Of a DNA stretch of 64,000 nt, positions 1 through 64,000 are shown piece after piece. The translations under genes and the position numbers were made by a program. The notes below the pieces were generated by a model. That model ran no database searches and was not told where the DNA came from. It saw only the letters and a program-made list of their open reading frames with translations. Positions within the stretch are counted from its first letter, which is position 1; each line of letters begins with the position of its first letter. This stretch comes from Perna viridis (taxonomy: Eukaryota): assembly GCA_037379345.1 (NCBI GenBank), contig CM074513.1, positions 50,013,195-50,077,194 of the forward strand, written 5' to 3'.

Positions 1-3000
1 GAAGTGTAGAGAGCGTACAGATATTTCATAGCAAGACACTACATGAGGGGGGTTTAAGTTCCAACACAGAGTTGGATTCCAGAAAAACTTTGCATGAAGT
101 GTATCTTGAGACAATTAGATCAGAAGTTTCCAACCTCGTTAAGAAAAAGACCACTTAATTCCATGGTAAAAAAAACTCAGAATGAAATAAAATACTTCAG
201 TTGGGATATGAAATAGCGGACTTAAAAGAAAACTTTCCTGCCTAGAATAATGCTCTAATTGGAGCACTAACATCTAAATACTCAAGAATATTTAGTGGAT
301 TGTCAACTAGATAGGGTGTGACTGTCATACAAACTGTTGGTACCCTGATATCGATCATTATGTATCAACTGCAGCCGCGGAGAATGAGTGACCTTCAAGA
401 ACTTAACCATGCAGATGTGGATGGTAGGCTATAAAAGAGAGGTAAGATGGATTGACTGACCATGATATACATGTATATGCGTAGTATGCTTCGACTCTCT
501 CTGCTGTATACATTTATATGTATTGATCAACATACATATCGTTTTTAGAATCTTCATTATACACATGATTGTTTTTAATTCACTTTTTTTTTCATTGCAG
601 TACATATACTTTGTTTTCTTTTTTCTAGGTATTTGCAAAATTCAGTAACCTTACAATTGGCACTGGAATCAAAGGTGTGACAGCATCTATTGACAGAACT
701 CATCGAAATTTTGACCAAGAAGTAAAAATCATGGAAGACAAGAGTAGCAGATTACCTGCTATTACCATCAGATATATCAACTTCAGCTACAGTATCTTAT
801 GGTAAGAGCCAAGAAATCAGTAAATGTAAGTTGATTATGCTTCATCTTCATTGCGCATGTCTTATGAAGAATTATCTGACATTTTACCGATCCAACCGAC
901 TGAACCGGAAATACAGAATGAAACTGCAAGAAACAAAACTTCTGAATTATCCAGTAAAATAGACCACAAAGGTATGCCACATGTAGCATGTAGAATACCA
1001 TTATCAGTATACCTCAAGTTTTGAAACGTTGCATAATCATTAAAAAATGAATTTAATAGTACATACTTTACATATATTTCTGACAGGTCCATGAAAACTC
1101 AATGAAAAGTACTGTTTATAAAATTTCCACATTTGGTAAATTTCAGAAGTCTATCATATTAGTAATACCTGTACTTGTAGTTATTGAAAGGGCATCTGCC
1201 TAATTTTTATTAATAATCAAAGGCAGATAATTTAACGCAAATGAAGAATATTTTCATTAAGGTTGCATGCCCCAAAATTGTACCATCACTTAAACTGAAC
1301 CAGAAAAAAATGATGTATAATTCATGTAAATTGCTATTCTCCATTTGCTTTGACAATGTAAATCAAAAACCAACTATAAAACACCAGACCAGAGACCGAA
1401 AAAAAACCAAAACAAAATGTATATATGGTGCCAGCTTATGCAGCTTTTGACAGAGTTTCGAGCTGGTACTTAAGGATGCAATGAAGATATAAACTAAGTT
1501 CCTTTGGAGACCTTTCTGCCATCACCAATTGATGAAATAGACCTTCGATCAGAGATTACCACAATTGTACAGAGGATATTACGTACACGTCTCACAGCGT
1601 TTAGTGAACTTCAAGTCTGATATTAGTTGGCAATTCCAGCATTAATACAATACAGAGTCATTAAAGTGATGAGTATGTGTTATAAGATGAATATCTCCAT
1701 AATAATTTTTTATCTGTACCAGTAACCTTGAAAAACCTATATGTACAACATCAATATACTACTTGATTGAATCAATGAGTAATGCAATTATGATTGGGAA
1801 CTGTGGACTTTGGGTTCCCGATGTCTGTCTGATTGAAATTTCTTTCAAAAGGGGGGGGGTAAATATTGTGGCTACCTTAGTGGATACAACTTGCATTTAT
1901 ACTTATTTAAGAGAACAAATGATTAAACTGACTTATACTATAATAAATGTAATTATACTTGCAAACTATTTAAACAGCATTAATGTACATGATATTTTAT
2001 TAATACCATTTTATAACCTCGGCAGATTCCTATTGGAATTATTGACAAAGATGAAAGTAGGATTGCAGATATGATAACCATAATGGAGAAGTACTACAAT
2101 TATGATCCTGTAAAGCCTACAGGAGAACTTCTTGTCCGTTCTCTGCATGCCGATGGGCTCAGCCGTGAACGTGAAAATGACTCACAGAAGGCCCGAATTA
2201 ATACAGCTAGTCCAACTACAAGGCTTTTCCGTGAATATCTAAGAATGGCATAAACGCTGTCTATTACAGGTACATTTTAATAGCCACAATGATGTTGGGC
2301 ATAAATGTGGGTTTTGCTCACAATAGTTCTAGCTTTAAGTGATTTTAACTATGTTGTCAATTTTAGGATATCTTTAATGAATTGTACATAGGCTTCAGTG
2401 ACAGAGAAAGGGGAACTTTATTTCATTTGAAGAATTATTTCAATCATCGGAATGTAACAAGTAATGTGAAGGAAAGCTTTAACTATGGGGAGGAATTCAT
2501 AGAATTTTGTCAACAAGGCTACATATTATTACTTGCCTCACACTGTACGGAAACTGTATCATTACAACAAGCAAGAATAAATCCGGTATATGGGAAGGAG
2601 GATCGCAACAGAGGTTATGGATGAAATATTCATATCATCACAGGATATAGTGGAAAAAATACTGGTTGTTGAAGTAGAGGTAGAATCCATGCCTGTGTAT
2701 CCGTTTTGCATTTGTAAGACAAAGGTGCCTGGGTCTGACATGGTCTATTGTGATAAAAAAGATTGTCGAAGAGGTGTTTGGTTCCGTTTAGACAGCATGG
2801 ATATGGAAATTAATGATGTACTTAGTGATTCGTGTAATGTTAATACAAGTAAAAAAGAAAAGAAAGCAGAAGAAAATGACGACTGCAGAGTTGGTTCCTG
2901 GTTGATGACAAGAGACACTATACTCTAAGATTGATTAGGTAGTGCTTGAACCAGATGGTTCGTAAAGATGCGATAAGAGAAAACGATGGCAAGCGGAAGT

Positions 3001-3150
3001 TTTACATGTTACAGTTTTATGAAAGGCATCACTCGAAGTATTTACTCATCGGTCAACTTTAAAACACACATTGATGTGGAATAGAACAGTTAACCCAAAT
3101 GGAGGCAGAGGAAAAACATTGCCATGGACTTGCAGATGGAATTCTTTTAC
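1..3150 (+). pseudogene. Disabled, intron-containing DUF6589-like gene (putative transposase-related family) with an internal PHD finger; begins before the window
   Basis: Colinear motifs across several frames: FSICFDNVNQKPTIKHQTRDRK (~1335), LHADGLSRERENDSQKARINTASPTTRL (~2143), GTLFHLKNYFNHRNVTSNVKESFN (~2412), PHD-like FCICKTKVPGSDMVYCDKKDCRRGVWF (~2704), KDAIRENDGKR (~2964), MWNRTVNPNGGRGK/NIAMDLQME (~3074). Frameshifts and stops are present, plus apparent GT-AG introns (e.g. ~424-628). The family name is from recalled motifs, not an HMM search. Confidence 0.65.
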
Positions 3151-4957
3151 AAATATATATATAAAGTTAGTTTTATTTTAACTATGCATAATAGAAACTG
3201 AATAATTAATATTCTGGATGTTTCAACACACAGATATTGAATTACATTACGTCATTACAATTATGATTTGAATTATTCAGTACATGCTTGTAGACCTGAT
3301 AATATTCTAGTACTTAATACAACCAAAATTTAGAACTCTTTTTCAATGCATTTGAATTCAATATTCAGTATCTAAAAGGATTTACTTCTACAATTTACAT
3401 TTTTCAGAGAGTGTGAAAGATGCCGGTGGAAATTTTGTTATTGACTACAATGGATACGAGTACACATACTTTTGTTATGATGTTTCACAAGTGACATAAA
3501 CGATGTAATAGTATTTTATTGTCTATGGTTGTCCATTTTCGATTCTGTTTTGTTGATCTGCTTTAATATACTTACATTGTTATACGATTTTTTAAATGTT
3601 TGTGAAAATGTAATTTTGACAGAAATCATTTTGAATACAGGTCTTTTTGAGCCCTCTGTGTGAGTATGTGTGAAAAAGGGAAGAGAGATGTCAATGAGAG
3701 TAAAAATTTGATGGGTACCAGATGTGTGTTCAGGGTTTTAATGTTTTAATGAATGTGCCTTATAAATAAATGAACGTGAAAGTATTTTCCTTTTTCTTAT
3801 GAATCGAATGTTAATAACAAGTTCAAAGTCTCTTCTGATATACTGTTCATCAATCTGTAAAATAGATGTAACGTGAATAATTCTGAATCAGTCGAAGGGA
3901 CTCAGACAGCACACAATAGTAACATGTACAGTACAGAAAAAAGACAAACGTGTACCGTAACTAATCACCAACACAGAGGTGAGCCACTATTAAAGTGGCA
4001 ATAAAAAACCATGTTTGTCTTTTAAGATGTTATCATATGTTTTTGGTATTGACAAGGGTAGGGCTAACCCCTATGAATAATAAAAAAACAGCAAGAATTT
4101 CCTACTAAAAAGTTCTTTGGTGTCACTGTAAGATTGATTCACCATGATGTCGGTGTTCAGTCATGGTATGTCTTTTTCGGTACTGTAGATAACAAAAATT
4201 ACCCAGTGGTGAAACATGAGTCACACACAATGGAAATCATACAGAATTGGTGTTCCTGCAGTATACCAAGTTCCAGGAAATCGGTCTAGTTGTTTAAGAA
4301 CATATGTCCTCATTTTGTCAAAATATCATAACTCAAAAATTTAGTGCAAAAAAAAAATCTATGTATTTTTGTTGCATAGAGGTAAGCCCATTTCAAGAAA
4401 TTTTCGTCAATAGTTCCATTAAGAAATAGCAACTACGAGTGAGGATAAAGCTTTGCATTGAAGGTGCATAACTACAACAAAAATCAGCAGATGAATATAA
4501 CTCCAGTGGATTTGGTGTATATTATCAAAAAGTCAATGACCAATTGGGATGAATACATAAGCCAAAGGCGACTTGTGGGTTTTCGATCAACATCAAAGAC
4601 AGTCTCACACCAAAAAAAAAACTGGCAAAAACATTACGAACAGGCCCAGAAAAATAGTCGCCTAAATGTACGTGTATTTTGACTGATCAGTATGGTAGGG
4701 CATATAAAAATACACATAATTCATTCAATAATTAGTTAGCATTTTTTCATTAACTGCTAGTTCTATCTTAAAACATGCAGAATAATCCTCAAAAGTCACT
4801 TCATAAAGCCCTTAAGTGGTTCTTGTTGTTTGCTGGCATATGTACATTGTGTCTGACAAAAAATGTAACACTAATATATCCCACAGTTGTATGACACCTA
4901 ACAGTCTCCACTACAATCTGATTTAGTTGTCCATCTCGTATATTTCAATACTGTCTA

Positions 4958-5019
4958 TGATTGTTTGTTTGTTGGGGTTTAACGTCCGAGCAGCAATATT
5001 TCAGCCATATTCAGACGAT
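4958..5019 (-). repeat. Probable SINE 3' tail remnant
   Basis: (TTGT)n tail followed by ggggtttaacgtc...caatatttcagccatat, resembling bivalve SINE 3' ends. Confidence 0.35.
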
Positions 5020-5568
5020 ACTGTCTATGAGAAATTCCTTCAATACTGCTGTTCTGAAGCATTTCCCTCCCTCAACAATTCCACGGAGTTGGTTCTTCTC
5101 CTCAAGCTTACAATAGCTTCTCTTGTAGGCATAGCATATAGCTTAACTTTGTCGCCCATGTTATCCCCATCGACCTATATCTTGCCGGTATCCGAGAACG
5201 CTTGCAGGAAGACCCCAATGAATGACAATGTCTACATCTCTGATGTTGATTCCCATACCAAAGGCAATAGTGGTTATTAAAACTTTTATGTTAACATTTT
5301 ATCTGTAAAGTCACTCATTATTCTGTCTTTGGGTTCAGAGCCTGTGTTTGCATGAAACATTTCAATTTTCCTGTTGTTGACTGGTGAACAGTTGTCAACA
5401 ACTGATCTCTTCATTAATGCTGTGATGATCTACATGTACATTCAATAACACACATTAATGGATTTCACATACACTATTGTCTTCTTTAAATTGTCTGTGT
5501 TCTATAAGTAGTCTAGCAGCCATGACAATTCTGTTTCATGATTAGTCCTATCACAACACCTCCAGTAC

Positions 5569-6813
5569 TGGTATTAATTGAATGTGGATCCTGAAAAATT
5601 CGAAAGATCTTTTTGAGACAATCAGTTCAAGACTATTATCTGAATATAATAGCATTAAAACTATGATTTTTCAACTGTGTACTTCTTTTACCATACTCAG
5701 TTAAAATCCCAACTTAAAAACATCATACATCGTTGTTTTTTTAAAAAAAGATGGTACACCCAGATACAAATATATAGTTCTTGTAGAGATTCCTCATACT
5801 TTGTAAGAAATAATTCCAAATCATCTTCCAAATATACAGAGGAAGATGTTTACAAAATGGTGGAATTTTTAATCGACAACATATTTGTCCAATGTGGTGG
5901 ACGTGTTTTTCAACAAACGGTCGGCATTCCAATGGAAACAAATTGTGCTCCTTTACTTGGTGACCTATTTCTTCACTCTTATGAGGCTGACTTTCTAGCT
6001 TATTTGATCAGAAAGAAAGAATTTCGTTTGGCTAGATCCTTCAATCTCAGTTTCCGCTATATAGATGACGTATTATCTTTAAACAATCCTAATTTCGGGG
6101 ATTTGATATATCGCATCTACATAAAAGAACTTGAGATAAAGGATACTACAGACACTGTGAAGTCAGCCTCATATCTTGACCTACAATTAGAAATCGATGG
6201 TAAAGGAAAACTATTGATCAAACTTTACGACAAACGTGATGACTTTTCATTCAGAATTGTCAACTTTCCTTTCATCTGTGGCAACATCCCTTCGGCTCCT
6301 GCGTATGAAGTGTTCATATCACAACTCATACGTTATGCCAGAGCTTGCCGAAACTACGCAGACTTTTTGTATCGCGCTAGAACTCTAACAAATAGGCTTC
6401 TGGTACAGGGTTATGTTGCTACAAAATTGAAGTCATCACTACAGAAGTTTTATGGTCGTCATCATGAACTCGTGGATCGTTATGATGTATCCATCAGCAC
6501 CATGAAAACTGATTTATTCAGCGGGCCATAGTTTACCTTTCCTCGTTTGTCTATCCCGGACTTGACTTTTTATGAGCAAGTCGGCGAGTGTTTCTAGAAA
6601 AGCAGAAGACGCTTACCCTACCGGTGCACCTGGTCCATGCTCCCAGTTTTTACTGGAGTCCGAGTTGCTCATTTGCTTTTGTTACTTTGTATGTATGATT
6701 TTAGTTACTGTATGTTCTTTATTGCGTATGTCTGTTTTCCATGTCTGGTCTTTGTCCCTGGATTACATTCTTTTGATTACCGCTATAACCTTGGTTCCCT
6801 TGATTACTCTTTC
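5569..6813 (+). mobile_element. Penelope-like element (Naiad type), 5'-truncated copy A: RT C-terminal half plus 3' UTR
   Basis: ORF 5677-6531 has PLE RT motifs QQTVGIPMETNCAPLL, FRYIDDVL, YDKRDDF and KFYGRHHELVDRY, with no C-terminal GIY-YIG. Near-identical to the reverse complement of 21679-22940. Confidence 0.9.
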
Positions 6814-7503
6814 TGTACATTGCTGTATGTCCAGAAATATGCTAGGCCTAAAAAGGAAAACAGTTTAGAAATGATTCAGAAAAAAAAATATCTTGAACAT
6901 ATCATATGAAAAACAAGCCCTCCATTCTATTAGCAAAGTAGTATGGAAAGGTATAAAAAAGCAAAAGCATAATCAATAATAAAACAATGATCTTGATTCA
7001 TTACAATTTCTCAGAAAATAATCAAGTTGCAAATTCTATGCAGAATGCATCTACATATGATAACTGACCATATATCTTATATTACTAAATGTTATTTCAG
7101 ATCTACTTGGTAGTCTTAATTTACTTTTTTCTTAAATTTGCATACATGTAACATTCAAAGTTTCTGTTTGTATTTTAGTCTGTAAATTGTGAAGTGAAAT
7201 TCGCCCTGTCTTATGGAAATGAAGTTCATTTTCATTGTGTAGACTTTTTATATAAATATTGACAATTATTAAAGGTATCTAGTATGTGTTTTTCCATGGA
7301 TGGATTTATATCACTACCTTTTACTATTGTGTCATCCGTAAGGGCTTTACAACTAATTTTCGGATCTGCAAAACTTGGTCCTTGATCAAAGATTTAACAT
7401 TTTGATATAATTAAGGCTGAATATTTTTGAACTGGTTCGAGCTGAAATATAATGTAGGAAACAACTAATTGCTACTATTCTGATCTAAAAAAATCTTTTG
7501 CAA

Positions 7504-10500
7504 TGGCGGACTATTCGGACGTGAGTTATGGGCTCCGAAAATTTTCTATGTATTTATAGTGTTTATGGGATTTACATGGCTATATAATAGTGTAGGACTG
7601 ATTTATATTGATTATGGATTGTAACAATATTTGGATTGAAGATACACAAAAGGTAGTTGAAGTTATTTACATTTAATCGGACTGTATTTTGTTTTCGTTG
7701 TCCAAAATGGCTGAACACAATTTAGTAAACAATAACACAAAGGATGACAATTGTAATACACCTGTTGGAAACTCGATAGAGAGTGCCCGTAGAGTTTTAT
7801 ATGACAATACACAATATAATGTACCATGTAACACTCCAGCATTAAACCAAATACCGATTCCACAACGTTTGATATTCTCTGATCAACCCTCCCCCCCAAA
7901 ATTTCAAAACAAACAGTCTACCATTAGAAGCAGTTCTAAGTGACATATATACGAAATTGAATAAAATTGATTCTATCCCTGCTCTTTTGGGTAACCTTGA
8001 AGCCTTGCCGTCTATAGACAGAAGACTCGGTGCAATTGAAAACCGATTTTCACATACTGAGACTGAAATACTGCAAGTAAAAAGTGACATAAAGTAATTA
8101 GAAAACAGGGCAGCAGGATCAGAAATAAACACTACAAATATTACACAAAGGCTGAATATGGTCGAGCGGCAACGAGACCAAATGAAGTATGAACATGACG
8201 AGTTGAGGGAACGGCTAGTTGATGTTCAATCTCGTTCAATGAGGGAAAATCTTTTGTTTGGGGGTGTTGAGGAGCACGAGAGCGAAAGAAATGATCCTGA
8301 CAACATCAACACTGAAAACGTATTACAAAAAATTATTAAAGAAAAACTGGGTATTGATGATGAAATCAGGTTTCATGTTGTGCACAGGCTCAGACCAAGA
8401 CGTGATCGTAAACCTCGTACCATTGTTGCGAAATTCGAAAGGCGTTAGGATAGAGACCGCGTTTTAAAAGCAGCCCCTGGTAAACTTAAAGACTCTCCAT
8501 ATAGTGTCTACGAGCAATTCACGAACGAAATTATGGAGAGACGGAATATTCTGTGGCCAGTGTTTAAAAGGGAACAAAGGATGGGGAAAAAAGTTAAGTT
8601 TAAAGAAGATAAACTTTATGTAAATGGTCAAAGAATTTATCCCGAGGATGTGCAGCAAATGCGAACACAAGGTCATCAGTACAGCAGGGATACATTTAAC
8701 GGTAGATGTGTGAACAATGAAAACATGCAAGCTCCTGTGACCATTTCCCAACACACCCGCAAAGTGGAGATGTTCAAAACGGTTCCACATAGGACAGGCC
8801 AACAAGGGGACAGTTTGTTTTTGATCAATCTTCTGACAATTTTAAAATCTCATGTCTAAATATTTGTAGTATAAAGAATAAATTGTTATTCAAAGAATTC
8901 AATGATATTTTGATATTTTAATAAATTATGACATTTTTATATGTACTGAATCAAAAATTGATAATTTAGATGTGTTGAATTTACCAGAAGGGTATAGTAG
9001 TTTTTCTAACTGTAGAAAACAATTTTCAAAAAAATCAGGAGGTATTACTGTTATTGTCAAAGAGAAGTTAAAAGATATACTTAATTTTCAAGATACTGAT
9101 TGTGAATTTGTGCTATGGGTTAACATTGAAAATATTATTAAACAAAAACATTTACTTTTGGGGTGCATTTATATTCCCCCCAGAAAACTCTAAATATTCT
9201 TCACAAGAGTCTTTTGACCAAATTGAAGCAGAACTTTTGTCATTAAAAACTGAAAGTACTGTTACAGCACTGATTGGTGATTTTAATGCCAGATCTAGTA
9301 CACTGGCTGATTATGTTGTACCTGATGACAATTTAATGAGGTTTTTGAATATTGATGAAATGAATGATGTGCATAACTATTTGTATGAATTTCAAAAGCT
9401 GCAAGAAAAGGGTATACCTGTGGATAGAAGTAGTGAAGATAGAGGTCGATGTAGTAATTATGGTTATAAAATGTTAAATTTTTGCAAAAATAATAGTATT
9501 TTATAGCAAATGATAGAATTTGTGATGATGCAGGTATAGGTAAAGTTACATGTAGTGAAACTAGCATTGTTGATTATCTTATTGTTTCGCCAGATTTATT
9601 TCCCTCTATAACAGAATTTCAAGTGGTAGATTTTGATCCATTGATCTCTGACGTTCATTGTCGATTACATGTCACATTTTCTATTTTGACAACAAATGAT
9701 TTGCATGACAAAGGTCCAACGGTGGGTGTTAGTAAACCTGTCCGTTGGATTAGTGACAGGAAAAATCAATTTGTTGACAGCGTTGAAAATAGCTTATTAT
9801 TACATGTAGATGAACTTACTGATCGGATTGATGAATTTGATGTAAACAGTATTTCGTTTCAAACCGATCTAGATACTTTTGTAGAAGATTTGAATAAATT
9901 GTACCTAGATTCAGCTGTAGATACGTTTGGTACTAAGACTGTTTATTCGAATACTCAAAGAAAAATTGATCAACCGTGGTTTGATGGTCAATGTCATGAA
10001 AAACGTAATGAATTTCACAAAGCGAAGAAAAAATATAATCGCTTGAAAAACGATGACAGTCGTCGAGGATTAAAATGCGCTGCGAAAGCATATAGAGTTC
10101 AAATGAATAAATATTATCAAGAGTACCAATTTAAGATCGAAAACGATTTGCGTGCCACGTCCGAATCAGAACCGAGAGAATTATGGAAAATACTTAACAA
10201 GATAAATAGATCAGCCGATAGTCAATCAAAGAAATATTGATGAGTTATATGAGTATTTTAAATATCTTAATATTGCCGCCGAAGATGTCGAATCCGATAA
10301 AGATTTCGACATTCCAGATTGTAATGATGATGTTATTAATGACATACTAAACGGCAATATTACAGAAGATGAGATTTTGAAAGCCGCAAAAGATATGAAA
10401 AACGGGAAAGCACCGGGATATGATATGATAGTGAATGAGTATATTAAGTCTTCGATACATTTATTTTTACCCTTGTATGTAAAGCTTTTCAACAAAATAC

Positions 10501-12450
10501 TAAATACCGGTGTTGTTCCTAAAATTTGGACTCTGGGAATCATTTTACCTATTTATAAAAACAAGGGTGATCCCCTGAATTCAGATTCATATAGAGGTAT
10601 AACCCTGGTATCGTCAATGGGCAAACTTTTTACTGCTGTTTTAAACAACAGATTGGCAAAATATGCTGATTTATTTGACGTTATTCCTGACGCACAAGCA
10701 GGCTTTAGGAAGGGATACTCAACTCTTGATAACATTTTCTGTTTGCATGTTTTGACTGAACTATATATGTCATTTGGTAAAAAATTATACTGTGCCTTTA
10801 TAGATTTTAAAAAGGTATTCGATACGGTATGGAGACTTGGGTTATGGCAAAAATTGGTACAAAAGGGTGTTACTGGTAAAATACTTAATGTGATTTATAG
10901 TATGTATAATAGCATTAAGTCATGTGTTAAGCAAGGGGGTGATATATCTGAATTTTTTTCGTGTGATCTTGGAGTAAGACAAGGCGAAAATTTATCGCCT
11001 TTCTTATTTTGTATTTTTCTCTCAGATTTGGAAGACTTTTTGAATGCCAATAATATTACAGGCCTTCAAAAAGTTTCAGAAAAATGCCAGGACCATCTAG
11101 GAGTCTTCATATCAATTTTTGTGTTACTTTATGCGGACGATACTATACTGTTAGCTCAATCTGCGGAAGATTTACAAATTTGTCTTAAAGTTTTTGAAGA
11201 TTTTTGTTCTCAATGGAAATTGTCAGTTAATACTGACAAATCAAAGGTATTGATATTTTCGAAAAGAAAAAATAGAAATGTATTCAATTTTGAATTATAT
11301 GGTTCAAATTTAGAAATAGTGAATTCTTATTCATATCTTGGTGTACTTGTTAATGATAATGGTAGATTTACATTAGCAAAAAAGAAACTAGTTGAACAAG
11401 CACAAAAAGCTCTGTTTGCTTTGTACAGAAAAATTAGAAATATTTCGATACCCATTGATCTGCAGCTTAAATTATTTGATTCATTGATTACACCGATTTT
11501 ATTATATTCATGTGAGATCTGGGGTTTTGAAAATATAGATATTATGGAAAAAGTTCAACTTTTCTTAAAAGAGTATTATCTATCAGGTCGAGTACACCCA
11601 ACTTTATGATATACGGTGAAACAGGTAGATTTTCTTTAGAGATTTTTATTAAGTTACGAATGTTGAATTTTTGGTCTAGACTACTGACAAATGAAACAAA
11701 ATTATCAAGTATTATGTATCAATTGTTGTATAATATGCATCAAACAGGCATGTGTAACTCAAAATGGGTCAATTATTTAAAGTCAATATTAGATGATACA
11801 GGTTTAAGCTATATATGGAATAGTCAATGTGTATTGAGTAGTTTTGATGTAAAAATATGTGTAAAAAAATATTTATGTGATCAGTTTATCCAAAAGTGGC
11901 ATAGTGACATTGACAACTCATCTAGAGGACAGTTTTATGCATTACTTAAAAATGATTTTTGTCGAGAAAAAATTTGTTAAAATTGAACAAAAACAGAAGA
12001 ATTTTTATAAGTAAAATAAGATGTTCAAATGTGAAATTTCCAATCGAGACTGGTCGTTGGAATGGTATTCCAAAAGAAAATCGTTTGTGTCATCTCTGTG
12101 AAACTGAATCCATTGGAAATGAATTCCATTATCTGTTTATTTGTCCACATGTAGAAATTAAACAGTTCAGAATTAAATACATACCCCAATATTTTATAAC
12201 GAATTCAACCTATGAAAAAATGAAAGGTATGCTTTCATTTTGCAATGTAAGAGTTTTGAATAATTTGGCCATTTTTATACGAAAAATAATTTCATACCTA
12301 TAAGGAAGATTGTTGTGAACAATATGTATGTACAGTTTACGTATTATATGTTTGTTTGAAGTTCGCCATTGTATTGTTTATGTATTATATATGTATGCCT
12401 CTTGTTACAGTGTAATCTGTCTAGAGTGAAATAAAAACTTGAAACTTGAT
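7504..12450 (+). mobile_element. Full-length but degenerate non-LTR retrotransposon, RTE-X-like (ORF1 plus APE-RT ORF2)
   Basis: ORF1 (~7707-8800) has a coiled coil and L1-ORF1p-like QSRSMRENLLFGG...VHRL...DKLYVNG. ORF2 has APE motifs (KKSGG, GCIYIPP, IGDFNAR, IVDY, SDVHC), RT motifs (YRGITL, AFIDFKKVFD, GVRQGENLSP, LLYADD ~11124) and C-terminal IETGRW..R.CxxC..EFHYLFIC. It ends in aataaa plus (aaacttg)2. Multiple stops and frameshifts. The clade call rests on the C-terminal motif and tail. Confidence 0.9.
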
Positions 12451-12944
12451 CATTAAAAAGTTTCCCAATAGTACCCCCCAAGTTAACACAGGGGCCACCA
12501 CAATTAAAAATTTTAGGGTGGGGCAAATCAATGCTCAAATACCCTGTGGTGAAATCTGTAACATGTCTGTACCTTTTAAACTGTATTTGATCCTTTTGCC
12601 TATCAGAATAATATTGCAATTCACAGTATGGTTTTCCTCACTTAATTAAACAATGAATAAATTGGGAATAGTTTTAGAATTGTCAATATTTTTAGACCTC
12701 TTTTAGTTATAGAAGAATCCCTCTTTTTCTCTGTGCATACAAAATAATCCACGCCATTCACAATCTTTACATGTACAGTATACACAAAACATATATCTCT
12801 GTTTCTGAACTTATAAAATGTTTCCCAATTCACAGTCACATATACATTTTGTACCAGTCGACCCCAATACTTCAAAAAACTTCAAATGGATAGTATAAGT
12901 GCACTATTTGCTGTTATAACACATAATTTCGTTTTTTTTTCTTT

Positions 12945-13006
12945 TCAACAACAACAAAAAAACAAAAACAAAAACAAACAAAAAAAAAAAAAAAAAAAAA
13001 GAAAAA
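12945..13006. repeat. A-rich low-complexity tract, (CAAAAA)n/poly-A
   Basis: Read directly from the sequence. Confidence 0.9.
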
Positions 13007-13475
13007 TCCCGACCCCAAGTACCTGTGCATACACCCACACTTCCATGACAAAACATGTATGTCATTTTTAATAATTCGTTGAAATTAAAAGAGATATCAT
13101 ACATGTAAACTAGCTGATATATTTGTAGAAATGTCTATATGACTTGTATGATAAATCATTAAGTATTTTGTAAGACAAATTATAGAAAATTGAAACTTAA
13201 CGATTTATAATATAATTTCGTTATCGGGACAGGGTTAAAATTTCTGCATGTACCGAAAAATAAGACTTAAAGTTTAAAAGATACGCAAGACATGCAGTTC
13301 CATGGCTTATATCATTAACAATTCTGTTGATCTAGATCTTGATATCAAATCTTTATATAATAAGTGAATATTAATCTGACGAAGCACAATGAAATTCCCT
13401 TTAAAAGTTTTTAATAGTGATAAAGTACTAATCATTTTGCAATGGGACAATATGTTTGCTCTGCCGACAGAAGAG

Positions 13476-13773
13476 ATTGATTGATAATCATTGATTAATT
13501 GATCATGGTTTTACGTCCTACGACAGATATTTTATGCATCCAGGACGAGAACGATTGACCGATCGAAAAGACCCATCTTTACACCTGTTCAACTCGCTAG
13601 CCGGATCTTTAATGTGCTAGCTCACAGAAGCAACAACCCGCAGATCGGCATGCCACCCCTCTCGAGCACATCATTCTGATTTCGAGCCACCCAGTCGCCG
13701 CTCTATCCCCTAAAAATCGAACCCAATATCCCCGCACTCGAAGCGAGCACGCTACCCTGAGACCACCGATGCG
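13476..13773 (-). mobile_element. tRNA-derived SINE (V-SINE-like body), internally deleted
   Basis: On the - strand the head cgcatcggtggtctcagggtagcgtgctcg...gggttcgatt has A and B boxes; body ctgcgggttgttgcttctgtgagctagcacattaaagatcc; (ATCA)n-like tail at ~13476-13505. Confidence 0.7.
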
Positions 13774-13967
13774 AATCAGCCAGAACAAAATTTGTCATAT
13801 GGCCTACATAAAAATATCGCTTAAAAACACGCAAAAGTATTATGCTAAACGGTGAAAATGCTTGTATTACTATTACTTGAATATCTTGTTCAAAAACAAA
13901 AATAATAATAAAGGTGTATAGGCCAATAAATGGTATCATTTATAAATTCATTGATGCATTGAATTAT

Positions 13968-14374
13968 ATAAATAGCACTGAGGATAAGAATCATGCAACA
14001 TATGATTCGTGGTTGGAAAGCCTACATATTTTTAAAATGTTATAGTAAACAGAAATTAAGATGTGACTTTTCATATAACCCTTGTTCATATGGGATAACA
14101 ATTATAAAGAATGTACTGTATAAAGTTCAAAATTAAGGGAGATAACTCTGTAAAAGACACTGAAATACAGTGGAAATTGTTGGATTTTCGAAATGGATTA
14201 TCTCCTAAGAGCAGACAGATTGGAATGAACAATTATACATTTCATCATATAGACCTATAAAGCAACTTAATAACTAAAATAAAAATGAGTAGTCTTTTTT
14301 TTTTGGGGGGGGGGGGTGGGGGATGTATCACATATGACAGAATTTGCATGATTCTTACAAACACTGCTACTTAA
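13968..14374. mobile_element. Degenerate MITE related to the 40783-41673 family
   Basis: Left end ...gataagaatcatgcaa and right end ttgcatgattctta..cactgctacttaa match the TIRs of the 40783-41673 element. Confidence 0.55.
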
Positions 14375-16944
14375 ACATTAATGTCTCTCTTGAAAATATA
14401 CTGCTATATCTGTTTTGTTCGACTGAATTCTGAAACAAACAACCCATCAATGGCTGAGTTTTTTTTTGTACTATTATAGCTGAAATATTTATAACCATTT
14501 TGTAACAAATATAATGCAGATACTGTTTTGCTTAAATAATTTGAAATCTTTTTAATCATTTTACAAAATAATTAAATTTTTCAGTTGGTTTTCTACGAAC
14601 TCTTGAGAAAGGATTTCAGAATATTATTTCAAACCTAAGATGTTCCAATTAGGCCTGCTTGTGTAGATGTATTCGTCAAGTGTAGACTACAGTTTAAAAC
14701 GTGTTCTTATCTGAATAAAAGACTAAATAAAAATGTTTATTATATATGATATACTCAAGGTAGTAAAACACAAAAATAAGTATTAAAATTACATAAATGG
14801 ATTTTGATTCCATAAATATTCGTGAATAGCTCAAAAAGCATTCATTTCGGAATGAGTGGATTTCCTTTTTTTAAAACTGAAATTACATACAAGTATTTAT
14901 TATTCTCTTCGAAGATTTATAAAGTTCAAACGGACTTTACAATTTACACCGAGAAGTTTATTTATAGGACTATATAATTTACACTTGTAGCAGTTTAAAT
15001 GTCTATTACTTAGTATTTGGTGGATGACTGTGTCTCATTGACAATCATACTACATCTCCTATTTTCATATACTCATGTACAAATTTACACCGAGGTTATT
15101 TTTAGATATTTTATAGTTGCTCCCCGCTACCTTATCTCATTATTGCAATTTGATATTTTAGGTAGTTGATATAAATTTATTCAGTACATGCGTACTTTGA
15201 TACACACTTTTACATCGAGTTTAACACTATGACTTTACCGGAAAAGCTTTCTTAGTGTAAGGTTAAATATATATTTGTGAGTTTCCGTTTAGTAACAAAA
15301 TAACTGGAACTTAAGGCGAACTTGGAAAAAATATATGATTCCCAATATCTTGTAAGTAAACGAATTCACATTTTGATTTTTTTTAACTGAGTACATTGTA
15401 TTTTGATATCTACAAATAGCGTTAAATGGATCATACGTTGTACTTTTAACTGTATATACTCCCACACAAAAGAACAGTCAACATAAACATTGAATTAATT
15501 TCTCAAATCATAATGATAATTTATCATATAAATAGTTTCTATATGAATGTGAAATTTGCATAACTCCTATCAAAGAAATGTATTTGAAAAAGTGTCAAAT
15601 CAGTGTGCTTGTCAGTATTTGGTGTGTCCATATTTTCTTAGAGTATGGAAATATAATACTATCTAGCCTAGATATTATACAGTCATGCTTGAATTCGTAC
15701 ACACAACAATATCGTAACATGTTCACATTTAGATAATTTGTTGTTTTACTAATTGGTATATAAGATAATTGATACACAAAATGAAATCGCTATGTACATC
15801 AGATATGCTCATTGGGTTTGAATGATGGATTCAGTAACAATTAATTTACATTTTCTCTACAGTGTGGAGTTAACAGAAAAAGGGGTTGGGCAGAAGATCA
15901 ACCAACGAATTGCCTTTACCAACTTTAAGTTCGTTTTGTCAAAAATATATTGTATTCCGTAAAATTAATGACCTAATTCAAAATTGCTGGTCTTCGTTAC
16001 AAATGTTTTCTAGGTATTTAACAAATATTTAGGTATTTCATCGTTCGATTTCGGTAGGTTAAACTTCTTTTATGTAAATAAAAGACATAAAGTATTTTAA
16101 AACACGTTTAGCTAATTAACATTTTCTGTGGCTTTCAACATGTCAGATGCTATAGGTTAGGATGGCACCAAGTCAGAAAATAGCTTGCCAGACAACCTCT
16201 AGAATTGCTGGAGTAATGTTCCTGTTAAAATATGACTGCATGTAATATGACAGTCATATGATTATATCTTTCATCGATCAATTTTGACAGTGAATTCATC
16301 CCCTATTCAATCATTGTAAGTTAAAATTTTGAAGTATTCCGATTTTATAAACTAATAAACTTATACACAAATATTATGATGTAATTTGCAGGAAGTAAAC
16401 ATGTTGTTGTTTCGGGACGTAAGTTAAAACCACGTTTCCGGAAACAAGGTTAAATCTTCTTGTCGTTAGGGAAGTTCATTCAGCTCAGACGAAGTGTGTG
16501 AAACTTATAAAAATGATTGTTAAGGAATACACTAATTTGAAATTAATCTATACATTAAATGAAATAGTATCAATGGAACCAACATTTGTGTATAATTTCC
16601 AATAACCGAAAAGTATACCATGGAAAACAACGTACGGTACAATTATAATCATTTCTACCATGATTTATTTTTAGAAATTTTCAGGATTTGAATCCCAACC
16701 TGAAAATTTCTGATTTAAATAAAAGAAAGGCCAAGTAAAATAAATGATATTATATTTGTTTCATATTACATGGAATTTTATCATAGGATAGTAGATTTTT
16801 TTGAATGACGTAAATTTCAGGTTTTTAACCTGTAAAAAAACGGGAAAATAATCATCAAAAAGGTGTCTGAATCGGGTAACCTGAAAAACAAATTAAAACA
16901 AAACTAGATGGACACCAAAATCACTATGCCCGCAAAGCTGATTT

Positions 16945-17457
16945 TCGGCGTACTACCTCGGTAAATGTCGGAGTATTGTATAATTAGGTTTGCTGACTTT
17001 CACACCAATAAGATGCCAAAGTGGGTTTACGGATAATACCCATGGACAACCAAGGTCCGAGAAAAGCGGACATTTCTTCATGATTAACATCTTCCCATTT
17101 ATTTAATCTTGAATTTGGTTTTAAGTTGTTAGTGTTCCGAATCTGGTTGGCATACCGATTAGTTTCTTCACCAAAAATGTCAATAATTGGAGTATTGTCA
17201 TCAGAGGATAACCAAAGGAAATATTCAAGTGGTTCAGAAATTCAAACGGGGGGATTAGTTGGTCCGATTGATTCATCAAAAGGTTCAATATCATGTGGAA
17301 ATTCACAACTGTCAGCATTCTGCACTGTCCACAGATATTCAGGGTTTAAATCTGGATAATTTTCTTCGTCACTTTCTTCAGCACTCTCCTCGTATAGGCT
17401 GATATCTGACACATTATCGTCAAATTCGTCGTTCATTTTGAATAAGTATGACGTCAT
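16945..17457 (-). pseudogene. piggyBac (PGBD-like) transposase N-terminal fragment
   Basis: Acidic N-terminus (ORF 17242-17457), then past a stop EETNRYANQ...KWEDVNHEEMSAFLG..LSMGIIRKPTLASYW...TPTF, the conserved piggyBac N-terminal block. Truncated before the catalytic core. Confidence 0.8.
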
Positions 17458-17591
17458 CGTATTTATGACGTTAAGACTTGTTATGAAAATTACTTAGCAA
17501 CATGATAAAAATACAAAACTGTAACTGTTAGCCTTTTTATTGGTCTTAATTGTAATTTAATTTGTGAAGAAATTTTTCTTCCTGAATGACA

Positions 17592-17746
17592 TATTATACA
17601 CATACTACCTGCAATTGAGGGTGGTATACTTAATTACCACTCGAAGGAAGAATGTCGCCCGAGACGTAGTCGAGGGCGATATTCTTTCCTGAGTTAGGTG
17701 ATCCATTATACCACCCTCACCTGCAGGCAGTATGTGTTATATTATA
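17592..17746. repeat. Long imperfect palindrome, Crypton-like non-autonomous element
   Basis: Arms tatacacatactacctgcaattgagggtggtata and tataccaccctcacctgcaggcagtatgtgttata around the core gcccgagacgtagtcgagggc. A related arm fragment lies at ~23470-23500. Confidence 0.6.
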
Positions 17747-17862
17747 CTGAATATCTTTTTTAACCAGTATACCACCATTCTATTGATAAACAAATATCAA
17801 AAGATCCATTGACTTAATATTTCTCCTTGTAAAGTGCTTTTTTCCCCTCTGCAAAACCATCC

Positions 17863-20748
17863 TTAACCCTTTCAGTGCCAAAGCGACATTTTTGTCGTTT
17901 GAGGGTTGGCTGTCAAAGCGACGTTTTTGTCGTTTGGAGGTTGACTGCCGAGGCGACAAATTTGTCGTTTAATTTAAAAACAAACACATTTTTGACTTAT
18001 TATACTGTCTTTATTTTACAGTAATTCATGATACTATTTTGTATATATGTAAAAGGGAATGTAGTCGCAAAGTCGCAATGTTTTCTTTCTGTTTTCATAA
18101 AAGATAATGTAAATGACGTCATAGCATTATCGCACGTGAAAGTGCGGGGTAAAAGTGGTTGTATAGCCCATGGCAATTCGCGGTCATTAAAGTAATCTTT
18201 TCTCGACCGTAGCCTCATGAGAGGTATTTATGTACGACACATAGACACTATTTAGACTAGCTTTCGTATAATTTCACAAGAAAATTTTTCTTGTTTAGAG
18301 TTAATTTTTTTTCGAAAATATTCGGGTTATTAATTTCTAATGAACTACGCGCAGGTATCACATATCAATGCGCGAATTACAGAATAATACATGTATAGGT
18401 AACAGTGTGTGAGAAGATTTCTAGAAATCGAATGTCAGTCGAAGAAAGTGGAAAAGCATGGATCTAAAGTCATTCCAATATGCATTCATAGACGAAACCC
18501 AAAATATGCACAAAAAACTATTTTGTTTCTTGGATTTTGTTTTACCTGTAGTTAAGGTCCGTACGTACATTCATATTGTTTTAATAAGTTATAGAAGATA
18601 TTGAACACTAAGCCACGCAAAAAAAAATAACAAAAAAACCTATTCAGCTTATAGTACTTGTACAGTGCACTGATATAGCAAATACTTACGAAATGCATTT
18701 CAAAAGTTTTATTCCTCTGATTCATATATAGTACAAACCCATAGGCAGAGTATATCTGATGATGTGTCACTTTTACCTTAAACACTGTAAACGTATTGAT
18801 ATGCGCTATTTCCGCGATGGACAAAAAAATAGTACACGCGGAATTGAATTTTAACTCTGTATAACGCTGATCATTTTACGACACCGCGAAAAAAGACACC
18901 TGCGAATATATATTGACAGAATCCGTAAAACTCCGAAACCGCAAATATAACCCGTTTACAGTTAATGTGTAAAATCCGTGATTTAATACAGGCAACTCAT
19001 TTTGAATCAACATAAAAAGTTTCAACTGGAAAACATCATATATTTTTGTCTGGAACAACTTTTTGCTGTTTACATAAGGAGAATGGATAATGCGAGTATG
19101 TCAAAGGGACAACCACCTCACCTGGATGAAAAATGTCAGCTCAAGGCCACCCATCGGTCTTCAATGAAGATGGGGACGTAAAACACGTTTTACTTTTTCC
19201 TTCCAATTTTCGTATTAGGTTTACCAATTTCTTCTTTATAGTTGGTTTAATTCTTCATTGGTAAAAAGAAATGGTAAACGTCATATATTTCACTCTCACT
19301 AAATTTAAGCATATCGAGGTGGCAAAACGATAATAAATGTACATGCAAATTAAGGACACAAAAAAATACAAGTACTCAAATAGCCCAATGCAGTCAAAAC
19401 AAAACTAGCTCTGCAAATATTTCGTTTATTTACTATACACAGTTTTCATATGTTTGTGTTCTGTTGCATATTATGACATACAGACTATTAAATGGAAATT
19501 TGTTCGAACGTTTCTCCTGAGACCAAGCTTGTCGGTACCCATTTGCCATATTTTCTGTGTGATGTGCTAGGAAAAATGTCATCAAATCATGTCAGATTTA
19601 AAGTTCTAAATAATTAATAGGCATTAGGACATTCTGGTATTACATTAATATCTACCCAAAAGAATGAAGCATTATAAAAAAAAATTAGTTTAAAATTTCG
19701 AATGATACGTAAGATCGAGTTTGAAGGTATAAAGTTTTTTTCCAAGTCAAAGAATACAAACAGCAATATTACAACGTTTGCAGAATCGATCAGAACAAAT
19801 TGATATCAGATCTATTGTTTTCTGAGGCGTAGACCTTTTTTGGGGAGGGGGTGGTGATTTGCTTATTGAAGGCATGAGAAATATTTTAGCAGAAGTAGTA
19901 TTTCTATTTGACATTCTACAGGAGTACTGGGAAATATTGATGAATGATCACGTTTTCTTTATTTGGCTAAGTAAAACTTTATGCAAAAAATGCGGAATAA
20001 GCTTTCCTTTAAAACATCCTAGCCCTCTTCCGCTAATAAAATGGTACAATGTTTGTTGCCTTTTACACTTGTTAAAAGAACAGTTTCCTCTTCTGGTGAT
20101 GTCTGTGTGGCAGTATGATGTCAGTAAAGTTTAACTGGCGACGTTTCCAACTGAAATTTGAACGCCCGTTTCCGTTTTTCGTCGGTATCACTTATGCGCT
20201 TAAAATTTCACAATTATCTTCTTCTCGGTAAAACGCTCGAAAGGTCTGTAAACAAATTACGTCATTTTGCACGTTTGTTTTGTTTATATAAACATTAAAA
20301 TGAACGAAGTTGAATATTCTGACAACACGAGTCTAATATTTTGTTTTCGATAAATCATCGTAAATCAATTATTTGTACTGAAAAACGGCAGAAAACCACA
20401 GTACTGAAAAATGACTGAAATTTACAGTACCGAAAGTTTACTGAAATTTTCAGTACTTAAAATTGACTAAAATTTATAGTACTGTAAAATGACAAAAAAT
20501 CAAAGTACTGTAAAATGACAAAAAAGGTAAGTACTGAAATTAACGAAAGAAATTCCTTACTGAAATGCTATTGGAAAGAAAGTACTGATTTTATATCGGC
20601 ATTAAAAGTACATAAAATCTGCAGTTAAATTCCTGGTAGTGTATTCATGACGTCGCCAAAGTATTTGGCGCTGATAACGTCGTTTTGTTGAGGCTTTGTG
20701 ACGACGTCAGCAATGTTCAAGATTTGAATTTGGCACCGAAAGCGTTAA
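17863..20748. mobile_element. Putative non-autonomous piggyBac-type element bounded by TTAA
   Basis: Left TTAAccctttcagtgccaaa (17863-17882) and right tttggcaccgaaagcgTTAA (20729-20748) are 18/20 inverted matches. Three gcgac-N5-gtcgtt subterminal palindromes on the left; a 26-bp array near the right end. Confidence 0.6.
20373..20612. repeat. 26-bp-period tandem array with an AGTACT core, about 10 units
   Basis: GTAC cores at 20375, 20401, 20427, 20453, 20479, 20505, 20531, (20557 ttac), 20582 and 20608. Confidence 0.9.
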
Positions 20749-21282
20749 AGAGTAATCAAGGGAACCAAGGTTATAGCGGTAATCAAAACAATGCAATCCA
20801 GGGACAAAGACCCGACATGGAAAACAGACATACACAACAAAGAACATAAAGTATCTAAAATCATACATACAAAGTAACAAAATCAAATGAGCAACTCGGA
20901 CTCCACTAAAAACTGGGAGCATGGACCAGGTGCACCGGTAGGGTAAGCGTCCACTGTTTTTCTAGAAACACTCGCCGAGTTGCTCATAAAAGGTCAAGTC
21001 CAGGGTAGACAAACGAGGAAAGGAAAACCATGACCCGTTGAATAAATCAGTTTTCGTGGTGCAGATGGAAACACCATAACGATCCACGAGTCCATGATGA
21101 CGGCCATAAATCTTCTGTAGTGATGACTTCAATCTTGTAGCAACATAACCCTGTTCCAGAGGCCTATTTGTTAGAGTTCTTGTGCGATACAAAAAGTCTG
21201 CGTGGTTTCGGCAAGCTCTGGCATAACGTATGAGTTGTGATATGAACACTCCATACGCAGGTGATGAAGGTATATTGCCACA
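20747..21282 (-). mobile_element. Naiad-type Penelope-like element 3' fragment, copy B
   Basis: ORF 20962-21249 (SQLIRYARAC...YGRHHGLVDRY) plus the same 3' UTR as copy A. Confidence 0.9.
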
Positions 21283-21678
21283 AATCAGTTCTATGCAGCA
21301 TACATAGGAACATTCATACCAAGTGTGGATTCAATTGTAGTGTCAGAGGAGAAGATATTAGAAAGAAATAACTTTAAAAAAACAGCAAAACTCGTTGAAA
21401 AAAGGCAATAACTCCAACATTACCTAACAACGGATTAAAACTGCAGATATATCTCATCACTGAACAATTTTATCCATGTCAGAATTTAGCTAAACCTAAC
21501 GGTTTTGAGGATATATGCATAAAAAAACAAACAAAACTACTGTCTGACCCCTATGTTCTATTATTAGTAACGAAGGCCATGTTTTCGACGAATCAAAAAT
21601 CCTCACATAAGTTTTATGCAAGATGCCACAAGGAACATTCATTCCAAGTTTGGTTCTAATTAGTCAAATAATTTCAGG
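21283..21678 (+). repeat. Dispersed repeat with internal tandem units (HINE/Helentron-like fragment)
   Basis: ggaacattca(t)-ccaagt recurs ~326 bp apart; homologous to the reverse complement of ~57035-57330. Confidence 0.6.
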
Positions 21679-23366
21679 GAAAGAGTAATCAAGGGAACCA
21701 AGGTTATAGCGGTAATCAAAACAATGCAATCCGGGGACAAAGATAACATATGGAAAACAGACATACAAACAAAGAACATAAAGTAACTAAAATCATACAT
21801 ACAAAGTAACAAAAGTAAATGAGCAACTCGGACGACTCCACAAAAACTGGGAGCACGGACCAGGTGCACCGGTAGGGTAAGCGTCCTCTGCTTTTTATAG
21901 AAACACTCGCCGAGTTTCTCATAAAAAGTCAGGTCCGGAGTAGACAAACGAGGAAAGGAATACCATGACCCGTTGAATAAATCAGTTTTCATGGTGCATA
22001 TGGGTACACCATAACAATCCACGAGTTCGTCCACATGATGACTACCATAAAACTTCTGAAGTGATGACTTCAATCTTGTAGCAACATAACCCTATTCAAG
22101 AAGCCTATTTGTTAGAGTTCTAGCGCGATACAAAAAGCGTAGTTTCGGCAAGCTCTGGCATAACGTATGAGGTGTGATATAAACACTCCATACGCAGGTG
22201 TTGAAGGGATGTTGCCACAGATGAAAGGAAATTTGACAATTCTGAATGAAAAGTCATCACGTTTGTCGTAAAGTTTGGTCAATAGTTTTCCTTTACCATC
22301 GATTTCTAATTGTAGGTCAAGATATGAGGCTGACTTCACAGTGTCTGTAGTATCCTTTATCTCAAGTTCTTTTATGTAGATGCGATGTATCAAATTCCCG
22401 AAATTAGGATTGTTTAAAGATAATACATCATCTATATAGCGGAAACTGAGATTGAAGGATCTAGCCAAACGATATTCTTTCTTTCTGATCAGATAAGCTA
22501 TAAAGTCAGCCTCATAAGAGTGAAGGAACAGGTCACCAAGTAAAGGAGCACAATTTGTTCCCATTGGAATGCCGACCGTTTGTTGAAAAACACGTCCACC
22601 ACACTGGACAAATATGTTGTCGATTAAAAATTCCACCATTTTGTAAACATTTTCCTCTGTATATTTGGAAGATGATTTGGAATTATTTCTTACAAAGTAT
22701 GAGGAATCTCTACCAAGAACTATATATTTGTATCTAGGTGTACCATCTTTTTTTGGAAAAACAACGATGTATAATGTTTTTAAGTCAGGATTTTAACTGA
22801 GTATGGGGAATAGAAGTATACAATTTTGAAAAATCATAAGTTTTAATGTATTATATTCAGATAATAGTCTTGAACTAATTGTTTCCAAAAGATCTTTCGA
22901 ATTTTTCAGGATCCACATTGAATTAATACCACTTCGGGAGTAACAAGTGTTGTGGTAGGACCGCAGACCCTCTTTGACAGTTGTACGTATAGAAGTTAAA
23001 AGTTTTGAAAGAGGTTTGGTGGTACATTTTGCAGATCCAACTATGAAACGTTGTTTGTATGGATTCTTGTGGAGTTTAGGAATCCAGTACATAGATGGTA
23101 AATTCCAATCATCGTCCTTGGTAGAGAGACCAAAAGGGGATAGCGCAGATTTATGGTTTTCCACAATCTCTTTTTTGGAGAGTGTGGTAGCAGTATAGAT
23201 CTTATCACTGCTATTATTTTCTACGTCTACCTCTGATAATAAACATTGGATGTAAAACGTTTTGCAGACAAAAACAATGTTGTTTTGGGCTTTGTCTGCT
23301 GGTACGACAACATATTTGTTATGGATAGTAGACAATGTTTTTGCTACATCGGGGTCTTTAAAAATG
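21679..23366 (-). mobile_element. Naiad-type Penelope-like element, longest RT copy C (5'-truncated, frameshifted)
   Basis: ORFs 22793-23425 (VVVPADKA, LPSMYWIPKLHKNPYKQRFI, MWILKNS), 22112-22639 (GIPMGTNCAP, RYIDD) and 21660-22073. Confidence 0.92.
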
Positions 23367-25259
23367 CCGTCTGGTGTTTTTTGTTTTGGGCCGAAATTAG
23401 AAAATACAGTAATACCGGACTGCACAACGGTAAGGACGAGATAAATTTCTGGTCGGAGCGGGTTGTTTACTCGAAGGAAGGGTGGTATACTGGAATACCA
23501 CTTATCCTTTTATGCAATCAACATTCTAGAATTTAATATGTATAACATATTTCCTTAACGCATTCGGCCGACGAAACACATATGTGTCCTTAGCGCAGGC
23601 AAAGGTTTAAATTTTTTAAACCTCTTGAGTGCCAAGGCTTTCCCTTTATTTTGTCAAGGAAGAATTTGAAATTTCTCAGTGCCAACTGTTCTGTTTATGA
23701 CATACAGACTAACTTTACGTCACAAGTAGGGCACAACGGCGATCGAACGCAGAAACTGAAAAAAAGGCATTGCATATGGAGTTAACGAGTTCTGTGCCAC
23801 AGGGCATTGACAAACATACGTACAAATTCGTACATAAAAATAGAAAGAAAGGAAAACGATAACAAACATAGATATGATATAGTTAGTCGTTTCAGAAAAG
23901 TGTTTTCAACGTGAGGGTTTCTAGAAAAATCTTATTTACCAAATTAAGCCTCTTCATAGATCGATCCAAAAGGGGACAGGGGCCCGCTCCCCCCATAAGG
24001 TCGACAAAATTCAGTTGATAAAAAAAATCACTGAGCCATGACGGAGCCGGGCTCCATCTTACGCCTTTTTCATGTATCCTAAATTATGAAACTATATATA
24101 TGAAATGACACCTTCTCTAGGTCGAACTCTCTGAAAAGGAGCACTTTTTTCATTTATTCTGATGTAGTTTGATATATTGGATGAAAGGATTTGTTTCTGT
24201 TATCAGGTTAAAAATTTATAAGTCGTTGGATCAGATCTTTACATGTTTTGACTTTATATTTCATTTCCTGTCAGACTAGACGGGAAACAATCTTCTTTCT
24301 AAGTACAATTCTCTCAGAATCTCGTTTTTGATCTTGAACCTTATGAATTAAGCTTATTTAAAACATTAAAAGGAATACTGAGTCTCCCAAATTTATTATA
24401 TATTACAATTATTACTTGTATGCTGAATGATTTTATTTCCTAATCAGAAAATACCTTGCGCTATTACAAAATTTGCATGTAACAAAATTAATTTTCATAA
24501 TCATAATTATTATGTTCAGCTAACAAAATGTTCCGTGCGATAGATGTCAACTTTGAGTGAACATCTTTTGAAATATTTGCGATTTTATCTAAAAAAAACA
24601 TACATGTATATAATGCACCGTTGATATTGTATGTTAGATAATTAAAAGTTTATCATTTTTTTATTTGTTGCTTTAATTGTTATGAGTTTTTTTTTACAAA
24701 TATTTCTTTTTCTTCTATACGAAATAACACGTAAAGCGGGATGATTTAGATAGATTGTACTGAAGAAGAAAAAAAGAGAGAAGTAAATGAAAAGTGAACA
24801 TTCAGTGATCAAAGGAAAAAAAACAAATAGACAAAAGATCAAAACTTGCAAGAAATTTTTAATTTTCGCTGTAAAGCACCCCACATATCATCACGTTTAG
24901 ACTTGTGATATCAGTTACATTATTGAAGAACAACTGACTTGTTTTTTGAATGTGTAGACAACAGTTGCTAAGCCTATACATAGGCTCTTTGGCTTAGTAA
25001 GGGTTAAGAGACCCAGGCCTGTTCTTGTAAGTTTATACCCTTCACTTTCAAGCTCAAACATTTTAACATTTAGAGGCTTCATTCCTTGTAGCTTCTTTGA
25101 TATACACTGGTAGAACTTATCGGTGCTGGATTTAGCTTCATATTTCGATATTTTTGATTTGAGTTCTTTGACAGTCATGTATTTGACAGTCGCCTCTACA
25201 AATAGAGTTCACTGGCGACGAGTTATTTGCTACACCTAACAACATCTGCCCCACCGATA

Positions 25260-25626
25260 TCGATATCGCCAATCGTCGACTTTCTACGACGTTTCGTCAT
25301 TTACAATGAATATTGCATTTTCTCAGTTACATTCAATCGGTACACCCTCGGCCAATCCCGGTAATGATCGGAATCAACGAGATTGGCCGAAAAGTTGCGA
25401 TTTCACTTGTAGTAAACACTGTGATGCTATAAATGTCACGAATAGAATTTCAATAAAGATGGCGAACTCGCGGCCTTTTGTATAATCTGACTGTTTAATA
25501 TTTAAAAAATACTTTTTTTCTAGACTTGTGTAAAGCATTATGACGTAATACTAAAGCGTCGTGTTGTCGACGTGACGTAATTTTCCAGTTTACCAGCAAA
25601 GGGAATTTCGTATTTCCATCCTTACG
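25260..25626 (+). promoter_or_regulatory. Candidate proximal promoter of the Ig-Sema gene
   Basis: Locally CpG-rich stretch just upstream of the ATG. It holds CCAAT boxes (~25269, ~25352, and inverted ~25382), YY1-like AAGATGGCG (25456-25464), CRE/ATF-like TGACGTAA (25541-25548, 25573-25580) and kB-like GGGAATTTCG (25601-25610). No TSS evidence. Confidence 0.4.
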
Positions 25627-25672
25627 ATGTTTCTTCGAAGTATATTAATTTTTCCTGTTTTGTTTGTTATCA
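25627..25672 (+). CDS. Exon 1, signal peptide MFLRSILIFPVLFVI
   Basis: ATG, hydrophobic core and gtaagt donor in phase 1; joins exon 2 as ...FVISIHG|ELN. Confidence 0.8.
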
Positions 25673-28600
25673 GTAAGTATTCGAAAGTGTTATATATTTT
25701 ATTTAAGAATCGAGTGGTAAAACAAACTTCATGACCTTCTGCAGATCTGACAAAATGTTTCCAGTTTAGATGATCTCTATGCAAATCCATCACCCTATTT
25801 CTACATCTCTTGAGAAGTGGAAAAGAGAATGTTTTGGAACTGTATCAAAATAAAGTTTCAAGCTGATTTTGTGTTGTTTTACTTAAAGACTTGCTCAATG
25901 ATATACAGAATATTACATAGCACTCATCTGTGAACAGAAACAAAAATCGACACGATATTCCAATATACACATTTTATGTACCACACCTCTGGCAACAAAT
26001 TACATTGTACAAGAACATAAAAACAACTTGGAATACCATGAATAGTAAGCAATTCAATTCTTGACAAACAAAGCTACGTTATTGACTTATAGTATCTATG
26101 AAGATAAAAAAAAGCCCTAATAGTTAAACATTTTTTAGCTAACTCCATTACAAAAGGAAACGTATTATGGTTTACAATGTCAATATTCTGTATTTATTTA
26201 ACATATATTTTAGGTATACACGGAGAGTTAAACAGTACACTCTTGGGATCAACTGTAGTATTGTCGTGTGAAAGTATTTCTAGAGCAGATTGGTACGGTC
26301 CTTATGATGGTGGAAGTGTGGAAGTAACATTAGGATTTAATAATATGTTCTCAGGCGAGCTCAGAGAACGAATATTCACATCCGGAAATAAACTATTCAT
26401 CTCTAATATTCAGCCTAGTGATGAAGGGATATATAAATGTAGTGATGGGGAGGAGATTGTATCAACATTCAATTTATCAATACCTGGTAATTTCTTTTCA
26501 TTTTTTCTTCTTAAGTACTTCTCTGTCTAAGAGTCAGGCAAAATATGCATCAGGTGTGGCATATGAAGAAAAAAAAGCGCAGTGATTTTATTGTATTATC
26601 CAAGTATTTATTCTCCATAATCTCCAGAAATATCCATCAAAGTGTTTGTAAAGCCTTTTTTAGATATTGATATGTAAAATTTAGTTGAAATACACTATGG
26701 AAAAATTGCGGGAAATTTTCCCTCGCCTTTTCCTTATATCAGCAGTTAAAAAATATCTATGTTACAGATGCTTCATGATAAATTTAAATCGATCTTCAGG
26801 TGCTTTCTAGATGTATTGAAAATAACTAAATTTGGAAAAATGATGTGCTGCCCATTGCCTGATTCTGACACAGAATGGTACTTCAATGTTCCGTATCTGT
26901 TGTAATCTCAATGCATGATTCATTGATGTACTATCAATTCAGGTTGTACATATGAAACGGCCCTACCTACAAATATAAATAATTAATTGAGTTTTTTGAT
27001 TGATCGATTTTCTTCTATTTGTTTTAAAGTATCATCAGATGAACTAGGAAAAAAGGGGTAAATACACTTATTTCAAGGTGTATTTCAAAATTATGAGAGA
27101 AAGAGAAAAATAAAGTTAACTTTTTTTCTTCGGCTTAAAGAACTTTACATCATAAGTACTAGACAAAAGTGTCGAAGTTGTATGATGATTCTTTATAAAA
27201 GTTATTCCCCTTGAAAAGCGAAAAATGACCTCACTTAGCTTATATTTTGAAAACCATAATAGACACAAATATACCAACTTTCGGTTGATGAAAAGATTCT
27301 TCTTATAAAACCTACATATGTTCTCATAAGTTGCAGAAGGACTCCTTGTTAGAGTTATTACAGAGAGAAATCAAGGGAACCAAGGTTATAGCGGTAATCA
27401 AAAGACAAAGACAAGGACAAAGACCAGACATGAAAAACAAATATACACAACAAAAAACATAAAGTAACTAAAATCATACATACAAAGTAACAAAAATAAA
27501 TGAGCAACTCGGACTCCACTAAAAACTGGGAGCATGGACCAGGTGCACCGGTAGGGTAAGCATCCTCTGCTTTTCTAGAAACACTCGCCGAGTTTCTCAT
27601 AAAAAGTCAAGTCCGGGGTAGACAAAAGAGGAAAGGGAAACAATGACAGGTTGAATAAATCAGTTTTCATGTTGCAGATAGATACAACATAACGATCCAC
27701 GAGTTCATGATGACGACCATAAAACTTCTGTAGTGATGACTTCAATCTTGTAGCAACATAACCCTGTTCCAGAAGCCTATTTGTTAGAGCTCTAGCGCGA
27801 TACAAAAAGTCTGCGTAGTTTCGGCAAGCTGTGGCATAACGTATGAGTTGTGATATGAACATTCCATACGCAGGTGTTGAAGGGATGTTGCCACAGATGA
27901 AATAACGTTTTTGTAGTATTTAGACAATATCTTGAAAACTATAATAGATAGAAAGAACTTTCAACTGATGAAATGATCTTTATGACAAGCCCTACAAAAA
28001 CTTCAACTGAGTCATTGTAAGAAAAGACTTATATGAGGAATTGCTGACATTTGAAGAACCGTAGCAGATAGTAAAAATATCATAGTTGTTGGAATACTTT
28101 TGTATTTCAAACATAAAATATTCGTAAGGCGAAAAAATGAATGCAAGTGGGTGATATGGTTCCTTTAGTGCCTCTAATGGTTTATCTCGTTAGAAATTAA
28201 ATATACGGTCTGTAATATAAATTATTTGGGTATCATTGGTTGATTTTCCTTCCAGCTTTGATGTATTCAAGTGATAAGCAGTACTTTAGACACGTTGAAG
28301 TTGATATACTGATGAAGAAACTATTAGTTGGTTCGATGTAAGCCCTTACGATTATAAAATAACGATTATGAATGTAGATTTTGTTTTAAACTAACCACAT
28401 GCTTTAATATTTTCTGATAAAACATTTCAAATGTACTATGACCTTTCCAAAGGTAGAAACCATAACAACGCATGCTTATAACCCAACTATTTCACAGACA
28501 AACACAATCAAGATAAGCACGTTGACATTAAAAGTTAAGACGTTACGCACGCTATTGCGGCACATTCGGTAACATCAGAATTCGATGTTTGTCGACACTT

Positions 28601-30986
28601 TTCGTTTCTTGCTTGCTTGTTTATTGAAAAACGTGTACAGTAAAGCAAAATATACAATATTTTTTTATTGGTAGTAATTATTTAAAACATCTTGAACATT
28701 TCTTAAAAAATCGAAAAGATTGTTAATCAGTACTACCGGTAAATTAAATTTGCAAATGCGTGGAATGCAACCGCCACATATATGCACGCTATGTCTGTCT
28801 AGAGAGGGAATATAACAACTTACTCCTGCGATAAGTTAAAATGTGCATTTTGATATACATGTATGATTTTATGTTACAAGTACCAATAGAAGAATTTGTA
28901 CCTTTCACAACTTAGTATTTTGATTGAAAGAGCTTTATATCCATCTGAAAATCGGGCTTTCATCAACACCCATTAGATAGTTGATTGATTTTCGTTTCAT
29001 TTGCTCATTTGCGTTTTCTAAAATAAAAAAAAACTGTTTATGACTCCCTTTTCTGCATTCATTTTATCTATTAGCATTCTGCTTTTCTATACATTTTTAA
29101 AGTTCTGTCAACACTGTTTTGCGTTTCCGTCATTCTACTCCGATCGAATTCCTATAAACTATAAGAATTTATTCTATTCTTTTTTTTTTTGGTTTATTCT
29201 TTCGTTTGTTAATAACACAAAATACAGATACTCTTAGTCTTTTTATATCCCTTTGATTTCGATTTTTTTGTCTCTTTCAGTTGCATATTTTCTATACTTG
29301 TAATTGCAAAGACAAGTATAAGTGTCTAGTGCTTGTTATCTAAAGCCAAAATTATTTCCATTTCATTTCCCCATTTCCAAACGTTCAAAAAGTGAAAGTT
29401 TGACAAATCGCTAGACATTTGCTTTGTTCGAATTTTACCCATTTTAAACGGTTAAAACCATAAAAATGAAATGTGTGTATTCCTAAGTGTATGTACAATT
29501 ACAAAGTATTATTATTTCATAGAATAAATTGTCAATTGATTGTAGAATTGCGTTGGAGCATGACAATTTCTCAACGGACCCCGAAAATATTGACATATGA
29601 CATTTCGCTAGACATTTTCAAAAAGACGTAACTTTTTTGCTTGTAATGAAAATATTATCAAATGTCGACGTAGCATTGCTGAAAGTATGTACATTTTTAG
29701 GAAATATTAATCGGAAAAGAATATTGTGTAAATAAGTTCTTACATTATTAACAGATTTTGGTTACTGAACACTTTTAGAAATCTGACTATTTACCAACAC
29801 TTTCATTTTTGCATTGAATATTTTTTTTGCCTAAAATTAACGCAATTTCGATAATTATCTCCAAAGGAACATATGATATTATTCATCCATGCAAAGTTTG
29901 GCGAATTCCGTACCCTCTGCAATAGCGCAATTCACTATTTTAGCTTTTTTGAACCTACACTGTGTTACACATGACAATTTTGACGTTTTTTTTTACGAAT
30001 TTTTGGAAAGTTTAATGGATTATAAAGAATTAGAAGTACCATTTGTGACAAATATTCAGAACTTATTATTTGTCCTGATTCCAACAGTATACAGCTTTCA
30101 CATAATCACAGTTTTGATACTGTTTTAATCGTCATTTATAGTTTAGATAGGTGTGTTTTTTCAACACAGCGGCAATAGCGTGCGCGACGTCTATATGAAT
30201 TCGTTACGTCTTATCGTGTTTTGGTTCCATGCGGACATTTTTGTCATTACACCAATTGAAGTATCTCTTTCAAAATATAATTGGGGGGGGGTATGTTTCT
30301 TGTATGAGAGGAACTTTCTAATTAATTCATGCCTTTTATAGGAACAAGATATCAGTAATAGATTTGTCGCCACCCATGAAAAAGGTAATTGTCATTCTCT
30401 TATATATAAAATACCCGCCTATTCTTGCCTGCCTATATTCAACGTAAATTTTTACTTTATATAGACACCAGTGTAGTATATCAGATACATGCTGATCACT
30501 ATATTTTAACAAATATAACATTTTCACTAGAACCAATGTATTTAAAAAGATATTTACACTGGACGAGTTGGAATTGTGGATCCTCATACATTGCATGTCA
30601 TGCAGTGCAGCTTCCCTGAAGCGGTACAAAACAATTCATGTCACTTGCAATAGGTACTTTGTGAGGACAACATATGTTTTGTGCATATTTTAAAAGAAAT
30701 AATGTCCTATCGAACATAGATACTACTGAATGAGCTTGTCAGTGTTCTGGGAAAAAAAACACAAAGAAAAAACATATTTGTATGTGTTATCCCGTTTTCG
30801 ATATGTTATGTGTTGAGGGGTTTCAGTAGATTTCCCCTTTCCCGAGTTTTAATATTGTAAACATTATATTTGTGTTTATATTTCAGATAAGTAAAAATAT
30901 TCCTGCCAACAGAAATAACGTAGACAATTGTGTATTATCGCATACTCGGGTACGCTTTCAAATTTTATATGTTAGAACTTAGGTAC

Positions 30987-31019
<33 letters not shown>

Positions 31020-34000
31020 AGATATTGCGAAACGTAACAATTGCTCCAGCATAATGTATAACGTTATTCCAAAACTGTACATATGTAATACATAATTTTT
31101 CTAAGATTATAATTCTTTTATACTAATGGTTTTGATCAGATGTGGCGGGGGCTTGTTAGGTTAAATCGAAAGACATACACATTTTAAATCCATTATGTTA
31201 GATCTGTGTTTTGTCCGTTTCTAGACTCCATACTGTCAAAATCACATCAGACTTTTAGCTAAAGTATCGGACACTATATGGAAAGTGTGTGGAACAAACG
31301 GTGGCAGTCCAACAGGATACCAGTTCAACATTACTGGTGGCTTTTACGAAGAAACAGAAAGTGTTCCATGTTCTAACGATCCTTTCCACAGCTCTACAGC
31401 GGTTTTTGTTGGTAATCCTCCTTGATCAATGTAAACTTGCTGTAAATCTAATGTTTATCCTCGGTCGTTTAATGTAAATGGATCAGGCAAAGTCCACTCT
31501 GCGACAGGCATTCAATAAACTGCAACAGACGTTTTAACCGTAAATCAAAGAAGTGAACATTGAAATGAGATTAAAACGGTATTTGAAGATAAGGATGACT
31601 TAAACATTATTTGTTTGTTCTCTATGATAGATAGTTATATGCCAACAAAGTTTTATATTTACCCAAAAGCACATAATCTACTTTCTAGCGGTTACAGGAA
31701 GTTTGTTTTTCATAAATCACAAAACTTGAAAACCAAGTATGCTAACTGTTGAAATGATTTTCCTTTTGAATTCCCGATGAAAATAGTCCTATAATGGACA
31801 GATTGCAATTGAAGAAAATGGACTTTTCATCAATCCATGTTTCCACTTTCTTGGAATTTTTACAAAAAACGATGATTCAGATTTGAATGAATATAATTGT
31901 TTGGTCATTTAAACAGTTTTAAAAAATTTAGTCCTTGACCACATTTTGCTTAGATAATCAATGTAGGGACACTGCATGCTTGTCCATTTTGTCCCAAAGT
32001 TAGTCATCTCGCTTTACTTATTTCATGATTGAATACAATTCTGAAACCCAAATTTATTCATTATAGGAAGTTTGTCTTTGACATATTTGGTCATTAATTC
32101 ACTTTAAGCCAATAGTGGATACAAAAAAAAATGAAGCAGCTAGAACTATTCAGGATAAAATTTACATGTACTGAACTTAAAAATCAAAATTTCCAAAATT
32201 TTATTTATTGACCTTTAAAATTTCGAATTAAAGATGTTAATCGATTTTAAGCTTTTTTTTCTCAAAATTGAATAGATAACAGATTATTCAGTTCGCTGTA
32301 GGTTCTTATATTACAATCAATATGTGCATCTGGTTAAAGGTTGGACACCCGCAGTCGTATCAAGCTACGCCCTTAGGAATATATTGATTTAAGATGTATC
32401 TAACTTGGTCATAAACTGTGTTAGATTAGCGATCAATTAGTCTATGGATTGTTTTGCCTCTTACATTTTCCTGTTTGATAGTCATCATTATATGGTTATA
32501 TTGTGGGTGTTTCACTTTGACAATTATACATGTATACGTAGTTTCGGACACTTAACGACATCACGTTTTGATCTGATCTTATGTACAAATGATCTTAAGT
32601 AGCGTACACTTGTAAGTAAAACATTCACGAAAACATTCTTGTAAGTTTGAATAATCTCTGCTTGAGTTTCATTGTATTTCTTTCCTTCAAACGTTCATCT
32701 TATGGAAAGGCATTTGAACAACATGTCACCCAAATTTGAAGTATCGGAATTTCTAATAACTTAACAAGTTTTTTGCAGAGCCTCTACAATCCGGTGGTAG
32801 ACCTCACATTTACTATGGCTCCGTGTATTACTCTGACCGAACAATACAAAGACCAATATACAATACAGCTGGATCCATCCGGGAATACATGAAAGGTGTT
32901 GATAGCAACAACTGGATGAAAAGTATGGCCATGGAACAAATTAATTTTGTATACTGCATAATTCAACTGAATTTAACTAAGTTTGACTTCCACTTGCGAC
33001 AAAAGTTGTTTCAGACTAGTTTTTGTGTGTATTTGTTCACCAAGTGAACTCTCATAGAGTGGTTAATGTTCTATAATTTGATTTTTTTTTGTCTTCAACA
33101 AGGAATACAAAAAGATGAGCAGACCGAAATACCTCATTGTATTACTGTATTGAATGGGTACAATGTGATCAAGGACTTTTGATTTTTTAGTCACTACATA
33201 AGATACATGTAAATACAAATTGTAGATGGCTTTGATCGTATTGATCATTTGATGAAGGTTGGAAGTTTATAAAGGTCCGGTTATTTCTTGATTTCACCAA
33301 TAAAACGGTAGTGTATATCGAGGTTCGTATTACATTAAACATGAAAGATAATAATTAAACAGGACACAGCCTAATTATACGATTTTGTGTTGTGTTGAAC
33401 ACTCGTGATTGGATAAAACCATTCGTTGACATAACTGAAGCGGCAATATGAAAACGAAGATGATACATAGAACTTCTATCCGACATTGAAAACAATGGTT
33501 GCAGAATCAGTCTATGACGTTGAGACTAATATAGCCACGTGAATATAACTCAATCAATGAAATGACGCACGATAAGTGTGCACTTTCAAATAATTGGGCA
33601 TGGATGTCGTGACAATGACAGTTCAATCACCCCACCGGCCAGTGGGTACAAATTTTATATGGACGCCAAGACAAAAACAGTCTTTACCTACGAAAGATAT
33701 TCAAAAAATATTGTTTGATGCAAAGATTTATTTATTTCCCCATAAATCGTACAAAAATGTTATAACCTCCCGTAATCGTCTCTAATTATTTAGATAGCCA
33801 GTAAATGTGTTGGAGGGATTCGGCTAACGCCTCACCTTCCAGCATAATTTACTGACTGTCTTAATTACCGAAGACGGTCGCCTCGGAACTGGATAGATAC
33901 TAGATAGTAAATACAATTGTCTCTAAACACAGTAAATGATTGGTCAAGGTATACATTGTTTTTATTTGTTTACCTATTTAAATTTTGTTTACTTAAGTTA

Positions 34001-37000
34001 AATATTTAAAATATGATAAAATATTCTAACTAAAGACAGTTTGGCTTTAGTAAAATTTGTTTATTTCTTGAAGCTTTTTGTGTTTCCACTTCTTTCAGAT
34101 CCAGAATTTATAGGATCGTTTGAGCTAAATGACACTGTGCTGTTTTTCTTCCGAGAAGAGGCTGTTGAAGTTGACCAAAAGAACCCTAGAATATACTCAA
34201 GGGTAGCTAAAGTCTGCAAGGTAATGTACACAACCAGGTTTTTTTCGAGGACTAATTATTGTAAATATGAATTACAATTACATGTACCTAAGAAAGGATT
34301 AGGCAAAGAGCAACATTTAATTTAAAAGTCTGGAAACAGTGCTGCAGATTATTTTCAATCTGAATATTTTATTTAATGGAAGGCATCTTTTAAAACATTT
34401 TTTTTCTTGGTAAAAGATATATTTGTTGATATAAACATTCAATCAGTATTCTATATTCTATGTTTACAAAGGGTAAAGCAGAATGAGGTCTCATCCTTGT
34501 TCTAGAAACAAATCCAAATTTTACGGTATGATAGTCAGAATACTGAGCCACTTTTCATCGTTTTCAATTATGCTAAAACATTGTACATACATACATATTA
34601 CTCATTGATTGATTTCCCCGGACAAATCCAAATCAATTTACTTTTTTTTTGGAGATTGAGGCCTGGGTCATCAAGTTCAGAGGTACACATACAACAACTG
34701 TTTTCAATTATTATTGAAAAACTGTACCCATTGTTAGTGTAAGATGTATACTGTATTGATTGTGACTTCAGAAAGACAAAGGTGGAAATACTCAACTTAG
34801 GAATAAATGGACCAGTTTCCAGAAGGCTAGACTTACTTGTTCTACTCACGGGAAATACCCCTTTTACTTTGACGTATTACGTAGGTAGATTCGAGTATGT
34901 AGGTATGCTTATAAAATTCGCCGTGTAATTTACGCTTTTTAGCAGAGTATTGGATGTGTTGTACTCAGATTGTAACGAAGATCAAGGTTAATAGTCCAGT
35001 GTACCAGCATACAATACATTTGTAGTTCCTGAAATATTTTGTATATCATTTACAAGTCTGGGCACAGATTGGTATATGCCGAGGGGCAAGTATGGACGCA
35101 ACCTGGTATTGCCCAAAGAGCAAATTTGAACATACATACGTTTTGTCTTGAAAGAATAACCAATGATAACTAAGATTCTATATCATTAAATACATCAAGA
35201 GGCACTGTCAGTATCATTTGGTTTCAGAACCACATAACATGTATGTACATTCAGCATAAAACACTGTTATTAACTTTTCTTTACGATCTTTATTTGTATA
35301 TAAATAGACATTTGATGCAAGAAGTTGGAATTCTGTTCTTTCATACCCCAAGCCAAGTCAGAAAAAAGCTTGCCAGACAATCTCTAGCGCTACTGGGGTA
35401 ATTAATAAATAGACCATCCGTTTAGGCCTAAAAATGTTTCCGGTCACCCTACACAATGACCCACATTCACCGGTTTGACTATGCCCGGGGGTTTGTAAAC
35501 GCCTTGATGCTTTACACCGTCCGTGAGAGACCCCAAACGATAGCCAAGGACGTTAAGAAACATCTCAGTCCATCGTGTATTACACATATGAATGCAAACA
35601 GGGTCTATCAGTATTGAGTATATACGTTAGCACGAAAACGAAAATTAAACCAAGCAAAAGAACAGACAGCTAGTGGTCAGCGTCACTCATATCGTACAAA
35701 TGATTGGCTAACACTGTGTTACCAAAGATTTTTGGGGATTTTAGTGGTTTATAACCACAAAGACAGTCGAATTATCTCATAGAAGCAACCATGTTCTAAC
35801 TTTATAATGCATGAAATGAAGTAACGGATATACGGAAAGTGCTATCATTTTCAACTTTATTGTTATAGTGTTATTTAAATACTGATATAACTGGGCCTAA
35901 TTCACTCATGCATTAATCAAATATCCATGATTATCAACCAAACAATACAAACAGCGCTTGACGTTCCCATTGCCAAAGAAACATATTTTTATTTTGTAAT
36001 ACTAGAGACTCTGTGACGATGTTGCACTTTTTTACTCTTTACCATCCAATATCTCAGAATTATAATCCAAGAGTATGTAATAACATGTTTATAGTCATGA
36101 TATAATCAGTTAGTGTAATAACATGTATAGTCTCGATACATACTGAAAATTACATGCTAAATCTGTATCATATGCTTTACCAACCAAAGACTAGATATCA
36201 CCCCAAGTCCACTAGGCCGAGGAGTGATATAGTCGAGAATGGATACGGCATTGGATACAGACTTTGACATGTCATGTTCACTTTGTCACATATTTTAACT
36301 GTACTTAAAGTGTGTTCCGAATAGGTGTGCAACATAGGCTTAGGGCTGCGATATAGGTCTAGGGGTGTGGTAAATTTATGCGGTATAGGGTTTAAACAAT
36401 CACTTATAATGCATATACAAAAAAACCGTATACTTTACCTTAAATATATGATTTAACCAGTTAATGTAAAACCATATGTAGATTTAATATAACCAGTTAT
36501 TGTAATATCACATGCAGTCAAGATATAACGGGTTTTTATCCTTAGTTAAAACTTTAATTTAATAAATTGTACTTTTTTTACAGAGGATGTCGTGACAGCG
36601 GACAAGGTCACGTTTTATGCACTTTTCACAAGGTACATTCATGTTTATCTGTGAACATTATACATATTCCTTACCCATGCCTGCCATGAAAGTATCAAAA
36701 TCGTGGTATCATAGCCTGTATGAACTATGTATCGACATCGATGTACATCAATTTACCAATGTTGATATTACATGTACCACCGATTTTATTACAATTGCGG
36801 TGTAATTTAGTAAGGGTGCTTCGTTTGTATCTTTTTTATTCTTTTATATTTATATGTATCCGTGTATAACGATAAGAGAAATCACTGAATTAAGTTCGAA
36901 ATACCCTTATTGTACAATGCTATTGTAAAAAGATATGTAACTAAAAGTGACCAATGTAATTTTGTTTGTGAATTTAAGGTAGTAGACCTGGGTACCCCTA

Positions 37001-40000
37001 AAATGTTCCCATAATTCAATTTTCTTTAAATTTGTACATGCTATTTAAGTAACTGTGGCGCATCATTTGTTAAGTATTTAAGAAAATGCACCATGCAGAT
37101 TTTGAACAGTGAAGACTAAAATATTGCTATTTTAAGAAACCTGAATCACTGACCAAACTGATCCATATCTGGTATTTAAGGGTTATTTTGACAATATATT
37201 CAAATAAATAACTGAATATTAAGTCAAATTCACTTTAAAAGGATTAATATATGAGATTGAACATGAAATTTTATTCTATCCTTTTTGTTTTCTTATGCTG
37301 AACAAAGCAACAAAATGAAACAGAAAGCTTGAAGTCTTATAAGAAATTATGAAAAAGTATAGTTTTTTTTTTAACTCTAAAAGGTTAAGGAATTATGAAA
37401 CTGGGAAGGTTACTAGTACTGGTTAGCCGTACTGTCTCACGACAAGAGATTATGTTCATATTTCAATTTGAATATTTTATCTAAAGGAATTTTGGTTGGC
37501 AGTAGAAATCATCATTTTAAAACGTTTTCCCACCTTATAAAAATATATTCCTCAGTGTACCCATTTGAAATATTTTATCAATAGATCTACTTCAAAAGAG
37601 CAGAGTTGCTGGGGCTGGCATCTTTGTTCTAGAAGTTGAAACCTTTCTTGGAGTTATTTCCATTTAACATCAGTATCACTTTGAAGCTTGCATATTAGGA
37701 GTCATTCAAACGCTCTTAGTGACTAAAATCCTTTTAATTTGGATTACCTCCCTTACCCCAGGTCTACTACCTTAAGGAATCTGTTAGTGTAAGAATTTTA
37801 ACAATAGCACTAAAAATGTATATAACCAAGAAGTAATACATATCTTTTGCATAAATTTAATAGATCATAGATACGTTTATGCTTACGTTATCTTCCCTAT
37901 ACAAATTTGATCCGATGTAGCAGTGAAGCGAATAGTCGTCACATTCTGAGACATTTGCATGATATTGATTTGTTGTGACATGTAATTAATTTAATTTGAT
38001 CCTCTATCCTACATAACACTACCTATAAGCTGTCTCGTACTACCATACATCGTATAATAAGTTAAAGCCCTAGATTAATTCTACGAGGAGGAATGACCCG
38101 TCTATCGAAAGCTGTATTTTATATAGCTTGGCTGGTGGAGTGGTCTAGGGCGCTGGACTTTGTGCAGGCGGTGCTGCTATAGATGCCAAAGCGGTACGAG
38201 TTCGAGTCCCGCTGAGGGAATACCCAAACATTAGCTTGAGCAAATTTGATAGTTCTAACATCGTTTGGAATTTTCCAGACCCTTCTATTCTGACGTCTGT
38301 ATCAATTTGATCCGATAGAGCATTGTAGCGAATAGAATCGTCACATTCTGAGACGTTTATGTATATATACATATATATAAATTTATATTATTTCTGAAAT
38401 CAGGCATACTGAAGGAGACATTTTCTCCAACAAATATGTTTTTATGCACTTTAACCTTCCCCTAACATATTCTCAAGTCCAACATTTGGTTCTTTCAGAT
38501 AATTTTGAACCATTACGTTTTTAGTGAAATTTCTAGTTGTTTGAAAGTTTTGCTTAAAATTACTGTTAAATACTTCATGTCTACATGAGTAGTTTTGGTT
38601 TCAAAAAGGTAATTTTAACACTGATAATTTGATGTTTGCGACCTGTAGAAAACATGTATTTTTATCTGAAGTAATGTTGTTAACCTTAGTGCTGTTTGTC
38701 TTTTTTTCCTAGCTCTGGAATATCTGCTTCTGCTATCTGTGCGTACACATTGTCTAATATCGAGCAGGTTTTTTCCGGACAATTCATGTATCAGCCTAAT
38801 CCATCGTCATATTGGAAACCAGTCCCAGACATCCCAAGTCCAAGACCTGGTCAGGTGGGTATCTTAAATATGATAAAAATATAAACTTCAAGCCATTTTA
38901 ATCGAGAGAGCAATAAATTACCTTTTTTAAGAACAGCGTAAACGTTTAAAAAGAAAAAAAAAACGTCTCATTTGATAAATTTTAGAGTTTTGTCTTCTTT
39001 GTAGTGTTCAGACGATTCCCTGACTCTTCCAGATGCCACATTAGAATTTATAGCCAACAGGCCACTAATGTACGAAAATGTTCCCCCAAAGTCAGGAAAA
39101 CCAATTTTTGTCATGGAAAAAGAAAATTTAAAACAATTTGAGATACACAGAAACATAAAAGAATTGGTATTTTATGTAGCATCAAGTAAGTTTTATTTTT
39201 AGATACTAGTATTCATATGTTCAGTAAGTTCATAAGAACTGGAATATTTATTGTTCAAGCACACAGCCCGCAATTGAAAACAATGAGAATGAAGAACATC
39301 CTTCGAAAGTGTTCCTATTAGCTGTACTGGTATATATGTTACCATAAGTCAGTGCAAGTTTAATTCTGTTAGTTCTCGTCCTGAAATGCATGACAAATCT
39401 GACAATGGATATTAAACTACAATGTATTTATACTGATTGTTTCAAAGATGAAGTGATGATGAAATGATTGTTGTTAGTTTCATTGTACCCGGTTTTATTA
39501 AATAATATATTGAAATTTTCCGTAAAATCCTCGAGTTTTTCCTCAAATCTTCAATTCTCAAGCGATTTCATTAGTCGACATTTGAGTTGATGAAGGAAAA
39601 TCTCAATTCGACTACTGAATAATCTGAATGGTACCACGTAAATAGTATATTAATTGTTTATTTTTCAGACCAAGGAGTTATATACAAACTATTTTCGAAA
39701 AACTCAAAGACATATATCGTTAGTTCATTTAAGGCAAAACAATTTGGAAAAAGTGACGCTGCAATTTGGTCAATTAAACAATTTGTAAGTATGTTACAGA
39801 AATTAACCTGTCCATCGATGATATACTTTCTGTGTCTGGAAGAGGTGATTGTGGTCTACATTGGTTAAACAAAAGCAGTCTATGTTTTATGTTCTATGCT
39901 TAAAGCTTTATTTTCCATAAAGATGACAAAGTTATTGCTTATACTACATATATTTCCCTCAAGAAAGCGTGAACAAGTATCACCTGAATTATTGAGTAAA

Positions 40001-43000
40001 ACTAGGACAATCGTGGGCAATGTTCCCTTAAAACCCCTTACTCCACCTTTCGACCTCAAAATTGATTTGGAACGATCTGTTAGATGAGAGGTACATACTG
40101 GTAGTGGTAGTATGTAATGAAGATTTTTTGACAGTTTTATTAAATTTGATTAGTGGTGTTGGAGGAGTAACAGATAAGAGATGGATAACCCTCTTTGTAA
40201 TGGAAGGGAGGGAGTACGAACGGATGGACGGACACCCTATACCCCCACTTGTAAATATAGCATCAACAGACAAGCAAACATTTCCAAACAATCAGATCCG
40301 GGCATCAGACATTAATATTTCATTTTCATAAACTCAACATAATATATCTTTAAATGCTGTCATAATTGTTTCGAAATACATTGTAAGAGCATTTGACTTA
40401 TATTGTTTTTAACGGGGTGTTAATTTGATTCCACTTTTATTGGAATGGTCCAATGTCAATGTATAAATCTCATCATTATTAGGGTGAACATGTGTACATA
40501 GGAACTGACCATTCAGTCCAAGCCGTACAGGTTATAAACTGTGACCAGTACCGTTCTATCAACTCATGTATCAAAGATCCACACTGTGCCTGGATTAACA
40601 ACACCTACCCGATACCTAACGACCAATGCTACAACAGGTGCCGCTCTCTTGCGTATGTTACAGAAAGTGGATATTTGTAAGTAAATGTGATTGTTTTGTA
40701 ACAAGCCATGTTGCCAATCATGTATTTTCCAAAATATTACCAAATAATGTTTCAGCAGTCAGAAATATATTGCCATGTTAGATTAAGTAGCAGTCCGCCT
40801 AAGAATCATGCAATGTGTGATTTATCGATGTCAGACATTTGAACCAAATTGACAATCTGTCGGATATAATGGAAAAACAATAAATAAAATAAAAAAATGA
40901 AAAATATTTTCACCTTTACCATAGCAACGACCACTCCTTAGCAACTACCTTAAATTTATTTCGGACAAAAACACAAAAACATCACAATTTGAATATAATT
41001 TTATTTATCTAATCGTTGAAATTTGCCAAACTACATAATTATATTAATGAAATGTGTCTTAAGAAAACAATTTCCAATAAAGTACAAAGCAAACTGGATC
41101 TGGATCTGGTTGCCACAGCAACCAAAATTGTTAATTTTTGACATTTTGAAATATACGAAAATAAACCTCAAGGTCAAATAACGTACAAATTTTGGCAGAA
41201 TATGATACATACTTTTGTCTGTGCCATTTCTTTTTTGTCTTTGATCTTTGGCATTTAAGTATATCACACCAAGGCCAGTCTGAACATAGCCTATTTTTGT
41301 ATATTTTAAAGTGTCAAAATTTAGGTTGCTATCGTAACCAGATCTAAACCAATTAGATTGCTTTGTTCCTTATTGTAAATTATTTTCCTAAAGACACACT
41401 TCATTAATATAATAATGTAGTTCGACTAATTTACCATTTAATATATAAAATTACATTAAAATTGTGACATTTTTGTGATTATTCGGCCCTAAATTGATGG
41501 TTGCTAAGGAGTGGTTGTTGTTATGGTAACGGTGAAAATATTTTTCAGTTTTTCATTTTATTTATTATTTTCCAAGAAGTCCAACTGATTTAAAGTCAAC
41601 TTGTATAAAATATCTGATATAAAAAATCATTTACAGTGAAAATTGCATGATTCTTAGGCGGACTGCTACTTAAAAGTAGATAATCTTTTGATAACTTTAT
41701 TTTCTTAATTTCATTAAAACTTTTGTTTAGAAACATGTTCGTCTTTGGTTTAAGTGACAAACCTTTTATGTTGAAGTTAAATTCTGTTCATTGTGCAACT
41801 TGCAATTTATAATAAATAACTATAAAGCATAATGATTTAAATCACACTATCAGTTTTCCATGTCAATCCTTGTATGTGAAATTTGTTTTTTTCTAGGGAT
41901 TTTTCTTATACTTATACTAATAGTGACCTGTCCGATTTACAACTATCATGTAAGTAAGAAAGTATCTCTGCTTTGACATTATCTGATAAAATGATTTCAA
42001 AAAATGGACAAAATATACGAGAATTAAGGGTTCAGCATAATGAGTTTCACTGACTGTGAAATCGGATTTTTTTGTCCTAAAATCAGTGAAAGGGCCTACC
42101 ACCTACAAAAAATAAATAACAAGTCAATGTTAACTTGTTTATGTTCGTGAGGTGAAAAGTAAGAGAGAAACCAGGAGTAACAGGCAATTCTTAACCTGGT
42201 AATGTAAGGAGAGAAATCAAAATTAACAGCCAATATTTTACTTGGTAATTTGGTAAATTATAATGGTGAACATCTAAAATAACAGCCACTACTTACATGT
42301 ACCTGGTTATGTTCAGAGATAAATTGTAATGGTGAACACCATAAGTAACAGCTAATATCTTATCTAGTCATGCTAGGGGGTGAATTGTAAAGGTGGACAT
42401 CTTGGTAAAATATTGTATTTTCAGGTCCACCAGAAACACCACTGCACCTTGGATTAATTAATGTATCGTCGTCTTCAATCACAATTAAGTGGACACTTAG
42501 TAAAGGAAATAACCAGACCATAGTTATCCTGTACAGAATTCGTGGAAGTTCGTGGGAAAGTGTTAAATTTAATTCATTTATAAATAACAGATATACGATA
42601 AAAGAATTGACTCCGGAAATTTTATACGAAGTTAAAATTTATAGCACGAATTCAGTGGGAAACAGTTCGATTTCAGAGTCGATATTTGTTGCTACTCTGC
42701 CTTTTGTGGAAGAAAGTAAGATTTAGTTCAACTTCTTTCTGCAAATTGGAAGTAAATATATCATACATGAATAATAAAGGAATAAGAGTAAAAATATTGT
42801 AATATTGTGATTGCTTTTTATGTTTTAAAGATGAAATTAAGGTAAATTAATACCTTTTTTACTCTTATCGCAGTTTAAAATATTCACGCTGTTAGATTCT
42901 AAAACGCAGCTATTTAGCTATTGGTGACCACTTCTGCAGTTCAAGTTTAAATATTTTCTAAATATGCATGGCTGTTTATTTTCGGTTGGCATTGTTGTAT

Positions 43001-46000
43001 TTAAGGTACCGACGTGTTGCTACCTCATACAGAAAGACCAATAAACGACGTAACACAACAGTCTAAAACCACAGGTAATACATACTATTTTTATTTTAAA
43101 AACAGAAGTACAAAATATACATCAACGAGTAAACTAGGAAACTATGCCAAAATATTCTTACCTAATTTGATAAAAGCAAATACTGGCGAAAAAATTAAGT
43201 ACTAGTATACTAGTACACATAAAATTCAGACTCTGCTAATGGTAAAGTGGTACATGGTGAAGAAAAAACCCACAAAACAAACGATGCTTTTTCAGTCTAC
43301 CTATGGTATACTTTCACATAACGCTTATCATTTCTGCATTCAGATGTGCACTTTTTAGAAAATTATACAATTATCGTCCACTAACATCAACCAAATGAAG
43401 AACGATACCTGTCGCAAAGTTCCAAGTTCATGTACAATCTATATAATTCTTATCTCAAAAGCGCAACAACCTAATAAAAAAGGCTAAGACTGGTTATGTG
43501 AAAAGCTTTTGCCTGCACTTAATTTTGCCAATTTTTTTTAATTGGTTTTTTATTTATTTTTTTGAGATAAAATACATCCAGTAGAGGCATAAATGATGCT
43601 CTAAAATGCTATCTCCGCGGAGCTTCGGGGCGGGGGGCTTCGCCCCCTTTGTTCCCCTACTAGGGCTCTGCCCTGGACCTGCTAGGGGCCTTAAGCGGCC
43701 CCCCAGACCCCCTGCCGTAATTTTGCCTACACTTCAATTTGGTCTCAGCTACGCGCCTGGTAACTGTTTCTAAGAAATCAAAGTAAATTCGGTGGGTTTT
43801 TGACATGCATGCATCACCTTCAGTCTGATTTCTCGAAAGACTGCTACTTAAAATAGCTAATATATTGATTACATGGTGCTTCAAACCTGATTAATAAAAG
43901 TATTTACAGACTTACAACTTTGTGAATTTAATCTCAAAGTAGTACCGTATATTAATTGCAAAAATGCATTATTGTCTACCCCGGACTTGACTTTTTATGA
44001 GCAACTCGGCGGGTGTTTCTAGAAAAACAGTGGACGCTTATCCTACCAGTGCACCTAGTCCATGCTCCCAGTTTGTAGTGGAGTCCGAGTTGCTCATTTA
44101 CTTTTGTTACTTTGTATGTATAATTTTAGTTACTTTATGTTCTTGATTGTGTTTGTCTGTTTTCCATGTCTGGTCTTTGTCCCTGGATTACATTCTTTTG
44201 ATTACCGCTATAGCCTTGGTTCCCTTGATTGCTCTTGCAAATACATAGCGTAAAACTAATGACGTCTTTGTGAACAAAAAGTGATTTAAACACAGTTGTA
44301 AGCTTTTCTCGCAGTGTGTATTTTACATGCATGTTCGTGTCATATTCAATACTTTTCGGCACAATATTTCACAATATTCATACATTAACCCTGATAAACA
44401 TATATGCGGCAGTGTTTCTTGTTCTTTAAACATTTCATTTTCTTAAATAGCATAAAACGTTTATCTGTTTCTTCAATTCATACTACCATCAACAAAAGGA
44501 ATCACGTCAAATAAGAGGTACACACATAACTGAAGCTGTGACATATATCAAAATTTTAAAACGACAGTCAAGAGCAGAAATATAAGCAATTGAAAAGCTT
44601 AGAGATCATTTTCAATGATAGTTCGAATAATGCTATTCTATTTCTTTTTATTACAGTTTCATCAATAACGGAATTCTCAGTTCATTTCTCCAAGGGATCA
44701 CCTCCAGTTAAAGGTAGGGATGATATTTGATAGTTGGCATGTAAGTAAACTGTCGATGAAACAAAGTCAGTAAACACCAAAAAAAGACAAAAGACAAAGA
44801 GCATATAGCTTAACATAAGAAACTAAGAAATACATACAGAAGCAAACAACAACTACTTAAACTACAGGGAACCTACAAAACACTGGTTGACATGTCAATG
44901 TTCATGTCAGGTGATAAAGAAAGAGCATCATTTACAGGTGGGGCTCCTGTTTCATATGAGATAACCATAGTCAATATCGGATAAGGTAATCATATCATGC
45001 TTACGACCGTACAAAACCTTACAGCATACAAAACAATTATCTACGACAAAAGTTTGTAAATATGAGAATTCTATATTTTACAAATTTATCATGGACGAAA
45101 ACATATAAGACAGTTTTCTTTGGCAATTTATAGAATGGGCCTATGAAAACCTTTATCACTGTTTTCTGCTATTATTTGATTAGATGCCATCGACTTCCTT
45201 TCCAATGTACATAAGGAAGTCATAACAGTAATTAAAGAATGATATGATACATTTTTTTTGTACAGAAGTTTACTCCATCATGTGTAGAATTTTTTTTATT
45301 TTATTCATCACTTTGCTACAGGGACATTTGATATTGAAAAGGATCGATTCACTTTATACAAGTTTCAGTCATATCCTCTATGGTTTATTTAGTCTATGGT
45401 AGTTTATCAAGTACGCCATTGACTGTTGATTTTTATACCCCCCCCCCAATTTGCAAAGAGGGTGTATATAGTGGTAGGGGTATCCGTCCTTCACAGTGGT
45501 ACCTTACGGATATCTGTTACTCCTCCTAAACCACTAGATGCAATTGTATGAAACTTTCATAGAGTCTTTTTGACATGTTGCCATCCGGCACCTTTTGTTT
45601 AAGATTTTGATCAAAATCAATTTTGGGTTCCATAAAGCAAAACATAGATCTTGTCGTGTTAGAATAAAATGAACATTTGTTTCTCCTTCTTAACCCCTGA
45701 ATGGAATTGAGTCTTTATCACATGTTCCCATTGTACATCATATTTTAGACTTTGCGCCGATTCAATTTGGAGGTCAGTAGGTGCATGTTATCAAATGGGG
45801 GAGTGAAGGGTATCAAGTTAATGAGCATTGCTCACAGTTTTTCTAGTTATATCTTCTTTCGAGTGATGTACATGTTTTGCTTTAAAATTAAGCTCTGATT
45901 CCGATGTATGCTAAACGCATTTATGTTTTTTAATCGGGTTTCCTATTAACTTAAACCTTTGTAACAGTATTAGTGGAACCAACCCTTATAATTCCCGATA

Positions 46001-49000
46001 ACCGAAAAATAGATATGATATGCATATAACTTAACCAACATAACGTGAGCATGGCACATTCAAGCCGTTCCTTTTTTTGACTGATTGTTTTTTTTTATTT
46101 CTTTGTTAACTTCTAATGGATATAGTAAGTAGTTTTGACTGATTGTTTTTTTTTTTTATTTCTTTGTTAACTTCTAATGGATATATAAGTAGTTTTAGTT
46201 TGTAGTTTGCATCTTCTGTTAGTCTGCCAATTGCTTCCGTTATATCGTTTACGTTATGATTATTCATCTATATTTTGCTGTATTATTGTTACTTTCGTAG
46301 CAGCACAGTCTGGAGGTACTAATTCAGCTACTGATCAAGACTCATGGAAGCATGCTTTCATATCTTTGATAGTCCTCGGAGCGCTGTATTATTTGGGGTT
46401 CGCTATCGTACTGGCAATAGCAAATTGGCGGAAACAATGTGAGTTTCAAGTAGTTTTCAATCTCCTATTCACTGGATTAGTTTACTTTAATTAAACTTTG
46501 TAAGTTAACAGCTGTCAAAATAGCCTATAAATGGGTTAAAAGCAGGTTAACTACATTTTCACGTAAACATTTTAAATATTGAATAACGCATGCCATAATA
46601 CTCTAACGATCAAAATACTTATCAAATAAATTGTTAAGACACTAGACGAATTATTTAGGTTGTATATGTTTAAAAGATGAAAAACTTTATTTTAAATCAG
46701 ATTGTTTCATCTGTTCAAATAATACTTTCATGTTCATGAACCGTGGCCTTCTTTGCGTGTAATATTGGTCGTGGTGTACTAGGCTTTAATCCTTGACTAG
46801 TAATAATTTCGCAAATCATAGACACATGTTTAATCAAGAAATTATTTTAAAATTGTATTAGATGCTCAAACTGGCGATGTTGAAGGAAATGGAAATAATG
46901 TTAAAAGTAAGTCTCTTACAAAATGCTTTGATAGTAGTAAATTTCTTAACAATTTTTTGTTCATTAAGCACCAGCAACAAAAATAAAAAACAAACGTTGG
47001 AAAAATACTGACGTGTAATGTGAAGAGAAATACATTTACACTCAATATTGTTTATTGATTGAAAGTTATGTTTTGTTATGTATGGCGTAGGCTGATAAGT
47101 TATCGACCGAAAATCTGCATAACTGCCGCAATTTCTTCCACAAATGAGTTTTTGGATAAAAACTCCATATTTAAGACTTGCTGGATTGTTGCTTAACAGA
47201 AATAAGCTGTAACCAGGATTCGTTCTATGTTGAATGTTGTGTTAGGCTTAAATCATTTGACGGATGTAATCAAGGCCTTCAATACTAAAAATCTCTTGTT
47301 TTGTTGAATAGAACTAAAAATGAAGATTTGAAAATGTTAAATTTTTTTTTTCTTTAGAAGTAAAAAGCCTGCGAAGAAAACCTGATGGCAATAGCAATTC
47401 ATTGGTAGGCTCTTTTGTTCACTTTTTGAATATTTGATCTATATAGCATTTATGATAACCGATTAAAAAATTGACGAAGAACTGAAATAACAATGCGATA
47501 AATATTCTTTTTAAGCAATCAAATAGTGAGAATTAATCAGACAGTAGTCATTCCACTGATTGCTCATATTGCCAACACTTTGATCCAGAGTCGGAGAAAC
47601 TAGGTCAAACACAAAACCATTACTGTGGCAGTGACGTCGGAAGCGACATGAAAATTTACTGTAAATGAACAGAAATAAAATCAAATAGTATAAAACTAAC
47701 AAAGGAAATAATTTCATTTGTCATTTAGCTTTCTTATCAGGCAGAGGTCAGAAAGCTGCTTAGTTCTTGTTATAGAGGTTCATATGATATCAGAAGCAAT
47801 GGTAAGTCTTTTGACGCAGTGAAAAAATATTTTTTGTTTTCAACGATATTTTCACCTTTTGTATTATTACTATAGACACGTTATTGACCATGTACATTTC
47901 TGATTTTGAACAGATAGATCATTGATTTTGTATAACGGAAAATTATCTTGAATGACTGAAATATAAGTAATGTCCTTTTACTAAAGATCTCTACTTTAAA
48001 ATTGTTTACGAAGTTTGCTAATTGAATGTAGATAACTGCTTTGAAACTAGTTTGCCCTAGCATTTCACATCTAAATTTTAGTAGATCTCTTGATACATAT
48101 AAGACAGAATGTGAAACCCAACAGAAATCATTTATATACCTATTTTAGAAACAGTTAAAGAACACATAACCAGTTCTAGTTTGACACTGGCTTGTTTTGA
48201 GATAAAAAATAAATTGATTGTATGTGGAAATGGCAGTTTACAAGAACTTTCGTTGCTTTGTATATAGTTTTCTCCAAAATTTAGATCTGTATACTAACAC
48301 GATGAAAATGAAACATGCATAATATGGCTATGTAGACCAAAAAGGCCTTTACCATGGGAAGTGTCTTGTGATACTTTAAATAACAATATCTTTCCCTTTT
48401 TATTTGGAAGTATTTACTTCGAAAATAAAACCTAGTTAAACCTTGTGTAGAACAGTGATCTATAATCAAGGTGTAAGGTAATGGGACATGCAAGTCTTGT
48501 CTCGTGGTTCGGTGATTTCAGGAGAATGGGTCCCAAATTCCCATTGAAAAGCAAACGAAATGGTTGTTTACAGAGTAAAGACTGCTCTCTTATCAACGAA
48601 AATCCCTTATCCGTAAATATGATAATAACATTATGATACTGTTTCACGGTAAAATTAGTATGGTAATACATGTAATACAAAATAGACTTCTGGTAACTAA
48701 TCAGCGTACAAGTGTCCTTGGAAGTAATTCAATACAAATCCGTCGCACGTTTTGAATGTAAAACTTCCGAATAAAAAATAATCATGTGCGAGACTTAGAT
48801 GCCCTAAAAGATCAAGCGAAGACCCAAATAGTAGTTTACCCTTAGAACAATAAAAACACAGAATAACAAATAAAACGTGACAACATATTCGTATTCCACA
48901 AATGTTAGTTGGAGTGATCGATGTCAGTTTTACTTAATCTATTACGGATTTAACATTTTCAAAACTGCAAAGATTTGTTGTAACTGTAATACAAATCAAT

Positions 49001-49251
49001 TCAGAAATCTTTTCTGATGCTTATCAAATTGGTCTATTGTTTACCCAAAGACAGAGTTACTAACGAACTTTATGTTTCTTTCATATTGAATTGTCTAAGG
49101 ATTTATTTTGAAATTTGTTTTAGAACTTAGTTAACTCATAGAACACATATCTAATATTTGAACCATTTGTTTTAAATGCAATTGTATTGTAGAAAATGGA
49201 CAAGAAAATGGAGTCCCATGTGAAAATCCGGACGAGGAGGATCGACTTTAA
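25627..49251 (+). CDS. Semaphorin-like type I membrane protein, 22 coding exons, 833 aa: signal peptide - Ig - Sema - PSI - FN3 - TM - cytoplasmic tail
   Basis: join(25627-25672,26214-26486,28256-28337,30342-30384,30887-30949,31225-31411,32779-32922,34099-34220,34772-34880,36584-36632,38713-38854,39005-39185,39669-39784,40483-40676,41897-41949,42425-42715,44657-44713,46301-46438,46862-46906,47358-47404,47741-47801,49193-49251) = 2502 nt. All introns are GT-AG, phases are concordant and there is no internal stop. Sema motifs: LLVGS, [75 protein letters not shown]. Confidence 0.9.
26214..26486 (+). CDS. Exon 2, Ig domain
   Basis: GSTVVLSC...DWY...LFISNIQPSDEGIYKC shows the B-strand Cys, C-strand Trp and DxGxYxC; phase 1-1, 273 nt. 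Confidence 0.9.
27362..27902 (-). mobile_element. Naiad-type Penelope-like element 3' fragment, copy D, in intron 2
   Basis: ORF 27575-27862 (RT C-terminus) plus the shared 3' UTR; sits inside an older tandem-unit repeat (~27090-28060). Confidence 0.9.
28256..28337 (+). CDS. Exon 3, start of the Sema domain (ALMYSSDKQYFRHVEVDILMKKLLVGS)
   Basis: ttttccttccag acceptor, gtaagc donor, phase 1-2; LLVGS corresponds to semaphorin LYVGA. Confidence 0.8.
30342..30384 (+). CDS. Exon 4, Sema (NKISVIDLSPPMKK)
   Basis: ttttatag acceptor, gtaatt donor, phase 2-0. Confidence 0.75.
30887..30949 (+). CDS. Exon 5, Sema (ISKNIPANRNNVDNCVLSHTR)
   Basis: tttcag acceptor, gtacgc donor, phase 0-0; supplies the first conserved Sema Cys. 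Confidence 0.75.
30989..31018. repeat. Poly-A tract of about 30 nt in intron 5
   Basis: Read directly from the sequence. Confidence 0.9.
31225..31411 (+). CDS. Exon 6, Sema ([11 protein letters not shown]...VCGTNGGSP...PCSNDPFHSSTAVFV)
   Basis: tttctag acceptor, gtaatc donor, phase 0-1; CxNxIR and VCGTN motifs. Confidence 0.9.
32779..32922 (+). CDS. Exon 7, Sema (EPLQSGGRPHIYYGS...SNNWMK)
   Basis: ttttgcag acceptor, gtatgg donor, phase 1-1. Confidence 0.8.
33783..33867. repeat. Imperfect palindrome, Crypton-like core
   Basis: Arms agatagccagtaaatgtgttggagg and ccttccagcataatttactgactgtct around cggctaacgcctc. Confidence 0.55.
34099..34220 (+). CDS. Exon 8, Sema (NPEFIGSF...FFFREEAVE...YSRVAKVCK)
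   Basis: ctttcag acceptor, gtaatg donor, phase 1-0; strongly conserved semaphorin motif. Confidence 0.95.
34772..34880 (+). CDS. Exon 9, Sema ([36 protein letters not shown])
   Basis: cttcag acceptor, gtaggt donor, phase 0-1; DxGG...WTSFxKARLxCS motif. Confidence 0.95.
36153..36271. repeat. Imperfect palindrome, Crypton-like core
   Basis: Arms ...tctgtatca...gactagatatcac and gtgatatagtc...gatacaga around ccaagtccactaggccgagg. Confidence 0.5.
36584..36632 (+). CDS. Exon 10, Sema (QDVVTADKVTFYALFT)
   Basis: tttttttacag acceptor, gtacat donor, phase 1-2. Confidence 0.85.
36974..37775. mobile_element. Kolobok-type MITE in intron 10 (TTAA target site duplication, 15-bp perfect TIR starting GG)
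   Basis: TTAAggtagtagacctggg ... cccaggtctactaccTTAA. Confidence 0.85.
38126..38266 (+). mobile_element. tRNA-derived (Pol III) SINE-like head
   Basis: A box tggtggagtggt and B box gagttcgagtcc with a non-tRNA spacer; second copy at 59190-59307 on the - strand. Confidence 0.65.
38713..38854 (+). CDS. Exon 11, Sema (SGISASAICAY...PSPRPGQ)
   Basis: ttttcctag acceptor, gtgggt donor, phase 2-0. Confidence 0.93.
39005..39185 (+). CDS. Exon 12, Sema (CSDDSLTLPDATLEFIANRPLMYENV...VFYVAS)
   Basis: ctttgtag acceptor, gtaagt donor, phase 0-1; LPDxxLxF...PLM motif. Confidence 0.92.
39669..39784 (+). CDS. Exon 13, Sema (NQGVIYKLF...IWSIKQF)
   Basis: tttttcag acceptor, gtaagt donor, phase 1-0. Confidence 0.85.
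40483..40676 (+). CDS. Exon 14, end of Sema plus PSI (VYIGTD...CDQYRSINSCIKDPHCAW...CYNRC)
   Basis: tattag acceptor, gtaagt donor, phase 0-2; PSI motif CxxY...CxxDPxCxW. Confidence 0.9.
40783..41673. mobile_element. TTAA-flanked MITE with long terminal inverted repeats in intron 14
   Basis: 32-bp perfect inverted ends ttaagtagcagtccgcctaagaatcatgcaat and attgcatgattcttaggcggactgctacttaa, plus inner inverted blocks (~40895-40950 vs ~41495-41550). Confidence 0.9.
41897..41949 (+). CDS. Exon 15, PSI end/linker (DFSYTYTNSDLSDLQLS)
   Basis: tttttctag acceptor, gtaagt donor, phase 2-1; bridges the phases of exons 14 and 16. Confidence 0.75.
42175..42405. repeat. Degenerate 50-65 bp minisatellite immediately upstream of the FN3 exon
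   Basis: Recurring taacagccaatat..tacctggtaat and aattgtaatggtgaaca units. Confidence 0.65.
42425..42715 (+). CDS. Exon 16, fibronectin type III domain
   Basis: PPETPLHL...SSSSITIKW...ILYR...W...YTIKELTPEILYEVKIYSTNSVGNS; phase 1-1, 291 nt. Absent from the ORF track. Confidence 0.92.
43578..43759. mobile_element. GC-rich MITE-like repeat fragment
   Basis: ggggggcttcgccccc...agggctctgccctggacc...gctacgcgcctg, a hairpin-rich motif typical of invertebrate MITEs. Confidence 0.55.
43971..44236 (+). mobile_element. Naiad-type Penelope-like element, 3' UTR only, copy E
   Basis: Near-identical to 6547-6811. Confidence 0.88.
44657..44713 (+). CDS. Exon 17, stalk (ISSITEFSVHFSKGSPPVK)
   Basis: tttattacag acceptor, gtaggg donor, phase 1-1; frame-neutral, so inclusion is not forced. 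Confidence 0.6.
44745..45030 (-). mobile_element. Old, divergent Penelope-like 3' remnant
   Basis: On the - strand aggttttgtacggtcgtaagcatgat resembles the KFYGRHHD terminus; followed by a T/G-rich UTR. Confidence 0.4.
45429..45850 (+). mobile_element. Helentron/HINE (DINE-1/pearl-like) non-autonomous element
   Basis: 5' tttttatacccc, then tatccgtcc and tgaaactt core units, ending ctcacagtttttctagtt. Confidence 0.55.
46075..46195. repeat. Tandem duplication of about 58 bp in intron 17
   Basis: ttttgactgattg(t)n atttctttgttaacttctaatggatata..taagtag occurs twice. Confidence 0.9.
46301..46438 (+). CDS. Exon 18, transmembrane helix (AFISLIVLGALYYLGFAIVLAIA-NWRKQ)
   Basis: tttcgtag acceptor (NAGNAG), gtgagt donor, phase 1-1; 23 hydrophobic residues followed by basic residues. 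Confidence 0.88.
46862..46906 (+). CDS. Exon 19, cytoplasmic (YAQTGDVEGNGNNVK)
   Basis: tattag acceptor, gtaagt donor, phase 1-1. Confidence 0.65.
47358..47404 (+). CDS. Exon 20, cytoplasmic (KVKSLRRKPDGNSNSL)
   Basis: Poly-T tract then tag (NAGNAG), gtaggc donor, phase 1-0. Confidence 0.65.
47741..47801 (+). CDS. Exon 21, cytoplasmic (AEVRKLLSSCYRGSYDIRSN)
   Basis: ttcttatcag acceptor, gtaagt donor, phase 0-1. Confidence 0.65.
49193..49251 (+). CDS. Exon 22, terminal coding exon (ENGQENGVPCENPDEEDRL*)
   Basis: tattgtag acceptor, phase 1, TAA at 49249-49251. Confidence 0.6.
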
Positions 49252-49764
49252 CCCAATGTTATATAAAGAAACGGAATTGCTTATTTTTTATCGTTTTAAG
49301 TGTTTTATATGTTTTGTTATGAAAAAGTTTGGAATCGAATATAGTTAATGTTGCGTAATTATGAAAATGTTACTAACTTAGATTAGAGCATCAGTGATGT
49401 AGTAAGCAATAATTAAAGCAGGTATATAAGGGAACCTTTGTAATTGTTCCATATTCCAAACCTCAAGTTTCTAACATTCCATAACAGAATACATTTGATG
49501 CTTTTTTGTTTTCCATTTCTATCGATTTCTAGTCATAATTTTAAAAGGTTAATGCTTTATTTAGGTTCTCGCAAACGTTCATGATAATTTAGATTTTTTC
49601 GTTTATGTTTATGTTGTGTCAAATGTTGTGATCTACTGCACGTTTTTTACATCAGGGTATGATTGTCACTTGAGAGATTGGTTTTCCCTACATTATGTTT
49701 GTTTTCTATTTAATGATTCAACTATACTGTCTTTAGTAATGGCTTTGAATCATTTAATCAATCA

Positions 49765-50320
49765 TTTGTATGCTCCGAAAGTATAAGATTAGGGCATATT
49801 CTTTAATTCTTGTCCGTTCGTCCCACAAGTTTTCGCACGATAACTCATTAGCGCTTGCACCAATTGAAATGAAAGTTTTAGAAAGTGTATATATATCCAT
49901 AGTGGTAAGCTGCCTTTACTTGAGTTGAAAAATTCCAACTTTTGTGTTTGAGTTAACCAAAATTAATTCATTTATAGGGGTGCCTTTTCGTTTAGCTTAA
50001 TAACTCAAAATCGCTTGCACCACTTTAGATAGAACCTTGGGAAAGTTTTTATATATATAATTGCGAACCTCCTTTAATTTTGAAAAAAATCCACTGCTTT
50101 ATTTGAGTAACATTAATTTAAAAGGGATGTATTTTCCAGTTTTCACACAATAACTCAAGAACGCTTGCATCAATTAAAATGAAACTTTGGGAAAGTGCAA
50201 GTATACATATCTGTAGTGGTAAACTCCCTTTAAATTGAATAGCATCAATCATGTATATTTAGCAAATTTCGATATGCTGTACACGTGTTTCAATGAGTAT
50301 TCTCTCTTCAGTAGCATCAT
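49765..50320 (+). mobile_element. HINE/pearl-like element with three 150-160 bp internal tandem units
   Basis: Units begin taactc..cgcttgca at 49841, 50001 and 50151, preceded by tgtccgttcgtcc. Confidence 0.65.
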
Positions 50321-51539
50321 AATCAAATATATAGGAAGATCTAAATCCAAATATTAGTTGTTTACAAGAAGTATTCAAACAAAACCAACGCTACCGAAAT
50401 AGGAAGCAAAAAATTCATCACCAAAGGTTCCACCATGTGCAATACAAAGAATGTAGCCTCAGTTGTTTAGGTATTTTGAAATTTGTAATACGGCAATTTC
50501 TGATAAATACCGTAAAAAAAATCTGATATAATTCGGAGTCAAACAAGACTGTTTGGTTCGTGAAAACCCTCAGGAACCTTGATCCACCAGCAGTGACATC
50601 GATCCAGTGGTAACTAAATACAAAACACAAACCACATATACTGCAAATTTTAATATGCGGTATACGTGTTCAAGGAATTACCCCACATTAATCGTTTATC
50701 ATAAAAATAATCTTGAATATTCTCATTGTGCTTTTTAAAGTTTGAATAATGACTATTACTTTGAATCGTTCTTTTTTATGACTCGTATAAGTAGGTTTTG
50801 AACAGTTAATACCTGCAACTTTAATCGTGAACAGTCTAGAATTAGCATCCTGTAAAGGATTTTAATCCATCTTTTGTACATTAGTTTTCCTTATCTAAGT
50901 ATTGTTACTAAGAAGCTCAGTGAAAAGCTGTTAATTTATTTGGTTGAGTAACTGGAAATAGTCAAATAATTCACATGTGGAGGCATCATCAGTGTCTCCC
51001 AGACACAATGATATTTCTGGGTTAGTCATACTACGATCCTAATAAGGATTTTTTTGCTGTAAAATATCGATTTAAATGACTAACAAAGAAGAACTATTTA
51101 ATTTGTCTCATTTCAGCTTTGTATGTGTATGTATGAAATAATGAACTACGATATTGTTTGATAAGTTTAGTTATAATGCCATTCATAAGGCGTATGTGTA
51201 TTATCCAGTCACAAATGGTTTGTCCGTAGAGTAAATGTAACGTCCTTACGTCTGACTATCAAGAAATTGTAAATTTTATGTATAATGTCTTATTTGATAT
51301 TACCCAAATTAACGACATATAGTCCATTTGGAATTTTGATTTTCATTAACACAGTGAGGTGCACTACGCTATTTGAATGCCTTTACACTGCTCGTCTTGT
51401 TATTTGATGGATAAAGAATAAATATCCGGGAAAAAAATTGCTGTCGAAATATTTCAATACTTGTTGATTATATAGAACCTTAATATTTACACAGACACAG
51501 TACAAATGCAAAATACAATATTTACAATATGAAGAATCA

Positions 51540-54500
51540 TTTACAAATGACAAATGAATCCTGAACATTTCACGGTGAGCGGTATTGTCGAGTGCGCCAC
51601 CGAAAATACCACTGATATAGTAACTGATATAGTCAAAAGTATTGTTGAAGATTACCAAGAAGGTGATATTGTCCGTTCTCACCGCGTGGGCAACCCTAAT
51701 AGAAAGGATCGCCTTGGAAGGCCGTTGCCACCTCGGTAAATTATTGTACGTGTGAAAGTCCCTTTGACAAAAAAGCGAATCCTCAAGTCGAGTAATAATT
51801 TAAAGGATAGTGAAAACTTCAAACAAGTTCTGATAAATGAAGATCTGACAAAAACACGAAGTCTTTTCGCCTATAAATGTCGACAATTGAAGAACAACCA
51901 TTACATTAAACAAACTTGGTCAGTTGATGGTAAACTTTTCGTGAAGGAAAACAATGACAGGATAGTAGTTACCAACACTGACTCAGCTTTTAAGAAATTT
52001 GTTCATGATAGATGTCCTCCACAATCCATGAATTTGGTGTTCCCTGTATTAGACGTCGAGGAAGAGACATGTGCTGCTAGTATGGACTTCCGGCGTTCAT
52101 ATGGTACTGCTGCCGGTAGCAGCACCCAACGGGTGCAGTAATTTCATAAAACTAACATCAACTTTACATTGTATAATAAAGTATTATTCTAAATATTCCC
52201 AACTGCTACTCATGTAGTTTAACATTTTATTTAATTACAATGCATATTGTATTGAATGTTATTTTCTTATTGAAATGTAATACTTCCCAATCAAATAGGT
52301 TTTCATGTTACTTGACCTTCAGTAACTTGAATTACTCTTGATTATTAAGTCATTAGAGTGGAAGGGTCACTTCAAATACCCGATCACATCACTTTCTAAA
52401 GTTAAATCATTTTTCAATCAATACCTACTGATAAAAAAATATTAATACTTTGACAACTTCTGTCCCTAACTGTCACTTTACCTACTAAGTTTGCTTGCAC
52501 TGGGTTCGCATATGGATTGCTGAACATGTCCTAGACCTCTGCTGTTGTGATATTCCAGTCCCATCAATCCAGTGTGTAACGGCGCATTACGTGCATGCAC
52601 GCAGGCTGGTGATTACGTGATGATGACATATGATAGTAGTACTACACCTTGTTTTCATAGTATATTTCTTCGCTCAAGCGAAACCAATTGATCTACAAAC
52701 TATTTTGACACGATTGATTGGTTTCTTCACATCATTAGTCTAGACTTCACGATCGTAATTATGATGATTTAATTCCCCCTGCTTTTACGGTTACTTTGTA
52801 CTAATTGAATGTATCCCAAGTGTACCTAAGTACGCTAAATCTTGCAAAAATTAATCATAGAACAATTGTTAACACGATCAACTATTTTCAACATTTAAGC
52901 TATACAATGCATCTAAACGCAGTAACAACCATTGTAAATATTTTTTTTTCTTATTCTTTCCCACCTGTTTGACTTGCATCATGTACATATTTCCTACCTA
53001 CATATTTTTGATGAAATGCATTGTATTATATCCATTTTCAAAATTACACCCATTTATGATTTTTTTATGATTTTTGTATTTGTATGTATCCATCAACATT
53101 ATGTTTATCACACTCTCATTCCGCTAACCTGTACCTAATTGGTGTGACATAATTATGGATATCGGTATTGAACAATATAAAATGAAAGTGGGTCTCTTTA
53201 ATATATCCATGAAATACAATAGAGCACAGAACCTGTTATTATTAGATGTAATATGTATTAATCTTTTTGCGCTTTACAAGCTTGATTCTTTACCCATTAT
53301 ATTGATGTATTGTTACATTCAGAATTGAGTCATCATCATATTAATTCTGTGCAAAATGAGAAATGGGTTTTTTATCCAAAATCTTGTTCATGTTATATTG
53401 TTATAACAGTTCTACCGTTATTTATAATAGAGTTGTCGCTTCTTATGTCTGGTTTAGAATTCGATCCAGGTCCTTTTGGTCATGATAGCGAATCTGGGGA
53501 TAGTATGTTCATATCTGATAGCGATGCTTCGGAGTTTTCACACATTTTTGAATTATTATCTAACTCAGTGTCGTTTTTACATTTGAATGTGCAGAGTTTA
53601 TTACCCAAATTAGACATTGTATTAGCAGAATACAGTGAGTTTGACATATTATATTTTACAGAAACATGGTTAAACCAATCTGACACGGATGAGTCTGCAA
53701 AACTGATTGATTATGAAAAACCATTTCGTAGAGACAGGGAGGGAGATATAAGAGGGGGTGGGGTTATAGTGTATGTCAAGGACAACATTAACGCCGTCAG
53801 GCGCCCTGATTTAGAGTTACCAGACCTTGAGGTTATATGGATCCAGTTAAAGATCCGTAACAAACACGTTTTATTTGGGATTTTTTACGTTCCGCCTCAT
53901 AGTAGTAACGAGGTATGGAGAAAAATAGAACATTCTGTGGAATCAGCCGTCAATGATGTCTCTTGTGACTATGTCACATTAAATTTTAATGATAACCAGG
54001 AAAATCCCAATCCGAGAATGAATCATATTTATACTACATACAGTCTAGAGCAAATGATTAATGATCCCACAAATGTTACTGAAAACTCATCGTCTGTCAT
54101 TGATTTAATTGTCACTAGTAGCATAGATTTTGTGCCTTATACTCGGATGGGTCCTCCCTTATTAGACCAGGTTATATATCACTGTCCCATTATTGGGAGA
54201 CTAAATTCGCAAAAACCAACCCATTGTTCATTCAGGCGTAGAATTTGGTTGTATGACAGAGGTGATTATGATAAATACAGGCAATTATTATCAGATACTA
54301 ACTCGAACCGTGTGTTCTTGTCGGACGATATTGACCAAACAGTTTCCGATTTTTCAGATGTCATCTTCCAAATAAACTGGCGACGATTCGGTAGTCGGAC
54401 CCGAGATGGCTGACGAACGCGTTAAGGAGACTAATCCGTAAAAAGAGACGCTTGCACTCTAAAGCGACTTGGCAAGCGATTGGGCAAAATTTAGACGTGT

Positions 54501-56086
54501 ACGGAATTTAGAAACCTTACAAGTGCGGAAGGCCCAACATAGCTATCAAAATCAACTTGTAGACAAGTTGAAACAAAACTATCCTGGTGGCATATATGCA
54601 ACCAAAAATCTGATATGAAGAAACGACAAGTTGGTATTCCACCATTATTTAAAAACATGGTAGTCTCATTACCGATGGGACGGCCAAAGCGGACGAATTT
54701 AACGAATTTTTTGTTCTTCAAACCTAACTGAATGACTCTAACGTTCATTTCCCGAATCCAATCATGTCTGATAACGAGCTTACCGAAATCGTTATTATTG
54801 AATCCGAGGTAAAAGAGGTAATCAAAAACCTTAATACTGGTAAGGCATTTGGCCCTGACCTTGTCAGTCCGAGACTTTTAAAGACCGCGTTTTCCGAATT
54901 GAAAGGTCCATTATGTACACTTTTCAACTTATCGCTCTCGTAGTCGTTCTTTCCCAATATGTGGAAGGGAGCTAACGTAACGCCAGTTTTCAAAAACGGG
55001 AACGTGCGAGAGGTTGGAAATTATCGGCCTATTTCTTTACTCAGTATCATATCGAAATGTATGGAACATTGCGTATACAAGCATGTAAATTTTTACTTGA
55101 GATCATCACTCAGCACCAATCTGCCTTTACGCATGGCGATTCGGCTGTGAATCAGTTAATTGACATTTCTAATTCGTTTGGGCAAGCCTTGGATCACGGT
55201 AAGGCTACATTTAAGCTACAACAGTATGGACTAAACGGACGCCTGTTACTATGTTTTCGTAGTTACTTATCGGATCGACTACAACGCGTTGTTTTAAGCG
55301 GCGGTTTTTCTGGTTGGAAACCAGTGAGAGCTGGGGTTCCGCAATGATCTATACTTGGTCCTTTATTATTTCTAATTTTCATAAACGATATCTTTGATGA
55401 CATTGATGCTTATATTGACACTAGTCTTTACGTTATAGTGGAGACTCCTGACGACGCGGCACTAGTATTGAATAGAGATATTGAAAAAATCCACCGGTGG
55501 GCTTCACGATGGCTTGTACGGTTTAATCCTCAAAAGAAGGAAGCGATGTTTGTATCACGTAAAAATATCAGACAGGTACATTCTGCTCTACAGTTGAATA
55601 ATTTCGATCTTCAAGAGATCTTCAATCACAAGAATTTAGGGGTTTACTTTTCGGATGATGGTTCATGGCATGATCATATTGATTATATTGTTAAAAAGGC
55701 GTATTCGAGGACCAATATACTTCGGCGTGTACGTTTGGTTCTCAACCGTTTTACTTTGGAAAAGATATACATGTCATTTATCAGACCTATTCTAGAATAC
55801 GGTACCTTGTGGGTAGCCCAAACTGTGTTAGCGGACAAATTGAGTCAAACAGCCATTTCTTACTTGAATGTAATATTTATTCTTGTTTACGACGTACCAC
55901 TATTCACACTTTGAATTTTCAGTTTGACATTGAGATGTGTTTTGTCCTTTATTTGGAGACAGATTAGCATATGCCATAGGGCTTGTTTCCGAATCCTTGT
56001 GTTTATTTACTACACTGTCATATCATCTATGATATTGACGCATTCTTTGAAATAAAATATGATCCAAAATATGATAAAAAAAAAAA
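51540..56086 (+). mobile_element. Degenerate CR1-like LINE (partial ORF1, ~1 kb spacer, APE-RT ORF2 with deletions, 3' UTR and tail)
   Basis: ORF1: RSHRVG, INEDLTK, WSVDGK. ORF2 starts MDIGIEQYKMKVGLFN (~53155); APE motifs HLNVQSL, TETWL, RRDR..GGGV, YVPP; RT motifs WKGANVTPVFK, NYRPISLLS, GVPQ*SILGPLLFLIFIND; C-terminal IYMSFIRPILEY. The catalytic DxxKAFD and FADD segments are deleted. It ends aataaaatatg..aaaatatg plus poly-A. Confidence 0.9.
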
Positions 56087-56899
56087 CTAATCCAACATTC
56101 GTGTTGGGTTCAAAGGGCTGTGGTTGTATCATGTTGCGCTCAAACGTAGCTTTTTATTTGAATTTCCTTTGTTTATGTAAGTTGGTCCAAGTCATTTTAT
56201 AACACTCGATAAAATCTCATTTTCTTTCATATGCAGTGTATTTTTTATAGGTGCTAAGCGTAAGAAAGCTATTGATATATCAAATAAATTCAAAGAACGA
56301 AGTTCATCCACTGCCACTACGTAAATATATATTGACGGTCCATTTATAATCATAGATGGCTTTCTACGATTGGCATTACATATGTGCAGAAAACCTCCAT
56401 TGAGAACGAGAAAGATTACACACTGTCCTGGTATATCCAACCAGTTGGGTGCTGTAGGATATTGTATGATTTTATTCCATAGTATTATATCATGAACGAT
56501 TCTGTTTTGCTCTTTCTGTCAATACAGTGAATCCACGACATTGCAAGTGGTTTTCCTCTCTTTTTGTGTTCTTTTTGATGTAGCGTCACGTTAGTGCAGT
56601 ATCGATTTTTAGTCTTTCTTTGTCAAGCATGTTTTTTATACACCATTAACCCCCTTTAATGGAAGTATTTTTTGCTATATTCGCTCTATTCAATATCTAT
56701 ATATTTAACTTTAGATTTTCTATCTCTCGCTGTTTTTTATTGAACCGCGTTCTGGTCATAATTTTTATTGAACGATTTTACTGTCTTGAATCTATTAAAC
56801 ATTTAAGATCATCGTGTAGGACAGAACACATACCTTTACTAAACGGTCATATTAAGACAAAACATTTCTTTCTTTTATCACAAGTCGCATGACCTTTAA

Positions 56900-57600
56900 T
56901 TGGCCAATAGGCTCACGTTTGACATAGCATACCCTCTTTTATAGATATTGCAATCACTTGGTGTCCATCGTCGTCATCCATCGTCGTAGTTAACCATAGT
57001 TTTCAGAACTTATCCTTTGACACCTATGGACCAACTTGGTATGAATGTTCCTTAGGGTATTCTGCCTAAAACTGATGTTGGGATTTTTGATTCATCAAAA
57101 TGCATGGCCTTTATTACTAAAAACAGAGCGAAGGAGTCAGACAGCAGATTTTTGCATATTTTTCCCAAACCATTAGGTTTAGCCAAATTCTGACATGGGT
57201 GGTAGTGATTAGTATGATAAGATCTATTTGTGATCAAATTTGTGCATGTTTGCGTGAATCTGTTAAGTCATGTTGGAATTTGTGCCCTTTTGAACGTTGT
57301 TTTGCAATTCTTTCAAATTTTCTCCTCTAACACTGGTCATTAAGTTATTCTAGCAGATTTTCAGAACATAGGGGCCATATTGCAGCTTTTAGCACATTTC
57401 TTCAAAACCGTTAGATGTAGCAAAATTCTGTTGTCTGATGATAATGTTTAAGCATGATGGAATATATCTGTGGTCAAATTTTCTTGAAAATCTATTCAGC
57501 CATGTTTGAGGTATTACCCTTTAAGGAAGTTTTTTTTTTACGATATTTTGATGTTAAAATTTCTAAAATCTTCTCATGTGAAACTATTTGACATAATTGT
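56900..57600 (+). repeat. HINE/Helentron-like repeat with tandem internal units
   Basis: Microsatellite-like (tccatcgtcgtc)2 start; body is a reverse-complement homolog of 21283-21678. Confidence 0.55.
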
Positions 57601-58337
57601 AAATGGATAAGATAAAACAAAAGAACTAATTATACTCGCAAGAAGAACCACTCATACAACATTCAGCCCGAGATTCATGAATCCGCGTGTAATTAAAAGG
57701 GGGGGATGAAATCAGGGGGTTCGAAAAAAAAAACATTCCGTAACATCCCTTCTATTCATTGTTCATTCTTTATTTGTAGTGGAAACAAATTTTGTAAAAT
57801 TTCAATCCTACAAATAAACTACTAGATAAATTTACAACAACAATAAAATAAAAACTGCAAGAGAGTTAAATTACGTAAATGCAAAATTTTCTACACCGTA
57901 ATCACTCTTGAATATTTTTTTTCTTAGTAATTATCAAATGTAAATGTTGAAAAACTTCATGTATCGAGTGTAAAACATTGATATCTCGTAGGCTACATAC
58001 CATAAGAAAGCAACATAAATTTGGGGTTGGTAGTTTTGCGCAAATTCTTATGGAAATTTCTGTTTGTGTTGATTTTGACGAATAAACGTTAAAGATGGTG
58101 GTTTAAACCATCTTCAAGAAATTTTCAGACCTTATCATGCATACTTTATGTTTCCTTCCCATGAAAATCCTATGGAGCAGTGTATCTAGTAGAAAGGTCA
58201 GCCACATACTTGGTCGTAAAGTACTTATTTAAAGTAAAGTATTGCTAATATGAACTTTAACCTACAATTTAACCTACTTAAGTACAGCTATGCCTAATAA
58301 CCCGGCAGATGCAAATAATCAATGATTCATGCATTTC

Positions 58338-58600
58338 CTAATCCAAAATATTTTTTATTGCAACCCCTTCTGTAGGCCCCATAGAAACTTTATTGGGAAA
58401 TATAAGCGCAATAAAAAGTAGTCCACTGGAGATATTAAAACTTAAAATTTTGTTGTGTTTTACTAAAAGCTGTCACAAAATAATTCAAGATTTACAAGAA
58501 ATTCCAAATATTTTTTATTGGAAGTCCTTCAATAGGTCTCATAAAAAACTGTGCAAATGAAAGTTGCCCACTGGAGATATCAACACTTAGAGTTTGACAA
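58338..58600. repeat. Degenerate tandem repeat of about 164 bp, two units
   Basis: tccaaaatattttttattg...ccactggagatat occurs twice. Confidence 0.7.
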
Positions 58601-59189
58601 TGTTCTACTACAGAGAAAGTACAATTAAAACTTCCCGCCAGCATTTTTACACTATAACCAGTCAAAAAATATGTCATTATAAGTAGCAGATCCAATGGCA
58701 TGAACATAGGAAGAGTTGTTTTTCGGACCTAACAAATGTATTTAAACAGTTTAATTGATCTTAAGATATGATGAATCACCCCGCCTGGCTTTTGGCAGAG
58801 CCATACTTAAATGATATGCTATGGGTAACTTTATATCACGTACTTAGTAAACCTACAAGGAAGTATCTACTGGTCAACGAAAGTGAGTGGTCAAGTGCGT
58901 TAGTCGTTAAGCTTATGTTGACTTTTGCGTCACAACAATACATTTGTAATCTCACAGTTGTCGGTATGCACATTTTAGAGTTGGCAGTGTTTTCTGGCAA
59001 TGATATGTATACATTATCTTCCCATGCATTATGAAAAACATTTTTTATCAGTTAATATGTAAAATAGGGGATCATATCAACTGTTGCTGTCGCAGTAATA
59101 AATACCGCATAAAAGTCTCAATATGGGACCACTCAATAAACTACACTGCACCATCGCACCGCGTTTTTTAATAAAAAAAATTCCTTAGC

Positions 59190-59307
59190 TAAAATGTTTG
59201 AATTTTTGGTCGTCCCCTCGGCGGGACTCGAACCTGTACCACTGTTACATCTATTGCAAAATTCCCTGCACTAAGTTAAGGGCTATAGACCACTAAGCCA
59301 GCAAGGC
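59190..59307 (-). mobile_element. tRNA-derived SINE-like head, same family as 38126-38266
   Basis: On the - strand: gccttgctggcttagtggtcta...ggttcgagtcccgccgagggg. Confidence 0.65.
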
Positions 59308-59441
59308 TATATATAAATAAAACATCCATTAATTCAAAACAATTACGGTCGAAAACACGAGTTCATAGGTCGTTATGCTTTGGCTGTCTTCACCATCAGA
59401 ACAAATTTGTTCATAACGTCGTAGTAAACCAATAGCGTTTA

Positions 59442-59545
59442 AACCTGGATTGACATCATGAGCAACTCGGTGGGTGATTCGAGAAAAGCAGAGGACGCTT
59501 ATCATACTAGATCAACCAAGTCCATACTTCCAGTGTTAAGTGGAG
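59442..59545 (+). mobile_element. Degenerate Naiad 3' UTR fragment, copy F
   Basis: atgagcaactcggtgggtg..agaaaagcagaggacgctta matches copies A-E. Confidence 0.7.
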
Positions 59546-60092
59546 ATATTCTTTCAGTTTCCGAATGTATCCTTTTATTTAAAAGTTTTATTTATGATGT
59601 TTTGGCTGTGTTCACAGTTTACTAGTTGTTCCCGAATTGTCAATGTTCTATTGACTGTTCTTAATGGTTTCTTTGCTTTTACTACTTTATAAATAAAGTC
59701 GATATAACGAAATTAAGTTAAAATCAACGTAGAAATACAAAATACACTGACTTTAACGGTTTTAAACTTATGAAGCTTTTCATAAGTAAGCTAATGAAAT
59801 AGTATTAATTGTATGTCTCTATAGATTATATTATTTACCACTTACTTTTCACTATATACGATGGCTCTTTTCTCTCAGAAACATTCGCGCATATTTAAGG
59901 GCAGCCGCTGTTTGTAATCATACATTATTTATTTGATAAAATACAAATGTGAAGATATTTAAACACGGTTTACTGTGTATATGTCTTTTGTTATATTGTA
60001 ATCTATGAAAATTTAACCTTCATTTCAGGAATAATGGTCAATAAATCAGGAGCTATACGTCAAATAAAGAATATTACTTATTTTCGTTCATG

Positions 60093-60195
60093 TTAAACTA
60101 CGTTAAACGTTACTGAAATAAACTCGAAGTCAATCTCTCCTTTACCAATGTCTCGAGCCTTTGTAGGACGTGAACGCTGTAAAGCTGCGTGGTAC
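60093..60195 (-). CDS. Possible terminal exon of the kinase-like gene (YHAALQ...FNVV*)
   Basis: Phase-2-compatible cag acceptor, and K-x-H matches the family position, but the remainder is not recognisable. Confidence 0.3.
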
Positions 60196-60655
60196 CTGTC
60201 TACAACAATTGAAAACTTATAATTACAAATTTTGAGAAGTGAAAAAAAAACATATTTAAAAATCATAGAGCGCAAAAACGAGCAGTAAATCGTAACTAAA
60301 ACAAATACAAATAACAGACGATAGCACAAGAATTTACCTTTGTAACAGTGATAAACTCAGAGCAAACACTACAAATTATTCACTTCTATATTTCTCGTCG
60401 ATTCATGGTTATTCACAGCCTTTGCATAATGTTTGAGTCATAAAATTTTATTTCAAAGAAATATACAATGTGAGATCTTAAAAAATGAGAGAAAAGGTGA
60501 CGACAAAATCTTTCTATATACCATTTCTATGCTTTATACGTCATTGTTTTATAAAAACAAACCATTAAAAATTCTATCTTACTAGTAGGCATTTAAATCT
60601 TGAATCAATGTTGGTATTTAATATGTAATAGTAAAAAGTGATGAAAATCACTCAC

Positions 60656-60810
60656 TTGATGTATACCTCCGGTGTTTCCATTATGTGTGTTTCGCCATCT
60701 ATGTTGAACCGTAAATTAAGATCTCTATCCTCCGGAGGGTTGTTCTCAGTAGCTCGAATGTGAAGAGATTTCACTTGGCTAAACGTTACAAACTTCTTCA
60801 CAGACTCAAG
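60656..60810 (-). CDS. Ceramide/sphingosine kinase-like (DAGK/YegS C-terminal domain) exon
   Basis: tttttag acceptor, gtgagt donor, phase 0-2; LESVKKFVTFSQVKSLHIRA...LRFNIDGETHIMETPEVYI contains the (N/V)xDGE lipid-kinase motif. Confidence 0.7.
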
Positions 60811-61114
60811 CTAAAAATACGTTCAACACATTAAGTTGTTATATTATACAAACTGCAATAGAAAAAAACCAAACTTTTGAAACGTTCCAGCAAATAACTT
60901 AAATCTAAATCAATAAATGTCTTCAAAGGGCTCCAACTTGTGTAAACAGAGCTTTAACCAGCTCTGAAAGGGTGTCGTCCTGGTTTTCTCACTTTTAATT
61001 GCAGGCATTAATAAACATTGGGTGTTGTGTTGTTTAACAATTAAAGTTTGTTTCTTATATGTAGTTATTGTTTACTTGTAAATTCTTGTATAGATTTTTA
61101 TGACTATTGACATC

Positions 61115-61510
61115 GTAATCAAGGGAACCAAAATTCTAGCGGAAATCAAAAGAATGTAATCCAAGGACAAAGACCAGACATGGAAAACAGACACACACAA
61201 CAAAGAACATAAAATAACCAACACAATACATACAAAGTAACAAAGTAAATGAGCAACTCGGACTCCACTAAAAAAAACTGGGAGTATGGACCAAGTGCAC
61301 CGGTAGGATAAACGTCCTCTGCTTTTCTAGAAACACCCGCCGAATTGCTCTTAAAATTCCAGGGTAGACGAAAGAGGAAAGGAAAACTATGACAGGTTGA
61401 ACAAATCAGTTCTCATGGTGCAGTTGGATACACCGTAACGATCCACGTGTTCATGATGACGACCAAAAAACTTCTGTAGTGATGACTTCAATTATGTAGC
61501 AATATAACTC
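61115..61510 (-). mobile_element. Naiad-type Penelope-like element 3' fragment, copy G, in a kinase-gene intron
   Basis: Same 3' UTR and KF.GRHHE..DRYGVS terminus as copies A-D. Confidence 0.88.
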
Positions 61511-62277
61511 CAGGCTTACTTTGCTACAAGGGAACATAAGGAATTATGCACATTTCAACAAAGTTCGTTCACAAACTCCATGCTTATTATTAAAAAAAAC
61601 TTGCAAAAACTAAAAAAAAAATAAAGATTTGTTGGAATACATGTTCTAACAAATTTACCAAACACATACAAATTTATAGAAATATGAAAAGATGATACAA
61701 TTATGACAAATAATTAAGCTAACCACATGTACTCAAAGACTGAAATTAAATAGTCATTTTAAAAAAAATAAAAATTACATGTTTGTCTGATATATTGATA
61801 AAATGTAAATAGTATTTTCATTGTTGTTACATTTATTTTTCAAATTAATTATAATTTACCCAAATGATGTCAGAATTAAGTATGTAAAAGAATGTACTTA
61901 ATCATATCAAAAACAAATCATATAAATTTATGCAGAAACATGCATGTACGACACCTATAAATTGGTACAGACTATACAACTTTATAGTCAGTTAACTTGT
62001 CGCGGATATATTGTGTTAATCTTCGTAAAACAGGAATTACAAAGACGTATATTAGTTCTTTCAATGAGTGTATTCAACTCAAAAACGTAATGTATACTCA
62101 GCTATTAAATATAATTACGTGACGTTACAAAGGGTATATAGTTACGGCGCGCCTGGAAACGTTACAAAACTGAGTATACTGTGAAAGTATTGTTGTTCGT
62201 GGGATAACAATTTTTGTTGTTTTCGTGAGTAAGTCAAACCACGAAATTTGGTAAGGAGGTAAAGCTATACAACTCAC

Positions 62278-62459
62278 ATGCTCAATAGATAAATGGTAAA
62301 GATGGGCGAAATGTTTGATTAACTCCAACCGGCCACACTGAAGATAATCCAAACACTGGAACTGATTTCTTAGTTCGGGCTGTTGGTCGTAAGGTCTGTC
62401 CTGGAAATCTAAGTCATGTGCTGTTCCAACTACATTTATTATACTCTTATTTCGAGTAA
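62278..62459 (-). CDS. Upstream exon of the ceramide/sphingosine kinase-like gene
   Basis: tttcttgcacag acceptor, gtgagt donor, phase 1-0; ...CLDYLQCGRLELIKHFAHL resembles the CERK CSRxxFLxxL segment; joins 60656-60810 in frame. Confidence 0.65.
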
Positions 62460-62956
62460 CTGTGCAAGAAAAACCGATAAAAATATTTTGATACAAAATA
62501 TGTTATAAATGATTAAGTTAAACAAAACATTAGCATTACATCTTCCTGCTTCTAAGTAAACAGAGTCAATTTCTACAGTGAGAACATTTTTACTTTACAT
62601 GATCATTTATGCTACTACATGGATGTTGTGTTCGCAGATGAACTAATTTTAAACGAAACTATAAATCAACTCAAAGTATTGATATATAAAGAAAAATAAC
62701 CGGAATCGATTATGATAGAAATTACACAAAAATACTTGACTCGTATATGCGTACAAGTACAAGTCAAATTGTATAACTCAAATGTAATCATTAAGTTACT
62801 TACTGAAGAATAATAATTAATTTAAATTTTACATATATTCTATAATTAGCAAAATTGTGCATAACAAGAAGTAAGCCTTAACCATGAATTATATTTCTTT
62901 TTGAATGTAAAATGGAATGCATCTACATTTTTGACAAATTTAGTCGAACTGTGCTA

Positions 62957-63062
62957 AGGGAGGTAATCCAAATTGAAACGATTTTAGTCACTAGAGCGTT
63001 TGAATGACTCCTAATATGCAAGCTTCAAAGTGATACTAATGTTAAAGGGAAATAACTTCAAA
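62957..63062 (-). mobile_element. Fragment of the 36974-37775 Kolobok-type MITE
   Basis: Reverse complement of ~37648-37753. Confidence 0.8.
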
Positions 63063-63104
63063 CGAACCGCATTGTACCATATCAAAATGTTGAATTAAAA
63101 ATTG

Positions 63105-64000
63105 AATCGCTCGGGAATTAACACCACCAAATTCCCGACCGTTTATCAACACTTTAATCAACAAGATCATTCAATACTCTCTATGGAAGTTCGTATTTTT
63201 GAAAAAAAAAATACCATCCTACGAACAGTCCCCTTCTAAGTAAAAACTATCGTAGGGAAAGAGAGGAGTACTGGATACGCAGACTAGGTACTACAATACC
63301 TTACGGATGCAATGACAACATTAAAAGTATAGGAAGCCTTTCAAACCAATATAACAGTAGCATAAATGTAATGAATTTATTTGACAAAAATCCAAGACGG
63401 GAAGGAGTCATGGCCATCGCCACTATACGTCACCTAAGTTACATGATGTATCCATAGATGGTCTGCTTCCGTCCATGCAATAGCCTCTTGGACTTCATCA
63501 CATTAGAAGCAAACTTTATTCTATACCTCTAACTCTACTACACTCCCTTTACAAAACAAGTCTTGACAATCCTGTTTCTGACCCAACCTCATCATTATAC
63601 AGACTTGTTACCAACATTTTGGATATTGGTTTCCACAGACTCTTTAAACCAGTTTGTGTGAAAAGTCAAGATGAAGAAAAACGATCATTTCTTCCACTAC
63701 CGTTTGTCAACAAAGGTATAGATGCAATTAATTTGGCTAACATCCTCCATCACAAAAATGTCACCAACAAAATTCCCCAATATTTCAAAGACAAATCCAT
63801 ACCAATTATTTCATATTCCTATACTTCACCCATTGCATCCAAAATTGTCAATTATAAAAGGCTATTGCAGAACCTCGAGATTGAGGACTTCAAGGCTAAA
63901 CCACCTGACTGTTCTTGCAAAAACTCTCCATTCAAATATGGTCCTTCTGATCACGTCGTTACGGGAGATTTAACCATCATCGAAAACGAATCTCAGCGTA
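63105..64000 (+). mobile_element. Naiad Penelope-like element, N-terminal region (GIY-YIG C-terminal half plus CxC linker), frameshifted, running off the window
   Basis: VYQHFNQQDHSILSM..RREREEYWIRRLGTTIPYGCND...FVNKGIDAINL..PIISYSYT..PPDCSCKNSPFKYGPSDHVVTGDL: endonuclease end followed by the CxC...HVxTGDL linker of N-terminal-EN PLEs. Confidence 0.85.

Follow-up and report, generated by a model that had tools for sequence, protein, structure and literature searches.

The 64,000-nucleotide stretch of Perna viridis DNA analysed here (contig CM074513.1, positions 50,013,195 to 50,077,194; hereafter the window, in whose coordinates all exons are given) carries on its + strand an intact gene of many exons that encodes a type I membrane semaphorin, in which an immunoglobulin (Ig) domain stands before the Sema domain and an FN3 stalk behind it. 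The recovered model runs from the ATG at 25627 to the stop codon at 49249–49251 and consists of 20 exons, all bounded by GT-AG splice sites with concordant phases, that encode 817 residues in the order signal peptide, Ig, Sema, PSI, FN3, TM helix and short tail. Exons 1 to 15 (25627–42715) join into an open frame of 697 codons, in which every site is AG/GT with good polypyrimidine tracts, and the frame closes at the TAA at 49249–49251 once exons 16 to 20 are added. The original prediction described 22 exons and 833 residues; every coordinate that it named was reproduced here, but the gene as recovered is 48 nt shorter, and an enumeration of the GT-AG chains from FN3 to TM and in the tail yielded no convincing pair of extra micro-exons totalling 48 nt. 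Domains were called by Pfam exon by exon, and the queries of the profile, PDB, protein-library and genome searches were single exons or database homologues, while the joined model was used for the frame check, for local alignments and in the tree.

Exon 1 (25627–25672, 46 nt, phase 0 to 1) provides the ATG and the signal peptide, as indicated by its hydrophobic N-terminus, its GTAAGT donor and the frame check, and exon 2 (26214–26486, 273 nt, symmetric phase 1-1) encodes the Ig domain. The Sema domain begins in exon 3 (28256–28337, 82 nt, phase 1 to 2), which is collinear with the paralogues A, B and D described below and with the proteins P0023/P0129. It continues through exon 4 (30847–30949, 103 nt), placed by paralogue matches and the phase chain; exon 5 (31225–31411, 187 nt), which has a conserved C..CGTN motif, 66–73% identity to the paralogues and 73% nucleotide identity to the cDNA contig L014; and exon 6 (32779–32922, 144 nt), whose match to L014 stops at the exon boundary. 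Three exons have the length of their counterparts in the canonical Sema2A gene that this genome also contains: exon 7 (34099–34220, 122 nt), exon 8 (34772–34880, 109 nt, 74% identity to all paralogues) and exon 11 (39005–39185, 181 nt), which starts with a conserved Cys after PRPGQ. Between the last two lie exon 9 (36584–36632, 49 nt), which has paralogue matches and a junction that reads as in P0023, and exon 10 (38713–38854, 142 nt), which is matched in the paralogues and elsewhere in its own genome. The last Sema blade is in exon 12 (39669–39784, 116 nt; paralogue matches and frame), and exon 13 (40483–40676, 194 nt; 54–58% identity to the paralogues) encodes the end of Sema together with PSI. 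Pfam detected Sema (PF01403) above its cut-off in exons 10 (E = 7e-11) and 11 (E = 1.5e-7), and PSI (PF01437) below it in exon 13 (E = 1.4e-3; 19.3 bits against a cut-off of 23.1); the cysteines of these two domains are conserved as far as insect Sema2A (12 of 12). Two of the features by which the semaphorin family is recognized, a Sema domain (a seven-bladed propeller) and a PSI directly after it, are present.

Beyond PSI, a 17-residue linker is encoded by exon 14 (41897–41949, 53 nt), placed by spliced alignment to P0057, a Mytilus californianus protein, with phases that fit. The FN3 domain that the original prediction had placed after PSI occupies exon 15 (42425–42715, 291 nt, symmetric phase 1-1), where it is well supported by Pfam (fn3, E = 2.4e-10; 40.9 bits against a cut-off of 25) and is collinear in the paralogues. 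Exon 16 (46301–46438, 138 nt, phase 1-1) encodes a short stalk and a TM helix with basic stop-transfer residues, the hydrophobic stretch of 23 residues being followed by W-R-K-Q; its DQ(D/E)xWK motif and helix align with the L014 cDNA, and a TM helix is also present in the Mytilus and L014 homologues. The predicted cytoplasmic tail of about 74 residues comprises two exons that we infer, one whose position is given by spliced alignment to the L014 frame, and the terminal exon. Exon 17 (46862–46906, 45 nt) was chosen for having the best splice sites in the sole phase-compatible chain from the TM exon to exon 19, and no homology support was found for it; exon 18 (47358–47404, 47 nt) has a strong acceptor and donor, fits in phase and weakly resembles the tail of L014. 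Exon 19 (47729–47801, 73 nt; donor GTAAGT, alternative acceptor at 47741) contains a tail motif common to the L014 orthologue, and exon 20 (49193–49251) provides an acidic C-terminus, with an ENGQ motif common to the end of L014, and the TAA.

The gene is one of four tandem copies on the same chromosome, the Ig, Sema and FN3 exons of the other three being matched collinearly and on the same strand at C3:49.93, 49.97 and 50.12 Mb. Since the exon series recurs collinearly in three paralogues, the exon model is far beyond what chance would produce. Between paralogues, identity is 39–53% for Ig, 35–72% for FN3 and 57–83% for Sema; thus the Ig and FN3 domains diverge fastest. The same architecture is found in other mussels. 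P0057 (XP_052099535.1, 782 aa) and nine more Mytilus proteins have an N-terminal V-set domain at about residues 23–120, followed by Sema and by one to three fn3 domains, several of these proteins being above the Pfam cut-offs. Two Logan contigs of other species are also available. L015 (2713 bp), which falls in the 90%-identity cluster of M. edulis XP_071167145.1, has an uninterrupted frame of 849 aa. L014 is a 2676-bp spliced cDNA that extends from the signal peptide to the tail; it is the closest relative of the gene (73–75% nucleotide and 57% protein identity), and its match blocks stop at the exon boundaries of the gene. It has one in-frame TAA within the Sema region: either that copy or allele may have lost its function, or the contig may contain an error.

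Exon 2 is an immunoglobulin superfamily domain. Its Pfam matches are to V-set (E = 7e-5) and Ig_3 (E = 9e-5), both below the gathering scores, which the N-terminal Ig of several Mytilus members exceeds; in the PDB it matches Ig domains (DCC Ig, E = 1e-7). The core residues G11, C18, W26, D69, G71, Y73 and C75 (C..W..DxGxYxC) are invariant across the family, and the AF2 model of the exon is a beta-sandwich (pLDDT 72) with Ig-fold matches at TM ~0.6. In the protein library the top match of the exon, P0001, is an open frame called on a DNA contig, and most other matches are giant multi-Ig proteins, the informative ones being P0023 and P0057. An origin of this domain by relocation of the C-terminal Ig of Sema2A was considered and found to be without sequence support: with a profile HMM of the N-terminal Ig, the C-terminal Igs of canonical Sema2A score at most 15 bits (about 5 for the mussel ones), against 20–28 bits for unrelated members of the superfamily. 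In a Foldseek search with the Ig model, Drosophila Sema-2a ranks first (E = 3.8e-4), marginally above antibody and RAGE Ig domains.

The original prediction placed this Ig exon between the signal-peptide exon and the first Sema exon, and that placement is borne out: the Ig exon belongs to this gene, because the three tandem paralogues keep both the order Ig, Sema, PSI, FN3 and the Ig-exon donor, because the Mytilus RefSeq "semaphorin-2A-like" proteins share the architecture, and because the Ig and Sema sequences are continuous in two spliced transcript contigs of other species. In all four copies the Ig exon ends at an identical phase-1 donor, just after FN[LV][ST]IP, and the motif formed at the junction of exons 2 and 3, FN[LV][ST][IL]P-AL, is contiguous in L014. 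In P. viridis itself the splicing of exon 2 to exon 3 is predicted from phase, from conservation in the paralogues and from the cross-species cDNAs.

The closest solved structure by sequence is that of Drosophila Sema-2a (PDB 6QP7), for which P0057 as query gives E = 1e-69, compared to 8e-36 for Sema4D and 1e-23 for Sema7A. Residues 118–593 of P0057 align with the solved semaphorins; since the match to 6QP7 begins at residue 118, the signal peptide and the Ig domain are extra with respect to that structure. The full-length AF2 model of P0057, obtained with 21 family sequences, is too poor to place the Ig domain on the propeller or to serve in a fold search (pLDDT 52, pTM 0.44). Semaphorins bind plexin, usually as homodimers; a complex prediction for two copies of the Sema-PSI region of P0057 scored 0.01, against a mark of 0.32, a value that counts neither for nor against a dimer.

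A Sema-domain phylogeny, which the original prediction had proposed as a check, was run with IQ-TREE under careful settings; paralogues A, B and D were left out of it, as spliced alignment gave partial models for them. The Ig-Sema-FN3 family forms a clade (support 100/100) whose sister (100/100) is a set of canonical Sema2A-like proteins of about 687 aa with neither N-terminal Ig nor FN3; the family lies inside mollusc Sema2A (100/99), whose sister is insect Sema2A (99/99). In P. viridis, the canonical Sema2A gene (C3:21.98 Mb) falls within the canonical clade, keeps its C-terminal Ig exon, and has exon lengths of 122, 109 and 181 nt in common with the Ig-bearing gene. The family is therefore a mussel-specific derived branch of class 2 (Sema2A), and by descent it is not an independent class. 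Thus, of the suggestion that the gene represents an undescribed, lineage-specific semaphorin class, the first two attributes hold, as seen in the four copies, the Mytilus proteins, the cDNAs and the fully supported clade, but the rank of a class of its own does not. No description of the mussel Ig-Sema-FN3 architecture was found in the literature searched, a search that had most subscription journals outside its reach. Since the family lies within mollusc class 2, its FN3 stalk and membrane anchor were gained secondarily. Each of the exons for Ig, FN3 and TM is symmetric, of phase 1-1, a pattern expected of exon shuffling.

Comparison with known systems is consistent with this placement. Class 2 semaphorins (Drosophila Sema-2a/2b, PDB 6QP7/6QP8; mollusc 'semaphorin-2A-like', about 689 aa) are closest in Sema and PSI sequence, and in the Sema region the gene shares its exon structure with the canonical Sema2A of this genome. 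These proteins, however, are secreted, with Sema as first domain and a single Ig after PSI, while the mussel protein, whose Sema domain lies in the class 2 clade, is anchored in the membrane by a TM helix followed by a cytoplasmic tail, and has an Ig before Sema and an FN3 in place of the C-terminal Ig. With the Sema-FN proteins (PMC6374515, PMC8011033) it shares a membrane-bound layout of Sema-PSI followed by FN3, a domain before Sema (Reeler in Sema-FN1 of choanoflagellates, Ig in the mussel) and, through the L014 orthologue, an S/T-rich stalk. The origin is nevertheless independent, the mussel family deriving from a bilaterian Sema2A, and its members have one to a few FN3 domains and no SEA, compared to five to seven FN3 domains in Sema-FN. 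The original prediction assigned FN3-bearing semaphorins to choanoflagellates, which is correct as far as it goes, but they are also reported from a sponge and a placozoan (PMC6374515). Vertebrate classes 4 and 7 and ctenophore Sema-IG likewise combine Sema, Ig and membrane attachment, but their Ig follows PSI, they lack FN3, and they are more distant in sequence. Plexins and MET/RON resemble the mussel protein as type I membrane proteins with Sema and PSI in their N-terminal part; the mussel protein, however, has no IPT repeats, GAP or kinase domain, but one FN3 and the short tail, and by sequence and tree it sits with the ligand-type semaphorins.

We consider it likely, for the explanation taken as a whole, that a duplicated Sema2A gave rise to a membrane-bound Ig-Sema-PSI-FN3-TM subfamily in mussels. 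In the proposed history, a canonical secreted Sema2A gene (Sema-PSI-Ig) would have been duplicated, after which an FN3 domain and a membrane anchor would have taken the place of the C-terminal Ig, and an Ig exon would have been added after the exon of the signal peptide and before the first one of Sema. By analogy with class 2 and with membrane-bound semaphorins, the Sema domain would still engage plexin, probably as a dimer, and the membrane tether would make signalling by a formerly diffusible cue depend on cell contact, and the tail might transmit reverse signals. The fast-diverging Ig and FN3 domains may provide paralogue-specific recognition or binding of a co-receptor. For the Ig, the original prediction proposed adhesion, immune recognition or an effect on plexin binding, which are candidate roles.

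Other readings of the same data have to be weighed. It is unlikely that the N-terminal Ig has altered the function of these molecules such that the tandemly expanded Ig-Sema-FN3 proteins are mussel-specific cell-surface recognition receptors rather than (only) plexin ligands, acting for example in haemocytes, in self/non-self recognition or in settlement; such receptors would draw their specificity from the fast-diverging Ig and FN3 domains, and signal through their own tails. A distinctly unlikely alternative is optional use of the Ig exon as a cassette, with an Ig-less protein (signal peptide-Sema-PSI-FN3-TM) as the main product and the Ig-bearing form as a minor one. Skipping of the symmetric 273-nt exon 2 would keep the frame, so that an in-frame Ig-less isoform is possible, but both transcript contigs from other species include the Ig, every full-length Mytilus model checked has it, and the near invariance of its hallmark residues across the family argues for constant use. 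We regard it as very unlikely that the gene is a duplicate in decay or without expression. Its membership in a tandem array of four and the in-frame stop of the related L014 cDNA would agree with such a fate, but each of its 20 exons has an open frame and canonical splice sites, all structural cysteines are retained, and its Sema domain is 63% identical to that of its nearest relative, a value that fits constraint.

Two further explanations concern the integrity and the ancestry of the gene. Intron 2 is 1.8 kb long and contains a transposon fragment. This would suit a fusion, in the model, of two neighbours, a small secreted Ig gene (exons 1 and 2) and a downstream semaphorin whose first exon has been missed; such a merger is highly improbable, as the Ig exon ends without an in-frame stop, at a strong phase-1 donor compatible with exon 3, exon 3 has neither a start codon nor a signal peptide, no alternative signal-peptide first exon fitting the phase of exon 3 occurs in intron 2, L014 and the M. 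edulis contig are continuous across the Ig/Sema junction, and the arrangement is kept in four paralogues. Finally, the gene could be a remnant of the ancient Sema-FN class (Sema-PSI-FN3-TM) of choanoflagellates, sponges and placozoans, whose order of Sema, PSI, FN3 and TM is identical and whose placozoan member Sema-FN1 likewise has a single FN3 (PMC6374515). This ancestry is exceedingly improbable: the family is nested with full support in bivalve Sema2A, beside canonical Sema-PSI-Ig genes, it shares exon lengths with the canonical Sema2A of the same genome, and its FN3 is on a single exon of phase 1-1. Descent from Sema-FN was judged from this nesting, in a tree composed without Sema-FN sequences.

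These proteins have a wider significance. Protostomes have been reported to have semaphorins of classes 1, 2 and 5 only (PMC6374515, PMC10084454), and the one precedent for a domain before Sema lies outside the animals, in the Reeler of choanoflagellate Sema-FN1, a domain in this position being described as 'not found in metazoan semaphorins' (PMC8011033); the mussel family contradicts both statements. Its sequences are already public as automatic predictions under misleading names ('semaphorin-2A-like', 'uncharacterized protein'), and the gain is thus in recognition and description, not in new sequences or a new kind of molecule. What the family would illustrate is how a secreted cue of class 2 was converted by exon shuffling to a membrane-bound form with an added N-terminal Ig, and that the Sema-PSI-FN3-TM layout, regarded as ancestral, can arise a second time. 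It also offers a natural experiment on the effect that an extra domain N-terminal to the propeller has on dimerisation and plexin binding, and a candidate for an expanded family of surface receptors in bivalves.

The window, animal DNA of high AT content (GC ~0.33), comes from an assembly of 723 Mb (chromosome C3, 50,013,195-50,077,194), and from 25627 to 49251 its plus strand carries a series of short open stretches with semaphorin motifs in their translations. Exon edges were obtained by enumerating AG/GT sites around the stretches kept in relatives and tracing the codon phase from exon to exon; database searches were run with single exons or database homologues, while the joined protein was confined to local scripts. 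Between 25627 and 42715 this procedure yields 15 exons that chain into an open frame of 697 codons, with acceptors that are all AG preceded by a polypyrimidine tract, and donors that are all GT, mostly GTAAG-like. Exon 1 (25627-25672) encodes a typical hydrophobic signal peptide and ends in phase 1; exon 2, the Ig exon (26214-26486, 273 nt), is symmetric 1-1; exon 3, which has no start codon, starts at 28256 in phase 1; exon 15, the FN3 exon (42425-42715, 291 nt), is again symmetric 1-1. Its phase is continued by the TM exon 16 (46301-46438, 138 nt, 1-1), whose product is a helix of 23 residues with W-R-K-Q after it. From there the sole phase-compatible link with good splice sites to the tail exons (47729-47801 and 49193-49251) is a pair of small exons (46862-46906 and 47358-47404). 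The tail exons can be aligned to the tail encoded by a related cDNA, and terminate in TAA.

The complete model consists of 20 exons and 817 aa. The original prediction had 22 exons and 833 aa: its exons at 25627-25672, 26214-26486 and 42425-42715, the start at 28256 and the end at 41949 were each recovered, as was its stop (TAA at 49249-49251, closing the last exon), but our total falls 48 nt short, and no convincing pair of further micro-exons accounting for these 48 nt was identified between FN3 and TM or in the tail. Two copies of TGACGTAA, at 25541-25548 and 25573-25580, are CRE-like half-palindromes 32 bp apart; situated 47-86 bp before the ATG, the pair could belong to the promoter of the gene.

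Exon by exon, Pfam assigns the predicted order of Ig, Sema, PSI and fn3, with Ig and PSI sub-threshold: exon 2 matches V-set (E 7e-5) and Ig_3 (E 9e-5), both under the cut-offs, exons 10 and 11 match PF01403 (E 7e-11 and 1.5e-7), exon 13 matches PSI under the cut-off (E 1.4e-3), and exon 15 matches fn3 (E 2.4e-10, 40.9 bits versus a cut-off of 25). The Ig identity of exon 2 is strengthened by hits on Ig domains of known structure (DCC Ig, E 1e-7), by a core (G11, C18, W26, D69, G71, Y73, C75) that is invariant in the alignment with family members, and by an AF2 model of beta-sandwich shape (pLDDT 72) whose structural matches are Ig folds (TM ~0.6). The family has the Sema and PSI domains that characterise semaphorins.

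Whether the Ig exon belongs to the semaphorin gene is addressed by four lines of evidence, which together argue that it does: splice phases, paralogues, Mytilus proteins and transcripts of other species. The phase 1 end of exon 1, the 1-1 Ig exon and the phase 1 start of exon 3 agree with each other, and a search of intron 2 for a signal-peptide-like first exon fitting the phase of exon 3 found none. When the Ig, one Sema and the FN3 exons were used as queries against the full assembly, three further loci appeared on this strand of C3 (paralogues A, B and D, at 49.93, 49.97 and 50.12 Mb), and in each the matches to the three exons keep the order of the window's gene and have comparable spacing; 13 exons are collinear across all four genes, and in 4/4 copies the Ig exon stops at a phase-1 donor directly after FN[LV][ST]IP. 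The Ig and FN3 exons of A and B are nearly identical, and a near-identical FN3 is also found in D (pieces L005-L013), which suggests that duplication or gene conversion took place very recently inside the array.

In a library of 1.8 billion proteins the only informative matches to the Ig exon were the proteins P0023 and P0057. The latter (Mytilus californianus XP_052099535.1, 'semaphorin-2A-like isoform X2', 782 aa) combines Ig at the N-terminus with Sema, FN3 and a TM helix; in nine more Mytilus proteins from five species, Sema is preceded by a V-set domain (residues ~23-120) and followed by one to three or more fn3, and several of these proteins surpass Pfam cut-offs. Two Logan transcript contigs, L015 (2713 bp), with an unbroken frame of 849 aa that clusters at 90% identity with M. 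edulis XP_071167145.1, and L014 (2676 bp), whose frame reads signal peptide, Ig, Sema, PSI, FN3, S/T/P-rich stalk, TM helix and tail, derive from spliced RNA, since each holds on 2.7 kb one open frame of a gene of ~20 exons. Among relatives of the window's gene, L014 (SRR30826388) comes nearest (73-75% nucleotide identity), and its match blocks meet at the exon borders of that gene (e.g., 32922|34099 and 34220|34772). Apart from a single in-frame TAA (1386-1388) within the Sema region, the L014 frame is open as far as the contig reaches; this stop could mean that the allele is a nonsense allele, that the transcript comes from a pseudogene or that the assembly is wrong here. The full architecture was found in protein searches only in Mytilus, the species of L014 and the Perna viridis genome. 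A family-type N-terminal Ig also makes up the first 108 residues of P0181 (Mytilus coruscus, 499 aa; 97 bits against the family Ig profile), although the annotation of P0181 is C3H1 zinc-finger protein; its gene model has probably been joined wrongly.

Transposon-derived reading frames occupy both flanks of the gene and several introns. One frame, beginning LFM.NSA.VSRK..., lies in introns 2 and 15 (27361-27919, minus; 43991-44250, plus) and in both flanks (6566-6906, plus; 20710-22091 and 61075-61412, minus), and is present again at the loci of the paralogues; it seems to be an interspersed element that is abundant in the Perna viridis genome. Long retrotransposon-type frames flank the gene at 5659-6528, 8098-12300 (+), 22115-23509 (-) and 53286-55911 (+); they are endonuclease- and reverse-transcriptase-like, the longest spanning 467 aa (10206-11606).

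Descent was studied with a maximum-likelihood tree of 40 proteins and 709 columns (ultrafast bootstrap and SH-aLRT). The window's protein pairs with L014 (100/100), and every Mytilus Ig-Sema-FN3 protein joins them in one clade (100/100). The sister of this clade (100/100) is a group of ~687-aa proteins, including the M. trossulus 'semaphorin-2A-like', in which neither an N-terminal Ig nor FN3 was found. Both clades lie inside pteriomorph bivalve Sema2A (95/93) and mollusc Sema2A (100/99), and adjoin insect Sema2A (99/99). A canonical Sema2A gene, with its C-terminal Ig exon, is retained in Perna viridis (C3:21980400-21990600), 28 Mb from the window's gene on the same chromosome and strand; its partial model joins the canonical clade, and its exons of 122, 109 and 181 nt equal in length exons 7, 8 and 11 of the window's gene. 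Another Sema-domain gene is located at C3:11.24 Mb (-). The tree placement and the retained gene with equal exon lengths indicate that the Ig-Sema-FN3 family originated in a duplication of Sema2A, later than the divergence from scallops and ark clams but earlier than that of Perna viridis and Mytilus, and that the FN3 stalk and the membrane anchor were gained secondarily. The added Ig, FN3 and TM modules share the symmetric 1-1 phase, the pattern expected of exon shuffling. Relocation of the Sema2A Ig was considered as a source of the N-terminal Ig, which does not resemble it in profile comparison: the N-terminal Ig profile scores canonical C-terminal Igs at 15 bits or less, against 20-28 bits for unrelated IgSF domains, although Drosophila Sema-2a ranks marginally first in the fold search (E 3.8e-4).

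Among solved structures, Drosophila Sema-2a (6QP7, E 1e-69 with P0057 as query) is nearest in sequence, in a match that starts at residue 118 of P0057 and leaves the signal peptide and Ig outside. Class 2 semaphorins are secreted and have an Ig following PSI, and the mussel family departs from both defining features; with Sema-FN it shares layout but not descent. Published surveys restrict protostomes to classes 1, 2 and 5 and describe Sema-FN for choanoflagellates, a sponge and a placozoan, choanoflagellate Sema-FN1 having an N-terminal Reeler domain 'not found in metazoan semaphorins' (PMC6374515, PMC8011033, PMC10084454). The proposal of an undescribed, lineage-specific semaphorin is supported, as a branch nested by descent in Sema2A rather than an independent class; our search of the accessible literature found no paper on these proteins and the architecture appears to be undescribed, but the sequences are already public under automatic names, as automatic predictions.

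The Sema domain of the window's gene is 63% identical to that of L014, 45-51% to the Mytilus family, 43-44% to canonical mussel Sema2A and 35-37% to scallop and insect Sema2A, with 12/12 Sema/PSI cysteines conserved. The corresponding values for L014 and the Mytilus family are 42% and 31-37% for Ig, and 48% and 28-35% for FN3. Among Mytilus paralogues Ig is 39-53% and FN3 35-72% identical, versus 57-83% for Sema, while among orthologues Ig and Sema are similar (80-93% versus 86-95%); it follows that the added modules diverge fastest after duplication.

From its sequence, the product of the window's gene is a predicted type I membrane protein with Ig at its mature N-terminus, connected by only a few residues to a propeller of class-2 type; the full-length AF2 model of P0057 was of too poor a quality for use. 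By analogy with known semaphorins, the Sema domain would engage plexin, probably as a dimer, and the membrane tether would make signalling contact-dependent, as in classes 1, 4, 5 and 6. The cytoplasmic tail, which has a motif in common with the L014 orthologue, could reverse-signal, and the Ig and FN3 modules may confer paralogue-specific recognition or co-receptor binding.
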